Source: Mobula birostris
Lineage: Eukaryota
DNA length: 64,000 bases
Assembly (NCBI RefSeq): GCF_030028105.1
Contig: NC_092400.1
Span: 30,586,206-30,650,205 of the forward strand
Direction of reading: 5' to 3'
In this document: positions 1 to 64,000 of the stretch, in pieces
Layout: each line of letters starts with the position of its first letter
Numbering within the stretch: the first letter of the stretch is position 1
The notes under the pieces: generated by a model
What the model was told of the DNA's origin: nothing
What the model saw: the letters and a program-made list of their open reading frames with translations, nothing else
Databases searched by the model: none
Translations under genes and position numbers: made by a program

Positions 1-191
1 AGGTTGTAGTAGCTCAGACTTCTCTGGTCCTGCATCTCCACGCTTTGGCCATTTTGCACCATCAGACGCTGTTGCAAAATGGGCACCTTGGTCTTTTCCT
101 GGATTTTCATCTTGAGTGTCGACACTTGAATGGAAGGGTCGACATCAAGTTCGAAACCATCGCCGGTGATAAACCTCACCTGAAGTCTCAT
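1..191 (-). CDS. ISG15: ISG15-like di-ubiquitin protein, copy A (N-terminal part; runs off the window edge)
   Basis: Nearly identical to the 5' part of the copy B CDS. ATG at 191-189 is preceded by the acceptor ttctcctttctccacag (exon 2 starts at 203). Confidence 0.85.
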   Translation of the reverse strand, partial: MRLQVRFITGDGFELDVDPSIQVSTLKMKIQEKTKVPILQQRLMVQNGQSVEMQDQRSLSYYN

Positions 192-944
192 CCTGCCAAA
201 TCGCTGTGGAGAAAGGAGAAGTGATTAGAGAGTTTTTACATCAGATGTGCATGAACTATGATGTATTAATATGGCATTGCCTATAATATCAACATAATTA
301 GACTATTTACTAAGATCTGTAGACAAGCGGCAAAAGACAAACCACTCTTTCCCTAGCAGTTCTAAAGGAATTTTGAGCCGCAATACTGACAATTGACGGG
401 AGAGGGACTCTGTGAGCCGGTGGGTTTAAACATTTTTGAACTTTGATTCGATTAGCGGCAAAAAAATGTGTAAATGTGTCATTGAGACCGTAGTAAATGT
501 GCAACTTGTTTAGATTTCTAAGCCAGGACCATTCCAACCGCCGCTTAATTGGGGGGGAAAAATCACTTTTGTCACATCGCGTTAATGGTGTACCGGGGAG
601 AGGACTCGGACTTGTTGCATTGCCGTCTGATATGGAGGGGCCACGACACAGGGTCAGAAAAAGCTGCTGAGGGTGGTAAACTCATCCAGCTCCATCATGG
701 GCACCAATAGAGAGTATCTTCAAAAGGTGATGTCTCAAGGAGAATGCATCGATCAGTATGTGCCTGCAGGTCATGCCCGCTTCTCATTGCTAGCATCAGC
801 GAGGAGCCTGCGGACTCACGCTCAACGTTTCATGAACAGATACTGAACAGTATTTCTGCCCCCCCCCCCCACACACACACGTATATATACTCTGTGTGTG
901 TGTGTGTGTGTGTGTATGCTATTATAATTTCTATTATATGTTAT

Positions 945-1725
945 ATGGAGTTCAACCCGGAGAAGTGTGAGGTGGTACACTTTGGAAGGACAAACTCCAA
1001 GGCAGAGTACAAAGTAAATGGCAGGATACTTGGTAGTGTGGAGGAGCAGAGGGATCTCGGGGTACATGTCCACAGATCTCCGAAAGTTGCCTCACAGCTG
1101 GATAGGGTAGTTAAGAAAGCTTATGGGGTGTTAGCTTTCATAAGTCGAGGGACAGAGTTTAAGAGTCGCGAAGTAATGATTCAGCTCTATAAAACTCTGG
1201 TTAGGTCACACTTGGAATATTGTGTCCAGTTCTGGTCACCTCACTATAGGAAGGATGTGGAAGCATTGGAAAGGATACAGAGGAGATTTACCAGGATGCT
1301 GCCTGGTTTAGAAAGTATGCATTATGATCAGAGATTAAGGGAGCTAGGGCTTTACTCTTTGGAGAGAAGGAGGATGAGACGAGACATGATAGAGGTGTAC
1401 AAGATAATAAGAGGAATAGATAGAGTGGATAGCCAGCGCCTCTTCCCCAGGGCACCACTGCTCAATACAAGAAGACATGGCTTTAAGGAAAGGGGTGGGA
1501 AGTTCAAGGGGGATATTAGAGGAAGGTTTTTTACTCAGGGAGTGGTTGGTGCGTGGAACGCACTGCCTGAGTCAGTGGTGGAGGCAGATACACTAGTGAA
1601 GTTTAAGAGTCTACTAGACAGGTATATGGAGGAATCTAAGATGGGGGCTTATATGGGAGGCAGGGTTTGAGGATCGGCACGACATTGTGGGCCGAAGGGC
1701 CTGTACTGTGCTGTACTATTCTATA
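945..1725 (+). mobile_element. 5'-truncated CR1 LINE in intron 1 of ISG15 copy A
   Basis: MEFNPEKCEVVHFG...HLEYCVQFWSP is the CR1 ORF2 C-terminus. It is absent at the homologous site in copies B-D and is flanked by TTATAT. Confidence 0.9.
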
Positions 1726-2309
1726 TTATATACTGCATTGTACTGCCGCCGCAAATTACCAAGTTTATCGGTTTAAATTAGTGGTGATCACCCCAATTCT
1801 GATACTAAAATCGATTCTGCTGCGAATGAACTCCATTTTACTTTCAACCAAACATTCAATCCCCCTGCTTTCCTGCAAAGAAAGTGTTCACTCCCGACCC
1901 AGACTTCCCGAGTCACTCAATTTACACGCAAATTATTGTCGTGACATGAGCGAAGATTTCATGCACCGTTTTAACAAGACCGTCACTCTACATCAGCCGA
2001 TTAACGGGTTTCACCGAACCGTGAGCCTATCAATCTGAGAAGGAGTGGCCATTCGGCCTGCACCGCTATTCAATGATATCCCCGATGATCCTTTACCTCG
2101 CCGCTAGTTGACAACAATTTGTCGCGTATCTATTGCCCCTTTCTGTAAAGTTAGTTTTCTATTAACTTGTTCTCGCCCCGTGTTTTGTCAGCGGTAGAGA
2201 CTACATTTCCTGCCCGGTTCAGAGGATCTTAGTAATTTAAATTATATTGTCAATGTTGTAAACAGCTAGATAAAAATGAGAACTTTGAGATAATCAAATA
2301 AATTCTTAC

Positions 2310-2470
2310 AATTTTTGTCGACAGTGCAGGAAGTCAGGACGAATCTGAAGAAAATCTAATCAGTGGCTTTTTTCTTTGCCCCTTATTCTGCACCGACTTT
2401 CAGCTCCGGTCCGGGTAAATCAATAGAAATTCTCCGGCTGCTGCTGATCGGTATCCCCGCTCCCGCAACT
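2310..2470 (-). other. Predicted non-coding exon 1 of ISG15 copy A
   Basis: Minus-strand donor AATT|GTAAGA at 2310/2309 has homologues in all five copies. No ATG in the exon. TATA-like GATAAA at ~2500. The 5' end is an estimate. Confidence 0.6.
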
Positions 2471-2577
2471 CTGCGTCTCTCCGCCTCCCCCGGCTCGCTT
2501 TATCTTCTGCTCCCGTTTCTGAACGTCACCGCGCCGCTGGGCTGATCTCAAGGCCCGCTGTCGCTGTGTTGACAAAC

Positions 2578-2690
2578 AAACCAATCAGGTTCCAGCCGAA
2601 GTTTCGTTTCCGAAAAATTCCCCGCAGTGAATTGGAAACGTTTTCGCCCTGTTACAGGGTTCAACGCTATCGGCTGATTCACTTTCGGAT
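2578..2690 (-). promoter_or_regulatory. ISG15 copy A promoter: CCAAT box, ISRE (2600-2611), kB-like site (2613-2623)
   Basis: CCAATC, then AGTTTCGTTTCC (GGAAACGAAACT on the minus strand), then GGGGAATTTT on the minus strand. A degenerate IRF site GATTCACTTTC lies further upstream. Confidence 0.75.
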
Positions 2691-5307
2691 TCCGTTCTGG
2701 TGTCAGCATCTGCAACAATAACACAGGCACAGGGAGCCGAAAATGTGAAGCCCGGTCTTGACCGGAAAATAACCTTAAACGTGTCATCTCTGAATGCATT
2801 TATCTGGTTCATTCAGTGACATCGTAAGTGATAAAATGCTCGAATCAACCAAACAATACAACAGAACTGTGCCCAATCCAGATCACCTGTATTTCCCCAT
2901 CTTTCTTGCCCATTTCCCCGTGGGCTGAGCAACCGTAGTGCTACCCCGTTTCCCGAGCTTCTCCCCATCCAGCATATCAATCTTTTCAACGTCCACCATC
3001 TCCACCGTTATTCCACAACCCGTCACACATTCTGCTCTGCACCTCTTTCTGCTCTCGGCATGGCCTCCTCGGTCCGTAACTCACAGGTCCTCAGATCCCT
3101 CCCCCCACCCCACCTCCCCCACCCCCACCAGCGAAACTTCATAGGATGTGTTGCAGTTGACCTCTCCAATGGTCAGCCCGCCTCCATCACCAACCAGGGC
3201 CCTAAAGAGAGACCCAGGAGATCATACAGATGCCAGGAATCTTGAAGAGCACGCCAAAATAGTTGGGGGAACTCTGGAGGTCAGGCAGCATCAATGAAGG
3301 GAAATCAACATCCATAATTCACTCGAGATCCTTCATCAGGATTGGAAAGAAAGGGGGCTGAAGCCAGAATAAGGAGAAGGGATGAGATAGAGGTTGAGTA
3401 TAAAGTAGTGAGGGGGAAAATGGATGGGTGTGGGAGTGGGGATGATGTGAGAAGATGGGAGGTGATCGGTGTAAGCGCTAAGGGGCTGAAGAAGAAGGAA
3501 TCAGATCGGAAAGGACAGGGGACCATGGAAGGAGATGGGGATCCTGGGAGGGTCATGAGGGTGGGGGAGGAAAGACGTGAGAGGATCACTAAAATAAGAA
3601 AAAAACTAAAGGGGAGGTGTTGACCAGAACTTAGAGTTTAATGCTATGACTACTCAGACCGAGTATGAGATATTGCTCCCCCAGATTGTGTTTGGCTTCA
3701 TCGTGGCAGTGTCCTAAACTGCCCTTCCAGCTGAGGCGGACATTCGTGTGTACCTCCCTTGGCTTTCTTTATTGTAGCAACTGATTCTGATGTGGTGTCC
3801 TCTATATTGGTGAGACCAGGTGGAAATTAGACTGGGAATCTCTTATCAGATTCCATCATCTGCAGCTCTTTATCACCTCCACCCATCACTTCCCAGCTTC
3901 TGTCCCCATGTCCACTCTCCCTCCTCTATCCACCTATCATCCCTTCTCACCTGGATCCTTCTGGTGTTTAGGACAGCAATAAAGGACCTCCATCTCCATC
4001 TGGACACAAGGTTTCTTCATTGCTGTTTCTGTGACAATTATTTTTTGACCAGTCACCGTTCTTATCCATGAGCTGAACACCTGAACCAGGAGATGTGGTG
4101 GTCCACTGTTAGAGTGCCCTCTGTTAGAGTGAAGTTTTTTGGATAGATGATTTGTTTACACTTAAATGACTTTTGCCACCAGCCTTCTATTTGACAAAGT
4201 ATTGTGGATTGAGTCCACAACAATGCGCTTCCTAAAAAGGTGTGAATTCCAGATGCTTCTGGCGCTGTAGTTTGACCAGATACTGTAGTTTCAAAGACAG
4301 TATTATCTGTACTTTATAAATATTAATTGTCTTCTATGTTAGCATGTAAGATGCCAAATAAATGTATTGTGGATTTAACTAAAGGCAATGGATACCAACC
4401 CAGACATGTTGGCGTCGGAAGGAAAGGATGAAATCCGAAGATGTGATGTTTATATGTAGCTTCAAAAGGAAGCATTGTCTATAACTTTTTAGGTAGCGAT
4501 TGCCTTTGAGTTTAGCATATAAATATAGAGCCCATACTGGACTAGCAGACCTTTCTACCGGAAGCGTCTCCGTCCCTATGATGCCTGCTTGTTGTGTCGA
4601 ATGTCGAATAAAGACAGGCTTGTATCTACCAGTAACTCTGACTCTCCAGTGATTTCATCCACGTTACAACACCCTCTACCCTTTGACCTGTTTGGCGCAC
4701 GTGACTCTACCAAGAGCCAAAGCAAAAGGCCCTGACTCCAGCCAATGTAACTCTCTGGGTCATTGAGGCACACAAGCCTCCAAGTCCTTTGACAAGGTTG
4801 TGGTCCTCTTGGAATAGATTTACCTGAGCAATCATTAACTATTTGAGAGGTCAGGTGGACATTGCTAATGCTCAGTATAAGCATACTAAAAATTGTGGAA
4901 TCATATAATTTGTTTAAGTTAATATGTAGAATTATCTTCTGGCATGTGTTATTGCCTTAATTATTATCTTTGGGACTCAGCACAAAATTGAAAAAATGTT
5001 AAACCATCAATTTACACCTAATTCTTAAAATGCACAGACTCATTGATAGATTTGTTTCCTTCACTTCTTCTTGATCCTGCAGGAGTCTATTAAAGTTCTT
5101 AAAGGAAAAAAAATATGGGACAATTTTGAAATCTTTATTTATGGCTACAGCAATTGATTATTCAGGTTTTAAATGACAAAAGGATCAATTCCACCTCACT
5201 ACATCAGCAAAATTGGAGGTGAGTTTAAATTCAGAACCTTAATACCATCCGCCCCAATCAAAGGTGGTTCCATTTCAATTAAGATCAATATCTTAAGACA
5301 ATAATAA

Positions 5308-6137
5308 GACAATAACCTATCCCTCAACGTCAGCAAGACGAAGGAATTGCTTGTTGACTTCAGAAGGAGTAGCGGACCGCACAACCCAATTTACATCGGT
5401 GGTGTGCAAGTGGAACAGGTCAAAAGCTTTAAGTTCCTCGGGGTCAATATCACAAATGACCTGACTTGGTCCAACCAAGCAGAGTTCACTGCCAAGAAGG
5501 CCCACCAGCGCCTTTGCTTCCTGAGAAAACTAAAGAAATTTGGCCTGTCCCCTAAAACCCTCACTAATTTTTATAGATGCACCGCAGAAAGCATTCTTCT
5601 AGGGTGCATCACAACCTGGTGTGGAAGTTGTCCTGTCGAAGACTGAAAGAAGCTGTGGAAGATCGTGAACATGGCGCAGCACATCACACAAGCCAATCTT
5701 CCGTCCGTGGACTCATGGTACACCGCATGCTGTCGGAGAAGTGTTGCCGGGATAATCAAGGACACCACCCAGCCAGCCAACAGACTTTTTGTCCCTCTTC
5801 CCTCCGGGAGAAGGCTCAGGAGCTTGAAGACTCGTATGGCCAGATTTGGGAACAGCTTCTTTCCTACTGTGATAAGATTGCTGAACAGATCCTGAGCCAG
5901 ATCTGGGCCGTACCCTCCAAATATCCAGACCTGCCTCTCGGTTTTTTTGCACTACCTTACTTTCCATTTTTCTATTTTGTATTTATGAAATATAATTTAA
6001 AATTTTAATACTAATTTTAACTATTTTAATATTTAATATTTGTAATCCAGGGAGTGTAAATTGTAGATTCAAATATTGCAGTGATGATTGTACATTCTAG
6101 TACTAGTTGTTTGGCGACAATAAAGTATAAAGTATAT
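5308..6137 (+). mobile_element. Rex1/Babar-type LINE 3' fragment (part of the tandem unit)
   Basis: LNVSKTKELLVDFRR...FKFLGVNITNDLTWS...KKAHQRL is the RT C-terminal region. It has an internal stop and a (TAAAGTA)n tail. Confidence 0.8.
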
Positions 6138-6511
6138 CCTAGGCAAGGGACTGGCAAACATGCAACTGTGTGCAGAAGAGGGAATTCATACTGGAACTTT
6201 CGAAAACTGTTATCACAATTCCATGCATAATGATGTAGGAAAGGGAGAAGTGAGGTAAGAGTAACACAGTGGGGAATAGTGACAGTTAAACTTCAATATT
6301 TGCTTCAGATAAAATAGGAAAGATGCAGAATAACTAATATAATAATTCCATTGTGTAAAAGTGTTGAATGTGAATTGGGGTTTTTGAATTTCATGTACAC
6401 GGTTCAAATGCCACAATCAAACTTTGGTCAAGATACTTCATCTCTTACCAGGGTCTATAGAACTAGATGAAAGCAATCACACAGAAATGCCAGTGTTCAT
6501 GCATTTAGACG

Positions 6512-6517
6512 TTTATT
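6512..6517 (-). terminator. Predicted poly(A) signal of ISG15 copy B
   Basis: AATAAA on the minus strand ~650 nt past the stop, with TG-rich sequence downstream. Conserved in C (13233-13238) and D (21808-21813). Confidence 0.55.
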
Positions 6518-7168
6518 AAAAAAATCATTTCAAATCATATTGGAAATTTCAACAATGAAAATTGCAAAATATTTAGAACCTCAACTAATCTGATTTCATT
6601 AAATTTTAATGCTAAAATGAAAATAAAGATCCTTTGGAAGAACACGGTAACTGATGCAATTAATTCTTGAGGACATTAAGGTAAAGCAGTAAGTCATCTC
6701 CCCCTCCCCCATCAAACCCAATCTTTTAGTGGGATTTGTTTTAAAACATTGTAAACTGAAATTGAGTGAGATCCGTTTTGTGTGGGAAGTCAGACCATCG
6801 GATTGTGATCAGCCATTCGGAGTTATATTGATCTGAACAGGAGGTGCAGGTTGCCAGATTTCCTTTGATATTGTTAATATCTGGCCTCTGCAAAACTGAC
6901 AACCCATGTTTTCCAGGCTAAGAAGGCAACAAGGTGATAAGCGACAAACCTCGATGGGAATTTATGTCATCGTCCGACTGACACCCCATCAGTGCAACAT
7001 TAATACGGAGCGGAAATCGGTCCTTTGTCCCACTTGTGAATGCCAGTGTGGAACGTAGCAGATAGACAGGATAATGTAACAAAGTGCTAACGACAGAATA
7101 TAGGAATGCAATAAAATACCTATAAATTATTTTTAATCACAGTTTTCTCAACCGTCCGCAGGAGTAAA

Positions 7169-7636
7169 TCAGCCTCCACGTAGCCGGAGCAGCAGAGAGA
7201 TGGTGGTTAGTGGTTTGATGTTGTAGTCGGAGAGCAATCGCCCATCCTCCAACTGTTTGCCCTCGTAAACCAGGCGCTGCTGGTCGGGTCTGACCCCTTC
7301 CTGCCGATGGACCCGCGCTTTAAAATTCTGCACGGACTCAGAGGGCATCACGTCGTACGTCGAGGTTTTCCCCTTGTCATTCAGGAGAAATATCTGCATT
7401 GATTCCTCTTTCCTGACCAGCAACATGACGGTGGGGCTGGGGCTGAGGTTGTAGTAGCTCAGACTTCTCTGGTCCTGCATCTCCACGCTTTGGCCATTTT
7501 GCACCATCAGACGCTGTTGCAAAATGGGCACCTTGGTCTTTTCCTGGATTTTCATCTTGAGAGTCGACACTTGAATGGAAGGGTCGACATCAAGTTCGAA
7601 ACCATCGCCGGTGATAAACCTCACCTGAAGTCTCAT
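7169..7636 (-). CDS. ISG15: ISG15-like di-ubiquitin protein, copy B (155 aa)
   Basis: Two tandem ubiquitin-like domains ending in LRLRGG-stop. Fish-ISG15-like motifs [16 protein letters not shown] and [15 protein letters not shown]. Acceptor at 7648/7649, donor at 9012/9013, ISRE promoter. Confidence 0.93.
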
Positions 7637-8315
7637 CCTGTCAAATCGCTGTGGAGAAAGGAGAAGTGAATAGAGAGTTTTTACAACAGATGTGCATGAA
7701 CTATGATGTATTAATATGGCATTGCCTATAATATCAACATAATTAGACTATTTACTAAGATCTGTAGACAAGCGGGAAAAGACAGACCCCTCTTTCCCCA
7801 GCAGTTCTGAATGTGCGACAGGAATTTTGAGCCGCAATACTGACAATTGACGGGAGAGGGACTCCGTGAGCCGGTGGGTTTAAACATTTTTGAACTTGAT
7901 TGGATCAGCGGCAAAAAAATGTGTAAATGTTACCCATTGGAACCGTAGTAAATGTGCAACTTGTTTAGATTTCTAAGCCAGGACCATTCCAACCGCCGCT
8001 TAATAGGGAAAAAAATCACTTCTGTCACATCGTGTTAATGGTGTACCGGGGAGAGCATTCGGACTTGTTGCATCACCGTCTGATATGGAGGGGCCACGGC
8101 ACAGGGTCAGAAAAAGCTGCTGAGGGTGGTAAACTCATCCAGCTCCATCATGGGCACCAACAGAGGGTATCTTCAAAAGGTGGTACCTCATGGAGAAGGC
8201 ATCGATCATTCTGGGCCTGCAGGTCATGCCCGCTTCTCATTGCTACCATCAGTTGGAGCCTGAAGTCTCACGCTCAACGTTTTAGTAACAGATGAACTAA
8301 TGAACAGTATTTTTG

Positions 8316-8322
<7 letters not shown>

Positions 8323-8363
<41 letters not shown>
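8323..8363. repeat. (CA)n microsatellite in intron 1 of copy B (shorter at ~15045-15076 in copy C)
   Basis: Direct reading. Confidence 0.95.
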
Positions 8364-8365
<2 letters not shown>

Positions 8366-9281
8366 GTATATTTTGTGTGTGTGTGTGCGCGTGTGTGTAT
8401 GCTATTATAATTTATATTATATGTCATGTACTGCATTGTACTGCCGCCCCAAATGCCAAATTTATCGATTTAAATTAGTGGTGATCACCCGAATTCTGAT
8501 TCTAAATCGATTCTGCTGCGAATGAACTCCATTTTACTTTCAACCAAACATTCACCCTCCACCCCCGCTTTCCTGCACAGAAAGTGTTCACTCCTGACCC
8601 AGACTTCCCGAGTCACTGAATTCACACGCAAATTATTGTCGTGACATGAACGAAGATGTCATGCACCGTTTTAACAAGACCGTCACTCTACATCAGCCGA
8701 TTAATGGGTTTCACCGAACCGTGAGCCTATCAATCTGAGAAGCAGGAGTGGCCATTCGGCCTGCACCGCTATTCAATGATATCCCCGATGATTCTTTACC
8801 TCGCCGCTAGTTGACAACAATTTGTCGCGTATCTATTGCCCCTTTCTGTAAAGTAAGTTTTCTACTAACTTGTTCTCGCCCCGCGTTTTGTCAGCGGTAG
8901 AGACTACATTTCCTGCCCGGTTCAGAGGATCTTAGTAATTTAAATTATATTGTCAATGTTGTAAACAGCTAGATAAAAATGAGAACTTTGAGATAATCAA
9001 ATAAAGTCTTACAATTTTTGTCGACAGTACCGGAAGTCAGGACGAGTCTGAAGAAAATCTGATCCGCAGCTTTTTTTCTTTGCCCCTTATTCTGCACCGA
9101 CTTTCAGCTCCGGTCCGGGTAAATCAATAGAAATTCTCCGGCTGCTGCTGATCGGTATCCCCGCTCCCGCAACTCTGAGTCTCTCCGCCTCCCCCGGCTC
9201 GCTTTATCTTCTGCTCCAGTTTCTGAACGTCACCGCGCCGCTGGGCCGATCTCACGGCCCGCTGTCGCTGTGTTGACAAAC

Positions 9282-9392
9282 AAACCAATCAGGTTCCAGC
9301 CGAAGTTTCGTTTCCGAAAAATTCCCCGCAGTGAGTTGGAAACGTATTCGCCCTGTTACAGGGTTCAACGCTATCGGCTGATTCACTTTCGG
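9282..9392 (-). promoter_or_regulatory. ISG15 copy B promoter: CCAAT box, ISRE (9304-9315), kB-like site (9317-9327)
   Basis: Same motif cluster as copy A. Confidence 0.75.
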
Positions 9393-12028
9393 ATTCCGTT
9401 CTGGTGTCAGCATTTGCAACAATAACACAGGCACAGGGAAGCCGAGAATGTGAAGCCCGATCTTGACCGAAAAATAACCTGAAACATGTCACCGCTGAAT
9501 ACATTAATCTGGTTCATTCAGTGACAACCTAAGTGATAAGATGCTCGAATCCACCCAAACAATACAACACAACTGTGCCCAATCCACATCACCTCTATTT
9601 CCCCATCTTTCTTGCCCATCTCCCCGTGGGCAGACAGCCGTAGTGTTACCCCGTTTCCCGAGCTTCACCCCATCCAGCATATCAATCTTTTCAACGTCCA
9701 CCATCTCCACCGTGATTCCATCATTTGTAACACGTTCTGCTCAGCACCTCTTTCTGTTTTCGGCATGGACCCCTCGGTCCGTGGCTCACAGGTCCCCAGA
9801 TCCCTCCCCCCACCCCACCTCCCCCACCCCCACCAGCGAAACTTCATAGGATGTGTTGCAGCTGACCTCTCCAATGGTCAGCCCGCCTCCATCACCCACC
9901 AGGTCCCTACAGAGAGACCCAGGAGATCATACAGACGCCAGGAATCTTGAAGAGCAGTCAAAATAGTTGGGGGAACTCTGGAGGTCAGGCAGCATCAATG
10001 GAGGGAAATGAACATCCATAATTCACTCGAGATCCTTCATCAGGATTGGAAAGAAAGGGGGCTGAAGCCAGAATAAGGAGGAGGGATGAGAGAGAGGTGG
10101 AGTATAAATTAGTGAGGGGGAGAATGGATGGGTGTGGGAGTGGGGATGATGTGAGAAGATGGGAGGTGTAGGTGTAAGCGCTAAGGGGCTGAAGAAGAAG
10201 GAATCTGATTGGAAAGGACAGGAGACCATGGAAGGAGATGGGGATCCTGGGAGGGTCATGAGGGTGGGGGAGGAAAGAGGTGAGGGGATCACCAAAATAG
10301 GAAAAAAAATAAAGGGAGCGTGTTGACCAGAGGTCAGAGGTTAATGCCGTCAGGCTAAAGACTACTCAGACTGAGTATGAGATATTGCCTCTCCCAGATT
10401 GTGTTTGGCTTCATCGTGGCAGTGTCCTAAACTGCCCTTCCAGGTGAGGCGGACATTCACGTGCACCTCCCTTGGCTTTCTTTATTGTAGCAACTGCTTC
10501 TGATGTGGTGTCCTCTATATTGGTGAGACCAGGTGGAAATTAGACTGGGAATCTCTTATCAGATTCCATCATCTGCAGCTCTTTATCACCTCCACCCATC
10601 ACTTCCCAGCTTCTGTCCCCATGTCCACTCTCCCTCCTCTATCCACCTATCATCCCTTCTCACCTGGATCCTTCTGGTGTTTAGGACAGCAATAAAGGAC
10701 CTCCATCTCCATCTGGACACAAGGTTTCTTCATTGCTGTTTCTGTGACAATTATTTTTTGACCAGTCACTGCTCTTATCCATGAGCTGAACACCTGAACC
10801 TGGAGATGTGGTGGTCCACTGTTAGAGTGCCCTCTGTTAGAGTGAATTTTTTTGGATAGATGATTTGTTTACACTTAAATGACTTTTGCCACCAGACTTC
10901 TATTTGACAAAGTACTGTGGATTGAGTCCACAACAATGCGCTTCCTAAGAAGGTGTGAATACCAGATGCTTCTGGTGCCATAGCTTGACCAGATGCTGTA
11001 GTTTCAAAGACAGTATTATCTGTACTTTATGAATATTAATTGTCTTGTATGGTAGCACGTAAAATGCCAAATAAATGTATTGTGGATTTAACTAAAGGCT
11101 GTGGATACCAACCCAGACATGTTGGTGTCGGAAGGAAAGGATGAAATCCGAAGATGTGATGTTTGTATGTAGCTTCATAAGGAAGCATTGTCTATAACTT
11201 TTTAGGTAGTGATGGCCTTTGATAGCATATAAATATCTGAACCCACATTGGACTAGCAGACCTTTCTACCGGAAGCGTCTCCGTCCATATGATGCCTGCT
11301 TGTTGTGTCGAATGTCGAATAAAGAAGCTGGTTTGAATCTACCAGTGACTCTGACTCTCCAGTAATGTCATCCACGCTACAACACCCTCTACCCTTTGAC
11401 CTGTTTGGCACACGTGACCCTACCAAGAGCCAAAGCAAAAGGCTCTGACTCCAGGCAACATAACTCTCTGGGTCATTGAGGCACACAAGCCTCCAAGTCC
11501 TATGACAAGGTAGTGATCCTCTTGGAATAGATTCACCTGAGCAATCATTAACTATTTGAGAGGTCAGGTGCACATTGCTAATGCTCAGTGTAAGCATACT
11601 AAAAATTGTGGAATCATATAATTTGTTTAAGTTAATATGTAGAATTATCTTCTGGCATGTGTTAATGCCTTAATTATTATCTTTGGGACTCAGCACAAAA
11701 TTGAAAAGATGTTAAACCATCAATTTACACCTAAATCTTAAAATGCACAGACTCATTGATAGATTTGTTTCCTTCGCCTCTTCTTGATCCTGCAGGAGTC
11801 TATTAAAGTTCTTAAAGTAAAATTCTAGGACAATTAAAGGACAATTTGGAAACCTTTATTCAGGGCTACAGCAATTAATTATTCAGGTTTTAAATGACAA
11901 AAGGATCAATTCCACCTCGCTACATCAGCAAAATTGGAGGTGAGTTTAAATTCAGAACCTTAATACCATCCGCCCCAATCAAAGGTGGTTCCATTTCAAT
12001 TAAGATCAATATCTTAAGACAATAATAA

Positions 12029-12858
12029 GACAATAACCTATCCCTCAACGTCAGCAAGACGAAGGAATTGCTTGTTGACTTCAGAAGGAGTAGCGGACCG
12101 CACAACCCAATTTACATCGGTGGTGTGCAAGTGGAACAGGTCAAAAGCTTTAAGTTCCTCGGGGTCAATATCACAAATGACCTGACTTGGTCCAACCAAG
12201 CAGAGTTCACTGCCAAGAAGGCCCACCAGCGCCTTTGCTTCCTGAGAAAACTAAAGAAATTTGGCCTGTCCCCTAAAACCCTCACTAATTTTTATAGATG
12301 CACCGCAGAAAGCATTCTTCTAGGGTGCATCACAACCTGGTGTGGAAGTTGTCCTGTCGAAGACTGAAAGAAGCTGTGGAAGATCGTGAACATGGCGCAG
12401 CACATCACACAAGCCAATCTTCCGTCCGTGGACTCATGGTACACCGCATGCTGTCGGAGAAGTGTTGCCGGGATAATCAAGGACACCACCCAGCCAGCCA
12501 ACAGACTTTTTGTCCCTCTTCCCTCCGGGAGAAGGCTCAGGAGCTTGAAGACTCGTATGGCCAGATTTGGGAACAGCTTCTTTCCTACTGTGATAAGATT
12601 GCTGAACAGATCCTGAGCCAGATCTGGGCCGTACCCTCCAAATATCCAGACCTGCCTCTCGGTTTTTTTGCACTACCTTACTTTCCATTTTTCTATTTTG
12701 TATTTATGAAATATAATTTAAAATTTTAATACTAATTTTAACTATTTTAATATTTAATATTTGTAATCCAGGGAGTGTAAATTGTAGATTCAAATATTGC
12801 AGTGATGATTGTACATTCTAGTACTAGTTGTTTGGCGACAATAAAGTATAAAGTATAT
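12029..12858 (+). mobile_element. Rex1/Babar-type LINE 3' fragment (duplicate of 5308-6137)
   Basis: Identical ORF fragments at offset 6721. Confidence 0.8.
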
Positions 12859-13889
12859 CCTAGGCAAGGGACTGGCAAACATGCAACTGTGTGCAGAAGA
12901 GGGAATTCATACTGGAACTTTCGAAAACTGTTATCACAATTCCATGCATAATGATGTAGGAAAGGGAGAAGTGAGGTAAGAGTAACACAGTGGGGAATAG
13001 TGACAGTTAAACTTCAATATTTGCTTCAGATAAAATAGGAAAGATGCAGAATAACTAATATAATAATTCCATTGTGTAAAAGTGTTGAATGTGAATTGGG
13101 GTTTTTGAATTTCATGTACACGGTTCAAATGCCACAATCAAACTTTGGTCAAGATACTTCATCTCTTACCAGGGTCTATAGAACTAGATGAAAGCAATCA
13201 CACAGAAATGCCAGTGTTCATGCATTTAGACGTTTATTAAAAAAATCATTTCAAATCATATTGGAAATTTCAACAATGAAAATTGCAAAATATTTAGAAC
13301 CTCAACTAATCTGATTTCATTAAATTTTAATGCTAAAATGAAAATAAAGATCCATTGGAAGAATACAGTAACTGAAGCAAACAATTCTTGAGGTCGTTAA
13401 GGTAAAGCAGTAAGTCATCTCCCCCTCCCCCATCAAACCCAATCTTTTAGTGGGATTTGTTTTAAAACATTGTAAACTGAAATTGAGTGAGATCCGTTTT
13501 GTGTGGGAAGTCAGACCATCGGATTGTGATCAGCCATTCGGAGTTATATTGATCTGAACAGGAGGTGCAGGTTGCCAGATTTCCTTTGATATTGTTAATA
13601 TCTGGCCTCTGCAAAACTGACAACCCATGTTTTCCAGGCTAAGAAGGCAACAAGGTGATAAGCGACAAACCTCGATGGGAATTTATGTCATCGTCCGACT
13701 GACACCCCATCAGTGCAACATTAATACGGAGCGGAAATCGGTCCTTTGTCCCACTTGTGAATGCCAGTGTGGAACGTAGCAGATAGACAGGATAATGTAA
13801 CAAAGTGCTAACGACAGAATATAGGAATGCAATAAAATACCTATAAATTATTTTTAATCACAGTTTTCTCAACCGTCCGCAGGAGTAAA

Positions 13890-14357
13890 TCAGCCTCCAC
13901 GTAGCCGGAGCAGCAGAGAGATGGTGGTTAGTGGTTTGATGTTGTACTCGGAGAGCAATCGCCCAACCTCCAACTGTTTGCCCTCGTAAACCAGGCGCTG
14001 CTGGTCGGGTCTGACCCCTTCCTGCCGATGGACCCGCGCTTTAAAATTCTGCACGGACTCAGAGGGCATCACGTCGTACGTCGAGGTTTTCCCCTTGTCA
14101 TTCAGGAGAAATATCTGCATTGATTCCTCTTTCCTGACCAGCAACATGACGGTGGGGCTGGGGCTGAGGTTGTAGTAGCTCAGACTTCTCTGGTCCTGCA
14201 TCTCCACGCTTTGGCCATTTTGCACCATCAGACGCTGTTGCAAAATGGGCACCTTGGTCTTTTCCTGGATTTTCATCTTGAGAGTCGACACTTGAATGGA
14301 AGGGTCGACATCAAGTTCGAAACCATCGCCGGTGATAAACCTCACCTGAAGTCTCAT
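13890..14357 (-). CDS. ISG15: ISG15-like di-ubiquitin protein, copy C (155 aa)
   Basis: Same as copy B except D131V and D137E. Ends in LRLRGG. Acceptor at 14369/14370, donor at 15725/15726. Confidence 0.93.
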
Positions 14358-15036
14358 CCTGTCAAATCGCTGTGGAGAAAGGAGAAGTGAATAGAGAGTT
14401 TTTACAACAGATGTGCATGAACTATGATGTATTAATATGGCATTGCCTATAATATCAACATAATTAGACTATTTACTAAGATCTGTAGACAAGCGGGAAA
14501 AGACAGACCCCTCTTTCCCCAGCAGTTCTGAATGTGCGACAGGAATTTTGAGCCGCAATACTGACAATTGACGGGAGAGGGACTCCGTGAGCCGGTGGGT
14601 TTAAACATTTTTGAACTTGATTGGATCAGCGGCAAAAAAATGTGTAAATGTTACTCATTGGAACCGTAGTAAATGTGCAACTTGTTTAGATTTCTAAGCC
14701 AGGACCATTCCAACCGCCGCTTAATAGGGAAAAAAATCACTTCTGTCACATCGTGTTAATGGTGTACCGGGGAGAGCATTCGGACTTGTTGCATCACCGT
14801 CTGATATGGAGGGGCCACGGCACAGGGTCAGAAAAAGCTGCTGAGGGTGGTAAACTCATCCAGCTCCATCATGGGCACCAACAGAGGGTATCTTCAAAAG
14901 GTGGTACCTCATGGAGAAGGCATCGATCATTCTGGGCCTGCAGGTCATGCCCGCTTCTCATTGCTACCATCAGTTGGAGCCTGAAGTCTCACGCTCAACG
15001 TTTTAGTAACAGATGAACTAATGAACAGTATTTTTG

Positions 15037-15078
<42 letters not shown>

Positions 15079-15994
15079 GTATATTTTGTGTGTGTGTGTG
15101 CGCGTGTGTGCATGCTATTATAATTTATATTATATGTCATGTACTGCATTGTACTGCCGCCCCAAATGCCAAATTTATCGATTTAAATTAGTGGTGATCA
15201 CCCGAATTCTGATTCTAAATCGATTCTGCTGCGAATGAACTCCATTTTACTTTCAACCAAACATTCACCCTCCACCCCCGCTTTCCTGCACAGAAAGTGT
15301 TCACTCCTGACCCAGACTTCCCGAGTCACTGAATTCACACGCAAATTATTGTCGTGACATGAACGAAGATGTCATGCACCGTTTTAACAAGACCGTCACT
15401 CTACATCAGCCGATTAATGGGTTTCACCGAACCGTGAGCCTATCAATCTGAGAAGCAGGAGTGGCCATTCGGCCTGCACCGCTATTCAATGATATCCCCG
15501 ATGATTCTTTACCTCGCCGCTAGTTGACAACAATTTGTCGCGTATCTATTGCCCCTTTCTGTAAAGTAAGTTTTCTACTAACTTGTTCTCGCCCCGCGTT
15601 TTGTCAGCGGTAGAGACTACATTTCCTGCCCGGTTCAGAGGATCTTAGTAATTTAAATTATATTGTCAATGTTGTAAACAGCTAGATAAAAATGAGAACT
15701 TTGAGATAATCAAATAAAGTCTTACAATTTTTGTCGACAGTACCGGAAGTCAGGACGAATCTGAAGAAAATCTGATCCGCAGCTTTTTTTCTTTGCCCCT
15801 TATTCTGCACCGACTTTCAGCTCCGGTCCGGGTAAATCAATAGAAATTCTCCGGCTGCTGCTGATCGGTATCCCTGCTCCCGCAACTCTGAGTCTCTCCG
15901 CCTCCCCCGGCTCGCTTTATCTTCTGCTCCAGTTTCTGAACGTCACCGCGCCGCTGGGCCGATCTCACGGCCCGCTGTCGCTGTGTTGACAAAC

Positions 15995-16105
15995 AAACTA
16001 ATCAGGTTCCAGCCGAAGTTTCGTTTCCGAAAAATTCCCCGCAGTGAGTTGGAAACGTATTCGCCCTGTTACAGGGTTCAACGCTATCGGCTGATTCACT
16101 TTCGG
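15995..16105 (-). promoter_or_regulatory. ISG15 copy C promoter: ISRE (16017-16028), kB-like site (16030-16040), CCAAT changed to CTAAT
   Basis: Same cluster as A and B, but reading aaaCTAATcag at 15998-16002. Confidence 0.75.
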
Positions 16106-18741
16106 ATTCCGTTCTGGTGTCAGCATTTGCAACAATAACACAGGCACAGGGAAGCCGAGAATGTGAAGCCCGATCTTGACCGAAAAATAACCTGAAACAT
16201 GTCACCGCTGAATACATTAATCTGGTTCATTCAGTGACAACCTAAGTGATAAGATGCTCGAATCCACCCAAACAATACAACACAACTGTGCCCAATCCAC
16301 ATCACCTCTATTTCCCCATCTTTCTTGCCCATCTCCCCGTGGGCAGACAGCCGTTGTGTTACCCCGTTTCCCGAGCTTCACCCCATCCAGCATATCAATC
16401 TTTTCAACGTCCACCATCTCCACCGTGATTCCATCATTTGTAACACGTTCTGCTCAGCACCTCTTTCTGTTTTCGGCATGGACCCCTCGGTCCGTGGCTC
16501 ACAGGTCCTCAGATCCCTCCCCCCACCCCACCTCCCCCACCCCCACCAGCGAAACTTCATAGGATGTGTTGCAGCTGACCTCTCCAATGGTCAGCCCGCC
16601 TCCATCACCCACCAGGTCCCTACAGAGAGACCCAGGAGATCATACAGACGCCAGGAATCTTGAAGAGCAGTCAAAATAGTTGGGGGAACTCTGGAGGTCA
16701 GGCAGCATCAATGGAGGGAAATGAACATCCATAATTCACTCGAGATCCTTCATCAGGATTGGAAAGAAAGGGGGCTGAAGCCAGAATAAGGAGGAGGGAT
16801 GAGAGAGAGGTGGAGTATAAATTAGTGAGGGGGAGAATGGATGGGTGTGGGAGTGGGGATGATGTGAGAAGATGGGAGGTGTAGGTGTAAGCGCTAAGGG
16901 GCTGAAGAAGAAGGAATCTGATTGGAAAGGACAGGAGACCATGGAAGGAGATGGGGATCCTGGGAGGGTCATGAGGGTGGGGGAGGAAAGAGGTGAGGGG
17001 ATCACCAAAATAGGAAAAAAAATAAAGGGAGCGTGTTGACCAGAGGTCAGAGGTTAATGCCGTCAGGCTAAAGACTACTCAGACTGAGTATGAGATATTG
17101 CCTCTCCCAGATTGTGTTTGGCTTCATCGTGGCAGTGTCCTAAACTGCCCTTCCAGGTGAGGCGGACATTCACGTGCACCTCCCTTGGCTTTCTTTATTG
17201 TAGCAACTGCTTCTGATGTGGTGTCCTCTATATTGGTGAGACCAGGTGGAAATTAGACTGGGAATCTCTTATCAGATTCCATCATCTGCAGCTCTTTATC
17301 ACCTCCACCCATCACTTCCCAGCTTCTGTCCCCATGTCCACTCTCCCTCCTCTATCCACCTATCATCCCTTCTCACCTGGATCCTTCTGGTGTTTAGGAC
17401 AGCAATAAAGGACCTCCATCTCCATCTGGACACAAGGTTTCTTCATTGCTGTTTCTGTGACAATTATTTTTTGACCAGTCACTGCTCTTATCCATGAGCT
17501 GAACACCTGAACCTGGAGATGTGGTGGTCCACTGTTAGAGTGCCCTCTGTTAGAGTGAATTTTTTTGGATAGATGATTTGTTTACACTTAAATGACTTTT
17601 GCCACCAGACTTCTATTTGACAAAGTACTGTGGATTGAGTCCACAACAATGCGCTTCCTAAGAAGGTGTGAATACCAGATGCTTCTGGTGCCATAGCTTG
17701 ACCAGATGCTGTAGTTTCAAAGACAGTATTATCTGTACTTTATGAATATTAATTGTCTTGTATGGTAGCACGTAAAATGCCAAATAAGTGTATTGTGGAT
17801 TTAACTAAAGGCTGTGGATACCAACCCAGACATGTTGGTGTCGGAAGGAAAGGATGAAATCCGAAGATGTGATGTTTGTATGTAGCTTCATAAGGAAGCA
17901 TTGTCTATAACTTTTTAGGTAGTGATGGCCTTTGATAGCATATAAATATCTGAACCCACATTGGACTAGCAGACCTTTCTACCGGAAGCGTCTCCGTCCA
18001 TATGATGCCTGCTTGTTGTGTCGAATGTCGAATAAAGAAGCTGGTTTGAATCTACCAGTGACTCTGACTCTCCAGTAATGTCATCCACGCTACAACACCC
18101 TCTACCCTTTGACCTGTTTGGCACACGTGACCCTACCAAGAGCCAAAGCAAAAGGCTCTGACTCCAGGCAACATAACTCTCTGGGTCATTGAGGCACACA
18201 AGCCTCCAAGTCCTATGACAAGGTAGTGATCCTCTTGGAATAGATTCACCTGAGCAATCATTAACTATTTGAGAGGTCAGGTGCACATTGCTAATGCTCA
18301 GTGTAAGCATACTAAAAATTGTGGAATCATATAATTTGTTTAAGTTAATATGTAGAATTATCTTCTGGCATGTGTTAATGCCTTAATTATTATCTTTGGG
18401 ACTCAGCACAAAATTGAAAAGATGTTAAACCATCAATTTACACCTAAATCTTAAAATGCACAGACTCATTGATAGATTTGTTTCCTTCGCCTCTTCTTGA
18501 TCCTGCAGGAGTCTATTAAAGTTCTTAAAGTAAAATTCTAGGACAATTAAAGGACAATTTGGAAACCTTTATTCAGGGCTACAGCAATTAATTATTCAGG
18601 TTTTAAATGACAAAAGGATCAATTCCACCTCGCTGCATCAGCAAAATTGGAGGTGAGTTTAAATTCAGAACCTTAATACCATCCGCCCCAATCAAAGGTG
18701 GTTCCATTTCAATTAAGATCAATATCTTAAGACAATAATAA

Positions 18742-19576
18742 GACAATAACCTATCCCTCAGCGTCAGCAAGACGAAGGAGTTGGTTGTTGACTTCAGAAG
18801 GAGTAGTGGACCACACAACCCAATTTACATCGGTGGTGTGCAAGTGGAACAGGTCAAAAGCTTTAAGTTCCTCAGGGTCAATATCACAAATGACCTGACT
18901 TGGTCTAACCAAGCAGAGTTCACTGCCAAGAAGGCCCACCAGTGCCTTTACTTCCTGAGAAAACTAAAGAAATTTGGCCTGTCCCCTAAAACCCTCACTA
19001 ATTTTTATAGATGCACCGTAGAAAGCATTCTTCTAGGGTGCACCACAACCTGGTATGGAAGTTGTCCTGTCGAAGACTGAAAGAAGCTGCGGAAGATCGT
19101 GAACATGGCGCAGCACATCACACAAACCAATCTTCCGTCCGTGGACTCACTGTACACTGCACGCTGTCGGAGAAGTGCTGCCAGGATAATCAAGGACACC
19201 ACCCACCCAGCCAACAGACTTTTTGTCCCTCTTCCCTCTGGGAGAAGGCTCAGGAGCTTGAAGACTCATATGGCCAAATTTGGGTACAGCTTCTTTTCTA
19301 CTGTGATAAGACTGCTGAACGGATCCTGAGCCGGATCTGGGCCGTACCCTCCAAATATCCGGACCTGCCTCTCAGTTTTTCTGCACTACCTTACATTCCA
19401 TTTGTCTATTTTATATTTATGATTTATAATTTAAATTTTTAATATTTACTAATTTTAACTATTTTTAATATTTAATATTTGTAATCCAGGGAGTGTGAAG
19501 TGCAGATTCAAATATCGCTGTGATGATTGTACATTCTAGTACTAGTTGTTTGGTGACAATAAAGTGTAAAGTATAT
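18742..19576 (+). mobile_element. Rex1/Babar-type LINE 3' fragment (older paralog in the tandem unit)
   Basis: Same position and motifs as 5308-6137, with substitutions. Confidence 0.8.
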
Positions 19577-19689
19577 CCTAGGCAAGGGGCTGGCAAACAT
19601 GCAAATGCGTGCAGAAGAGGGAATTCATACTGGAACTTTCGAAAACTGTTATCACAATTCCATGCATAATGATGTAGGAAAGGGAGAAG

Positions 19690-21543
19690 CCTTGGCAGTC
19701 AAAGTGAAGGATAATCCAAAGAGCTTTTACAAGTATATTAAGAGCAAAAGGATTGTAAGGGATAAAATTGGTCCTCTTGAAGATCAGAGTGGTCAGCTTT
19801 GTGCGGAACCAAAGGAAATGGGGGAGATCTTAAATAGGTTTTTTGCGTCTGTATTTACTAAGGTAGCTGGCATGAAATCTATGGAATTGAGGGAATCAAG
19901 TAGTGAGACCATGGAAAGTGTACAGATTAAAAAGGAGGAGGTGCTTGCTGTCTTGAGGAATATTAAAGTGGAGAAATCCCCAGGACCTGACAGAGTGTTC
20001 CCTCGGACCTTGAAGGAGACTAGTGTTGAAATTGCGGGGGCCCTGGCAGAAATATTTAAAATGTCGCTGTCTACGGGTGAAGTGCCGGAGGATTGGAGAG
20101 TGGCTCATGTTGTTCCGTAGTTTAAAAAAGGATCAAAAAGTAATCCGGGAAATTATAGGCCGGTGAGTTTAACGTCAGTAGTAGGTAAGTTATTGGAGGG
20201 AGTACTAAGAGACAGAATCTACAAGCATTTGGATAGACAGGGGCTTATTAGGGAGAGTCAACATGGCTTTGTGCGTGGTAGGTCATGTTTGGCCAATCTG
20301 TTGGAGTTTTTTGAGGAGGTTACCAGGAAAGTGGATGAAGGGAAGGCAGTGGATATTGTCTTCATGGACTTCAGTAAGGCCTTTGACAAGGTCCCGCATG
20401 AGAGGTTAGTTAGGAAAATTCAGTCGCTAGGTATACATGGAGAGGTGATAAATTGGATTAGACATTGGCTCGATGGAAGAAGCCAGAGAGTGGTGGTAGA
20501 GAATTGCTTCTCTGAGTGGAGGCCTGTGACTAGTGGTGTGCCACAGGGATCAGTGCTGGGCCCATTGTTATTTGTCATCTATATCAATGAGCTGGATGAT
20601 AATGTGGTAAATTGGATCAGCAAGTTTGCTGATGATACAAAGATTGGAGGTGTAGTAGACAGTGAGGAAGGTTTTCAGAGCCTGCAGAGGGACTTGGACC
20701 AGCTGGAAAAATGGGCTGAAAAATGGCAGATGGAGTTTAATACTGACAAGTGTGAGGTATTGCACGTTGGAAGGACAAACCAAGGTAGAACATACAGGGT
20801 TAATGATAAGGCACTGAGGAGTGCAGTGGAACAGAGGGATCTGGGAATACAGATCCAAAATTCACTAAAAGTGTTGTCCCAGGTAGATAGGGTCGTAAAG
20901 AGAGCTTTTGGTACATTGGCCTTTATTAATCGAAGTATTGAGTATAAGAGCTGGGATGTTATGATGAGGTTGTATAAGGCATTGGTGAGGCCGAATCTGG
21001 AGTATTGTGTTCAGTTTTGGTCACCAAATTACAGGAAGGATATAAATAAGGTTGAAAGAGTGCAGAGAAGGTTTACAAGGATGTTGCCGGGACTTGAGAA
21101 ACTCAGTTACAGAGAAAGGTTGAATAGGTTAGGACTTTATTCCCTGGAGCGTAGAAGAATGAAGGGAGATTTGATAGAGGTATATAAAATTATGATGGGT
21201 ATAGATAGAGTGAATGCAAGCAGGCTTTTTCACTGAGGCAAAGGGAGAAAAAAACCAGAGGACATGGGTTAAGGGTGAGGGGGGAAAAGTTTAAAGGGAA
21301 CATTAGGGGGGGCTTCTTCACACAGAAAGTGGTGGGAGTATGGAATGAGCTGCCAGACGAGGTGGTAAATGCCGGTTCTTTTGTAACATTTAAGAATAAA
21401 TTGCACAGGTACATGGATGGGAGGTGTATGGAGGGATATGGTCCGTGTGCAGGTCAGTGGGACTAGGCAGAAAATGGTTCGGCACAGCCAAGAAGGGCCA
21501 AAAGGCCTGTTTCTGTGCTGTAGTTTCTATGGTTTCTACGGTT
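19690..21543 (+). mobile_element. 5'-truncated CR1 LINE (RT domain, inactivated)
   Basis: Motifs KSPGPD, QHGF, DFSKAFDKV, GVPQGSVLGPLLF, KFADD. Stops at 20118 and 21234. The empty site GGAGAAG|TGAGG is visible at ~6250. AAG is duplicated. Confidence 0.95.
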
Positions 21544-22493
21544 AAGTGAGGTAAAAGTAACACAGTGGGGAATAGTGACAGTTAAACTTCAATATTTGCT
21601 TTGGAAAAAATAGGAAAGAATGCAGAATAGCTAACATAATGATTCCATTGGGTAAAGTGTTGAATGTGAATTGGGGTTTTTGAGAATCTTGTGCATGGTT
21701 CAAACACCACAATCAAACTTTGGTCAAGATACTTCATCTCTTACCAGGGTCTATAGAACTAGATGAAAGCAATCACACAGAAATGCCAGTGTTCATACAT
21801 TTAGACTTTTATTTAAAAAAATCATTTCAAGTCATATTGGAAATTTCAACAATGAAAATTTCAAAACATTTAGAACTTCAACTAATCTGATTTCATTAAA
21901 TTTTAATGCTAAAATGAAAATAAAGATCATTGGAAGAACACAGTAACTGAAGCAAACAATTTTTGAGCTCGTTAAGGTAAAGCAGTAAGTCATCTCCCCC
22001 TCCCCCATCAAACCCAATCTTTTTAGTGGGATTTGTTTTAAAACATTGTAAATTGAAATTGCCACAGCAGTTATTTCTGGGTCTCTGAGTGAGACCCATT
22101 TTATGTGGGAAGTCATAGACCATCAGATTGTGATCAGCCATTCGGAGTTACATTGATCTGAAGAGGAGGTGCAGGTTGCCAGAGTTCCTTTGATATTGTT
22201 AATATCTGGCCTCTGCAAAATTGACAACCCATGTTTTCCAGGCTGAGAAGGCAACAAGGTGATAAGCAACAAACCTCGATGGGAATTTATGTCATTGTCC
22301 GACAGACACCCCATCAGCACAGCATTAATACACAGCGGAAATCGGTCCTTTGTCCAACTTGTGAATGCCAGTGTGGAACGTAGCAGATAGACAGGATAAT
22401 GTAACAAAGTGCTAACGACAGAATATAGGAATGCAATAAAATACCAATAAATTATTTTTAATCACAGTTTTCTCAACCGTCTGCAGGAGTAAA

Positions 22494-22961
22494 TCAGCCT
22501 CCACGTAGCCGGAGCAGCAGAGAGATGGTGGTTCGTGGTCTGATGTTGTAGTCGGAGAGCAATCGCCCATCCTCCAACTGTTTGCCCTCGTAAACCAGGC
22601 GCTGCTGGTCGGGTCTGACCCCCTCCTGCCGATGGACCCGCTCTTTAAACTTCTGCACGGACTCAGAGGGCATCACGTCGTACGTCGAGGTTTTCCCCTT
22701 GTCATTCAGGAGAAATATCTGCATGGATTCCTCTTTCCTGACCAGCAACATGATGGTGGGGCTGGGGTTGAGGTTGTAGTAGCTCAGACTTCTCTGGTCC
22801 TGCATCTCCACGCTTTGGCCATTTTGCACCATCAGACGCTGTTGCAAAATGGGCACCTTGGTCTTTTCCTGGATTTTCATCTTGAGAGTCGACACTTGAA
22901 TGGCAGGGTCGACAGCAAGTTCAAAACCATCACCGGTGATAAACCTCACCTGAAGTCTCAT
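22494..22961 (-). CDS. ISG15: ISG15-like di-ubiquitin protein, copy D (155 aa)
   Basis: Intact ORF, about 8 aa different from copy B, ending in LRLRGG. Acceptor at 22973/22974. Confidence 0.93.
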
Positions 22962-24587
22962 CTTGTTAAATCGCTGTGGAGAAAGGAGAAGTGATTAGAG
23001 AGTTTTTACACCAGATGTGCATGAACTATGATGCATTAATATGGCATTGCCTATAATATCAACACAATTAGACTACTTACTAAGATCTGTAGACAAGCGG
23101 GAAAAGACAGACCCCTCTGTCCCTAGCAGTTCTAAGTGTGTGACAGGAATTTTGAGCCGCAATACTGACAACTTAAGGGGGAGGGACTGCGTGAGCCGGT
23201 AAACTTAAACATTTTTGAATGTAATCCGATCAGCGGCAAACAAATGTGTAAGTGACATTTGTAAATGCACATGTGTAAATGTGCAACTTGTTTAGATTTC
23301 TAAGCCAGGGCCATTCCAACCGCCGCTTAATAGGAAAAAAATCACTTTTGTCATATCGCTTTAATGGTGTACCGGGGAGAGGATTCGAACTTGTTGCATC
23401 ATCGTCTGATATGGAGAAGCCACGACAAAGGGTCAGAAAAAGCTGTGGAGGGTGGTAAACTCATCCAGCTCCATCATGGGCACCAACAGAGGGTATCTTC
23501 AAAAGGTGATGCCTGAAGGAGAAGGCATCCATCAGTATGGGCCTGCCGGTCATGCCCGCTTCTCATTGCTACCATCAGCGAGGAGTCTGAAGCCTCACGC
23601 TCAGCGTTTTAGGAACACATGAACTAATGAACAGTATTTTCGCTACACACACACGTATATATACTGTATCTATATGTGTGTGAGTGTGTTATTATACTTT
23701 ATATCATATGCTCTGTACTGCACTGTGCTGCCGCCACAAGCTGCCAAGTTTATCGATGTAAGTTAGTGGTGATCACCCCAATTCGGATTCTAAATCGATT
23801 CTGCTGAGAATAAACTCCATTTGACTTTCAAACAAACATTCACCACAATTCCCCCCCCCCCGCTCTCCTGCACAGAAAGTGGTCACTTCCGACCCAGACT
23901 TCCCGAGTCACTCATTTCACACGCAATTTATTGTCATGACATAAGCGAAGATTTCATGCACCGTTTTAACAAGACCGTCACTCTACATCAGCCGATTAAC
24001 GGGTTTCACCGAACCCTGAGCCGATCAATCTGAGAAGCAGGAATGGTCATTCGGCCTGCACCGCTATTCAATGATATCACGGATGCTCTTTTCCCTCGCC
24101 GATAGTTGCCAACATTTGTAGCATATCTATTGCCCCTTTCTGCAAAGTTACAAACGTTTGTAATTTTCTACTAACTTGTTCTCGCCCCGCGTTTTGTCAA
24201 CCTTAGAGACTACATTTCCCACCCGGTTCAGAGGATCTTAGTAAGTTAAATTATATTGTCAATGCTGTAAACAGCTAGATAAAAATGAGAACTTTGAGAT
24301 AATCAAATAAAGTCTACAATTTTTGTCGACAGTACCGGAAGTCAGGACGAATCTGAAGAAAATCTGATCCGCAGCTTTTTTTCTTTGCCCTTTATTCCGC
24401 ACCGACTTTCAGCTCCGGTCCGGGTAAATCAATAGAAATTCTCCGGCTGCTGCTGATCGGTATCCCTGCTCCCGCAACTCTGAGTCTCTCCGCCTCCCCC
24501 GGCTCGCTTTATCTTCTGCTCCCGTTTCTGAACGTCACCGCGCCGCTGGGCTGATCTCACGGCCCGCTGTCGCTGTGTTGACAAACA

Positions 24588-24697
24588 AACCAATCAGGTT
24601 CCAGCCGAAGTTTCGTTTCCGAAAAATTCCCCGCAGTGAATTGGAAAAGCCTGCGCCCTGTTACAGGGTTCAACGCTATCGGCTGTTTCACTTTCGG
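24588..24697 (-). promoter_or_regulatory. ISG15 copy D promoter: CCAAT box, ISRE (24609-24620), kB-like site (24622-24632), second ISRE/IRF-E (24685-24695)
   Basis: AGTTTCGTTTCC and GTTTCACTTTC (GAAAGTGAAAC on the minus strand). Confidence 0.78.
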
Positions 24698-25630
24698 ATT
24701 CCGGGAATGACACAACAGCTGGAAGCCGAGAATGCGAAGCCGGATCTGGACTGAATATAACCTTAAACGTGTCATCTCTGAATACAATTACGTGGTTCAT
24801 GAAATGACTACGTAAGTGATAAAATGTAACACAAGAAAACAATTGTGCTCCATCCACAGCACCTCTATTTCCCCATCTCTGTCGCCCATCTCCCCGAGGA
24901 CAGAACCGAAACAGTGTTTACCCCCGGACCTTAAGCTTCACCCCATCTATGCTTTGTGACGTGCACCATCTCCAACGTGAGCCCAGCACCTGCCGTACAT
25001 CCCGCTCTCCACTTCTTTCTGCTTTCGGCATGGAGCCCTCTCTCTGAGACTCCCTGGTCCTCACATCTCTCTTGCTCCTGCCCACCTGCACTTTGTAACG
25101 GTAGGATGTGTTACAGTTGACCTCACCAGTGCTCACCCAGCCCCCATCACCAACCAGGGCCTCAAATAAGGAAACCCAAAGGAATTCTACAAATGCTGGG
25201 AATCTTGAAGAAAACACAAAAGATGTTGGGGGGGGGGGAACTCAGGAGGTCGGTTAACATCAAAGGAGGGAAATGAACAGTCCATGATTCAGTCCAGATC
25301 CTTCATCAGGATTGCACAGGAAACCAGATTAAGAAGAGAGGGGTAGGAATGGGGAGGAGGGGGTATAAATTGGTGAGGAGGAGACTGGATGGGTGTGGGA
25401 GTGGGGATGATGTGAGAAGCTGGGAGGTGATAGCTGGAAGAAGTATGGGGCTGAAGAAGAAGAAGAAATCTGATAGGAAAGGACAGTGGACCATGGAAGT
25501 AGATGGGGAACCACAGAGGTGATGGGCAGGTCATGTGGGTGGGGGAGGAAAGTGGTGAGAGGATTACTAAACTGGGGAAAACAACTAAAGGGGGGGAACC
25601 ACAGGGGAGTGGGTACCTACCAGAAGTTAG

Positions 25631-26847
25631 TGTCACAATGGGGGCGTTGAGAACAGATCCAAATGTGAGACACAGACACTGAAGTACAAGGAACAGGACT
25701 TGACTAGAGTAGGGACGTGACAGGATACAGACAAGGAGCAGGGACAAGAACGCAGACAAGGAGCAAGGACAAAAACGCAGACTAGGGCCAGGACATGGAC
25801 TAGACAGGGAACCTGGACAAGGAACTATGAACAAGGAGCCTGTGCTTGGAGTCCGAGCCAGAGACTGGACAAGGACCTAGAACCTGGGTCTTGCCTCGGG
25901 CTCGGTCCCCAGAACCAGGCAAGGACATGACATGGCTACAGGACAGGACGTGGCTGGGGTCTTAGTTCTTGAGTCTTGAGGCTAGAAGCTAGGGACTTAG
26001 AATGCGGAGGCTGATAACTCAGAAGCTGGAGCTCAGAGACAGACTGGGAACTGTACATCAACATAGAGCCAGGACTTATCCATCGAAAAGCCAGGACTCA
26101 TCTTTAACATGACACCAATACAAGACTGGACAGTACATTGACATAGAACCAGGACTCAACTTTACCTCCACACCAAGGTGGGACAGGTCCACTTGTTGGG
26201 TAATGGCAGAACAGCCAGACTTACCCAACAGAGGCGAGGACAAGACAAAACAAGACAGGACCCCCCACAGGGCAACGGCAGAACAGCCTGACTTCCCCAC
26301 CGAGGCAAGGACAAGACAGATTCCCCACAGGGCAACGGCAGAATGGCCTGACTTACCCCATAGAGGCGAGGACAAGAAGAGACAAACACCAAAGAACAAC
26401 AGACAGTTTCTTCTCTGCATCGGGGTTGCTCCGAGTCGCAGTTCAGCCAGCAACCTCAGCTGGCTACGGAAACAGCCAGATCCCTACCTAGCTCAGAGCG
26501 GCTGGCAGTCACTCAGCTGGCATGGGAAACAGCCGAATCCATACCACAAAGACAGCTCCGACTGCCGACAGCAGGGCTCCATGAAGCGATGGTTCTCCAA
26601 CATGGCCTAAAGATGACAAGTGGCCGCTCTAGCCTTCCACCAGCAGGTTGCTCCCAGGAAATCTTGACAAGACAAACCAGCAGCTCACACTTGAGCCCAA
26701 GGCTACTTATATTCCAAGCCCCAAGATGGGAATCAGGTGCCTATGAATAACTCAAACAAAACAAGGGACAGCTGGAAGACCCGGAATCCTGAGTCCACGG
26801 ACCGGACTGTGAACCGGAATGTGGACTTTACGGACCGGACCATGACA
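25631..26847. mobile_element. Solo LTR or non-autonomous LTR element, 1217 bp, with internal tandem repeats
   Basis: TGTCA...TGACA termini and a 5-bp TSD GTTAG. The empty site is seen in the paralogous spacers (~3630, ~10335). Confidence 0.85.
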
Positions 26848-27560
26848 GTTAGAGGTTAATGACTACTCAGACAGAGTATGAGGTGTTCCTCCTCCAACTT
26901 GTGTTTGGCTTCATCGTGGCAGTGTCCTGAGCAGCTCTTCCAGGTGAGCCGGGCATCCACATCCATCTCCTATGGTCTTGTTTATTGTATCAAGTGCTTC
27001 CGATATGACATCTTCTACATTGGTGAGACCAGTGCAAACTAGGCCTTCCTCTCTTACCAGATTCCTTCATCTGCAGTCCTTTATCGCCTCCAGCCATCAC
27101 CTCCCAGCTTCTGTCCCCATGTCCACTCCTCCTTCTTCCATCTGCCTATCATCCCTTCTCACCTGGATCCAGTTTTTGGTCCACCCCTTCCCCTCACTTC
27201 TTAATATTGGCCATCTCTGTTCTGTCTTTCAGTCCAGATAAAGAATGTCACATTGACTGTCCATTTCCATCCATAGATGCTGCCTGACATACTGAGTTCC
27301 TCCAGTATCTCTTCTGGAGCTTCACATTTATCAAGTTCTGAGTTGATTGAGAAGTTTCCATGTCGGAAATTCCTGGGACCCCACACCAGCGGCACAAGTG
27401 ATTTGCAGTGAGACTTACCTCACTTTCCCACTCTTTGGTGCTCCTGTGGTCAAGATAAATGGAATGACTCCATCTATCTTCCCTTCTGCTTATTCCTCTG
27501 AAACACTGAACAGATGTAAATGTTCATTTCCGGGACTTGGTCACTTTGTCAGATTGTACT

Positions 27561-27998
27561 TGTTCTGTTGTGAAAAAGTCACCAGAGAGACACTAAAGTT
27601 TGTGGATATAGAAGTGTTTTATTCAACAAAAACCAGCAGCAGGCATCATATTGAGACACTTTTGTAAGAGGAGGCCTGCTCGACCCAATATTACATGACA
27701 TTTTATATGCTGAAGATCAAAGGTAACAACACAGCAATTCTACCATTTCAATGTATGTACAATACTTCCTTTTGAATTACATATAGTTATCACACGCCAT
27801 CTCCTTTGCACCCACACTCCAGATACCCAAAATGAATATTAAACTCCACTGACTCTCGGCTGCATTCATGCATATGCAGGCTTCTGAGGTCTGATTGTTC
27901 TGAGCTGTGCCTTAAATTCAATCTACAATCCACATTCAAGTCTGAAGATTAGTTGCTGGTGAAATTAATATTTGCCAACTTCAGAATACACCCTAACA
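27561..27998 (-). mobile_element. Solo LTR, 438 bp
   Basis: TGTT...AACA termini and a 5-bp TSD GTACT. TATA-like and AATAAA signals on the minus strand. Confidence 0.7.
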
Positions 27999-29009
27999 GT
28001 ACTCCTTTAGAGAGTCATTGCAATTCAATGCAGAAATGGCCACCATGTCCATACCAACCACTAAGCTCCGATCTTATACCCATCCTACACTCATCCCTTG
28101 TTTATTTCATAGGACCTCGTGTGGGAGACCCATATCTCATTCATTAACAAAAAGTCTTGGCAGAGAATGTTGGTAAGATGTTCTTACCCAAAATCTATTG
28201 GTGCAATTCTTCATAGAGAGCATCCTCACATCAGCCATTACTATCTGGTTTGGTGCAATACAGAAAAACTACAGCCAACTGTCAGGTCAGCAGAAAACAT
28301 TATTGGCTGCAGTCTACCAACAATGCAGGGGTCGTATGTGTCCAAAACAAAGAAACAGGCGGAAAAAGTCATTGTGGATATTTCCCACCCAGCAAACGTC
28401 CTTCATTTGTTTGCTTTGATTATGAGAAGATTGGAGTGCAGGAGTAAAGATGTCTTACTCATTTATTTAGTACCATTATTACACCACAGCTGGAGTATTA
28501 CGTAGACGATTATCTCTTTAGACAAGAAAGAAAATACATGCTATTGGGGTAATGTGGTGAAGATCAACTCGACTACCTTCTGGGATAGGGAGTTTACCAG
28601 TGAGTATTTATAGGCAAGAAATGAAGGCCCAGAGATGGTCTGTCCTGAGGTTGGAGGCCAGTCTGACTGTGTGAGTGGGTGTGAAAGGGGACTGTTTTGC
28701 TTTTATTGTTGCTGTTGCTACTTTTACTGTGCAGATGAACATTGGTAATTTGTGGGCTGCCCCCAGCACATCCTTGGGTTATGTTGCATGATAACACAAA
28801 TGACACAGTTCACTGTATGTTCCAAGTACATGTGATAAATAAATTTGAGTCTGAAGTCTGCAATCTCCAGACATCAGCAGAATGAAAAGTGACCTCATTT
28901 AAAGTTACCGATTCCTACTGGCCTTGGCAGTTTGTATGCAGAAGGGATGTTTCCTCTGGCTTAGGGCTTTAGAATCTGGGGTCACTGTCTCAGAACAAAG
29001 TCACTTGTA

Positions 29010-30095
29010 AAAATGCCATCCTCTTCTCTCAATTCCAACACCTCTGCCCGCACCTGCTCTCAGGATGAGGCTTTTCATTCCAGAAAAAATGAGATGTCTT
29101 CCTTCTTTAAAGAAAGGGACTTCCCTTGCTCCACCATCAATGCTGCTCTCACATGCACCTCTTCCATTTCATGCATGTCTGCCTTCACCCATCCCCCTGC
29201 CACCCCATGAGGGATAGGGTTCCTCTTGTCCTCACTTACCACCCCATCAGCACAAAATTTTCCGTAATTTCCGCCATCTCTAACAAGATTCCACCACCAA
29301 ACACATCTTCCCTCACCTCCACTTTCCACTTTCTGTAGCGATCACTCCCTATGCAATTCCCTTGTCCACTCACCCCTCTCCACTGATGTCCCTCCTTGTA
29401 CTTGCCTTTGCATGTGGAACAAGTGCTACACCTACTCTAATGAGGCACTATTCATGGCCCTTTCCAGGGGAGGCGACACATCACCTTGACTCTGTTGGGG
29501 TCATCTACTGTATCTGGTGTTCCTGGAGTGGCCTTCTGTACATCGGTGAGACCGCTTCACCGAGCATCTATGACCCATCTGTTGGAAAAAGCAGGATCTC
29601 CTGGTGGCCCCCATTTCAATTCTACTTTCCAATCCCATTCCGACGTGTCAGTCCATGGTGTCCTCTACTGCTGCGATGATGCCACACTCAGGTTAGGGGA
29701 GCAACACCTTATATTTCATTTGGGTAGCCTCCAACCTAAAGGCATGAACAACAATTTCTTGAACTTCAGGTGGTAATTGCTCCCCCCCCCCCACCCCCGC
29801 TTCACCATTCCTCATTCCCATTTTCCCCTCTCACTTTATCTCACCTCGCTCTGGTGCTCCTCCTCTTCCCTTTCTTCCATTGCTTTCTGTCTTCTCCTAT
29901 CAAATTCCCCTTCTCCATCCCTTTCCCTCTTTGATCTATCAGTTTCCCAGCTCTTACCTTCACCCCTCTCCCTCTCCCAGTTTCACCTATCACCTACCAC
30001 CTTGTACAAACGTTTGTACTTCTTCCTCCCCTCCCCCCACCTTCTTACTCTAACTTCTCATCTCTTTTTTCCAGTCCTGATGAACAGTCTCAGCA
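29010..30095 (+). mobile_element. Degenerate Penelope-like element 3' fragment
   Basis: CSQDEAFHSR and GVIYCIWC...LLYIGET (GIY-YIG) are homologous to 59670-60800. Confidence 0.8.
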
Positions 30096-30163
30096 ATTTT
30101 GGACCCCGCCATATCTTCATCTTGGAGTATGACCATCCCACTTCCCCAGAAGGTGGTGAATGG

Positions 30164-30630
30164 CACAGCACATCACACAAACCAATCTTCCATCCTTGGA
30201 CTCACTTTACACTGCACACCGTCGGAGCAGTGCTGCCAGGATATTCAAGGACACGGCCCACCCAGCCAACACACTTTTTGTCCCTCTTCCCTCCGGGAGA
30301 AGGCTCAGGAGCTTGAAGATTCATATGGTCAGATTTGGGAACAGCTTCTTTCCAACTGTGATAAGACTGCTGAACGGATCCTGACCCGGATCTGGGCCAT
30401 ACCCTCCAAATATCCGGACCTGCCTTGGTGTTTTTTGCACTACCTTACTTCCAATTTTTCTATTTTCTATTTATGATTTATAATTTAAAATTTGAATATT
30501 TACTATTTTTAATATTTATTATTTGTAATCCAGGGAGTGGGAAGCGCAGAATCAAATATCGCTGTGATGATTGTACGTTCTAGTATCAATTGTTTGGTGA
30601 CAATAAAGTATAATGTATAAAGTATAAAGT
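30164..30630 (+). mobile_element. Rex1/Babar-type LINE 3' end
   Basis: AQHITQTNLPS...LFVPLPSGRRLRS plus the same 3' UTR and tail as 5308-6137. Confidence 0.8.
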
Positions 30631-32348
30631 AGCACTGCCCCAATGCTCCCTGTCCTTCCTCTTACTTGCCACACCAGCTGAGAAGGACAAGCTTTGTGGC
30701 TTACAAGGAATGGACAGCATGCAAAAAGAGCTGGCAATCCCTGAGGAGCATTGTCCAAGGCCACAGATCAATATCCTTTCATTGTTCCAAAGGGAGCCAA
30801 TGCTGTGTACCAAATCCCCTTTTGGACCCCACCATATCTTCATCTTGGAGTGTGACCATCCCACTTCCCCCAGAAGGTGGTGAATGGTGATGACAGAATC
30901 ACAAGAGGGAATGGCTCCCCACACCGCCCCACTGCAGCAAAATGATCCCCCAGGCTGCTGTTCTCAAAACAGGGGAGCACTTTGTGCGGAGATGAACCTC
31001 TGCTGCTTGACTGACACAGGTAGAAGACACAGGCAGTAGCAGTGAGAGTAGGAAGTACTAGTGGTGGGGACTTGCTGAGTGAACAGGATATTCAGCTCCT
31101 TTTTCTAGTTCCCAGCATATTGTGCCGAAGGATACAAAGTCAGCATCAAATAGAGAGTGGTGACGTGGACCAGGTAACGAGAGGGTTTAGGGTTTGGGCA
31201 CTTGCAGGGAAAGAAGTGAAAATGACGGGATCAGAATGAAGCAGAGTGTGAGGGATGTGACAGGCATGCCACTGTGAGAAGGGTTTGTGGGTGGTAGAGG
31301 AAGGGAAATCCTATTCTTTGAAGAAGGGAGATATCTCTGATGCTCTGCAGATCTGTTCCTAGGATGAGGCTTTCCTCTCCAGAACCTTGGAGATGTCTCC
31401 CCACCCCTACTCAACACAGGGATCGGACTCTCCATTATCCTATCTCCTCCAAGCTTCTCACTTCATTCCCTTTCCCCATCACCTTATAGCTTGCATTCCT
31501 CCCCCTCCCCCAATTTATTATTCTGCATTATTCCCATTTCTTTCCAGTCTGGGCCCCAAACATAGGCTATTTATTCCTCTCCATAGCTGCTGCCTGACCT
31601 GCCCAGTTCCTCCAGTATTTTACCGTGTGTTGCTCTGGATTTCCAGCATCTGTAGACTCTCTTGTGTTTAGACTGAGCCTCAGCAATGTGAAGGTCGATT
31701 TTAATTTCATAGGCACAGGTGCAATGAAAAACTTGCGCAGGCACAGAGTACAGACAGGGACAGGAGGGGAACAGTGAAGAGGACAGGGCCCCTGAACAGT
31801 GGGTGGAGGGATTCAGACTCTGACATACAAGTAAGTTCATTTTGAGATGCGAGACGTGTTTTAGAGGAGGGCAGTTTGCCCCGTGGGTTGGAATGTTATT
31901 CCGGGTGTCTGAATAACTAGAGCGAGAGTCTGAAGGAAAGATGCTTTTTAAAAATAAAAACAAGTGATCAGCGCATATTGAGTCAGCATTGATGGGGCCA
32001 GGAAAAGAGATGGAAAGGAAAGAATCGCTTCTCAACTTTAAACCATAACCTCTATTTCTAGTGTCACCCAACCTCAGTGGGGAAAAAAGCCTGCTTGCTT
32101 TTACCCCATCTATACCGGTCATTATTTTGAATACCTCTATCAAATCTCCCCTCATTCTCCTTTGCTTGTTATGCAAACTTCAGCAAACTCTTTCTGGGAA
32201 CCTTTGGGATGGTGGAAAATATCCTGAGGTTAAATAAACTGGAGTGAATCCAATAGAATGGCCTGTTTGGTCTTGGAAGTGATACTTGACCAGATATTAA
32301 TCAATAGTCTTTTGACCATGTTCTCATTCATCATTTTATTTCTTGCAG

Positions 32349-32524
32349 CGCCACTGCATAATACAAGCAAAGCACATCTCGAACTAATCCAATTTGCAAA
32401 CAATAACGAGATGACAGATGGAGAATTTTCTGCTTGTTTTACGGAACTTCAGAGATCATTTGTGAAGTAGCAATTTCCAAAGGTTAAAGACTTGATTCGC
32501 CTGCTGAAATATTGGTACAAGGAG
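32349..32524 (+). CDS. OASL: OASL-like exon (equivalent to OAS exon 3) with a nonsense codon
   Basis: [34 protein letters not shown] carries the OAS CFTELQ and LIRLxKxWY motifs. Splice sites ttgcag| and |gtgagt. Confidence 0.88.
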
Positions 32525-33547
32525 GTGAGTGACGGAAGAAAGTGATAATGGTTAATCATTGAAAGCCTATGGAAGGGTTGTTGTATCAAACCTAAAATGC
32601 TATCTTGCTTTGATATCTCAGATTACACCTTCTTCCTCTTTGGCATTTCCTCAGGATCATGGAGTAAGTGTGTCCCTAGTCCAATGCATCAGGTTCTCAA
32701 TACAGTCTTGAATATCCCTTCTCCAAGTTTGAATGGTTATGGACCGAAGATCCCCAGAATCTTTGGGGATGTTGCTATTTGCTTTTGTCTGCCAAGGACC
32801 TGCCCAATAGCCAATGCAGGAAACCCATGAGATACCATTGTATGTTTGTTGGTAGAACACAGCTCTCCAATGAAATCACTGACTTCCATGGTACAATTTT
32901 GGATTGAGTCCCTAGTTTCCAGAGTATCCTCCCAGCATGCAACCTGCTTCAGGCTAGAAATGGTCAGAAAGACATTTCTAATTGAATTCAAAATTTATTT
33001 TTGATTCAATTTCTCATTCGGTTGAGATTTAACCTAAGGATGTGATGGTCCTCTCTGCTTGACTGATGGCGCCACAGCACTATCAGAGATTGGACAACAT
33101 GTACTCCCCAACTGACTGACAATATACAGATCATTTCGTCATTTCCATCATCGCCCTGTGTGAAATCTTGCTTTACACAAATGGGGTACTTAAATCCAAG
33201 TCTTTTCTCTATATGTTCTTCTGGTACTCTCAGAACATTCATAAGGCCAAGAAAACAGGAGGAAGAGTCATCCCATGGGAGTTTGACTTCAGGCTGTGAT
33301 CGTGGCTGACCTGACCTAGATCTCAGTGCAGATTCAGCAATTTGTGTGGTGGAGATGTTGAGATAGGGGCCACTCGGGAATGATCCCATGTAGCCATTGG
33401 TCTAGGTGTGGTCTTGGCATGTAACCTCAGGGAGGCTGTTTCATCAGAGAAAATAATGAAGATTCGAAGTATAGAACCAAAACAGAGGGTAATGAGTGTG
33501 CTTAACATCACATTTGCTTATCGGTGATTGTCAATAATTCTCCCTAG

Positions 33548-33798
33548 TATGTCAAGCCACGGAAGTCAGAGCTGAGAAATGGAGCACGACTGCCTGCAAA
33601 GTATGCCTTAGAGTTATTGACCATTTATGCCTGGGAGGAAAGTAATCATCAAGAGAGATTTGACACGGCTGAAGGGTTCCGCACAGTCCTGGAACTGATC
33701 TGCAGATATCAGGATCTATGTATCTACTGGACTAACTACTATGATGTCAATAATGCAGTTCTTGCAGACTTCATAATCAAGAAACTCCACAACAGAAG
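33548..33798 (+). CDS. OASL: OASL-like exon (equivalent to OAS exon 4)
   Basis: LPAKYALELLTIYAWE...AEGFRTVLELICRYQDLCIYWTNYY. Splice sites ccctag| and |gtaagg. Confidence 0.93.
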
Positions 33799-33929
33799 GT
33801 AAGGTTCCCAACCACACTTCAAACTATGCCAAATAATGGGACCCTTTGTTTTTAAATTGGGTTCACCTTCTGGATTCTTGTACATACAGGTCCAATAGAA
33901 AGTATTACATGGCATCACATTCTTAAAAC

Positions 33930-34430
33930 ATAAGACCACAAGGTATAGGAGCAGAATTAGGCCATTTGGCCCATCAGGTCTGCTGTCATTTTATTATGGC
34001 TGTTTCAATTTTCCCCTTAGCCCCAATCTGCTGCCTTCACCTGTATCACTTCATGCACTGATCAGTCAAGAATCTATCAATCTCTGCCTTAAATATACAT
34101 AAAGGCTTGGCCTCCACAGTTGGCTGTGGCAAAGAATTCCACAGATTCATCACCCTTTGGCTAAAGAAATTCCTCCTTATTTCCAATCTAAAAGGACACC
34201 CTTCTATTCTGGGGCTGTGTCCTCTGGTGTTAAACTCTCCCACCATAGGAAACATCCTCTCCACATCCACTCTATCATGGCCTTTCACCATTCATTAAGT
34301 TTCATTGAGATCACCCTCATCCTTCTGAATTCTAGTGAGTGCAGGCACAGAGCCATCAAATGCTCTTCATATGACAAACCATTCAATCCTGGAATCATTT
34401 TCGTGAACCTCCTTTGAACCCTCTACAGTT
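33930..34430 (-). mobile_element. CR1 LINE 3' fragment in an OASL intron
   Basis: RGHSPRIEG...RRNFFSQRVMNLWNSLP is the CR1 C-terminal motif. Confidence 0.8.
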
Positions 34431-35267
34431 CCGAAGGTAACATCTGAATGTATCTCTTAATGTTCCTCATTTCCTAACTAACCACTGTTGCCTACCTTAC
34501 TGAGATGATTGACTTCAGAGTCCTCAGCCTTATTTACAATTCTCTACACCATTACAGTCTACCGTCTGTCACCTCACCATTTTTTGCCTCCTCAAGCTCT
34601 TTTAGCCAGTGTTTCTATTTCACTTTTTGGCCATTTTCCATCAGTAGTAGTATTTTCTGTCAGCTTTCTCTCATCTTATGGAGTTTTCCGTAGAGTACTT
34701 CCTCATTTCAAAGTTTGACTCAAAATCTCAGAGTACATTCCTCACATTTTGTGGATGTCCATTTCTGTTTCTGTTGTGATGGCAGATGGGGAATGTCTAG
34801 ATCTGTACGCATTGTGACACGTTTTCAGTGATACACCTGTTTGAATTATTGTTACCATGTTTGGGAATACTGTGATGATCAATGACAAATTCTGAGGCTG
34901 CGGAGGAATGGAGAGTTGAGGCCACAGACACTACCATTGTAGCGGACTAGAGCTGGGCAGGAAAGTTGATTCCTTTTTCTGCTCATTGTGCTGCCTGTGT
35001 ATGGGATGGGGAATGGGGGGCTTTGATGTTCTGATGTTCCTGTCATTCATTCATTTGTTTTTTTTAATTTTGTGGATGTCTGTGAAGAGTAAGAATTTCG
35101 AGTTGTGTACTGTATACTTTCTCTGATAATAAATTGAACAATTTTGTCATAAACTGATGGAGGATTAATGCAAATTGATCACAAAGATGGCCATTATACG
35201 CAGTGCGTGTACTGTCAGCAAATAGCTCAAAGTTCAATGTTGTCATTGGAATGGTTTTATTTTTCAG

Positions 35268-35400
35268 ACCGATCATTCTTGATCCAGCTGATCCAACTGG
35301 AAACGTGGCTTCATCAGATGGTTGGGATGTGATGAAAGATGAGGCCAGGAAATGGCTAAGCATGCCTTGTGTCTCTAATGTTGAGGCATGGGATGTCCAG
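35268..35400 (+). CDS. OASL: OASL-like exon (equivalent to OAS exon 5)
   Basis: RPIILDPADPTGNVA...WDVQ OAS signature. Splice sites ttttcag| and |gtaaga. Confidence 0.95.
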
Positions 35401-35906
35401 GTAAGAGTTTGAATAATTGATTTTCAGATATAAGGGAGTGGAAATACATTATTCCCCATCTTCTGTCACTCCGCCAGTGTCTGGCTACTGATAAACATCC
35501 CAGACTGCCTCTGCCCAGGGGATATGCTACAGTCTGTCACAGGCCTTCTGATTTTGCACTGCTTGAATTGTCCTCTATGGTAATTTGCAGTCCCTGGTGC
35601 TGAAAACCAGCCACCTGACCTCACTATGTTGCACATTATTGGTTGAAGTTTTGAGCTAAACCAGGTCCTGGTGACGATGGCACATGTGTTACGTGCAGAT
35701 TTGAATGCCTTGTGACATGGTTCTATTTCATTATCTAGGTTAATCATCCTAAATGTTTAAAGCCTAACCATTTTAAAATACAGCTGATTACCAGGTAATA
35801 CACAACCGAAGCCAGGGGTGACCCAGCTTTTGGGGTCTTGAACTGTGGATTTATACAACATGTTTAATATTGGAAAAAACTTCCTGAGGTGGCAATCTTA
35901 TTGAAA

Positions 35907-36270
35907 CCTATCGAATATTGAAAGGGCTAGACCGTGGACGTGGAGTGGATGCTTCCGACAGTGGGGACTCTAGGACTAGAGGCCAAGCCTCAATAGAGGG
36001 ACATCCATTCAGAATGGCGATGAGAAGGAACTTCTGTAACCAGAGGCTGGTGAATGTGTGGAATTCATTGTCACAGACAGATGTGGAGGCCAAATCACTT
36101 ATTGTATTAAAAGAGGAGGTTGATTGGTTCTTGATTAGTCAGGGCGTCAAAGGTTAAGAGGAGAAAGCAGAAGAATGGGGTTGAGAGGGAAAATAAATCA
36201 GCCATGATAGAATGGTGGAGCAGACTCAATGGGCTGAATGGCCTAATTCTGTTGCTATGTTTTATGGATT
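35907..36270 (+). mobile_element. CR1 LINE 3' fragment
   Basis: MRRNFCNQRLVNVWNSL plus a CR1-type 3' UTR. Confidence 0.75.
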
Positions 36271-37154
36271 TAAGTTTTCAGTGATGTGTCTAGGAAAACT
36301 GATCAGCAGTAGTATCTGGGGCTGTGGAGGAATGGGCAGTTGAGGTTATAGACATAACTATTTTACCCAGGTCAATCCAGAAAAGTTCAGTTCTGGTTGA
36401 TTTCTTTTTCTCCTACTCCTTGTGTTCGATTCACTAAGTTGCTTGACTACAACTGGTAGAAATGACTATAAAATTCAACAGAAAAACTGAGTTACAGCAA
36501 GTGAAATTAACAAGTATCTAACCTGTAACTTGATGATCACACCAAAGTGGGTTCCTTTTTTGATTGTATCTTCAGCTGTGTAACATTAATGAGACGTGGT
36601 TTAATATCACAGGCACATGTCATGAAATTTATTATCTTTGCGACAATGCAGTACATAATAGAGGAAAAAATGAATTACATTATGTGTGTGTGTTTATTAT
36701 ATCTTAAATAGTTGAATTAAGTAAGTAGTGCAAAAAAGAAAGTTGTGGTGTAGTTTTCGTGGCTTCAATGTCCATTCAGAGAGGAAGAAGTTGTTGGGTG
36801 TGACCTTCAGGCTTCTGTACCTCCACCCTATGGTAGCAATGACAAGAGGGCATGTCCTGGGGAGGGGGGGGGTCTTTAATGAAGGACGCCACACTTCTGA
36901 GGCATCACTCCTTGAAGATGTCCTGGATACTACGAAAGCTAGTGCCCATGATGGAGCGGACTAATTTTACAACTCTGTGCTGGTTACCTAATCCTGTGCA
37001 GTAGCTCCACTCCCACACACCGCCCATACCAGACGGTGATGCAGTCAGCTAGAATGCTCTGTCGAAATTTGCAGGTGTTTTTGGTGACAGACCAAATAGT
37101 GGAGAATGGAGCTCCAAATGAACAGCAAATCAGAGTTATCTTCTGATTGAGACC

Positions 37155-37495
37155 ATGATATACAAGATATTAAGAGGAATAGATAGAGTGGACAGCCAAC
37201 GCCTCTTCCCCAGGGCACCACTGCTCAGTACAAGAGGACATGGCTTTAAGGTAAGGGGTAGGAAGTTCAAGGGGGATATTAGAGGAAGGTTTTTTACTCA
37301 GAGAGTGGTTGGTGCGTGGAATGCACTGCCTGAGTCAGTGGTGAAGGCAGATACACTAGTGAAGTTTAAGAGACTGATAGACAGGTATATGGAGGAATTT
37401 AAGGTGGGGGGTTATTTGGGAGGTAGGGTTTAAAGGTCGGCACAACATTGTGGGCCAAAGGGCCTGTACTGTGCTGTACTATTCTATGTTCTATG
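37155..37495 (+). mobile_element. CR1 LINE 3' fragment (same subfamily as 945-1725)
   Basis: High identity to 1390-1725. Confidence 0.88.
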
Positions 37496-37732
37496 ACAGC
37501 CTACTCTGCACTATTCTAGCTCGTATTCCCACAGCACGCATCCACCCTCACTTCAGCCTCTGCAATTTATTCCACAGAGTGCTCCTGGTGCAAGTGTAGT
37601 TTCGCACACTAACGACACCCATTGCCACCCTTCAAGTTGTTGTTTCCCATCTCCCTCTTTTGTTTTCTGTCGCCTCTGAAGTATAAAAGGAACATATTTG
37701 ACTTCTGCCCATTTTTGTTTTGTGTACCTCAG

Positions 37733-38230
37733 CCAGTGAAGACGTTCCGAGTCATGGTGACGACCCTGAATGGTAACTCGTTACAGCAAAATGCCAGCAT
37801 TTACAACAAGGTCTCTGAGATCAAACGTGGCATCCAGGAAAAGTGGAACATCCCAGCTTTTCAGCAACGCCTGCAATTCAAAGACACCATTCTGGATGAT
37901 AGGATCACCTTGCTGGATGCCAAGATCTTCTTTGATGCAGAAATCCAGCTGCTCACCCTGAGTGTAATTGAGATATTTGTCGGGATAGACGGGTGTAACC
38001 TGACGATCCAGGTTTTGCCAAGTGACAAGGTTTCAAGTTTAAAAGCTAAAATTGAATCCCTGGAGCGAATCCGGCGAAGCCAGTACTATTTAACTTTTCA
38101 ATCAACGCTGCTTGAAGATGAACGTACACTGCAATCTTATGGCATTAAGCAATATTCTACCATCCTTGTCAACCTGAGAGTGCGTGGTGGCAGCGAGATT
38201 CAACTTTCTAATGCAGAGGATCCTAACTAA
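37733..38230 (+). CDS. OASL: OASL-like terminal exon: tandem ubiquitin-like domains ending LRVRGG-SEIQLSNAEDPN
   Basis: UBL motifs IPAFQQRLQF...ILDD and LEDERTLQSYGIKQYSTI. The phase-0 acceptor cctcag| is in frame with the previous exon. Confidence 0.9.
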   Translation, partial: PVKTFRVMVTTLNGNSLQQNASIYNKVSEIKRGIQEKWNIPAFQQRLQFKDTILDDRITLLDAKIFFDAEIQLLTLSVIEIFVGIDGCNLTIQVLPSDKVSSLKAKIESLERIRRSQYYLTFQSTLLEDERTLQSYGIKQYSTILVNLRVRGGSEIQLSNAEDPN

Positions 38231-38865
38231 GCAGTTTGAAAATCAATGGCAGTGATAAAGACCTGAATTAGTTTTTACATTTAAAGTACTTTTGGTTAAT
38301 TATCTTGGTCAAATCAGCACTAAATGTACTTGATGTGAGGTAGGAACTCTTGAAACACATATTCCATATTGTGTTCTTTCTGATGGAACATAGCCCAGGT
38401 TAGCTAATGTGACCAATATCTGCTGATGGAACTGGGGTGATTTGGAAGCTTGGATGATTTATGCACCTTGAGTACCTTGTAAGTGCACAATCCAACCCCC
38501 CTTGGACCTCATCAAACCCATGTGGACACCTCTCCCACGGAGGACTTTAAACTCTGGCAAGCCTTAAGCTTGTCCACAACTCTCATCTCTTACACCACAC
38601 ACGTACAAAGTGGATTGACGTGCCTATTGACTTTTGAATCTATTCAATTATTATGCTTTTTTTTTCCTCAAGGCACTTCTCTTAAGCATCATAAGTATAA
38701 TGACTTGAATCGAGAAAATGATTTTTCTGCGACTCCACATCGATACAACGTGAAAAATAGCAGCCATTGGCTGTATGGCAGGGAATACCTTTGCTCAAAT
38801 TATCTGAATAATAATAATTTAATATAATGTAAATTCTGTTTTGTACTGTGTGAAATTCAGCAGTC

Positions 38866-38875
38866 AATAAATAAA
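38866..38875 (+). terminator. Predicted poly(A) signal of the OASL-like gene
   Basis: Overlapping AATAAATAAA ~640 nt after the stop, followed by a T/G-rich tract. Confidence 0.6.
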
Positions 38876-38979
38876 GCTGTTTTAATGTTTGAAGGATTAT
38901 CGGGCTGGTTTTGCTTAATCGGGGATCTTATATTCATTTGCTCAAATTATCTATTGTGGGCTATTTAAACTGATTGACT

Positions 38980-39530
38980 ATAAAAGGTAGAACAGAATTT
39001 GGCCATTTGCACCATCGGGCCTGGTCCACCATTCCATCATGGCCGATTTATTTGCCCTCTCAACCCCATTCTGTTGCCTTCTCCCTGTAACCTTTGATGT
39101 TTTTACCAATTGAGAACCTATCAATCTCTGCATTAAATAAACCCAATGACCTAGCCTCCACAGCCATCTGTAGCAATGAAATCTGCAGATTTACCACCAT
39201 TTGGCTGAAGAAGTACCTCCCCATCTTTGTTCTGAAGGTTGTGTGCCCTGGTCTCCGAATGCCCCATTATAGGAAACATCCTCTGCACATCCAGCCTATT
39301 GAGACCTTTCAATTTTCAATAAATTTCAATGAGATATCCCCCCCTCATTCTTCTAAACTCCAGTGAGTACAGGCCCAGAGCCATCATACACTTCGCATAT
39401 TTTAACCCTTTCATTCCTGGACCATTCTTGTGATCCTCCTCTGGATGCTCTCAAATACCAGCACATCCTTTTCACCGATAATGGGCACAAAACTGTTCAC
39501 AGAATTCCAAGTGTAGTCTGATCTATGGCC
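38980..39530 (-). mobile_element. Degenerate CR1 3' fragment
   Basis: Homologous to 33930-34430. Confidence 0.7.
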
Positions 39531-41494
39531 GCTGAATTATTTTCCCATTGTGTTCTAAGTGTCCATTTTGTAAGGATCAGTGTGCTTGGTTTTTTTTATT
39601 CACACGATGTGCGTATCTCCAACAAGATCGGTATTCAGTGACAATCCATCACTACTCCTGAATGGCTTACTGGCCAGTTCAGTGAACAGTTAAAAGTCAA
39701 CACATTGCTGTGAATCTGGTGAGGCAGAATGGGTTAGAAAGTCACTGAACTGGTTGGGGGTTTAAACAAGCTTAAACTTTCCTGGCGACCACCCCCAGCA
39801 CCGGAGTTTACAAAGAGATACTGACTGCCCAGCCTTTTCAGTGACAATAGGCCTTATACATTTGGATCAATGTCCAGATCTATGCAATGTCAGTCAACTT
39901 AACTCCTGTGATAATAATCAGCATATTTACAAATGATTCAGATGATGAGAAAGCAGGCAAAGTTTATTCATGATTGACAGATTGACACAAGGGAGTTATT
40001 TTTTTTATTAATATGATGCTGTTAAGGCAATTTTGGACTTAGGACACATATCAAATAACTTCGGCCACCAATCTTCAGATCTGAATATGGACTGTAGATT
40101 GAGTGTAAAATGCTCTGGAGCATGGGATCGTAGAGGTGTGAAAACAGCAATTGATTGAAGGACCAGACAATATTGATTAACATTGGCTGGTGTGTAGGCA
40201 CAGTTGGGGGGTGGAATAGAAACATAGAAAACCTACAGCACAATACAAGCCCTTTGGCCCACAAAATTGTGCTGAACATGTCCTTACCTTAGAAATTACT
40301 AGGGTTACCCATAGCCCTCTATTTTTCTAGGCTCCATGTATCTCTTAAAAGACCCTATCGTATTCGCCTCCACCACCGTTACCAGCAGCCCATTCCACAC
40401 ACTCACCAGTTTCTGCATAAAAAAACCTACCCCTCACATCTCCTCTGTACCTACACCCAAGCACCTAAAACTGTGCCCTCTAGTGATAGCCATTCCAGCC
40501 CTGGGAAAAAAGCCTCTGACTATCCACATGATTGAGGCCTCTCATCATCTATCAGGTCACCTGTCATCCTTCATCACTCCAGGGAGAACAGGCCAAGTTC
40601 ACTCAACCTGTTTTCATAAGACATGCTCCCCAATCCAGGCAACATCCTTGTAAATCTCCTCTGCACCCTTTCTATGGTTTCCACATCCTTCCTGTAATGA
40701 GGTGACCAGAACTGAGCACATTACTCCCAAGTGGGGTCTGACCAGGGTTCTATATAGCCGCAACATTACCTCTCGGCTCCTAAATTCAGTTCCATGATTG
40801 ATAAAGGCCAATACACCACATGCTTTCTTAACCACAGTGTCAATCTGCACAGCTGCTTTGAGCACCCTATGGACTCGGACCCCAAGATCCTTCTGATCCT
40901 CCACACTGCCAAGAGTCTTACCATTACTGTAATAGTATATTCTGCTGTCATATTTGACCTACCAAAATGAACCACTTCACACTTACGTGGGTTGAACTCC
41001 ATTTGCCACTTCTCAGCCCAGTCTTTCATCCTACCAATGTCCCGCTGCAACCTCTGACAACCCTCTACACTAGTGGTCACCAATCATTTTAAGCCCAAGA
41101 TCCCCTACCTCGACTTCAGTGAAAGGCAAGATCTACCTACTAAATCGTTTAGAGAAAAAACAGCTCAGATTGTACTTCCAATTTGAGGCCTTTTATTTGG
41201 GCGAATTGTGTAATTACACAAAATACTTTTGTCAAACTTTCAAATTAATTCAAACAAGAAAACACTGTAACTAGCATATCAAACAGGCCATAGCTGTCTT
41301 TCTTTAAGAATATTACAACACTTCACACCTTTAATTCTAAGTTTCATTATTTAATTTTATCTCAATACGAAAAATAAATGAATAAAAATTGACTGTTGCA
41401 CTCAGTGTGATGACTGGGGCTGAATACTTTCTGCTAGTTCCCTGAAATTTGGCTCATAACTGCAGACAGCCAGTCTGAGACAGTCTGTGAGGTG

Positions 41495-41929
41495 TAGGGT
41501 TGCCAGCTGTCCCGTATTTCCCCCGCTAAGGTAGAACGTTCCTATGAAACCTTTCGTGCCGAAATGCTTTACGCCGAAGAAGCAATTACCATTAATTTAT
41601 ATGGAAAAAATTTTGAGCGCTCCCAGACCCCAAAAAATAACAAACTAAATCATACCAAATAACACATAAAACCTAAAATAACACTAATATATAGTAAAAG
41701 CAGCAATGACATGATAAATACACAGCCTATAAAGTAGAAATAATGAAAATTAAGCCAAAACCGATTGGTGGGGTAAAGAGAAGAAATCGGCATGTACGTG
41801 CATGCGCACACAGGTGCCCATGCAAAGGCTTCATGGTCATGGTAGTCTTTCTTGGGGTAAACACAAATATCCTGGGATTTGACTGCAACCTTTGTCCGTC
41901 GTTTGGGAGTGAGAAAGTTGGCAACCCGA
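41495..41929. mobile_element. Non-autonomous hAT-type MITE nested in the hAT element
   Basis: TIRs TAGGGTTGCCA / TGGCAACCCGA. 8-bp TSD GTGAGGTG / GAGAGGTG. Confidence 0.75.
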
Positions 41930-42425
41930 GAGAGGTGTCTGTCAGTAAGTCAGCTCCTGTACTTAGATTTAATAATTTTCATCTGTGAAGATACAATTTC
42001 ACATAGATGTTCACCCAAAGTAGGCACTGAATTTTACTGTTACAAAACCAACGCGCACACTGTACATTGCTCAGCCCCATCAGTAGTAATTGCCACCAGT
42101 TTATGAATGGGGATGTCATTTTCATGGACATTTTTTTAAATTCATTGTAGATATCCTCACCTCTCGTTCTTTCCTTTAATTGCAAAAGAGTGAGGAAGTC
42201 CTCCTTTCTTGTAAAATCCTGGAAAGCCATTCTGACAAATACAACAAGCTGAGCTGTTTGCATTACATCCAGGGATTCATCGAACTGTAATGAAAAATAT
42301 TCACATCCTCTGACGGTGACTCTACCTCCTTGTCACTGTTGGAGGGCCAAGTGGTATATTATGTATTGCGGTTGTGATGCCGTTTTTGTTTTTAAAGTCA
42401 TTAAAACAGTCTCTGCGGTAATGAC

Positions 42426-42517
42426 AACACACATAAAAGTTGCTGGTGAACGCAGCAAGCCAGGCAGCATCGCTAGGAAGAGGTGCAGTCGACGTTTCAG
42501 GCCGAGACCCTTCATCA
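42426..42517 (-). mobile_element. 92-bp Penelope-derived terminal fragment inserted in the hAT transposase
   Basis: Nearly identical to 60795-60887. Perfect 11-bp TSD GCGGTAATGAC. Confidence 0.85.
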
Positions 42518-44060
42518 GCGGTAATGACCATTGCTTCCTTGAATAAATCGCCATCTGTAAAAGGCTTCTTGTGTTTAGCCAAAGGGTGACTTACACGAAA
42601 TGATGCTTCAATAGCAGCCTTATTTTGAGCAGCATGTTTTGTGAAAAATGATTGCTGGGCCTTCAACCTCGATTTCAGCTCAATTTTCCAGGCACGAATT
42701 GCGCTCTTTGGGGGGTAGGTGTCTTTAAATTCCTGGTGGTTGGTGTTGTGGTGCCTCTCCAGATTCCCTCTTTTAGTCAGTGCTTGTGTTTGGTGGCACA
42801 ACATACATACACACTTGTCTTTCACCAAGGTAAGTAGAAATTCCTCTTCCTATTCTGGATGGAATTTGTATGTTTTCGCCTTCTTTCGTGGAGCCTCCAC
42901 TATGCTATCAGGATATCACGAGCGATTGCTGATTGCCTTGCCTCTGATCTGAGCCGACATTTACGTGCCGGGCAGCACCTCATTAATTACCTTGTTTATT
43001 TTGGCTTTTTTTCTTAAAAATGTGCTGTGCGCATCCCGACTACCGCTGCACCACTGCCTGCTTCGCGGCCCGGAGGTTGGGGACACTGCCGTATATTGAT
43101 GTTTGCGACAGTCAGGACTCTTATCCCTAATCTGATTGGTCACTTTGATGCAGCACAGGCTACGCTGAAAATGCGGTGCATGTCGGGGGAACTACACACA
43201 TGCACACTGAGCAGAAAGAATGGAACTAAACCCCCGCAAACCGGAAACAATCTCTCTTTACAAACAGCTTTTTAGCAAAAATATTGCTATATTACCATTA
43301 TCCTAATTAGTATCACTTACTTTTATAATGCTCACATTACAACAGTATTTGTGAATTTATTTTTGATTTTTCTTCGGGATCTACTGGGAAAGTCTGAAAG
43401 GTCGACCGGTCGATCGCGATCGACAAGTTGACGACCCTTACTCTACACTATCCACAACACCCCCAACCTTTGTGTCATCAGCAAATTTACAAACCCATCC
43501 CTCCACTTCCTCATCCAGGTCATTTATAAAAAATCACGAAGAGTAAGGGTCCCAGAACAGATCCCTGAGGCACACCATTGGTCACAGACCTCCTTGCAGA
43601 ATATGACCTGTCTACAACCACTCTTTGCCTTCTGTGGGCAAGCCAGTTCTGGATCCACAAAGCAATGTGCCCTTGGATCCCATGCCTCCTTACTTTCTCA
43701 ATAAGCCTTGCATGGGGTACCTTATCAAATGCCTTGCTGAAATCCATATACGCTACATCTACTGCTCTTCCTTCATCAATGTGTTTAGTCACATCCTCAA
43801 AAAATTCAATCAGGCTCAACTTAAAGTATATGTATATATCCTTCTTACTGTTACTTACTATAATAATAATGTTTTATTGTAATGTACTGCTGCGACATAA
43901 CAAATTTCACAACATATGCCAGTGATATTAAACTGGATTCTGATCCTGACCCACACAGGTTTTCTGAGCTCCTCTCACCCTGTCTCCCCAGTTCTGTGCC
44001 CCTCCCCCACCTGCATCCATTAGCCCATCAACTTCTTCCTCACTTTGCTCCACCTATCAC

Positions 44061-46167
44061 AATAGACAATAGATAATAGGTGCAGGAGAGTAGGCCATTC
44101 GGCCTTTCGAGCCAGCACCGCCATTCACTGTGATCATGGCTGATTATCCACAATCAGTATCCAGTTCCTGCCTTATCCCCATAACCTTTGATTCTGCTAT
44201 CTTTAAGAGCTCTATCCATCTCTTTCTTGAAAACATCCAGAGACTTGGCCTCCACTGCCTTCTGGGGCAGAGCATTCCACATATCCACCACTCTCTGGGT
44301 GAAGAAGTTTTTCCTCAACTCCATTCTAAATGGCCTACCCCTTATTCTTAAACTGTGGCCTCTGGTTCTGGACTTACCCGTCAGCGGGAACATGCTTCCT
44401 GCCTCCAGCCTGTCCAATCCCTTAATAATCTTATATGTTTCAATCAGATCCCCCTCTCATCCTTCTAAATTCCAGTGTATACAAGCCCAATCGCTCCAAT
44501 CTTTTAACATATGACAGTCCTGCCATCCCGGGAATTAACCACGTGAACCTACGCTGCACTCCCTCAATAGCAAGAATGTCCTTCCTCAAATTTGGAGACC
44601 AAAACTGTACACAATATTCCAGGTGTGGTCTCACCAGGGCCCTGTAAAGCTACAGAAGGACCCCTTTTCTCCTATACTCAACTCCCCTTGTTATGAAGGC
44701 CAGCATGCCATTAGCTTTCTTCACTGCCTGCTGTACCTGCATGCTTGCTTTCAGTGACTGATGTACAAGAACACCTAGATCTCATTGTACTTTCCCTTTT
44801 CCTAACTTGACTCCATTTAGATAATAATCTGCCTTCCCGTTCTTACTATCAAAGTGGATAACCTCACATTTATCCACATAAAACTGCATCTGCCCACTCA
44901 CCCATCCTGTCCAAGTCACCCTGCATTCTCATAACATCCTCCTCACATTTCACACTGCCACCCAGCTTTGTGTCATCTGAAAATTTGCCAATGTTACTTT
45001 TAATCTCTTCATCTAAACCATTAATGTATATTGTAAATAGCTGCGGTCCCAGCACTGAACCCCGTGGTACCCCACTGGTCGCTGCCTGCCATTCCGAAAG
45101 GGACCTGTGAATCGCTACTCTTTGTTTTCTGTCAGCCAGCCAATTTTCAATCCATGTCAGTACTCTGCCCCTAATACCATGTGCCCTAATTTTGCCCACT
45201 AATCTCCTATGTGGGACTTTATCAAAGGCTTTCTGAAAGTCCAGGTACACCACATCCACCGGCTCTCCCTTGTCCATTTTCATAGTTACATCCTCAAAAA
45301 ATTCCAGAAGATTAGTCAAGCATGATTTCCCCTTGGTAAATCCATGCTGACTCGGACCTATCCTGTTACTGCCATCCTAATGTGTCGTAATTTCATCTTT
45401 TATAATTGACTCCAGTATCTTTCCCACCACTGACGTCAGGCTAACCGGTCTATAATTCCCTGTTTTCTCTCTTCCTCCCTTCTTGAAAACTGGGACAACA
45501 TTAGCCACCCTCCAATCCACAGGAACTGATCCTGAATCTATAGAATTGATTACCAATGTGTCCACGATTTCTAAAGCCACCTCCTTAAGTGCCCTGGGAT
45601 GCAAACCATCAGATCCCAGGGACATATCAGCCTTTAGACCCAACAGCCTATCCAACACCATTTCCTGCCTAATATAAATTTCCTTCAGTTCATCCATTAC
45701 CCTAGGTCCTTTGGCCACTATTATATCTGGGAGATTGTCTGAGTCTTCCCTAGTGAAGACAGATCCAAAGTACCTGTTCAGCTCGTCTGCTATTTCCTTG
45801 TTCCCCATAATATATTCACCCTCTTCTGTTTTCAAGGGCCCAATTTTGGTCTTAACTATTTTTTTCCTTTTCACATACCCAATGAAGCTTTTACTATCCT
45901 CCTTTATATCCTTGGCTAGTTTACCTTCGTACCTCATTTTTTCTCCACTTATTACCTTCTTAGTTATCTTCGGTTGCTCTTTAAAAGTTTTCCAATCCTC
46001 CAGCTTCCCACTCGTCTTTGCTATGTTATACTTCTTCTCTTTTATCTTTACACAGTCCTTTACTTCCCTTGTCAGCCGCGGCCTCCTCTTACTCCTCTTA
46101 GGATCTTTCTTCCTCTTTGGAATGAACTGATCCTGCACCTTCTGCATTATTCCCAGAAATACCTGTC
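44061..46167 (-). mobile_element. 5'-truncated CR1 LINE (~2.1 kb, frameshifted ORF2)
   Basis: Motifs GNYRPVSLTSVVGK, DFQKAFDKVPH, HLEYCVQFWSP. Possible TSD ATCAC. Confidence 0.92.
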
Positions 46168-46259
46168 ATCACCTCCTAGCCCCTCCCTCAATTCTGTTCT
46201 TTAACCTCTCAATACTGGCTATCTCCCCTCTGCACATACCGTCAGTGAGAGTCATCCAG

Positions 46260-46750
46260 TCATAGAGCGTGACAGCACACAAACAGGCCCATCGGCCCAT
46301 CTAGTCTGTCCTAAACTATTATTCTGCCTTGTCCCATTGACCCAAACCTGGACCACAGCCCCTCCACACCCCTCCCATCCAGACACTTATCCAAACTTCT
46401 CTTCAATGTTGAAATAGAACCTGTATCCCCCACTTCTGTTGTCAGCTCATTTCATACTCTCATCACCATCTGAGGGAGGAAATTCCCCCTTAGATTCCCT
46501 TTAAATATTTCACCTTTCACTTAATCTAGTCTCATCCAATCTCAGTGCAAAACACCTGCTTGTACACCCTACCTATACCCTTCATAATTATGTACACCTC
46601 TGTCAAATCTCTCCTCATTCCCCTATGCTCCAGGGTAAAAAGTGCTAACCTATTCAATCTTTCCATATAACTTAGGTCCTCAAGACTCAGCAACATCCTT
46701 GTAAGTATTCGCTGTACTCGTCCAGTCTTTTTGATATCTTCTTGCAAATG
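46260..46750 (-). mobile_element. Degenerate CR1 3' fragment
   Basis: RVQRILTRML...LSYMERLNRL. Confidence 0.7.
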
Positions 46751-46756
46751 TCTTAA

Positions 46757-47256
46757 TGTCAAAGAAATCTACCCTGTTCATATTTTACTGAGAAAGAATT
46801 TACCCCATTATCAAACAGAAATAAAGACACAGACTTCGGCATAAGGTTAACCCTTTAATACGTGATCACAGGGGAGCCGTTGCCTTACGACTGTCAGTGT
46901 CAGGTTACATCTTAAATTTATACAGTAAACTTTGGGCAATAGCCAACCACTAAACATACTTAGTCAACAACTTCGAGAACCACTTGGTAGGTATCAGCCA
47001 GTTTACAACTGTTTCGGTGCAATACTTAAAATCAGAACTGCATGTCTATAGTCAGTTCCTCCATTAGCTAGACAGTCTCGGACAAAGGTTAACAATACCT
47101 CATTATTGGCATGATCTACTGTTAGCTAGCACAAGCAAGGCAGCATCTGCATTTTATCAAGTCCCAATGAGCCAAATCTTCAGCAATACTTAGGTAGTCA
47201 AGCTTGAAGACAAAATTTAATTCAAAATTTAATTTTCTTCTTTATTTTCTTCCACA
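46757..47256. mobile_element. Probable solo LTR, 500 bp
   Basis: Imperfect inverted termini TGTCAAAGAAA...TTTCTTCCACA. Flanks CTTAA / CTTAG. Confidence 0.55.
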
Positions 47257-47681
47257 CTTAGGCATTAATAGCTATTCATGTATGTATGTATGTATGTAAA
47301 ATTAGGCCTCACCAACATCTTGTACAACTTCAGTGTAACATGCCAAGTTCGGAAGCACACTCTCGACCTGGAACATCCATCATCCCTTTGTTTCCACAGA
47401 TGCTGCCAGACCTGCTGAATTCCCCCACCTCTTTGTTTCTTGACCTCATTTTACAATGATTTCCTGCCCACTGAGTACTTTTGCATGTAAAGTTTCAAAA
47501 AGGTTCAAAATACATTATACAACCTTGAGATTCATCTACTTATAGTCAGCCACAAAACAAAGAACACAAAAGAGCCATAAAAAAAGACTGAAAAATACCC
47601 AATGTGCAGGGAGAGATAAAAAAAACAAATTGTGCAAACAGTAAAAGTAAGCAAATAGCATTTAGAACGAAAATGAGTCCT

Positions 47682-47965
47682 AAGACATGAAACTTGGAGC
47701 AGTTGGAGAAGGCCTACAGCCTCAGCCTCATTGCGGCGCATAGCGTAGTAAATGTCACAGTCTTGCAGACACGAAGCCTGGAGCAGGCCTACAGCCTCAG
47801 CCTCAGTTCAGGCGCATAGCGTAGTAAACGTCACAGGGCCTGCAGACATGAAGCCTGGAGCAGGCCTACAGCCTCAGCCTCAGTTCAGGCGCATAGCGTA
47901 GTAAACGTCACAGGGCCTGCAGACACGAAGCCTAGAGCAGGCCTACTGCCTCAGCCTCATTGAGG
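47682..47965. repeat. Minisatellite, 77-bp unit, ~3.5 copies
   Basis: GAAGCCT(G/A)GAGCAGGCCTAC recurs at 47773, 47850 and 47927. Confidence 0.9.
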
Positions 47966-49237
47966 TGCAGAGCAGAGCAAACATCGCAAAACAGTGGGCA
48001 GACCCGTCCTGACCCTGACCTCTGGTCCTGACACCCTGACTTTTCAAACCATCTGGTCTGGCGTTTAAAACATCCAAACATCGGGTCGTTCCTTGCTCTC
48101 GGACCCTGACCCTATTGCATTGATATGCTCTGGGCCTAAACCTCACGGCCATGTTTTGGCCCGTACCTGACCTTTCCAAATCTTAGATCAATCAAACCTG
48201 GACAGGCATCGGATTAACTTTAATATGTGCTGCTATTCTTTTCTCATGCTGTCTTCATCTCTCTGATACGCTTTTTTACTTTCTCTGAACATTTTCCAAT
48301 CAGCCTGGTGTTCACTACTATTATCAATAATGGAAGATGCCCTTAACTCTATTTTCTCTGCCATGCTTTATTCTCTCACGGTGGTGTCTGAAAAGAGGAT
48401 GCTGTCTAAGCTGCATGCCATCTTGGTCAATGTCTCCCATCCACTACATAATGTACTGGTTGGGCACAGGAGTACATTCAGCCAGAGACTCATTCCTCCG
48501 CGATGGAGCACAGAGCGTCATAGGAAGTCATTCCTGCCTGTGGCCATCAAACTTTACAACTCCTCCCTTGGAGGGTCAGACACACCCTGTGCCGATAGGC
48601 TGGTCCTGGATTTATTTCATAATTTACTGGCATAATTTACATATTACTATTTAAATATTTATGGTTCTATTACTATTTCTATTACTATTTATTATTTATG
48701 GTGCAACTGTAACGAAAGCCAATTTCCCCCAGGATCAATAAAGTAGGACTATGAACTATGATCTATGACTATTCCCTCTCTTTTTGTTCTTCCAGGGAAC
48801 CCTGCGGGAATATATCTAAACTGTAGCCAAATATTGGGTATTGGGGTGGAGATACATCTCTACCAGAGGAGATGTAAGGTGCTTCTGCCCTCTGGTTACC
48901 TTTGGGCAAGGTGTAGCACCGTTTTAGCTCCGCTAATCAGGGTCACGCGAAGCCATGGGGGCAGGTGGTGGACAATCCTATCAGCAGCTGGTGCATATCA
49001 CAAATCCTAGTTATGTGACCAGCCAGACAATTTCTGAAGAGTATTGATAATGGCTGGGGTCACCTGTCTTGTAAAGTCACTGCCCAGAAGAAGGCAATGG
49101 CAAACCACTTCTTTAGAAAAATTTGCCAAGAACAATTATGGTCAAAGACCATGATCACCCATGTCATATGACACGACAGATAATGAACCAACGTAACCAA
49201 AGAAACTTTCTCTTAAGTGCACCACATTGTTTAAATA

Positions 49238-50568
49238 CACCCTATCCTCGTTATATGCGAGGGATACCTTCCTCGAAGTTGACGCATAATGTGAATAATT
49301 ATTTAAATAGAGAAAATAGGGATGCGTTCCAAAGGGCTTCCTAAATATGTTTTATCTGTAACTTATTCACATTTTTATACCAATAGGACACAAATGCAGT
49401 ACTACAAGACAACCTTTGTACTATATTTAATCAATTTAAGGTAATCTTCAATGTAATAAATCATAGAAAGTTAACATCCGAGGGTGTACAGTACTCACCA
49501 ACAGTGGCAGGTGTGTTCGCTCCAGGAGATGAGTGGTTGTTGTGGTGTCGGGCAGCTTTACATGGATACGGTGGACGGTTGTGGTCGTCAGGATCATATC
49601 AAGCACAGCAAGGGGTGAAAGAAGACTCACGGAACTCTTAGAACTGCCGGCAGCACAAAGATTAGAGCGATTTGCTTAAAGTGGTGAGGGTTGTTTGCTT
49701 GGCGGCATTTTGCTTTTCAGCATAAATTTGCTTGTAGGGAAGAAGGGTTGACGGCCGGGAACGACTGAAATGCTGACTCCATTCTAAACGTGGGTCCATG
49801 TCCATCGCCATTTGTGCCAAGTGTTCCGACTTCCACTATTCCCTCACCGTTGGTAAACTCCCGGGATTTTCAAAATCGTCTGCTGCTTGCAGCATCTGAG
49901 AGATAGTTCGCCGTAAAAAAAAAACGCGCGCCTTGAATGTGGATCACACCTTGGTCGAGTGGTTGAATCAGCGATGCTGTGTTAGGCGGCAGGAAACGCA
50001 CTGTTATGTTAGGATGAATGCTGTCCAGATGTTTAGGGTGGGCTGGCGCATTCTCAAGCAACAAAAGAACTTTAAAGGCAAGATTCTGTTCCTGGCAGTA
50101 GCGTCCCAGAGCTGTGCTACTTTCAGCTGATACCACGCTGTTTATAATTTCCAACTTTTTTTCCAGTGTTAGAGCGGTTCTCTGCCGCACGGCTGACGGC
50201 CCAGGACATGACATCGGACGCTTAGGAGGCATAGTTAAATATTTCAAGCGCAAAATTACTGCGCCGTAGGTAAAACCAACACTAGTTTATGATCGCGCAT
50301 CCACAGCTTGCCAGAAGCAATGCGAGAGTGGCGGGGGCCGCGAGACCGTGAGGCGCGTGCACGTGACTTGTATTGGCGGGAAAGCGGTGCTTCTCGTCCC
50401 AACAGTGAGACGGTGAAGCGTGTGCACGTGACTCGAATTGGCGGGAAGGCAGTGCTCCTCGCATAACTGTGAATTTTGGACGCATATAACGAGACGTTGG
50501 TAGAAACAGGTTCCTCGCATAACTGTGAATCCGCATAGAATGAAGACGCATATATCGAGGATAGGGTG
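49238..50568 (-). mobile_element. pogo/Tigger-type DNA transposon, internally deleted
   Basis: 22-bp TIRs CACCCTATCCTCG(T/A)TATATGCG and a TA TSD. HTH remnant RTALTLEKKLEII and DDE remnant VLLLLENAPAHP...FLPPNTASLIQPLDQGVI. Confidence 0.92.
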
Positions 50569-51071
50569 TACATTTTTTCTTGTTAAACTTTCATTCTATT
50601 TAACCCAGGCAAGATATCCTCTCATTCCATTAAAATCAATACTTCTCTAACTGTTTGTGTTTATTTTGGACTCCAACATCGTTTCATTATCTGCAACTTT
50701 CTCGTTTAGTTTCTTCGCACATTTATTACAGATTCAAACAACTACCAAGCAACTCTGCCCAAAATGTCATCTGTTTATTCCCCACCAGAAAGGCTGCCTG
50801 ACCTGCTGAGTTCTACCAGCACTTTCCGTGGGTGCTGAGCAAGATTTTGGGCAAATGCAGAATCTTTCATTTCAGTAAAATCCTGACGCAAAGCGGCTGT
50901 TAATCCAATGTAGGTGCACCATCAATCTGTTCAGAATTGTTGATGCCATGTACCAACTCCAATGGCAGTGACTGAAGCCAGTGTCCAAAGTTGGTGGTTG
51001 GAAGGACAGTGGGGGAGCTGGACAAAGATGCTAGGCCCGCACACTAGCCACATCCTGAAGCTAATCAGTCA

Positions 51072-52285
51072 TACATTCAGCGGCCACTTTATGAGCTACA
51101 CCTGCTCTTTAATGCAAATATCTAATCAGCAAATCATATGGCAGCAACTCATTTCAGAACGGCATGCAGATATGGTCCAAACCAAACAACAGAAAGGGGA
51201 AGAAATGTGATCTAAGTGATTTTGACTGTGGAATGATTGCTGGTGCCAGATGGGGAGGTTTAAGTATTTCAGAAACTGTTAATCTCCTGGGATTTTCACA
51301 CAGTCAACAGTGTCAAAAGTTTACAGAGAATGGTTCCATAAAAAACAAACAAAAGAAAAATCCAGTGAGCTTCTGTTCAGTGGGTGAAAATGCTTTTGTA
51401 AGGGGTTTCTTCTTTTATGTTATTGCTAAGGCTAATAAAACGGCTTCTCTGTGATGTTTGCTGAGACTGGTTCTCTCTCTAGCAGCTTGTTTGGTTATAT
51501 TACTGATAATGAGAATTGTATTCATTTGCTAACCAATTGGGATAGATGTTATTCTTTCTTGTGTGTCTGTAAGCTATTATTTTCATAGGCTTTGGGGAAG
51601 AAGATGCAATGGGGACAGAGAGAGGAGACATGATGCTGTAAGCTGGGCGACGGAACGGACCCCGAGCGGGAGTCCGAGGCCCAGGGTCTTCAGGAGGAGA
51701 GGAGACGAGGACAGACTCGTGTGGAGCATCTGGTTGACCACCGTGGTTGCTCCCAGGCGGCGGGTCAAGGAAGTCGGAGGGGATCTAATGGTGGAAAGCA
51801 GACTCTGTTAATTGAGCTCCAACTTTTGTGCACAAAGTGGTTGGACATTGATAAGTTTGGTGCCTTTTTCTTCCTTTTTATATTGTATTGCTATTAATTA
51901 CATAGTTCCAGTAAGATCTATAAAGTGTAATCATTTAATCGCCTATGGTGTGCTGTCTGTTATTTGGCGTGGTGGGGTACATCACACAGCATTTACACAA
52001 AATCGATTACAGAGTTTGGTGGGGCTGAAGTCTGCTCCCCTTAGACGAAAGCGAGCTGAGCGAGACTGAGGCTACACTTTGTTAATGAAAGAGGTCAGAG
52101 GAGAATGGCCAGACTGGTTCAAGCTGACAGGAAGACGACAGTAACTCAAGAAATCATTTGTTACAATATTTGGTGTGCAGAAAGGCATCTCTGAACACAC
52201 AGCACACCGAACCTTGAAGTGGACAGGCTTGAGCAGCAGAAGACCACAAACTTACTCTCAGTGGCTGCTTTATAAGGTACGGGAG
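51072..52285 (+). mobile_element. Tc1-derived degenerate element hosting a solo LTR
   Basis: TIR-like CA(T/C)TCAG(C/T)GGC start and Tc1 HTH remnant GKKCDLSDFD...GLSISETVNLLGFS. Sequence is continuous across the LTR. Confidence 0.6.
51397..52076. mobile_element. Solo LTR, 680 bp
   Basis: TGTA...TACA termini and a 4-bp TSD CTTT. Confidence 0.8.
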
Positions 52286-53089
52286 GTATCTACCGAATAA
52301 AGGGCCCACTGAGTGTGAAGTCACTACTGGGAATCAGGCTCTACTGCCCAATACAGGCACCATATAGTCACCGGAAAGCACTCATTTACACTAAATCCCT
52401 GGTTATCCTCTTGCAATCCCACCAAGTACCCTCCAGATTTTCCCCCCATCTACCTACACTTGGGGAAATTTATCATAGACAATTACGCCACCAACCAGCA
52501 TGGCAGAAGAAACTGAAGTGCCTGTGGGGGTGGTGGGTGCGGAGACAGGGAGAATGTACAAATCCCACACAAGACGCTGGCCAGAGTCAGGACTGAATCC
52601 TGGCCTCTTGAACTGAGAGGCAGCACAGACTACTGTGTAACTGTTTTTGCCACTGGAGTGGAAGAGGTTGTGGGACGTGGCATTGATGGAAGTTTCTGCC
52701 CAGGTAGGCTGTTCCCAATGCCTTTGTAACTCCTTCAGTACAGGTGTTCTCCCCCCTTCCCCCATAACTACTGACTCAGCCAGTCCAATAACTTGCCCCT
52801 GTCCAGGCTGAGCACCATCCAGTGAGTGCCCAAGTGGGCAATGGGCATCAGGTCCAGGAGGAGGCTTGTTGAGTCTCACCAACCTCAGGCCCAAGTGAAA
52901 CCCCAGAACCTGTTTGACTCTCTCAAATGCTGCTGCCCCGGTCTTATTCCAAGGACGAGCTGGGGATCTATTGTTTCGTTAGGCTGGTTGTCTGCTATTC
53001 ATTGGGCAGATAAATTGTAAAGGGCTCATACAATGATTAAAGTTAAAACTGTTGTAATAAGTTTATTCCATGGTGTCCCAATAATGGAT

Positions 53090-54425
53090 CTCTATCAGCT
53101 TTGCACATCTGGACGCTGCAATTTTTACCCATTCTTCTTTACAAAACTGCTCAAACTCTGTCAAATTGCATGGGGATCGTGAGTGGACAGCACTTTCAAT
53201 TCCTGCCACAAATTATCAATTGAATTGAGGTCTGGACTCTGACTTAGCCACTCCAAGGCATTGACTTTGTTGTTTTTAAGCCATTCTTGTGTAGCTTTGG
53301 CTTTATGCTTGGGGTCATTGTCTTGCTGGAAAACAAACCTTTTCCCAAGTCGCAGTTCTCTTGCAGATTGCATCAGGTTTCCCTCAGGATTTCTCTGTAT
53401 TTTGCTGCATTCATTTTACTCTCCTCATTCATAGCCTTCTAGGGCCTGCTACAATGAATCATCCCACAGCATGATGCAGCCACCGCTATGCTTCACGGTG
53501 GGAATGATGTGTTTTTGATGATTGATGGCCAAAAAGCTCTATTTTGGTTTCAACAGACCACAGAACCTTCTTTCAGCTGACTTCAGAGTCTCCCACATGC
53601 CTTCTGGCAAACTCCAGCTGAGATTTCATGTGAGTTTTTTTTTCAACAGTGGCTTTCTCTTGCCACTCTCCCATAAAGCTGCGACCAGTGAAACACCAGG
53701 CAACAGTGTTGTATGTGCAGTTTCACCCATCTCAGCCACTGAAGCTCAGAGTTGTTATAAGTCTCTTGGTGCCCTCCCTCACTAGTCCCCTCCTTGTACG
53801 GTCATTCAGTTTTTGAGGATCACCTGCTCTAGGTAGATTTACACTGTGCTATAGTCTTTCCATTTCCTGATGAGTGACTTAGCTGCACTACAAAGGATAT
53901 TCAGTGACCTGCAAACTTTCTTGTATCCATCTCCTGACTTGTGCTTTCCAATAACCTTTTTGCAGAGTTGCTTGGAATGCTCTTTTGTCTTCATGGCGTA
54001 GTTTTTGCCAGTATACTGACTCACCAGCAGGTGGACCTTTAAGATACAGGGTATTTTCAGTACAATGAATTGAAACACCTTGACTACACACAGGTTTATA
54101 TACAGTATAGCTAGGACACTCTAACTGACTCTGTGACTTCTGAGACCAATTGGCTGTACCAGTGATGATTTGGTGTGTCATATTAAAAGGCTATTAAAGT
54201 GTCATATTAAATTGTAAGAATACTTATGCAATCAATTATTTTGTATTTTATATTTGTAATTAATTTAGATCACTTTGTAGAGATCTGTTCTCACTTTGAC
54301 ATGAAAGAGTAGTTTTCTGTTGATCATTGTCAAAAAAGCCAAACTAAATCCACTGTGATTCAATTTTGTAAAACAATAAATCACAAAAACTTCCAAAGTT
54401 GAGTGAATACTATTTATGGGCACCG
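53090..54425 (-). mobile_element. Tc1 transposon, decayed transposase with one terminal inverted repeat
   Basis: [12 protein letters not shown]...[15 protein letters not shown] and MKTKEHSKQ...GDGYKK. The TIR ends at TA 54426. Confidence 0.9.
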
Positions 54426-54619
54426 TAAATGACCTAACCAAAAGTTGATAAAAGCATTGAATTGACTGCAGCATTTAACTTATCGGAGGTGGACAGCAGC
54501 AGGCACTTGGCAGATCTCCAGAGAGGATGAGACAGCAGAATTATTGACAGAGTCTGTCATGGTCCTCTTTTCCATAGAGGTCTGGGGGGGGGGGGGGGAG
54601 CGGTTTCAAGAGTTCACCA

Positions 54620-54880
54620 AAGACTCCACACAGACTCAAGGCTGTAATTACTGCCAAAGGTGCATCTACTAAATACTGACTTGAAGGGGGTGAACACTTA
54701 CGCAATCAATTATCTTGTGTTTTATATTTGTAATAAATTGACATCACCTAGTAGTGACCTGTTTTCAGTTTGACACGAAAGAGTAATTTTCTGTTGATCA
54801 GTGTCAAAAAAAACAAATTAAATCCACTGTGATTCAATGAAAACTTCCAAGAGGGGGTGAATACTTTTTTAGAGCCACTG
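54620..54880 (+). mobile_element. 3' end and TIR of the same Tc1 family, opposite orientation
   Basis: RLKAVITAKGASTKY* followed by a repeat of 54215-54425. Confidence 0.8.
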
Positions 54881-55184
54881 AATCTTGTACCAATGTCAAA
54901 CATGGACATTGGTTGAAAATGAATCCTGCTACCACCCAGTGCACATTATTTCTGACAGTACCAGCAGTACTGTACTGTTGTATATTTAACTGTATGTCAA
55001 CTTGCACATCTACACAATACTTTTTTATCTGTCAATATTATTGTGTTAATATTATTTCATGTGTTGTATATGATATGTGCACTATGTTTCGCACCTTGGT
55101 CTCTGAAGAGCATTGTTTCGTTTAGTTGTATACACGTGTACGTTTGATTGACAATCAACTTGATCTTGAAATATAGACATAGCT

Positions 55185-55365
55185 GGCTGGTGGTGTAGTG
55201 GCATCAGCACTGGACTTCAAGGCAAATGGTCATGAGTTCAAATCTCACCGGCTCCTCGCACACTTACCATATGAGCTGGGTTGAGCATTAAGTTAGCCTC
55301 TTAATAAAAAGTCAAATGCTACAGAATAGTAAATATGCCACCCGATGCATATCAAGGTGTGAAGA
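55185..55365 (+). mobile_element. tRNA-derived SINE
   Basis: Pol III box A TGGTGTAGTGG (55191) and box B GAGTTCAAATC (55234). No intact cloverleaf. Confidence 0.6.
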
Positions 55366-55527
55366 AGGTACAGTTTTTGAAGTATATAGAAATCTGAAGG
55401 TTATTCAGTCAGACAAACACCATTGCTCACAACATTAGTTCCTTTATAAACATGAACTAGTTTTATTTCATTTTAAATTGGAAAATATTGTGACAATATT
55501 TTAATAATATTTCCATCAAATGATAAA

Positions 55528-55995
55528 TTAACCTCCACGAAGACGGAGTAGCAGAATGATGGTGCTTTGAGGCTCGATGTTGTAGTCGGAGAGCAACCGG
55601 CCATCCTCCAACTGGATACTCCCAAAGAGCAGGCGCTGCTGGTCGGGTCTGACCCCCTCCTGCCGATGGACCCGCTCTTTAAAACCCTGCACAGACTCAG
55701 AGGGCATCACGTTGTATGTCGTGGTTTCCCCCTTGTTATTCCGGAGGAAGATCTGCATGGATTCCTCTTTCCTGACCAGCAACATGATGGTGGGGCTGGG
55801 GTTGAGGTTGTAGTAGCTCAGACTTCTCTGGTCCTGCATCTCCACGCTTTGGCCATTTTGCACCATCAGACACTGCTAAAAAATGGGCACCTTGGTCTTT
55901 TGCTTGATTCTCATCTTGAGAGTTGACACTTGAATGGAAGGGTCGACGTCAAGTCCAAAACCCTCACCGGTCATAAATTTCACCTGAACTCTCAT
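55528..55995 (-). pseudogene. ISG15: Divergent ISG15-like copy E with Q40* (TAG at 55878-55876); the downstream 112-aa ORF ending in LRLRGG is intact
   Basis: 468-bp frame collinear with copies B-D: MRVQVKFMTGEGF...[12 protein letters not shown]. Acceptor intact at 56007/56008, donor at 63296/63297. Confidence 0.88.
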
Positions 55996-56439
55996 CTTGT
56001 CAAGTCACTGTCAAGAAAGGAGAAGTGATTAGGGAGCTTTGCATCACACGGGGATGTATACCGGTGTATTTATGTGACATTTCCTATAATATCAACACAA
56101 TTAGTATTCTTAGTAATAACAGAATGTTTCACAAATGTTGACCTTGTAGACAAGCAGAGAAAGCCTTATTTATTAATCTGATCTTTTCTCCTCCAGACAC
56201 TGTAATTCTAAAGTGATGGTGTTTGAACTTTGATGAAATAACTGGCAGGATAGACAAAGAAGAGCTTGTGGTATTACAGGAAAGATACTAGCATGGACAA
56301 ACCATGCTATTTCAAATTTACTTTGCATTCCCATTCTGACATATTAATTCTAATTACCCATTTCAATTCTATTTCCCATTCTCATTCCAACATATCAGTT
56401 TATGGTCCCCTCTACTGCCAGGATGAGATCACACAAAGA

Positions 56440-57030
56440 AATGGCAGATGGAATATGGAATTCGTAGGTAATTTTAAGGTCATGCACCTAGGTAAAAAGA
56501 AAAAAAAAGGCAATTTTCTAAGTGGGAAAGAAAATTCAGAAATCAGAGATGCACAGGAGTCCTAGTGTAAAATTCCCAAAGGTTAACTTGCATCTTGAGT
56601 TGATAGTAAGACAAGCAAATAGGATGTCACCATTCTTTTGAAGACGATGAAATTATAAAAGCAAGCACATAATGCTGAGGTTTTCTAAGGGATTGGTCAG
56701 ACCACATTTGGAGTGTTGTGAGCAGTTTTGGGCCCCATCTCTATGAAGGAATGCACTGGCATTGTAGAGTATCCAAAGGAGGCTTAAAACATGAGCCTGG
56801 GAATCAAAGTGCGAACACACATGAGAGCATTTGATGGTTCTGGACCTGTATCAATGGCAGTTTGGAAGAATGAGGGGTGAACCTCCTTGAAATCAACCTG
56901 ATTTTGAAATGACCAGATAGAGTGGATGTGCAGAGCATGTCTCTAATACTGGGAGGGTTCAGGACCAGAGGGCACTGCCTCAAAACAGAAGGACAACCCT
57001 TCAGAACAGGAATGAGAGGCGAGTTTGTAA
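56440..57030 (+). mobile_element. Degenerate CR1 fragment in the copy E intron
   Basis: Decayed WQME...LVRPHLE...RTRGH motifs. Confidence 0.7.
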
Positions 57031-57329
57031 ATCTGACCGTAACAAAGGAAGTTCGGAATGGTGAGGGTAGAGCGCTGCGGAAGGATGGTGACATGGCAGA
57101 AGGTGTGCCGGGAGACACCAGGCAAGGCCATTTGATTCCAAACAATTGGTTTATTGATCATTACTGGATGTCTCTCTGGTGCTTCCCACTCGCTCCCCTC
57201 TCCCTTCTCTTTTCCCAACCATGCTTCCCCTCTCCCTGCCCCCTTCCCAATATCAGTCTGCATATCAGAATCAGGATCAGGTTCATCATCATTCACATAT
57301 GGAAAAGAGTACAGTCGACTTTTCGGGCC

Positions 57330-57860
57330 ATAAGACCATAAGACATCGGAGCAGAATTAGGCCATTCAGCCCATCTAGTCTGCTCCACCATTCCATCATG
57401 GCTGGTCCCAGATCCCAGCCAACCCCATACACCTGCCTTCTCGCCATATCCTTTGTTTCCCTGACCAATCATGAAATGCTCAACTTCCGCCTTAAATATT
57501 CCCATGGACTAGGCCTCCACCGAGGTCTGTGGCAGAGCATTCCACAGATTCACTACTCTCTGGCTAAAAAAAGTCCTCCTTACCTCTGTTCTAAAGGGTC
57601 GCCCCTCAATTCTGAGGCTGTGCCCTCTAGTTCTGAATGCCCCCAATCATAGGAAACATCCCCTCCACATCCACCCCATCTAGTCCTTTCAACATTCAGT
57701 AGGTTTCAATGAGATCTCCACACATTCTTCAAAATTCCAGTGAGTACAGGCCCAAAGCTGTAGGATAATTTGTTCATTCCCAAATTATCCTCTAGAACCT
57801 CCTCTGGACTCTCTCCAAAGACAGCACATCCTTTCTGAGATATCGGGACCAAAACTGTTG
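57330..57860 (-). mobile_element. CR1 3' fragment in the copy E intron
   Basis: Homologous to 33930-34430, with a (CATAAGAC)n tail. Confidence 0.78.
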
Positions 57861-57880
57861 AAATATGTCATGAAATACGT

Positions 57881-60800
57881 TTTTTTGACTTTGTCATGTT
57901 AGGCAAAGATCGCAAGATCCTACATCTACGGACTCCAGAGCCTGCCGGCCCCGACGCTAGCAGGCATGAACTTCAGATTGCGGCTCCCGCCATTGATCTC
58001 GGCAGCTCCAACACCTCAGGGCATATTCAAAACCCGGACTCCAGCAACGACCATGGACACCTTCACAGCGATTACGCAACCACCAACTGCAACTCCAGCC
58101 TTGAACTCCAGGCCGGGTCTTTATGTGCTGCTGTTGTGACTCCCGTCTCCCCTTCCCCACCACCACTCCGCAGCCCCGTCTTCCTCAGATCCCACCGTCA
58201 ACTCCTGGGCCCTCAGAGGCTCCATCTTCCTCTCACCCCAACCCTCCCCACTCCATTGACACCCCCAGCCTCCCCCTCCCCCCTCTGATCCCAGCTCTCA
58301 TCCATGCCGGGTTTTTACCATCCCCTCCGACCTTCAATTGTCAGAGGCAGAACGCTCTGTCCTCAGTAAGGGCCTCACCTTTGTCCCCCTCGCCCACACC
58401 TCAGCGAGTTCCGTGTTCACCACGATGCGGAACTTTGCTTCTGCCGTCTCCGTCTCCGAGCCTACTTCTTCAGCAAGGACTCTTCCACCCCCACCGATGA
58501 CCCCTTCTCCCGTCTTCAACCCTCCTCTTCTTCATGGACACCCCGCTCTGGTCTTCTGCCTGCTCTGGATCTCTTTATCGCTAACTGCCGACGGGACATC
58601 AACCGTCTCGACTTCACCGCACCTTGTCCCCATTCCAACCTCACTCCTTCGGAACACTCTGCTCTCCGCTCCCTCTGCACTAATCCTAACCTTATCATTA
58701 AACCCGCCGATAAGGGGGGTGCTGTTGTAGTCTGGCGTACTGACCTCTACCTTGCCGAGGCACAGCGACAACTCGCGGATACCTCCTCTTATTTACCCCT
58801 TGATCGTGACCCCACTAAGGAGCACCAGGCCATTGTCTCCCACACCATCACCGACTTTATCCGCTCAGGGGATCTCCCATCCACTGCTACCAACCTTATA
58901 GTTCCCACACCCCGCACTTTCCGTTTCTACCTCCTACCCAAGATCCACAAACCTGCCTGTCCTGGCCGGCCTATTGTCTCAGCTTGCTCCTGCCCCACCG
59001 AACTCATTTCTGCATACCTCGACACTGTTTTATCACCCCTTGTTCAATCCCTTCCGACCTATGTTCGTGACACTTCTCACGCTCTTAAACTTTTCGATGA
59101 TTTTAAGTTCCCTGGCCCCCACCGCTTTATTTTCACCATGGATGTCCAGTCCCTATATACTTCCATCCCCCATCAAGAAGGTCTCAAAGCTCTACGCTTC
59201 TTTTTGGATTCCAGACCTAATCAGTTCCCCTCTACCACCACTCTGCTCCGTCTAGCGGAATTAGTCCTTACTCTTAATAATTTCTCCTTTGGCTCCTCCC
59301 ACTTCCTCCAAACTAAAGGTGAAGCTATGGGCACCCGTATGGGTCCTAGCTATGCCTGCCTTTTTGTTGGGTTTGTGGAACAATCTACGTTCCGTGCCTA
59401 TTCTGGTATCTGTCCCCCACTTTTCCTTCGCTACATCGACGACTGCATTGGCGCTGCTTCCTGCATGCATGCAGAACTCGTTGACTTTATTAACTTTGCC
59501 TCCAACTTTCACCCTGCCCTCAAGTTTACCTGGTCCATTTCTGACACCCCCCTCCCCTTTCTAGATCTTTCTGTCTCTGTCTCTGGAGACAGCTTATCCA
59601 CTGATGTCTACTATAAGCCTACTGACTCTCACAGCTATCTGGACTATTCCTCTTCTCACCCTGTCTCTTGCAAAAACGCCATCCCCTTCTCGCAATTCCT
59701 CTGTCTCCGCCGCATCTGCTCTCAGGATGAGGCTTTTCATTCTAGGACGAGGGAGATGCCTTCCTTTTTTAAAGAAAGGGGCTTCCCTTCCTCCACTATC
59801 AACTCTGCTCTTAAACGCATCTCCCCCATTTCACGTACATCTGCTCTCACTCCATCCTCCTGCCACCCCACTAGGAATAGGGTTCCCCTGGTCTTCACCT
59901 ACCACCCCACCAGCCTCCGGGTCCAACATATTATTGTCCGTAACTTCCGCCACCTCCAACGGGATCCCACCAATAAGCACATCTTTCCCTCCCCCACCTC
60001 TCTCTGCATTCCGCAGGGATCGCTCCCTAAACAACTCCCTTGTCCATTCGTCCCCCCCATCCCTCCCCACTGATCTCCCTCCTGGCACTTATCCGTGTAA
60101 GCGGAACAAGTGCTACACATGCCCTTACACTTCCTCCCTTACCACCATTCAGGGCCCCAAACAGTCCTTCCAGGTGAGGCAACACTTCACCTGTGAGTCG
60201 ACTGGGGTGATATACTGCGTCCGGTGCTCCCGATGTGGCCTTTTATATATTGGCGAGACCCGACGCAGACTGGGAGACCGCTTTGCTGAACATCTACGCT
60301 CTGTCCGCCGGAGAAAGCAGGATCTCCCAGTGGCCACACATTTTAATTCCACATCCCATTCCCATTCTGACATGTCTATCCACGGCCTCCTCTACTGTAA
60401 AGATGAAGCCACACTCAGGTTGGAGGAACAACACCTTATATTCCGTCTGGGTAGCCTCCAACCTGATGGCATGAACATCGACTTCTCTAACTTCCGCTAG
60501 GCCCCACCTCCCCCTCATACCCCATCTGTTACTTATTTTTATGCACACATTCTTTCTCTCACTCTCCTTTTTCTCCCTCTGTCCCTCTGAATATACCTCT
60601 TGCCCATCCTCTGGGTCCCCCCCGCCCCCCCCGTCTTTCTTCCCAGACCTCCTGTCCCATGATCCTCTCATATCCCCTTTGCCAATCACCTGTCCAGCTC
60701 TTGGCTCCATCCCTCCCCCTCCTGTCTTCTCCTATCATTTTGGATCTCCCCCTCCCCCTTTCAAATCCCTTACTCACTCTTCCTTCAGTTAGTCCTGACG

Positions 60801-60922
60801 GAGGGTCTCGGCCTGAAACGTCGACTGCACCTCTTCCTAGAGATGCTGCCTGGCCTGCTGCGTTCACCAGCAACTTTGATGTGTGTTTCTTGAATTTCCA
60901 GCATCTGCAGAATTCCTGTTGT
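57881..60922 (+). mobile_element. Penelope-like retroelement (RT + Cys-rich linker + GIY-YIG endonuclease; Neptune-like), frameshifted
   Basis: Motifs IIKPADKGG, MDVQSLYTSI, AMGTRMGPSYA, RYIDD, PCKRNKCYTC and GVIYCVRC...YIGET. TGAAATACGT on both flanks. Confidence 0.93.
60791..60826 (+). ncRNA. Minimal type-I hammerhead ribozyme-like motif of the Penelope element (A9G core variant)
   Basis: AGTC-CTGACGG-AGGGTCTCGGCCT-GAAAC-GTC-GACT. Confidence 0.6.
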
Positions 60923-61978
60923 TTGAAATACGTCATGATTTTTTTTTCTGTGGCAGCAGTACTATGCAATACATAAAATTACTACAGTATTGTGCAGAAG
61001 TTTTAGCCACCCTAGCTATATACTGCATGTGCACAAGACTTTTGCACAGTACTGTTCATCTTACGGTCCTATGGTCGTATTGAGTTCAAAGTTTGCTGGA
61101 CACACCAGGTCCTCCGTAATCGGGCTCAGGTTTAGCAAGCTGCAATGGGACTGTTTCAGGGGAAATCAGAACAGGGTTTTAAACACCGGCAGCAAAAAGC
61201 TGACTCGATGGGGGAACTCCGCGGGTCAGGTAGACCTGTGAAAGTTGGGGGAAGTCGACGCGTCGGACCCGGAGTCCCGATGCAGGGTCTTGACCTGAAA
61301 GGTCGACCATCTCTCTGTATTCACGGACGCCGCTCAGCCCGACGAGTTCCTCCAGCAATTCGCTTTTTATCCAGATTCCCGCAATGGCAGTTCAGTGTGC
61401 CAAACTGATTTCGCTCCTTTTCTCCGAACCTTTTATCTAATCAGTGGCCGAGAAAGTGCGTGAATTAGAGATAAAGACTGCAGATACTCGGGGCCGTGTT
61501 AAATGACGCACTTGTGTAGTTTTATAAGCTTGGCGTACTCAAATCAGCGTTCCACAGAGACAAATAAAACAAATTAACACCCCCCCCCCGCCCCGCCCGA
61601 CACACACACCACTTCTCCCAGCGCGATCATCTGCCGTGAATTATTTCGGTCTGACTCTCAGCCAACACTGCTTTCCCGCACAGAAAGTGTTCACTCCGAA
61701 CCCAGACTCCCGAGTCACCCTATTCACACACGCGTTATTATCTTCGCAACATTAATGAACATTTTACGCACTATCTCAACAAGCCACACAATAATCCCAT
61801 AGGAACGATTCCAGCCGAGGTCTTTTTATCCGGTTTTAAGGTTAAAGGAGGAGGGAAGAGCCCAACTATGCTCACTGCGGTGCAGCGGATCTTCCGACTT
61901 TTCAATAAAGTTCCCCGCCCGCCCTCCGTCTTCCCTGGCGACGAAAGCTCTCGGCCTGAAACCACGGACCGGCATCTC

Positions 61979-62318
61979 CAGACATCCCACCGTGAAAAAC
62001 TGATTTCAGGGAGGTAGCACCATCAACTTGCGGGAGAGTTCCGGGAGGGGTGGGAAGTCTGCAATAGAGTAGCTCCTTTGCAGCTGGCCAGCTAGTGTAA
62101 ATAACGTTAGCTATGCTAATGAACAAATGACACCTCTTAAACTCATCTCAACATGTCTTTTACAGTCTTAACCCACCATGGGCAACAGAAAAGTCATTGT
62201 TGCAAACAGGGCAGCGAGCAACACTGTCATTATTTTGACCCCTATTAGGCAGGGGTACACTTTAGTGTAGTCTGGGGTGACGAACGTTTTATAATTTTTT
62301 TGGAACACTCTGCCATGG

Positions 62319-62370
<52 letters not shown>

Positions 62371-62608
62371 ATCGCTTGCGCTCTCGCTGGCTTTCTCGTT
62401 CGCTCGCGCGCTCGCTTGCCTTCGCGCTCTCTCACTTTAGCGCGCGCGCTCTCTCTCTCGTGGACGCTCTCGCGCTCTCTCTTGCTTTTCTCTCGCTTGC
62501 TCTCAAAAAAATTGATTTCCGTGATATTGTATATAATTTTCGGGCATCAGGGAGCCATTATTAATATGCGGGAGACTCCTGGAAGTTCCGGGAGAGGTGG
62601 GATGTCTG
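61979..62608. mobile_element. MITE with an internal (CT)n tract
   Basis: Perfect 13-bp TIR CAGACATCCCACC with a CATCTC duplication. An alternative reading is a 12-bp TIR with 8-bp TSD GCATCTCC (hAT-like). Confidence 0.85.
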
Positions 62609-62736
62609 CATCTCCCTCCACATGAACTGCTTGACCCACGGTGTTCCTCAAACAGGAGAAAATCTGCAGATGCTGTATATCCAAAGCAACACACACAAAA
62701 TGCTGGAGGAGCTCAGCGTCTATGGAAAAGAGTGCA

Positions 62737-62774
62737 CAGTCGACGTTTCAGGACGTGACCCTTCATCAGGATTG
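62737..62774 (-). ncRNA. Hammerhead ribozyme-like motif with intact core, on the sense strand of the copy E intron
   Basis: Minus strand reads CAATC-CTGATGA-AGGG-TCACG-TCCT-GAAAC-GTC-GACTG. Confidence 0.6.
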
Positions 62775-63296
62775 GGAATAGGGGTGGGCAGGAGGTGGAC
62801 TGTCATTTCATCTTTTTTTTTATCCCCAGTCCTGAAGAAGGGCCTCGGCTCGAAGTGTAGGCTGTTCACTCTTTTCCACAGATGCTGCCTGACCTGCTGA
62901 GTTTCTCCAGTGTTTTGTGCGTTACGCGATTCCAGCACCCGCTTTCTTTCGCGAAGCCAGTTTACCGAGGCCGACTGTGTAAAATAGCTAAACAAGCATC
63001 GCAAAACCATAAACGTATCGCTGTGGGAAGCAGGAGCGGCCATTTCACCTGCTCTACAGTTCAGTGATAATCCCGATTGACGTTCCCCTTGCCGCCACTT
63101 CTCTGCAGTCACTCCAAATCCATCGAATCCCTTTCTATAAAGTTTCTTTTTCTGATTAACCTTTCTCTCCCTCTATATTGTCAACTGTAACCTGAAGACT
63201 ACGGTTCAGAGAATTGTATGTTATATACAGTACTTTATATTCAAAGAAAAAATCAAATGAAAGTGAGAACTTTGAGATTACCAAATAAAGCCTTAC

Positions 63297-63460
63297 AATT
63301 CTTGGCAGTACAGGGAATAGGGACGAATTTATAGAAAGATCTGATCTACAAGATGTCTTCTGTGCCTTTTACTCCGCACCGACTCTCAGCTCTGCGCCGT
63401 ATCTGTGTGGGCTTCTTCTGAGCGCTGCCGATCTACTTTCCGGTGTCAGACCCGTCTCCG
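63297..63460 (-). other. Predicted non-coding exon 1 of ISG15 copy E
   Basis: Aligns with 2310-2470. Donor AATT|GTAAGG. The 5' end is an estimate. Confidence 0.55.
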
Positions 63461-63549
63461 CCTTCCTCCGCCCGCTATTTTTTATTTTCCGCGCTGGTTT
63501 CGGACCCTCGCCGAGCCGCTGTCCTGATTGCACAGCCCTGATGGTGACG

Positions 63550-63660
63550 GTGTCGACAAACAAACCAACCAGATTCCAGCCAGACTTCCCGGGAAATTCC
63601 CCTGCCGTGTTTGGAAAAAGTCTCCATCCTGTTCCAGGGTTGAAGATTATCGGCTATCTC
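63550..63660 (-). promoter_or_regulatory. Copy E promoter homolog: STAT-type palindrome TTCCCGGGAA (63586-63595) overlapping a consensus NF-kB site GGGAAATTCC(CC) (63591-63602); no ISRE
   Basis: Flanks align with the A-D promoters (gacaaacaaacca...ttccagcc...ttggaaa...cagggtt). Confidence 0.7.
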
Positions 63661-63689
63661 ATTGAACCCTCAGGAAGGCTAAACGAAGG

Positions 63690-64000
63690 CATGCTCTAGC
63701 AGATAAACTGAAGAAGAATCCCAAGGGCTTCTACAGATAAATTACGAGGAACAAAATTGGTCCTCTTGAAGATCAGAGTGGTCATCAATGCATGAGGCCG
63801 AAAGAGACGGAGGTGGGGTGGGGGGAGAGATTTTAAACGGATTTTTTTTTTGCATCTGTATTTACTCATGAGACCGATACAGAGTCTTTAGGAATGAGCA
63901 ACACAGCAGTGAGGTCACAGACCGTATACGGATTACAGAGGAGGAGCTGGTTACTGTCTTGAGGCAAATCAGAGTGAATAAATCCCCAGGGCCTGACAGG
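63690..64000 (+). mobile_element. CR1 fragment running off the window edge
   Basis: KKNPKGFY...IGPLEDQSG...KSPGPD, homologous to 19690-19990. Confidence 0.8.

Follow-up and report, generated by a model that had tools for sequence, protein, structure and literature searches.

The origin of ISG15 and of the ubiquitin-like (UBL) tail of OASL is left unexplained in the accessible text of PMC6307210 and PMC8764230. The former puts OASL down to an unspecified "domain fusion of UBL"; the available part of the latter describes chicken OASL as behaving like ISG15 and does not give the origin of the likeness. The window analysed here, a stretch of 64 kb from the ray Mobula birostris, contains five ISG15-like genes with tandem UBL domains (di-UBL) on the minus strand and one OASL-like copy on the plus strand, whose exons sit between ISG15-like copies D and E. 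Does this arrangement record how the two families arose? The best explanation, which we consider probable, is that an ISG15-like array stands head-to-head with an OAS/OASL cluster, an arrangement likely to be ancestral, and that the enclosed OASL pseudogene likely came there by a recent block duplication. What counts here is the linkage; the interleaving and the pseudogene are ordinary.

Organization of the locus

The locus extends past the window, with nine ISG15-like copies at 30.56–30.66 Mb of the contig (C36) and eight OAS genes or fragments at 30.62–30.91 Mb, the array and the OAS/OASL cluster being oriented head-to-head. According to our genome search, C36:30.56–30.91 Mb holds all 9 ISG15-like copies and 21 of the 23 OAS1_C matches; no second ISG15-like locus was found elsewhere by the genome-wide search, and contig C32, the carrier of AGRN, gave no ISG15-like match. 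Two further ubiquitin matches (C3:122.5 Mb and C36:22.3 Mb) were rejected as di-UBL modifiers, being ubiquitin or ribosomal-fusion retrocopies. The genes flanking the locus are P2X2-like, PLA2-like, and INPP5J-like. Assignment of the adjoining P2X gene to P2RX7/P2RX4, the neighbours of human OASL, was rejected, its exon best matching P2X2. HNF1, another P2X gene, and one DTX gene are also on C36, yet 8–25 Mb away, and a FYVE_2 search for rabphilin gave no match on C36. Since the flanking genes of the ray differ from the human OASL neighbours, a gene-by-gene match to the human locus is not possible.

Coordinates of the features are listed in Table 1. Each di-UBL was found within one exon, as the sequence-only reading of the window had proposed. 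In the ISG15-like genes, 12 nt separate the acceptor from the downstream ATG; the acceptor is in frame (phase 0). The splice joint of copy D (22973-24318) was present in contigs of both RNA-like runs (X5 and X7); neither is recorded as RNA, so the label is a guess, which the spliced contigs support. Pfam domain PF00240 matched two stretches each in copies B and D. The C-terminus LRLRGG was found in eight of nine copies of the locus, including A–D and E; copy E0, left of the window and 99.4% identical to E, ends with LRLCGG. By analogy with ISG15, the product would be a free di-UBL conjugated via LRLRGG. ISRE-pattern sites, searched with the generally known consensus of this motif, occur upstream of copies A, B, C, and D, and none was matched within the homologous promoter region of copy E; the window has 11 matches vs. 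2.75 in shuffles. Both families are probably interferon-induced through ISRE-like sites, in agreement with the earlier suggestion of an interferon-effector cluster.

Table 1. Features of the ISG15-like/OASL locus in the 64-kb window
Feature	Position	Strand	Remarks
Copy A, exon 2 start	1..203	-	ATG at 191; di-UBL ORF 1-191 within window, cut by window edge; remainder left of window, ORF intact to LRLRGG
Copy A, non-coding exon 1	2310..2418	-	Assigned by homology (92% to exon 1 of D); ISRE-like site at 2601
Copy B, exon 2 coding part	7169..7648	-	ORF 7169-7636; 155 aa, C-terminus LRLRGG
Copy B, exon 1	9013..9122	-	Homology; ISRE-like site at 9305
Copy C, exon 2 coding part	13890..14369	-	ORF 13890-14357; 155 aa, C-terminus LRLRGG
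Copy C, exon 1	15726..15835	-	Homology; ISRE-like site at 16018
Block 1, right part (copy D + OASL pseudogene)	19939..40172	.	97-99% to C36:30660298-30685650 (copy G + intact OASL)
Copy D, exon 2 coding part	22494..22973	-	ORF 22494-22961; ATG at 22961, acceptor 12 nt before
Copy D, intron	22974..24317	-	1,344 nt, GT-AG; spliced out in RNA-like contigs
Copy D, non-coding exon 1	24318..24427	-	Without ATG; spliced RNA-like contigs
Copy D, pair of upstream ISRE-like motifs	24610..24696	.	At 24610 and 24685
OASL pseudogene, deletion junction	32019..32022	+	5,182 bp missing relative to sister copy; 79-nt DNA contig bridges without mismatch
OASL pseudogene, exon 3	32349..32524	+	In-frame TAG at 32468-32470
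OASL pseudogene, exon 4 (OAS1_C)	33548..33798	+	
OASL pseudogene, exon 5	35268..35400	+	Phase-0 donor
OASL pseudogene, exon 6	37733..38230	+	Tandem UBL to LRVRGG, then 12-residue tail; phase-0 acceptor 4 codons before UBL
Block 2, start	50569..64000	.	93-98% to C36:30555882 onward
Copy E, divergent subtype	55528..56007	-	ORF span 55528-55995; 88% nt to A-D; TAG at codon 40 (55876-55878)
Copy E, diverged exon 1 + promoter region	63282..63661	-	69% to that of D

The OASL pseudogene and its intact sister copy

The OASL copy of the window is a pseudogene, since its exons 1–2 were deleted and its exon 3 contains a TAG codon. The 5,182-bp deletion took the ISRE-like site/promoter, exon 1, and the nucleotidyltransferase (catalytic) exon 2; the domain with the GS motif and catalytic aspartates is absent here and present in the sister copy (C36:30672562-30676155). 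OAS1_C of the window copy still matches PF10421, but its reading frame is broken by the TAG, which is carried by a DNA contig of its own. The UBL tail belongs to the OASL clade, grouping with shark tails (100/99) and with those of lungfish, finch, bat, and marsupial (96/91).

An RNA-like contig across OASL exon 3 has the letters of the sister copy together with the exon 2 of that copy; the intact sister OASL is transcribed. Its motifs are intact in model P0121 (residues 1–508), and it is a candidate dsRNA-activated 2-5A synthase.

Block duplication

Two closely similar blocks were detected, matching over two stretches: C36:30555882-30575663 pairs with 30636774-30655803 at 93–98%, and C36:30606144-30626377 with 30660298-30685650 at 97–99%. 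The OASL copy within the array was likely carried there when a whole [ISG15 array + OASL] block was recently duplicated in tandem. As a product of such a duplication the interleaving is ordinary, and because the duplication is recent and the OASL that it encloses is broken, it is uninformative on origin. The position of OASL between D and E, which the sequence-only reading had pointed to, was confirmed, but its value as a clue to origin was lost. Unequal crossing-over probably both enlarges and trims the locus, in a birth-and-death fashion.

The blocks might instead be two haplotypes that the assembler set one after the other; the OASL copy between D and E would then be a deleted allele and the interleaving an artefact. 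Block identity of 93–99% would suit this, and the depth of the junction-specific and TAG contigs was at most around half that of shared sequence, as expected equally from a single heterozygous locus and from two loci. However, 464 kb of sequence contain zero N, the blocks diverge by 1–7%, and they differ in ISG15 copy number. The summed contig depth over OASL exons 3–4 was twice as high in the ray's own run as in a relative's (14.2 and 16.6 vs. 6.8 and 8.4), with similar ISG15 bins in the two (37–39 vs. 39–42); this speaks weakly against haplotypes, such depth not being copy number. We regard the haplotype explanation as improbable.

Linkage in other species

The linkage is not limited to this assembly, as had to be considered at first. 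ISG15-like and OAS families were on one chromosome in all 15 other testable elasmobranchs, judged by equal sequence length of the carriers of both families in species with both lengths listed; these species are not independent, and the same chromosome does not mean adjacency. Accession numbers of the two families were 1–13 apart in four of the seven species looked up on both sides, and the gaps in the other three were large (70, 225, and 385). Lungfish ISG15-like and OASL accessions were 1,368 apart, and the 2-Gb pieces that carry them are uninformative.

The coelacanth models H3BDF0, H3BDE9, and XP_014342322, known from gene models and not from DNA, are OAS gene models containing an ISG15-clade di-UBL. 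This di-UBL scored 130–140 bits to the ray ISG15-like genes vs. 33–42 to the ray OASL tails and nested inside the ISG15-like clade; forcing it with OASL tails gave p-AU 0.013. If the models are right, coelacanth OAS may splice straight to an exon of the ISG15 clade, which would be recapture seen in a living species. Overall, the pairing of ISG15-like and OAS genes is likely ancestral to jawed vertebrates. Kept in sharks, rays, and apparently coelacanth, it offers a place and a time for the origin event that are testable by synteny.

Identity of the ray ISG15-like genes

The best full-length non-ubiquitin PDB match of the ray protein among the best 60 of 374 matches was mammalian ISG15 (96.5 bits, one stretch, residues 3–155). 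The chicken OASL tail scored 87 bits, and FAT10 did not appear among these best 60 of 374. We considered that the ray genes might not be orthologous to mammalian ISG15 and might form a di-UBL lineage running in parallel, bound to the OAS locus in sharks, lungfish, and coelacanth, with teleost and mammalian ISG15 lying elsewhere. The PDB match argues against it, as does the gene structure of two exons, a 5′-UTR intron, and ISREs, which teleost ISG15 shares according to the accessible part of PMC9680060. In addition, no second ISG15-like locus turned up in the genome, and a Narcine protein is named ISG15 by one source. On the other side, "polyubiquitin-like" is the name given to the shark proteins in most databases, the atlas scores leave a thin margin (0.95 for ISG15 clusters and 0.93 for a ubiquitin D cluster), the AGRN contig is without an ISG15-like match, and zebrafish and human ISG15 are called syntenic in the available text of PMC5381560. 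If the latter is so, either ISG15 of bony vertebrates was apart from OAS early on or the ray has a paralogue of it. A parallel lineage appears unlikely to us.

Origin of the two di-UBL exons

Trees were built without mammalian ISG15 and teleost ISG15, neither of which came out of the searches, and without FAT10; one homolog search gave 33 rows, only from elasmobranchs and lungfish plus two ubiquitin-like proteins. The ISG15-like clade (100/98) and the clade of OASL tails (96/91) are both old, each spanning sharks and lobe-fins. The sequence-only reading held that the cluster may preserve the setting in which an OAS gene took up an ISG15-like exon, or in which that exon became a gene of its own. 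Because the OASL tails form an old clade of their own, the ray OASL did not capture the exon of its ISG15 neighbour.

A capture within sharks and rays, or the array budding off an OASL tail there, could draw on the adjacency and the common exon phase. The two genes are on opposite strands, however, and the OASL di-UBL is 32% identical to that of the neighbouring ray ISG15 (ISG15 vs. di-ubiquitin, 45%). A clade of ray ISG15 and ray OASL was rejected (p-AU 1e-50), as was one of shark ISG15 and shark OASL (p-AU 0.00036), with the LG+G4 model and 22 rows. With two old clades a recent capture is rejected, and we give it hardly any probability. Any common origin is older than the shark/bony fish split, and its direction is not readable from the trees.

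A common di-UBL ancestor of ISG15-like genes and the OASL tail is favoured by the domain-split tree. Both ray exon types open in phase 0, at 4 codons ahead of the UBL; the common acceptor phase and offset fit exon homology, and the phase-0-compatible single-exon di-UBL described earlier stands. The best tree of split domains joined ISG15 UBL1 with OASL UBL1 (89/92) and UBL2 with UBL2 (67/52).

A more serious alternative is that ISG15 and the OASL tail came independently from polyubiquitin, one landing beside the other and the pair being kept for shared interferon control. Here, the ISG15-like proteins are 45–47% identical to di-ubiquitin vs. 32–40% to shark OASL tails, the ISG15 UBL1 loop insertion is missing from shark OASL UBL1, and constraining the two di-UBLs to independent origins gave no rejection (p-AU 0.22). 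The UBL1 groups of the two families had no excess of residues shared against ubiquitin (13% vs. 11–18% in crossed pairs). The identical acceptor offset and phase and the domain-split pairing of UBL1 and UBL2 speak against independent origin. So do two features that ubiquitin lacks and that ISG15-like genes have in common with the OASL tails of lungfish, finch, bat, and marsupial: an insertion in UBL1, identically placed, and a tyrosine in UBL2, on its second strand. We hold independent origin to be the less probable account, although it deserves attention. It departs from the best explanation on origin alone; the linkage is common to both.

A mosaic tetrapod OASL tail with ISG15-derived UBL2 was hinted at by motifs and by the chicken OASL tail, which scored 87 bits to ray ISG15 vs. 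58.5 to the ray OASL tail; for UBL2 the test gave no rejection (p-AU 0.46). A clade of ISG15 and bony OASL tails was rejected for UBL1 (p-AU 0.014) and for both domains (0.033).

With less support, we propose for the common ancestor that one di-ubiquitin-derived exon would have been duplicated at the locus before the shark/bony fish split, giving a free di-UBL exon and an OASL tail exon, and that mammalian ISG15 and OASL would have parted later. In its fullest form, tentative and somewhat short of an even chance, ISG15 would have arisen at the OAS locus by this duplication in the jawed-vertebrate ancestor, followed by lineage-specific separation and losses. One exon copy would have stayed fused to OAS (OASL) and the other would have become a free modifier; sharks, rays, and coelacanth would have kept the pair, which parted in mammals, while the OAS half would have been lost in teleosts and the free half in birds. 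If true, a common origin would explain why the avian OASL tail is able to substitute for the lost ISG15.

Comparison with known systems

Like mammalian and teleost ISG15, the ray genes have two UBL domains ending in LRLRGG and consist of two exons, the second of which encodes the entire di-UBL; an intron in the 5′ UTR and ISREs are common to them and teleost ISG15 (accessible part of PMC9680060). That text also reports two seabass ISG15 copies 2.9 kb apart, so small teleost tandem arrays exist. The ray differs in having nine copies of two subtypes without a C-terminal propeptide. Human ISG15 adjoins AGRN on 1p36, whereas the ray array is beside the OAS cluster and off the AGRN contig.

Avian and mammalian OASL likewise combine an OAS unit with a tandem UBL within one last exon. 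In ending with LRVRGG and a short tail, the intact sister copy resembles chicken OASL in its conjugatable pro-form (PMC8764230, available part). Birds and reptiles retain one OASL (PMC6307210), whereas the ray family is expanded in tandem and its window copy is a pseudogene; shark UBL tails also lack the UBL1 insertion of lungfish and tetrapod tails.

Tandem immune clusters such as rodent Oas1 evolve by birth and death. The ray locus resembles them in its near-identical tandem units (6.7-kb ISG15 units and 33-kb OASL units at 99.5%) and in pseudogenes formed through deletion, stop, and frameshift, but its duplicated unit covers two distinct interferon effector families.

Linkage of ISG15-like and OAS genes

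A genome search of Mobula birostris placed all nine ISG15-like copies and 21 of 23 OAS1_C matches within C36:30.56-30.91 Mb (C36 is contig NC_092400.1). AGRN was located on contig C32, which yielded no ISG15-like match. The association of ISG15 with OASL in the sequence-only reading extends beyond this assembly. Among the matches listed (the best 120 of 1,721 and the best 120 of 270), an ISG15-like protein was present in at least 17 other elasmobranch species, and ISG15-like and OAS genes lay on contigs of equal size in 15/15 comparable species (Mobula hypostoma, Hemitrygon, Hypanus, Rhinoraja, Leucoraja, Amblyraja, Narcine, Heptranchias, Heterodontus, Cetorhinus, Carcharodon, Mustelus, two Scyliorhinus, and Hemiscyllium). 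Outside these 15 were Pristiophorus (contig sizes absent) and Rhincodon (OAS absent among the matches listed); for Pristis and Stegostoma, only OAS was listed. Further copies may lie on other contigs in these species. The nearest ISG15-like and OAS accession numbers in seven species were separated by 1, 2, 4, 13, 70, 225, and 385, and we assume that accession-number order roughly tracks chromosomal position.

In three coelacanth gene models, an OAS unit runs straight into a di-UBL (tandem pair of ubiquitin-like domains), which in two of the models is followed by another OAS unit. This di-UBL was 49–57% identical to ISG15-like proteins of ray, shark, and lungfish and 28–37% identical to OASL tails. 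Judging from these models, it would be either a free gene merged by annotation or a true OAS fusion, lying among same-strand OAS genes either way. Conserved ISG15-OAS linkage is well supported in elasmobranchs and likely in jawed vertebrates. PMC5381560 places the origin of ISG15 in gnathostomes and reports synteny between the zebrafish and human genes, a statement that counts against the simplest reading of the linkage.

This linkage is the substantive result behind an otherwise ordinary interleaving. No account of it was found in the literature searched (sharks, cartilaginous fish, coelacanth, and wider; few subscription journals, no supplements). The accessible part of PMC6307210 mentions neither ISG15 nor synteny, and those of 10.1101/693333, PMC12234341, PMC11354881, and PMC6002735 contain nothing on ISG15-OAS linkage.

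Structure of the ISG15-like genes

The minus strand of the window carries five tandem-UBL genes of 155 aa (A–E), with A truncated at the window edge. Copies A–D share 97–99.6% DNA identity; copy E represents a second subtype (88% identity to A–D) with a TAG at codon 40. Pfam recognized two ubiquitin domains in copies B and D, and among the best 60 of 374 PDB matches, the top full-length non-ubiquitin match was ISG15 (96.5 bits), followed by the chicken OASL tail (87 bits). Contigs from two RNA-like runs skipped the copy D intron and placed the acceptor 12 nt upstream of the ATG; the splice joint was absent from contigs of two DNA runs. In copies A–D, ISRE-pattern sites precede exon 1 by ~180 nt.

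The divergent subtype may be non-conjugating or decaying in Mobula birostris because its open copy E0 ends in LRLCGG and copy E, the twin of E0, is interrupted by a stop; the C-terminus in Hemitrygon is LRLRGG. Gene models P0001 (Mobula hypostoma) and P0252 (Pristiophorus) have three UBLs in the order UBL1-UBL2-UBL2, which suggests internal duplication of the second domain.

Coordinates of features in and around the cluster (G000, Mobula birostris assembly GCF_030028105.1)
Feature	Location	Strand	Remark
Window	G000:C36:30586206-30650205		genome 4.0 Gb
P2X2-like gene (left flank); phospholipase A2-like gene and inositol 5-phosphatase with SKICH domain (right flank)	G000:C36:30457174-30495773 and 31.04-31.10 Mb
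Open frame between P2X gene and ISG15 array	G000:C36:30538613-30539188	minus	192 aa; no Pfam match
Copy E0	G000:C36:30560583-30561050		open, divergent subtype
Copy D intron	window 22974-24317	minus
Copy D exon 1	window 24318-24427	minus	non-coding
Reverse-transcriptase ORFs of retrotransposons, hAT-like fragment	window 58370-60500, 19563-21233, 41982-42849		one ORF of 567 aa with GIY-YIG-like end; family names assigned from motifs
Three OASL units	G000:C36:30722388-30813514		33 kb each, 99.5% identical
OAS remnant; another OAS gene (listed together)	G000:C36:30864903-30867688 and 30819105-30833612		remnant: exons 1 and 5, divergent di-UBL exon, no exon 2-4 match; other gene: no UBL exon match
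Final OAS gene (L037-L038)	G000:C36:30895492-30910115		single UBL, then CaaX-like tail CILL
Exon 3 frameshift in final OAS gene	G000:C36:30897580-30897583		pseudogene or assembly error
Remaining 2/23 OAS1_C matches	C21:16362675-16366083		weak, stop-containing, outside cluster

Block duplication and the OASL pseudogene

The locus order is E0, Z, A, B, C, D, OASL pseudogene, E, F, G, intact OASL, and six further OAS genes or fragments. Its two runs of ISG15 array plus OASL are copies of a single block with 93–99% identity (E and E0 are 99.4% identical), and a tandem duplication of this block would leave the first OASL flanked by D and E. A haplotype artefact of assembly is a possible but less likely origin of the two blocks, given a gap-free sequence over 464 kb and, more weakly, a difference in depth from the run of a relative. 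The basic unit of the duplicated block is head-to-head, with ~7.8 kb from exon 1 of G to the ATG of intact OASL and ISRE-pattern sites at both ends of the interval.

The window OASL lies on the plus strand and retains OAS exons 3–5 and the di-UBL exon. Its sister copy, 54–59 kb to the right, has an additional 5,182 bp carrying an ISRE-like site, exon 1, and catalytic exon 2, all missing from the window OASL, whose exon 3 contains a TAG. A 79-nt contig of DNA run X1 bridged the deletion junction with zero mismatches, and the TAG was present in a contig of run X4 (both runs are from one sample, possibly the assembled individual). The RNA-like contig across OASL exon 3 carried sister-copy letters and was spliced to sister exon 2; the observed transcript therefore derives from intact OASL. 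The window OASL is a dead pseudogene. The interleaving first noticed does exist; it is ordinary and encloses a pseudogene.

Origin of the di-UBL exons

The full tree (29 rows, 155 columns) had di-ubiquitin as the sole outgroup; the trees were built without mammalian ISG15, teleost ISG15, and FAT10, and the di-UBL trees and topology tests excluded tails with a single UBL and an LRLRGG or CaaX end. Shark, ray, and lungfish ISG15-like proteins formed a single clade with the coelacanth tail (100/98), and the shark, lungfish, finch, bat, and marsupial OASL tails formed a separate one (96/91). Topology tests on 22 of 29 rows rejected clades of ray ISG15 with ray OASL (p-AU 1e-50), shark ISG15 with shark OASL (p-AU 0.00036), and all OASL tails with the coelacanth tail (p-AU 0.013). 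The two modules were therefore distinct before the shark–bony fish divergence.

In the domain-split tree (35 rows, 73 columns; long-branch attraction possible), UBL1s of ISG15 and OASL joined at 89/92 and UBL2s at 67/52, as expected from one di-UBL ancestor; independent origin of the two di-UBLs was not rejected (p-AU 0.22). Both ray exon types start in phase 0, with exactly 4 codons preceding the first UBL residue. This offset is not universal, since the human ISG15 intron is placed after the ATG. A shared origin of the exons is plausible on these grounds. The common phase and offset fit exon homology, but the separate OASL clade and the rejected ray grouping indicate that the ray OASL did not capture an exon from a neighbouring ISG15.

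Other OAS genes of the cluster

Many sharks and rays share the OAS-UBL-CaaX end of the final gene, as do coelacanth, a caecilian, and an amphisbaenian (proteins P0122, P0123, P0132, P0309, P0323, P0435, and others); turtle and gecko OAS proteins have a similar tail without a UBL. Human OAS1 p46 has a prenylated tail, which may descend from such an exon. Sharks were not mentioned in the literature found on CaaX-tailed OAS. Public models in many sharks fuse OASL units like the three tabulated into 'OAS3-like' proteins of 1,400–2,300 aa, likely annotation joins.

Comparison with known systems

Beyond the observed gene architecture, block duplication, pseudogenes, and splicing, interferon would induce the ISG15-like and OASL genes through the ISRE-like sites, the free di-UBL would be conjugated through LRLRGG, and copies would turn over by unequal crossing-over. 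The structure of the ray ISG15-like genes matches that of teleost ISG15 as described in PMC9680060. Intact ray OASL ends in LRVRGG plus a tail and, by analogy, may be processed and conjugated like chicken OASL, for which both are reported in PMC8764230.

What the first reader, a model, noticed from the sequence alone, without database searches (positions are those of the whole stretch)
37733..38230. OASL-like protein with a di-glycine tail (LRVRGG + 12-aa extension): a potentially conjugatable OAS-family protein
Seen: the second UBL domain ends LRVRGG (38174-38191), followed by SEIQLSNAEDPN-stop. Known: ubiquitin and ISG15 are activated through LRLRGG, and mammalian ISG15 is made with a short C-terminal extension that a protease removes. 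Human OASL lacks the di-Gly, while avian OASL is described with an LRLRGG-type end. Bacterial CBASS CD-NTases, in the same nucleotidyltransferase superfamily as OAS and cGAS, are conjugated through their C-terminus by Cap2. Inference: this lineage's OASL (an intact ortholog or paralog, since this copy is damaged) may be a protease-gated modifier attached to targets by ISG15 or ubiquitin E1/E2 enzymes.
Basis: partly seen in the sequence, partly recalled or inferred. Interest (0 to 1): 0.85.

Follow-up and report, generated by a model that had tools for sequence, protein, structure and literature searches.

The report
Ray OASL pseudogene beside ISG15 cluster
This is the last exon of a broken copy of a ray antiviral enzyme gene (OASL); its intact neighbours keep a ubiquitin-style attachment end under a short tail that is likely clipped off so the enzyme can be attached to proteins, as already reported in chickens, and these genes sit among ISG15-like genes, which hints at where that end likely came from.

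Summary
In detail: 37733-38230 encodes two ubiquitin-like (UBL) domains ending LRVRGG plus a 12-residue tail. This copy is a pseudogene. A 5.2-kb deletion removed exons 1-2, and exon 3 has a TAG. Four paralogs downstream are intact, with catalytic aspartates and the same end. The di-glycine is present in 28 of 31 cartilaginous-fish OASL units and in alligator, finch, coelacanth and lungfish, and absent in 5 of 5 mammals. The proposed mechanism (tail cleavage, then conjugation) is already published for chicken OASL (PMC8764230), so the finding extends a known kind to cartilaginous fish. Conjugation was not tested here. What I did not find in print is the locus: all nine ISG15-like genes found in this genome lie among the OASL genes. 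Both gene types have a splice acceptor 12 bases before the first UBL codon, and coelacanth and boa gene models also join OAS to an ISG15-type domain. Trees favour one ancestral di-UBL but do not prove it (AU p 0.11-0.33). The ray OASL, not its free ISG15-like genes, carries residues matching the human UBA7-recognition patch.

The parts
37733..38230 (+). Last coding exon (exon 6) of the OASL pseudogene: two UBL domains, di-Gly, tail, stop; phase-0 acceptor at 37731-37732
   Evidence: spliced to exon 5 in an RNA-type contig of a paralog or relative
37745..37957 (+). First UBL domain; it has lost its own di-Gly. Starts 12 nt after the acceptor
37967..38191 (+). Second UBL domain, with Y42, T44 and N70 (ubiquitin numbering). 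R11 and P49 of the intact paralog are C and L here
38174..38191 (+). LRVRGG di-glycine motif (Val in place of ubiquitin Leu73; paralogs B1-B4 have LRLRGG)
38192..38230 (+). 12-residue tail SEIQLSNAEDPN and stop; predicted disordered
38866..38871 (+). AATAAA poly(A) signal; two RNA-type contigs end at 38891-38893
32349..32524 (+). OASL exon 3 with in-frame TAG at 32468-32470 (CAG in paralog A)
   Evidence: bounds carried over from paralog A
33548..33798 (+). OASL exon 4 (OAS1_C domain)
35268..35400 (+). OASL exon 5, ending in a phase-0 donor
32019..32022 (.). Junction of a 5.2-kb deletion relative to paralog A; removes two ISRE-like sites, exon 1 and exon 2 (nucleotidyltransferase active site)
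7169..7636 (-). ISG15-like free di-UBL gene, 155 aa, ends LRLRGG-stop with no tail
13890..14357 (-). ISG15-like free di-UBL gene
22494..22961 (-). ISG15-like free di-UBL gene, head-to-head with the OASL copy
55528..55995 (-). ISG15-like gene of the second type, with an in-frame TAG
1..191 (-). 5' part of a further ISG15-like gene that runs off the window start

Best explanation
The stretch is the last exon of a deleted, stop-bearing duplicate of a ray OASL gene, and its intact paralogs encode a 2-5A synthetase domain fused to two ubiquitin-like domains that is likely made as a pro-form, likely clipped after the di-glycine and then likely attached to lysines of itself and other proteins, as reported for chicken OASL. 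Shown: the gene structure, the pseudogene state, four intact six-exon paralogs with three catalytic aspartates, spliced contigs, and conservation of the terminal but not the internal di-Gly. Inferred: interferon induction; tail removal by a host deubiquitinase or deISGylase; activation by the second UBA1-like E1 on contig C20 (UBA7 candidate) rather than UBA1, because the domain has an ISG15-type polar patch in place of ubiquitin's Ile44 patch; and that attachment oligomerises or places the dsRNA sensor. The window's own copy would make no enzyme.
For: R72, R74, G75 and G76 are invariant in 16 of 16 aligned cartilaginous-fish OASLs, while only 22 of 76 second-domain and 8 of 76 first-domain columns are invariant; that set was chosen as rows with a complete motif. 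Unselected count: GG in 28 of 31 units from 18 named species and one unnamed record. Exon 6 evolves fast (dN/dS 0.46-0.54 and 51-52% identity between B4 and the other copies) yet keeps RGG. Paralogs A and B1-B3 splice by GT-AG into open frames with DAD and the third Asp. RNA-type contigs X5, X7 and X9 join exons 3-4, X5 joins 4-5 and X9 joins 5-6, and the long exon-6 contigs have no gaps in the coding part. The tail is predicted disordered. OASL-A has R11, Y42, T44, P49 and N70, matching human ISG15 R92, W123, T125, P130 and N151, which set UBA7 specificity (PMC10409785). The genome has UBA1, UBA6 and a second UBA1-like E1. Chicken precedent.
Against: No cleavage or conjugation was tested. The chicken data are from overexpression; I saw no GG-to-AA control in the parts read, and a K-epsilon-GG remnant cannot be told from ubiquitin (own knowledge). 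The C20 E1 scores higher against human UBA1 than UBA7, so its UBA7 identity is unproven. USP18, UBE2L6 and HERC genes were not searched. A few paralogs deviate (LRLLGG, LRLHGG, LRLKGG, LRLREG). The ray has its own free ISG15-like genes, so it lacks the bird rationale of replacing ISG15. The effect of Val at position 73 is unknown; one search listed no paper with L73V among the 12 shown. No RNase L was found: both PF06479 loci look like IRE1 (identification recalled).
Confidence: 0.6

Rival explanations
1. The motif is kept for recognition, not attachment. The di-UBL mimics ISG15 or linear di-ubiquitin and binds proteases or receptors non-covalently, with or without tail clipping.
For: The 12-residue tail is shared between rays and the sevengill shark, more than a disposable leaving group needs. 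The model resembles linear di-ubiquitin, chicken OASL and ISG15 about equally. Human OASL is described as acting by mimicking polyubiquitin (PMC8764230).
Against: The tail is cut to 3 residues in several lineages and is absent in lungfish, tortoise and axolotl models, while GG stays. Mammals, which use the non-covalent route, lost the motif (5 of 5). Chicken conjugates are reported.
Confidence: 0.22
2. The di-Gly is a vestige of the ubiquitin-like donor gene, kept only because cartilaginous fish evolve slowly.
For: Some paralogs have changed motif residues. The tail DNA is still recognisable behind an early stop in paralog B4.
Against: dS between A and B4 in this exon is 0.72 and half the residues differ, yet RGG is kept. 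The first domain lost its di-Gly in every aligned OASL. The motif persists in chimaera, coelacanth, lungfish, alligator and finch.
Confidence: 0.08
3. The window's copy is not a real second locus but a second haplotype or assembly duplicate of paralog A, with sequencing errors.
For: The flanks match the paralog A block at 97-99%. The contig of DNA run X1 reads C, not T, at the TAG site. RNA-type contigs carry paralog-type letters there.
Against: The copy differs by a clean 5.2-kb deletion and 12 coding changes in exon 6 (9 non-synonymous, 3 synonymous, dN/dS 0.91), many of them C/T or G/A transitions. The X1 contig agrees with the window at 7 of 9 sites that separate it from paralog A, though contigs can be mosaics.
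Confidence: 0.12
4. The window's last exon is used alone as a free di-UBL modifier, starting from a new ATG at 37754.
For: Exon 6 is open, ends in GG plus tail, and has an ACG-to-ATG change.
Against: The ATG falls inside the first strand of the domain, dN/dS against paralog A is 0.91, R11 and P49 are lost, the ISRE-like sites are deleted, and the RNA-type contigs carry other letters.
Confidence: 0.03

Closest known systems
Avian (chicken) OASL, PMC8764230, PDB 7SBI
   Same: OAS domain plus tandem UBL ending LRLRGG with residues after it; catalytic aspartates; pro-form cleavage and conjugation reported there. 7SBI ranks 6-7 in the fold search.
   Different: Cartilaginous fish, multi-copy cluster, LRVRGG in paralog A, an ISG15-type polar patch (Y42/T44/P49/N70) where finch has R42/T44/E49/L70, and free ISG15-like genes beside it, which birds lack.
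OASa.U group of jawed vertebrates, PMC10400998
   Same: NTase-OAS1_C-UBL is described as the ancient architecture, and chimaera OASa works with RNase L in yeast.
   Different: The main text has no occurrence of ISG15, glycine or CaaX. Its 'independently acquired' squamate UBL may be the ISG15-type domain seen in the boa model; its supplement was not seen.
ISG15 (mammalian; UBA7/UBE2L6 pathway, PMC10409785)
   Same: Di-UBL with terminal di-Gly, no internal di-Gly, pro-tail, UBA7-contact residues.
   Different: Here it is fused to a 340-residue enzyme. The ray's free ISG15-like proteins have no tail and a more ubiquitin-like surface (R42, V44, Q49, L70).
Mammalian OASL1/OASL2
   Same: Same domain order; first UBL domains group with the ray's (95/87).
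   Different: Di-Gly lost in 5 of 5 mammal sequences seen.
CBASS CD-NTase conjugation by Cap2 (PMC10097602, PMC11153139; listing and abstract start only)
   Same: A nucleotide second-messenger synthase attached to targets through its C-terminus.
   Different: Bacterial, uses an E1-E2 fusion and no fused ubiquitin-fold domain (recalled). Analogy, not membership.

Membership tests
OASL (OASa.U) | NTase domain with catalytic aspartates | tested here: not met
   Window copy lacks exons 1-2, so it is a pseudogene. Met in paralogs A and B1-B4.
OASL (OASa.U) | OAS1_C domain | tested here: met
   PF10421, E 6e-30; interrupted by the TAG in exon 3.
OASL (OASa.U) | Tandem UBL domains spliced to the OAS exons | tested here: met
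   exon 5-6 junction in RNA-type contig X9 record 23.
OASL (OASa.U) | 2-5A synthesis on dsRNA | not testable with these tools
   Only the residues were checked.
Conjugatable ubiquitin-like modifiers | Beta-grasp fold ending R-x-R-G-G at ubiquitin positions 72-76 | tested here: met
Conjugatable ubiquitin-like modifiers | Motif conserved in intact orthologs | tested here: met
   GG in 28 of 31 units; the 3 misses lie inside merged multi-unit gene models.
Conjugatable ubiquitin-like modifiers | A cognate E1 in the genome | tested here: inconclusive
   Three canonical E1 genes; the C20 gene is a second UBA1-like E1 that scores higher to UBA1 than UBA7.
Conjugatable ubiquitin-like modifiers | Tail cleavage, E1 thioester, isopeptide conjugates | not testable with these tools
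   Reported for chicken OASL except the thioester.
ISG15 (the free di-UBL genes) | Two UBL domains ending LRLRGG, grouping with tetrapod ISG15 | tested here: met
   ISG15 is the best PDB match after ubiquitin. C-domains group 99/95 with the boa domain, whose best non-polyubiquitin match is ISG15; that clade was open in the tree. No mammalian or teleost ISG15 was in the trees.
ISG15 (the free di-UBL genes) | Mammalian polar patch W123/T125/P130/N151 | tested here: not met
   R, V, Q, L at those places.
ISG15 (the free di-UBL genes) | Position next to agrin, as in mammals (recalled) | tested here: not met
   Agrin domain is on C32; all 9 ISG15-like genes are on C36; no UBL hit in 70 kb fetched near agrin.
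ISG15 (the free di-UBL genes) | Interferon induction | tested here: inconclusive
   GAAANNGAAA lies within 4 kb upstream of 3 of 9 copies, about the background rate of 0.14 per kb.
CBASS CD-NTase/Cap2 | Conjugation by an E1-E2 fusion without a fused UBL (recalled) | tested here: not met
   The C-terminus here is a ubiquitin fold. Cap2-like genes were not searched.

The most novel reading that the evidence does not exclude
OASL was born when an OAS gene captured the coding exon of a neighbouring ISG15 gene, at an ancestral OAS-ISG15 locus still intact in rays and apparently in coelacanth and snakes. The first jawed-vertebrate OAS was therefore a conjugatable enzyme, mammals lost the di-Gly, and in sharks and rays OASL rather than free ISG15 is the UBA7 substrate.
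Probability: 0.35. Interest if true: 0.72.

Novelty: new member of a known kind. Interest (0 to 1): 0.42.

Why it matters
The finding as posed shows that the conjugation-ready OASL described in birds is probably the ancestral state of jawed vertebrates, not a bird replacement for lost ISG15, because this ray has both. The locus offers a concrete source for OASL's UBL domains, which PMC10400998 and PMC6307210 describe as acquired without naming ISG15 in the passages I read. Paralog A's natural LRVRGG also offers a test the chicken study lacked: a missed-cleavage VRGG remnant would differ in mass from the LRGG of ubiquitin and ISG15 (inference).

Tried and rejected
A poly-OASL polyprotein: NCBI models P0002-P0005, P0007, P0247 and others chain several units, but in this genome each unit has its own ATG exon and stop, tens of kb apart, so P0002 is a merged model and the others probably are. 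P2RX7 as neighbour: the P2X gene 65 kb from the cluster matches P2X2 best in 2 of 2 exons tested, and HNF1 is 25 Mb away on the same contig, so fine-scale synteny with human OASL is not shown. Proof of a common ISG15-OASL origin: AU tests did not reject independent duplications (p 0.309 and 0.33 with 66 rows; 0.106 and 0.106 with 50 rows after dropping mammals and near-duplicates). No FAT10, NEDD8 or other divergent UBL control was available; loci L033 and L129 proved to be ubiquitin copies. RNase L: not found by PF06479, which is no proof of absence. No run is on record as RNA; X5, X7 and X9 are guessed RNA, though their contigs skip introns. The letters of the GG and tail in those contigs were not fully listed, so they remain unchecked. 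Earlier-findings look-ups returned nothing. No complex prediction was run, as no full ray E1 or protease sequence was at hand.

Full report
Observation. The frame at 37733-38230 gives two ubiquitin-like domains ending LRVRGG-SEIQLSNAEDPN-stop. An AlphaFold model from a 22-row alignment shows two beta-grasp domains and a low-confidence tail. Its fold neighbours are linear di-ubiquitin, chicken OASL (7SBI) and ISG15. Upstream lie three OAS exons, the first with TAG at 32468.

The locus. The window is G000:C36:30586206-30650205. The nearest named protein is P0002, labelled Mobula birostris, at 95%, so this is a mobulid ray. A 464-kb map shows, on the plus strand, the window copy (exons 3-6 only), paralog A, B1-B3, B4 and C. 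On the minus strand lie nine free di-UBL genes, five of them touching the window. The window copy matches the paralog A block at 97-99% but lacks 5.2 kb holding exon 1, exon 2 and two ISRE-like sites. Its exon 6 differs from A by 9 non-synonymous and 3 synonymous changes (dN/dS 0.91). It is a pseudogene. A and B1-B3 splice into open frames of about 500 residues with the three catalytic aspartates and GG plus a 12-residue tail; B4 would end GG-RDN, through an exon 33 kb away. Contigs of three runs guessed to be RNA skip the introns, read C at the TAG site and end just after the AATAAA. They come from intact genes. DNA run X1 also reads C there, while matching the window at 7 of 9 diagnostic sites, so the TAG itself is unconfirmed.

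Conservation. Among the proteins listed (14 of 14, best 120 of 906, best 150 of 7334), 28 of 31 cartilaginous-fish second-UBL ends carry GG; the three misses are inside merged gene models. In 16 aligned rows with a complete motif, N70, L71, R72, R74, G75 and G76 are invariant, and the first domain has no di-Gly. All 17 cartilaginous-fish proteins that end at this domain have a tail of 3-21 residues. The 12-residue form is shared with the sevengill shark, and the 3-residue form stops at the tail's fourth codon. Outside this group GG occurs in alligator (tail 15), zebra finch (6), coelacanth (8), and lungfish, tortoise and axolotl models (no tail); one axolotl paralog has LREG; 5 of 5 mammals lack it.

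What is known. PMC8764230 (read: parts 1, 2, 4 and 5 of 7 and term passages; not part 3, 6, 7 or supplements) says avian OASLs are translated with residues after LRLRGG that must be cleaved, shows pro-form cleavage by viral proteases, and reports conjugates of overexpressed chicken OASL, mostly to itself. I saw no GG-to-AA control there. PMC13185871 (passages) still calls ISG15-like modification by chicken OASL unknown. PMC10400998 (section 5 and passages) finds NTase-OAS1_C-UBL ancestral in jawed vertebrates and does not mention ISG15 in its main text; its supplement was not seen and may bear on shark sequences. PMC6307210 (passages) speaks of UBL fusion without ISG15.

Mechanism. Most likely the intact protein is induced by interferon (ISRE-like sites lie 210-290 bases upstream of A and B1-B4; inferred), binds dsRNA, makes 2-5A, loses its tail to a host protease and is charged by an E1. 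PMC10409785 (passages) gives ISG15 R92, W123, T125, P130 and N151 as UBA7 determinants. Paralog A has R, Y, T, P and N at those places, while the ray's free di-UBL proteins have K, R, V, Q and L. The genome has UBA1 on C34, UBA6 on C21 and a second UBA1-like E1 on C20. C20 is my UBA7 candidate, but it scores higher against human UBA1. None of these steps was tested.

The ISG15 link. All 9 strong matches to the free di-UBL lie in this cluster, none on the agrin contig. They end LRLRGG-stop (one LCGG, one with an internal stop). In them and in the OASL last exon the acceptor AG lies 12 bases before the first UBL codon, against 3 and 6 bases in the two polyubiquitin genes. The ISG15-like acceptor is read from sequence, not from transcripts. 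Coelacanth (P0254, P0393) and boa (P0271) models join an OAS unit to a domain that groups with these free genes; forcing those C-domains into the OASL clade is rejected at p 0.035. Whether real fusions or merged neighbours, they imply adjacency. Trees on 76 columns separate all N-domains from all C-domains plus ubiquitin: 80/77 with 66 rows, 98/99 with 50 rows after removing mammals and near-duplicates, 97/88 with CaaX-type domains added. AU tests do not reject independent origins, and long-branch attraction is not excluded. The genes lie on opposite strands here, so capture would need an inverted copy. The neighbouring P2X gene is P2X2-like, not P2X7. Searches listed no paper describing this linkage; I opened only the papers named here and 10.1101/693333 (passages), and the library lacks most subscription journals.

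Verdict. Real feature, pseudogene copy, mechanism already described in birds, extended here to cartilaginous fish; probability of conjugation about 0.6. The ISG15-OASL locus is the more novel lead. Interest 0.42.

Noticed in passing
G000:C36:30895492-30910115 (+), paralog C; also P0003, P0004, P0012, P0016, P0247, P0248, P0249, P0278, P0393, P0401: A second OAS type has one UBL domain and ends in a CaaX-type motif (CILL here; CTLL, CILM, CTIL, CYIM elsewhere) in rays, sharks, coelacanth and caecilians; turtle, gecko and camel OAS end alike. The UBL groups with OASL first domains. OAS prenylation, known for human OAS1 p46 (10.1101/2025.02.24.639105, passages), may date to the first jawed vertebrates; one search listed no paper on this. 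The G000 copy has a frameshift in exon 3.
   Followed up: partly
G000:C36:30719379-30805916: Paralogs B1-B3 are mosaics: exon 4 has dS 0.54 to paralog A but exon 6 has dS 0.08 (B1), so the di-UBL exon has been swapped between paralogs.
   Followed up: partly
P0002, P0003, P0004, P0005, P0007, P0247, P0248, P0252: Public 'OAS3-like' or 'OAS2-like' models in these fishes chain tandem genes; for P0002 the genome shows separate genes with their own stops. Counts of multi-unit OAS in fish may be inflated.
   Followed up: partly
G000:C20:68359142-68618977 (-): A second UBA1-like E1 gene, less like human UBA1 than the C34 gene (77.6 against 103.9 bits for the matching exon); candidate slow-evolving UBA7.
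   Followed up: partly
G000:C36:30864915-30866636 (+): Decayed exon-1-like and exon-5-like pieces just before the GG-RDN exon suggest a further degenerate OASL copy inside the long last intron of B4.
   Followed up: no
G000:C36:30560586-30561050 (-) and window 55528-55995 (-): The second ISG15-like type (81% to the first) ends LRLCGG in one copy and has an internal stop in the other; Hemitrygon keeps it with LRLRGG (P0134).
   Followed up: partly
window 37754-37756: An ACG-to-ATG change gives the pseudogene's last exon a new in-frame start; probably CpG decay.
   Followed up: partly
G000:C36:30457174-30495773 (-): P2X2-like receptor gene is the nearest identified neighbour of the cluster.
   Followed up: yes
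window about 32050-32150, 33930-34400, 35900-36250, 36700-37500, 38960-39200, 40200-41100, 43500-45400: High-copy repeats, several with LINE reverse-transcriptase-like frames, fill the introns and flanks (LINE label recalled).
   Followed up: no
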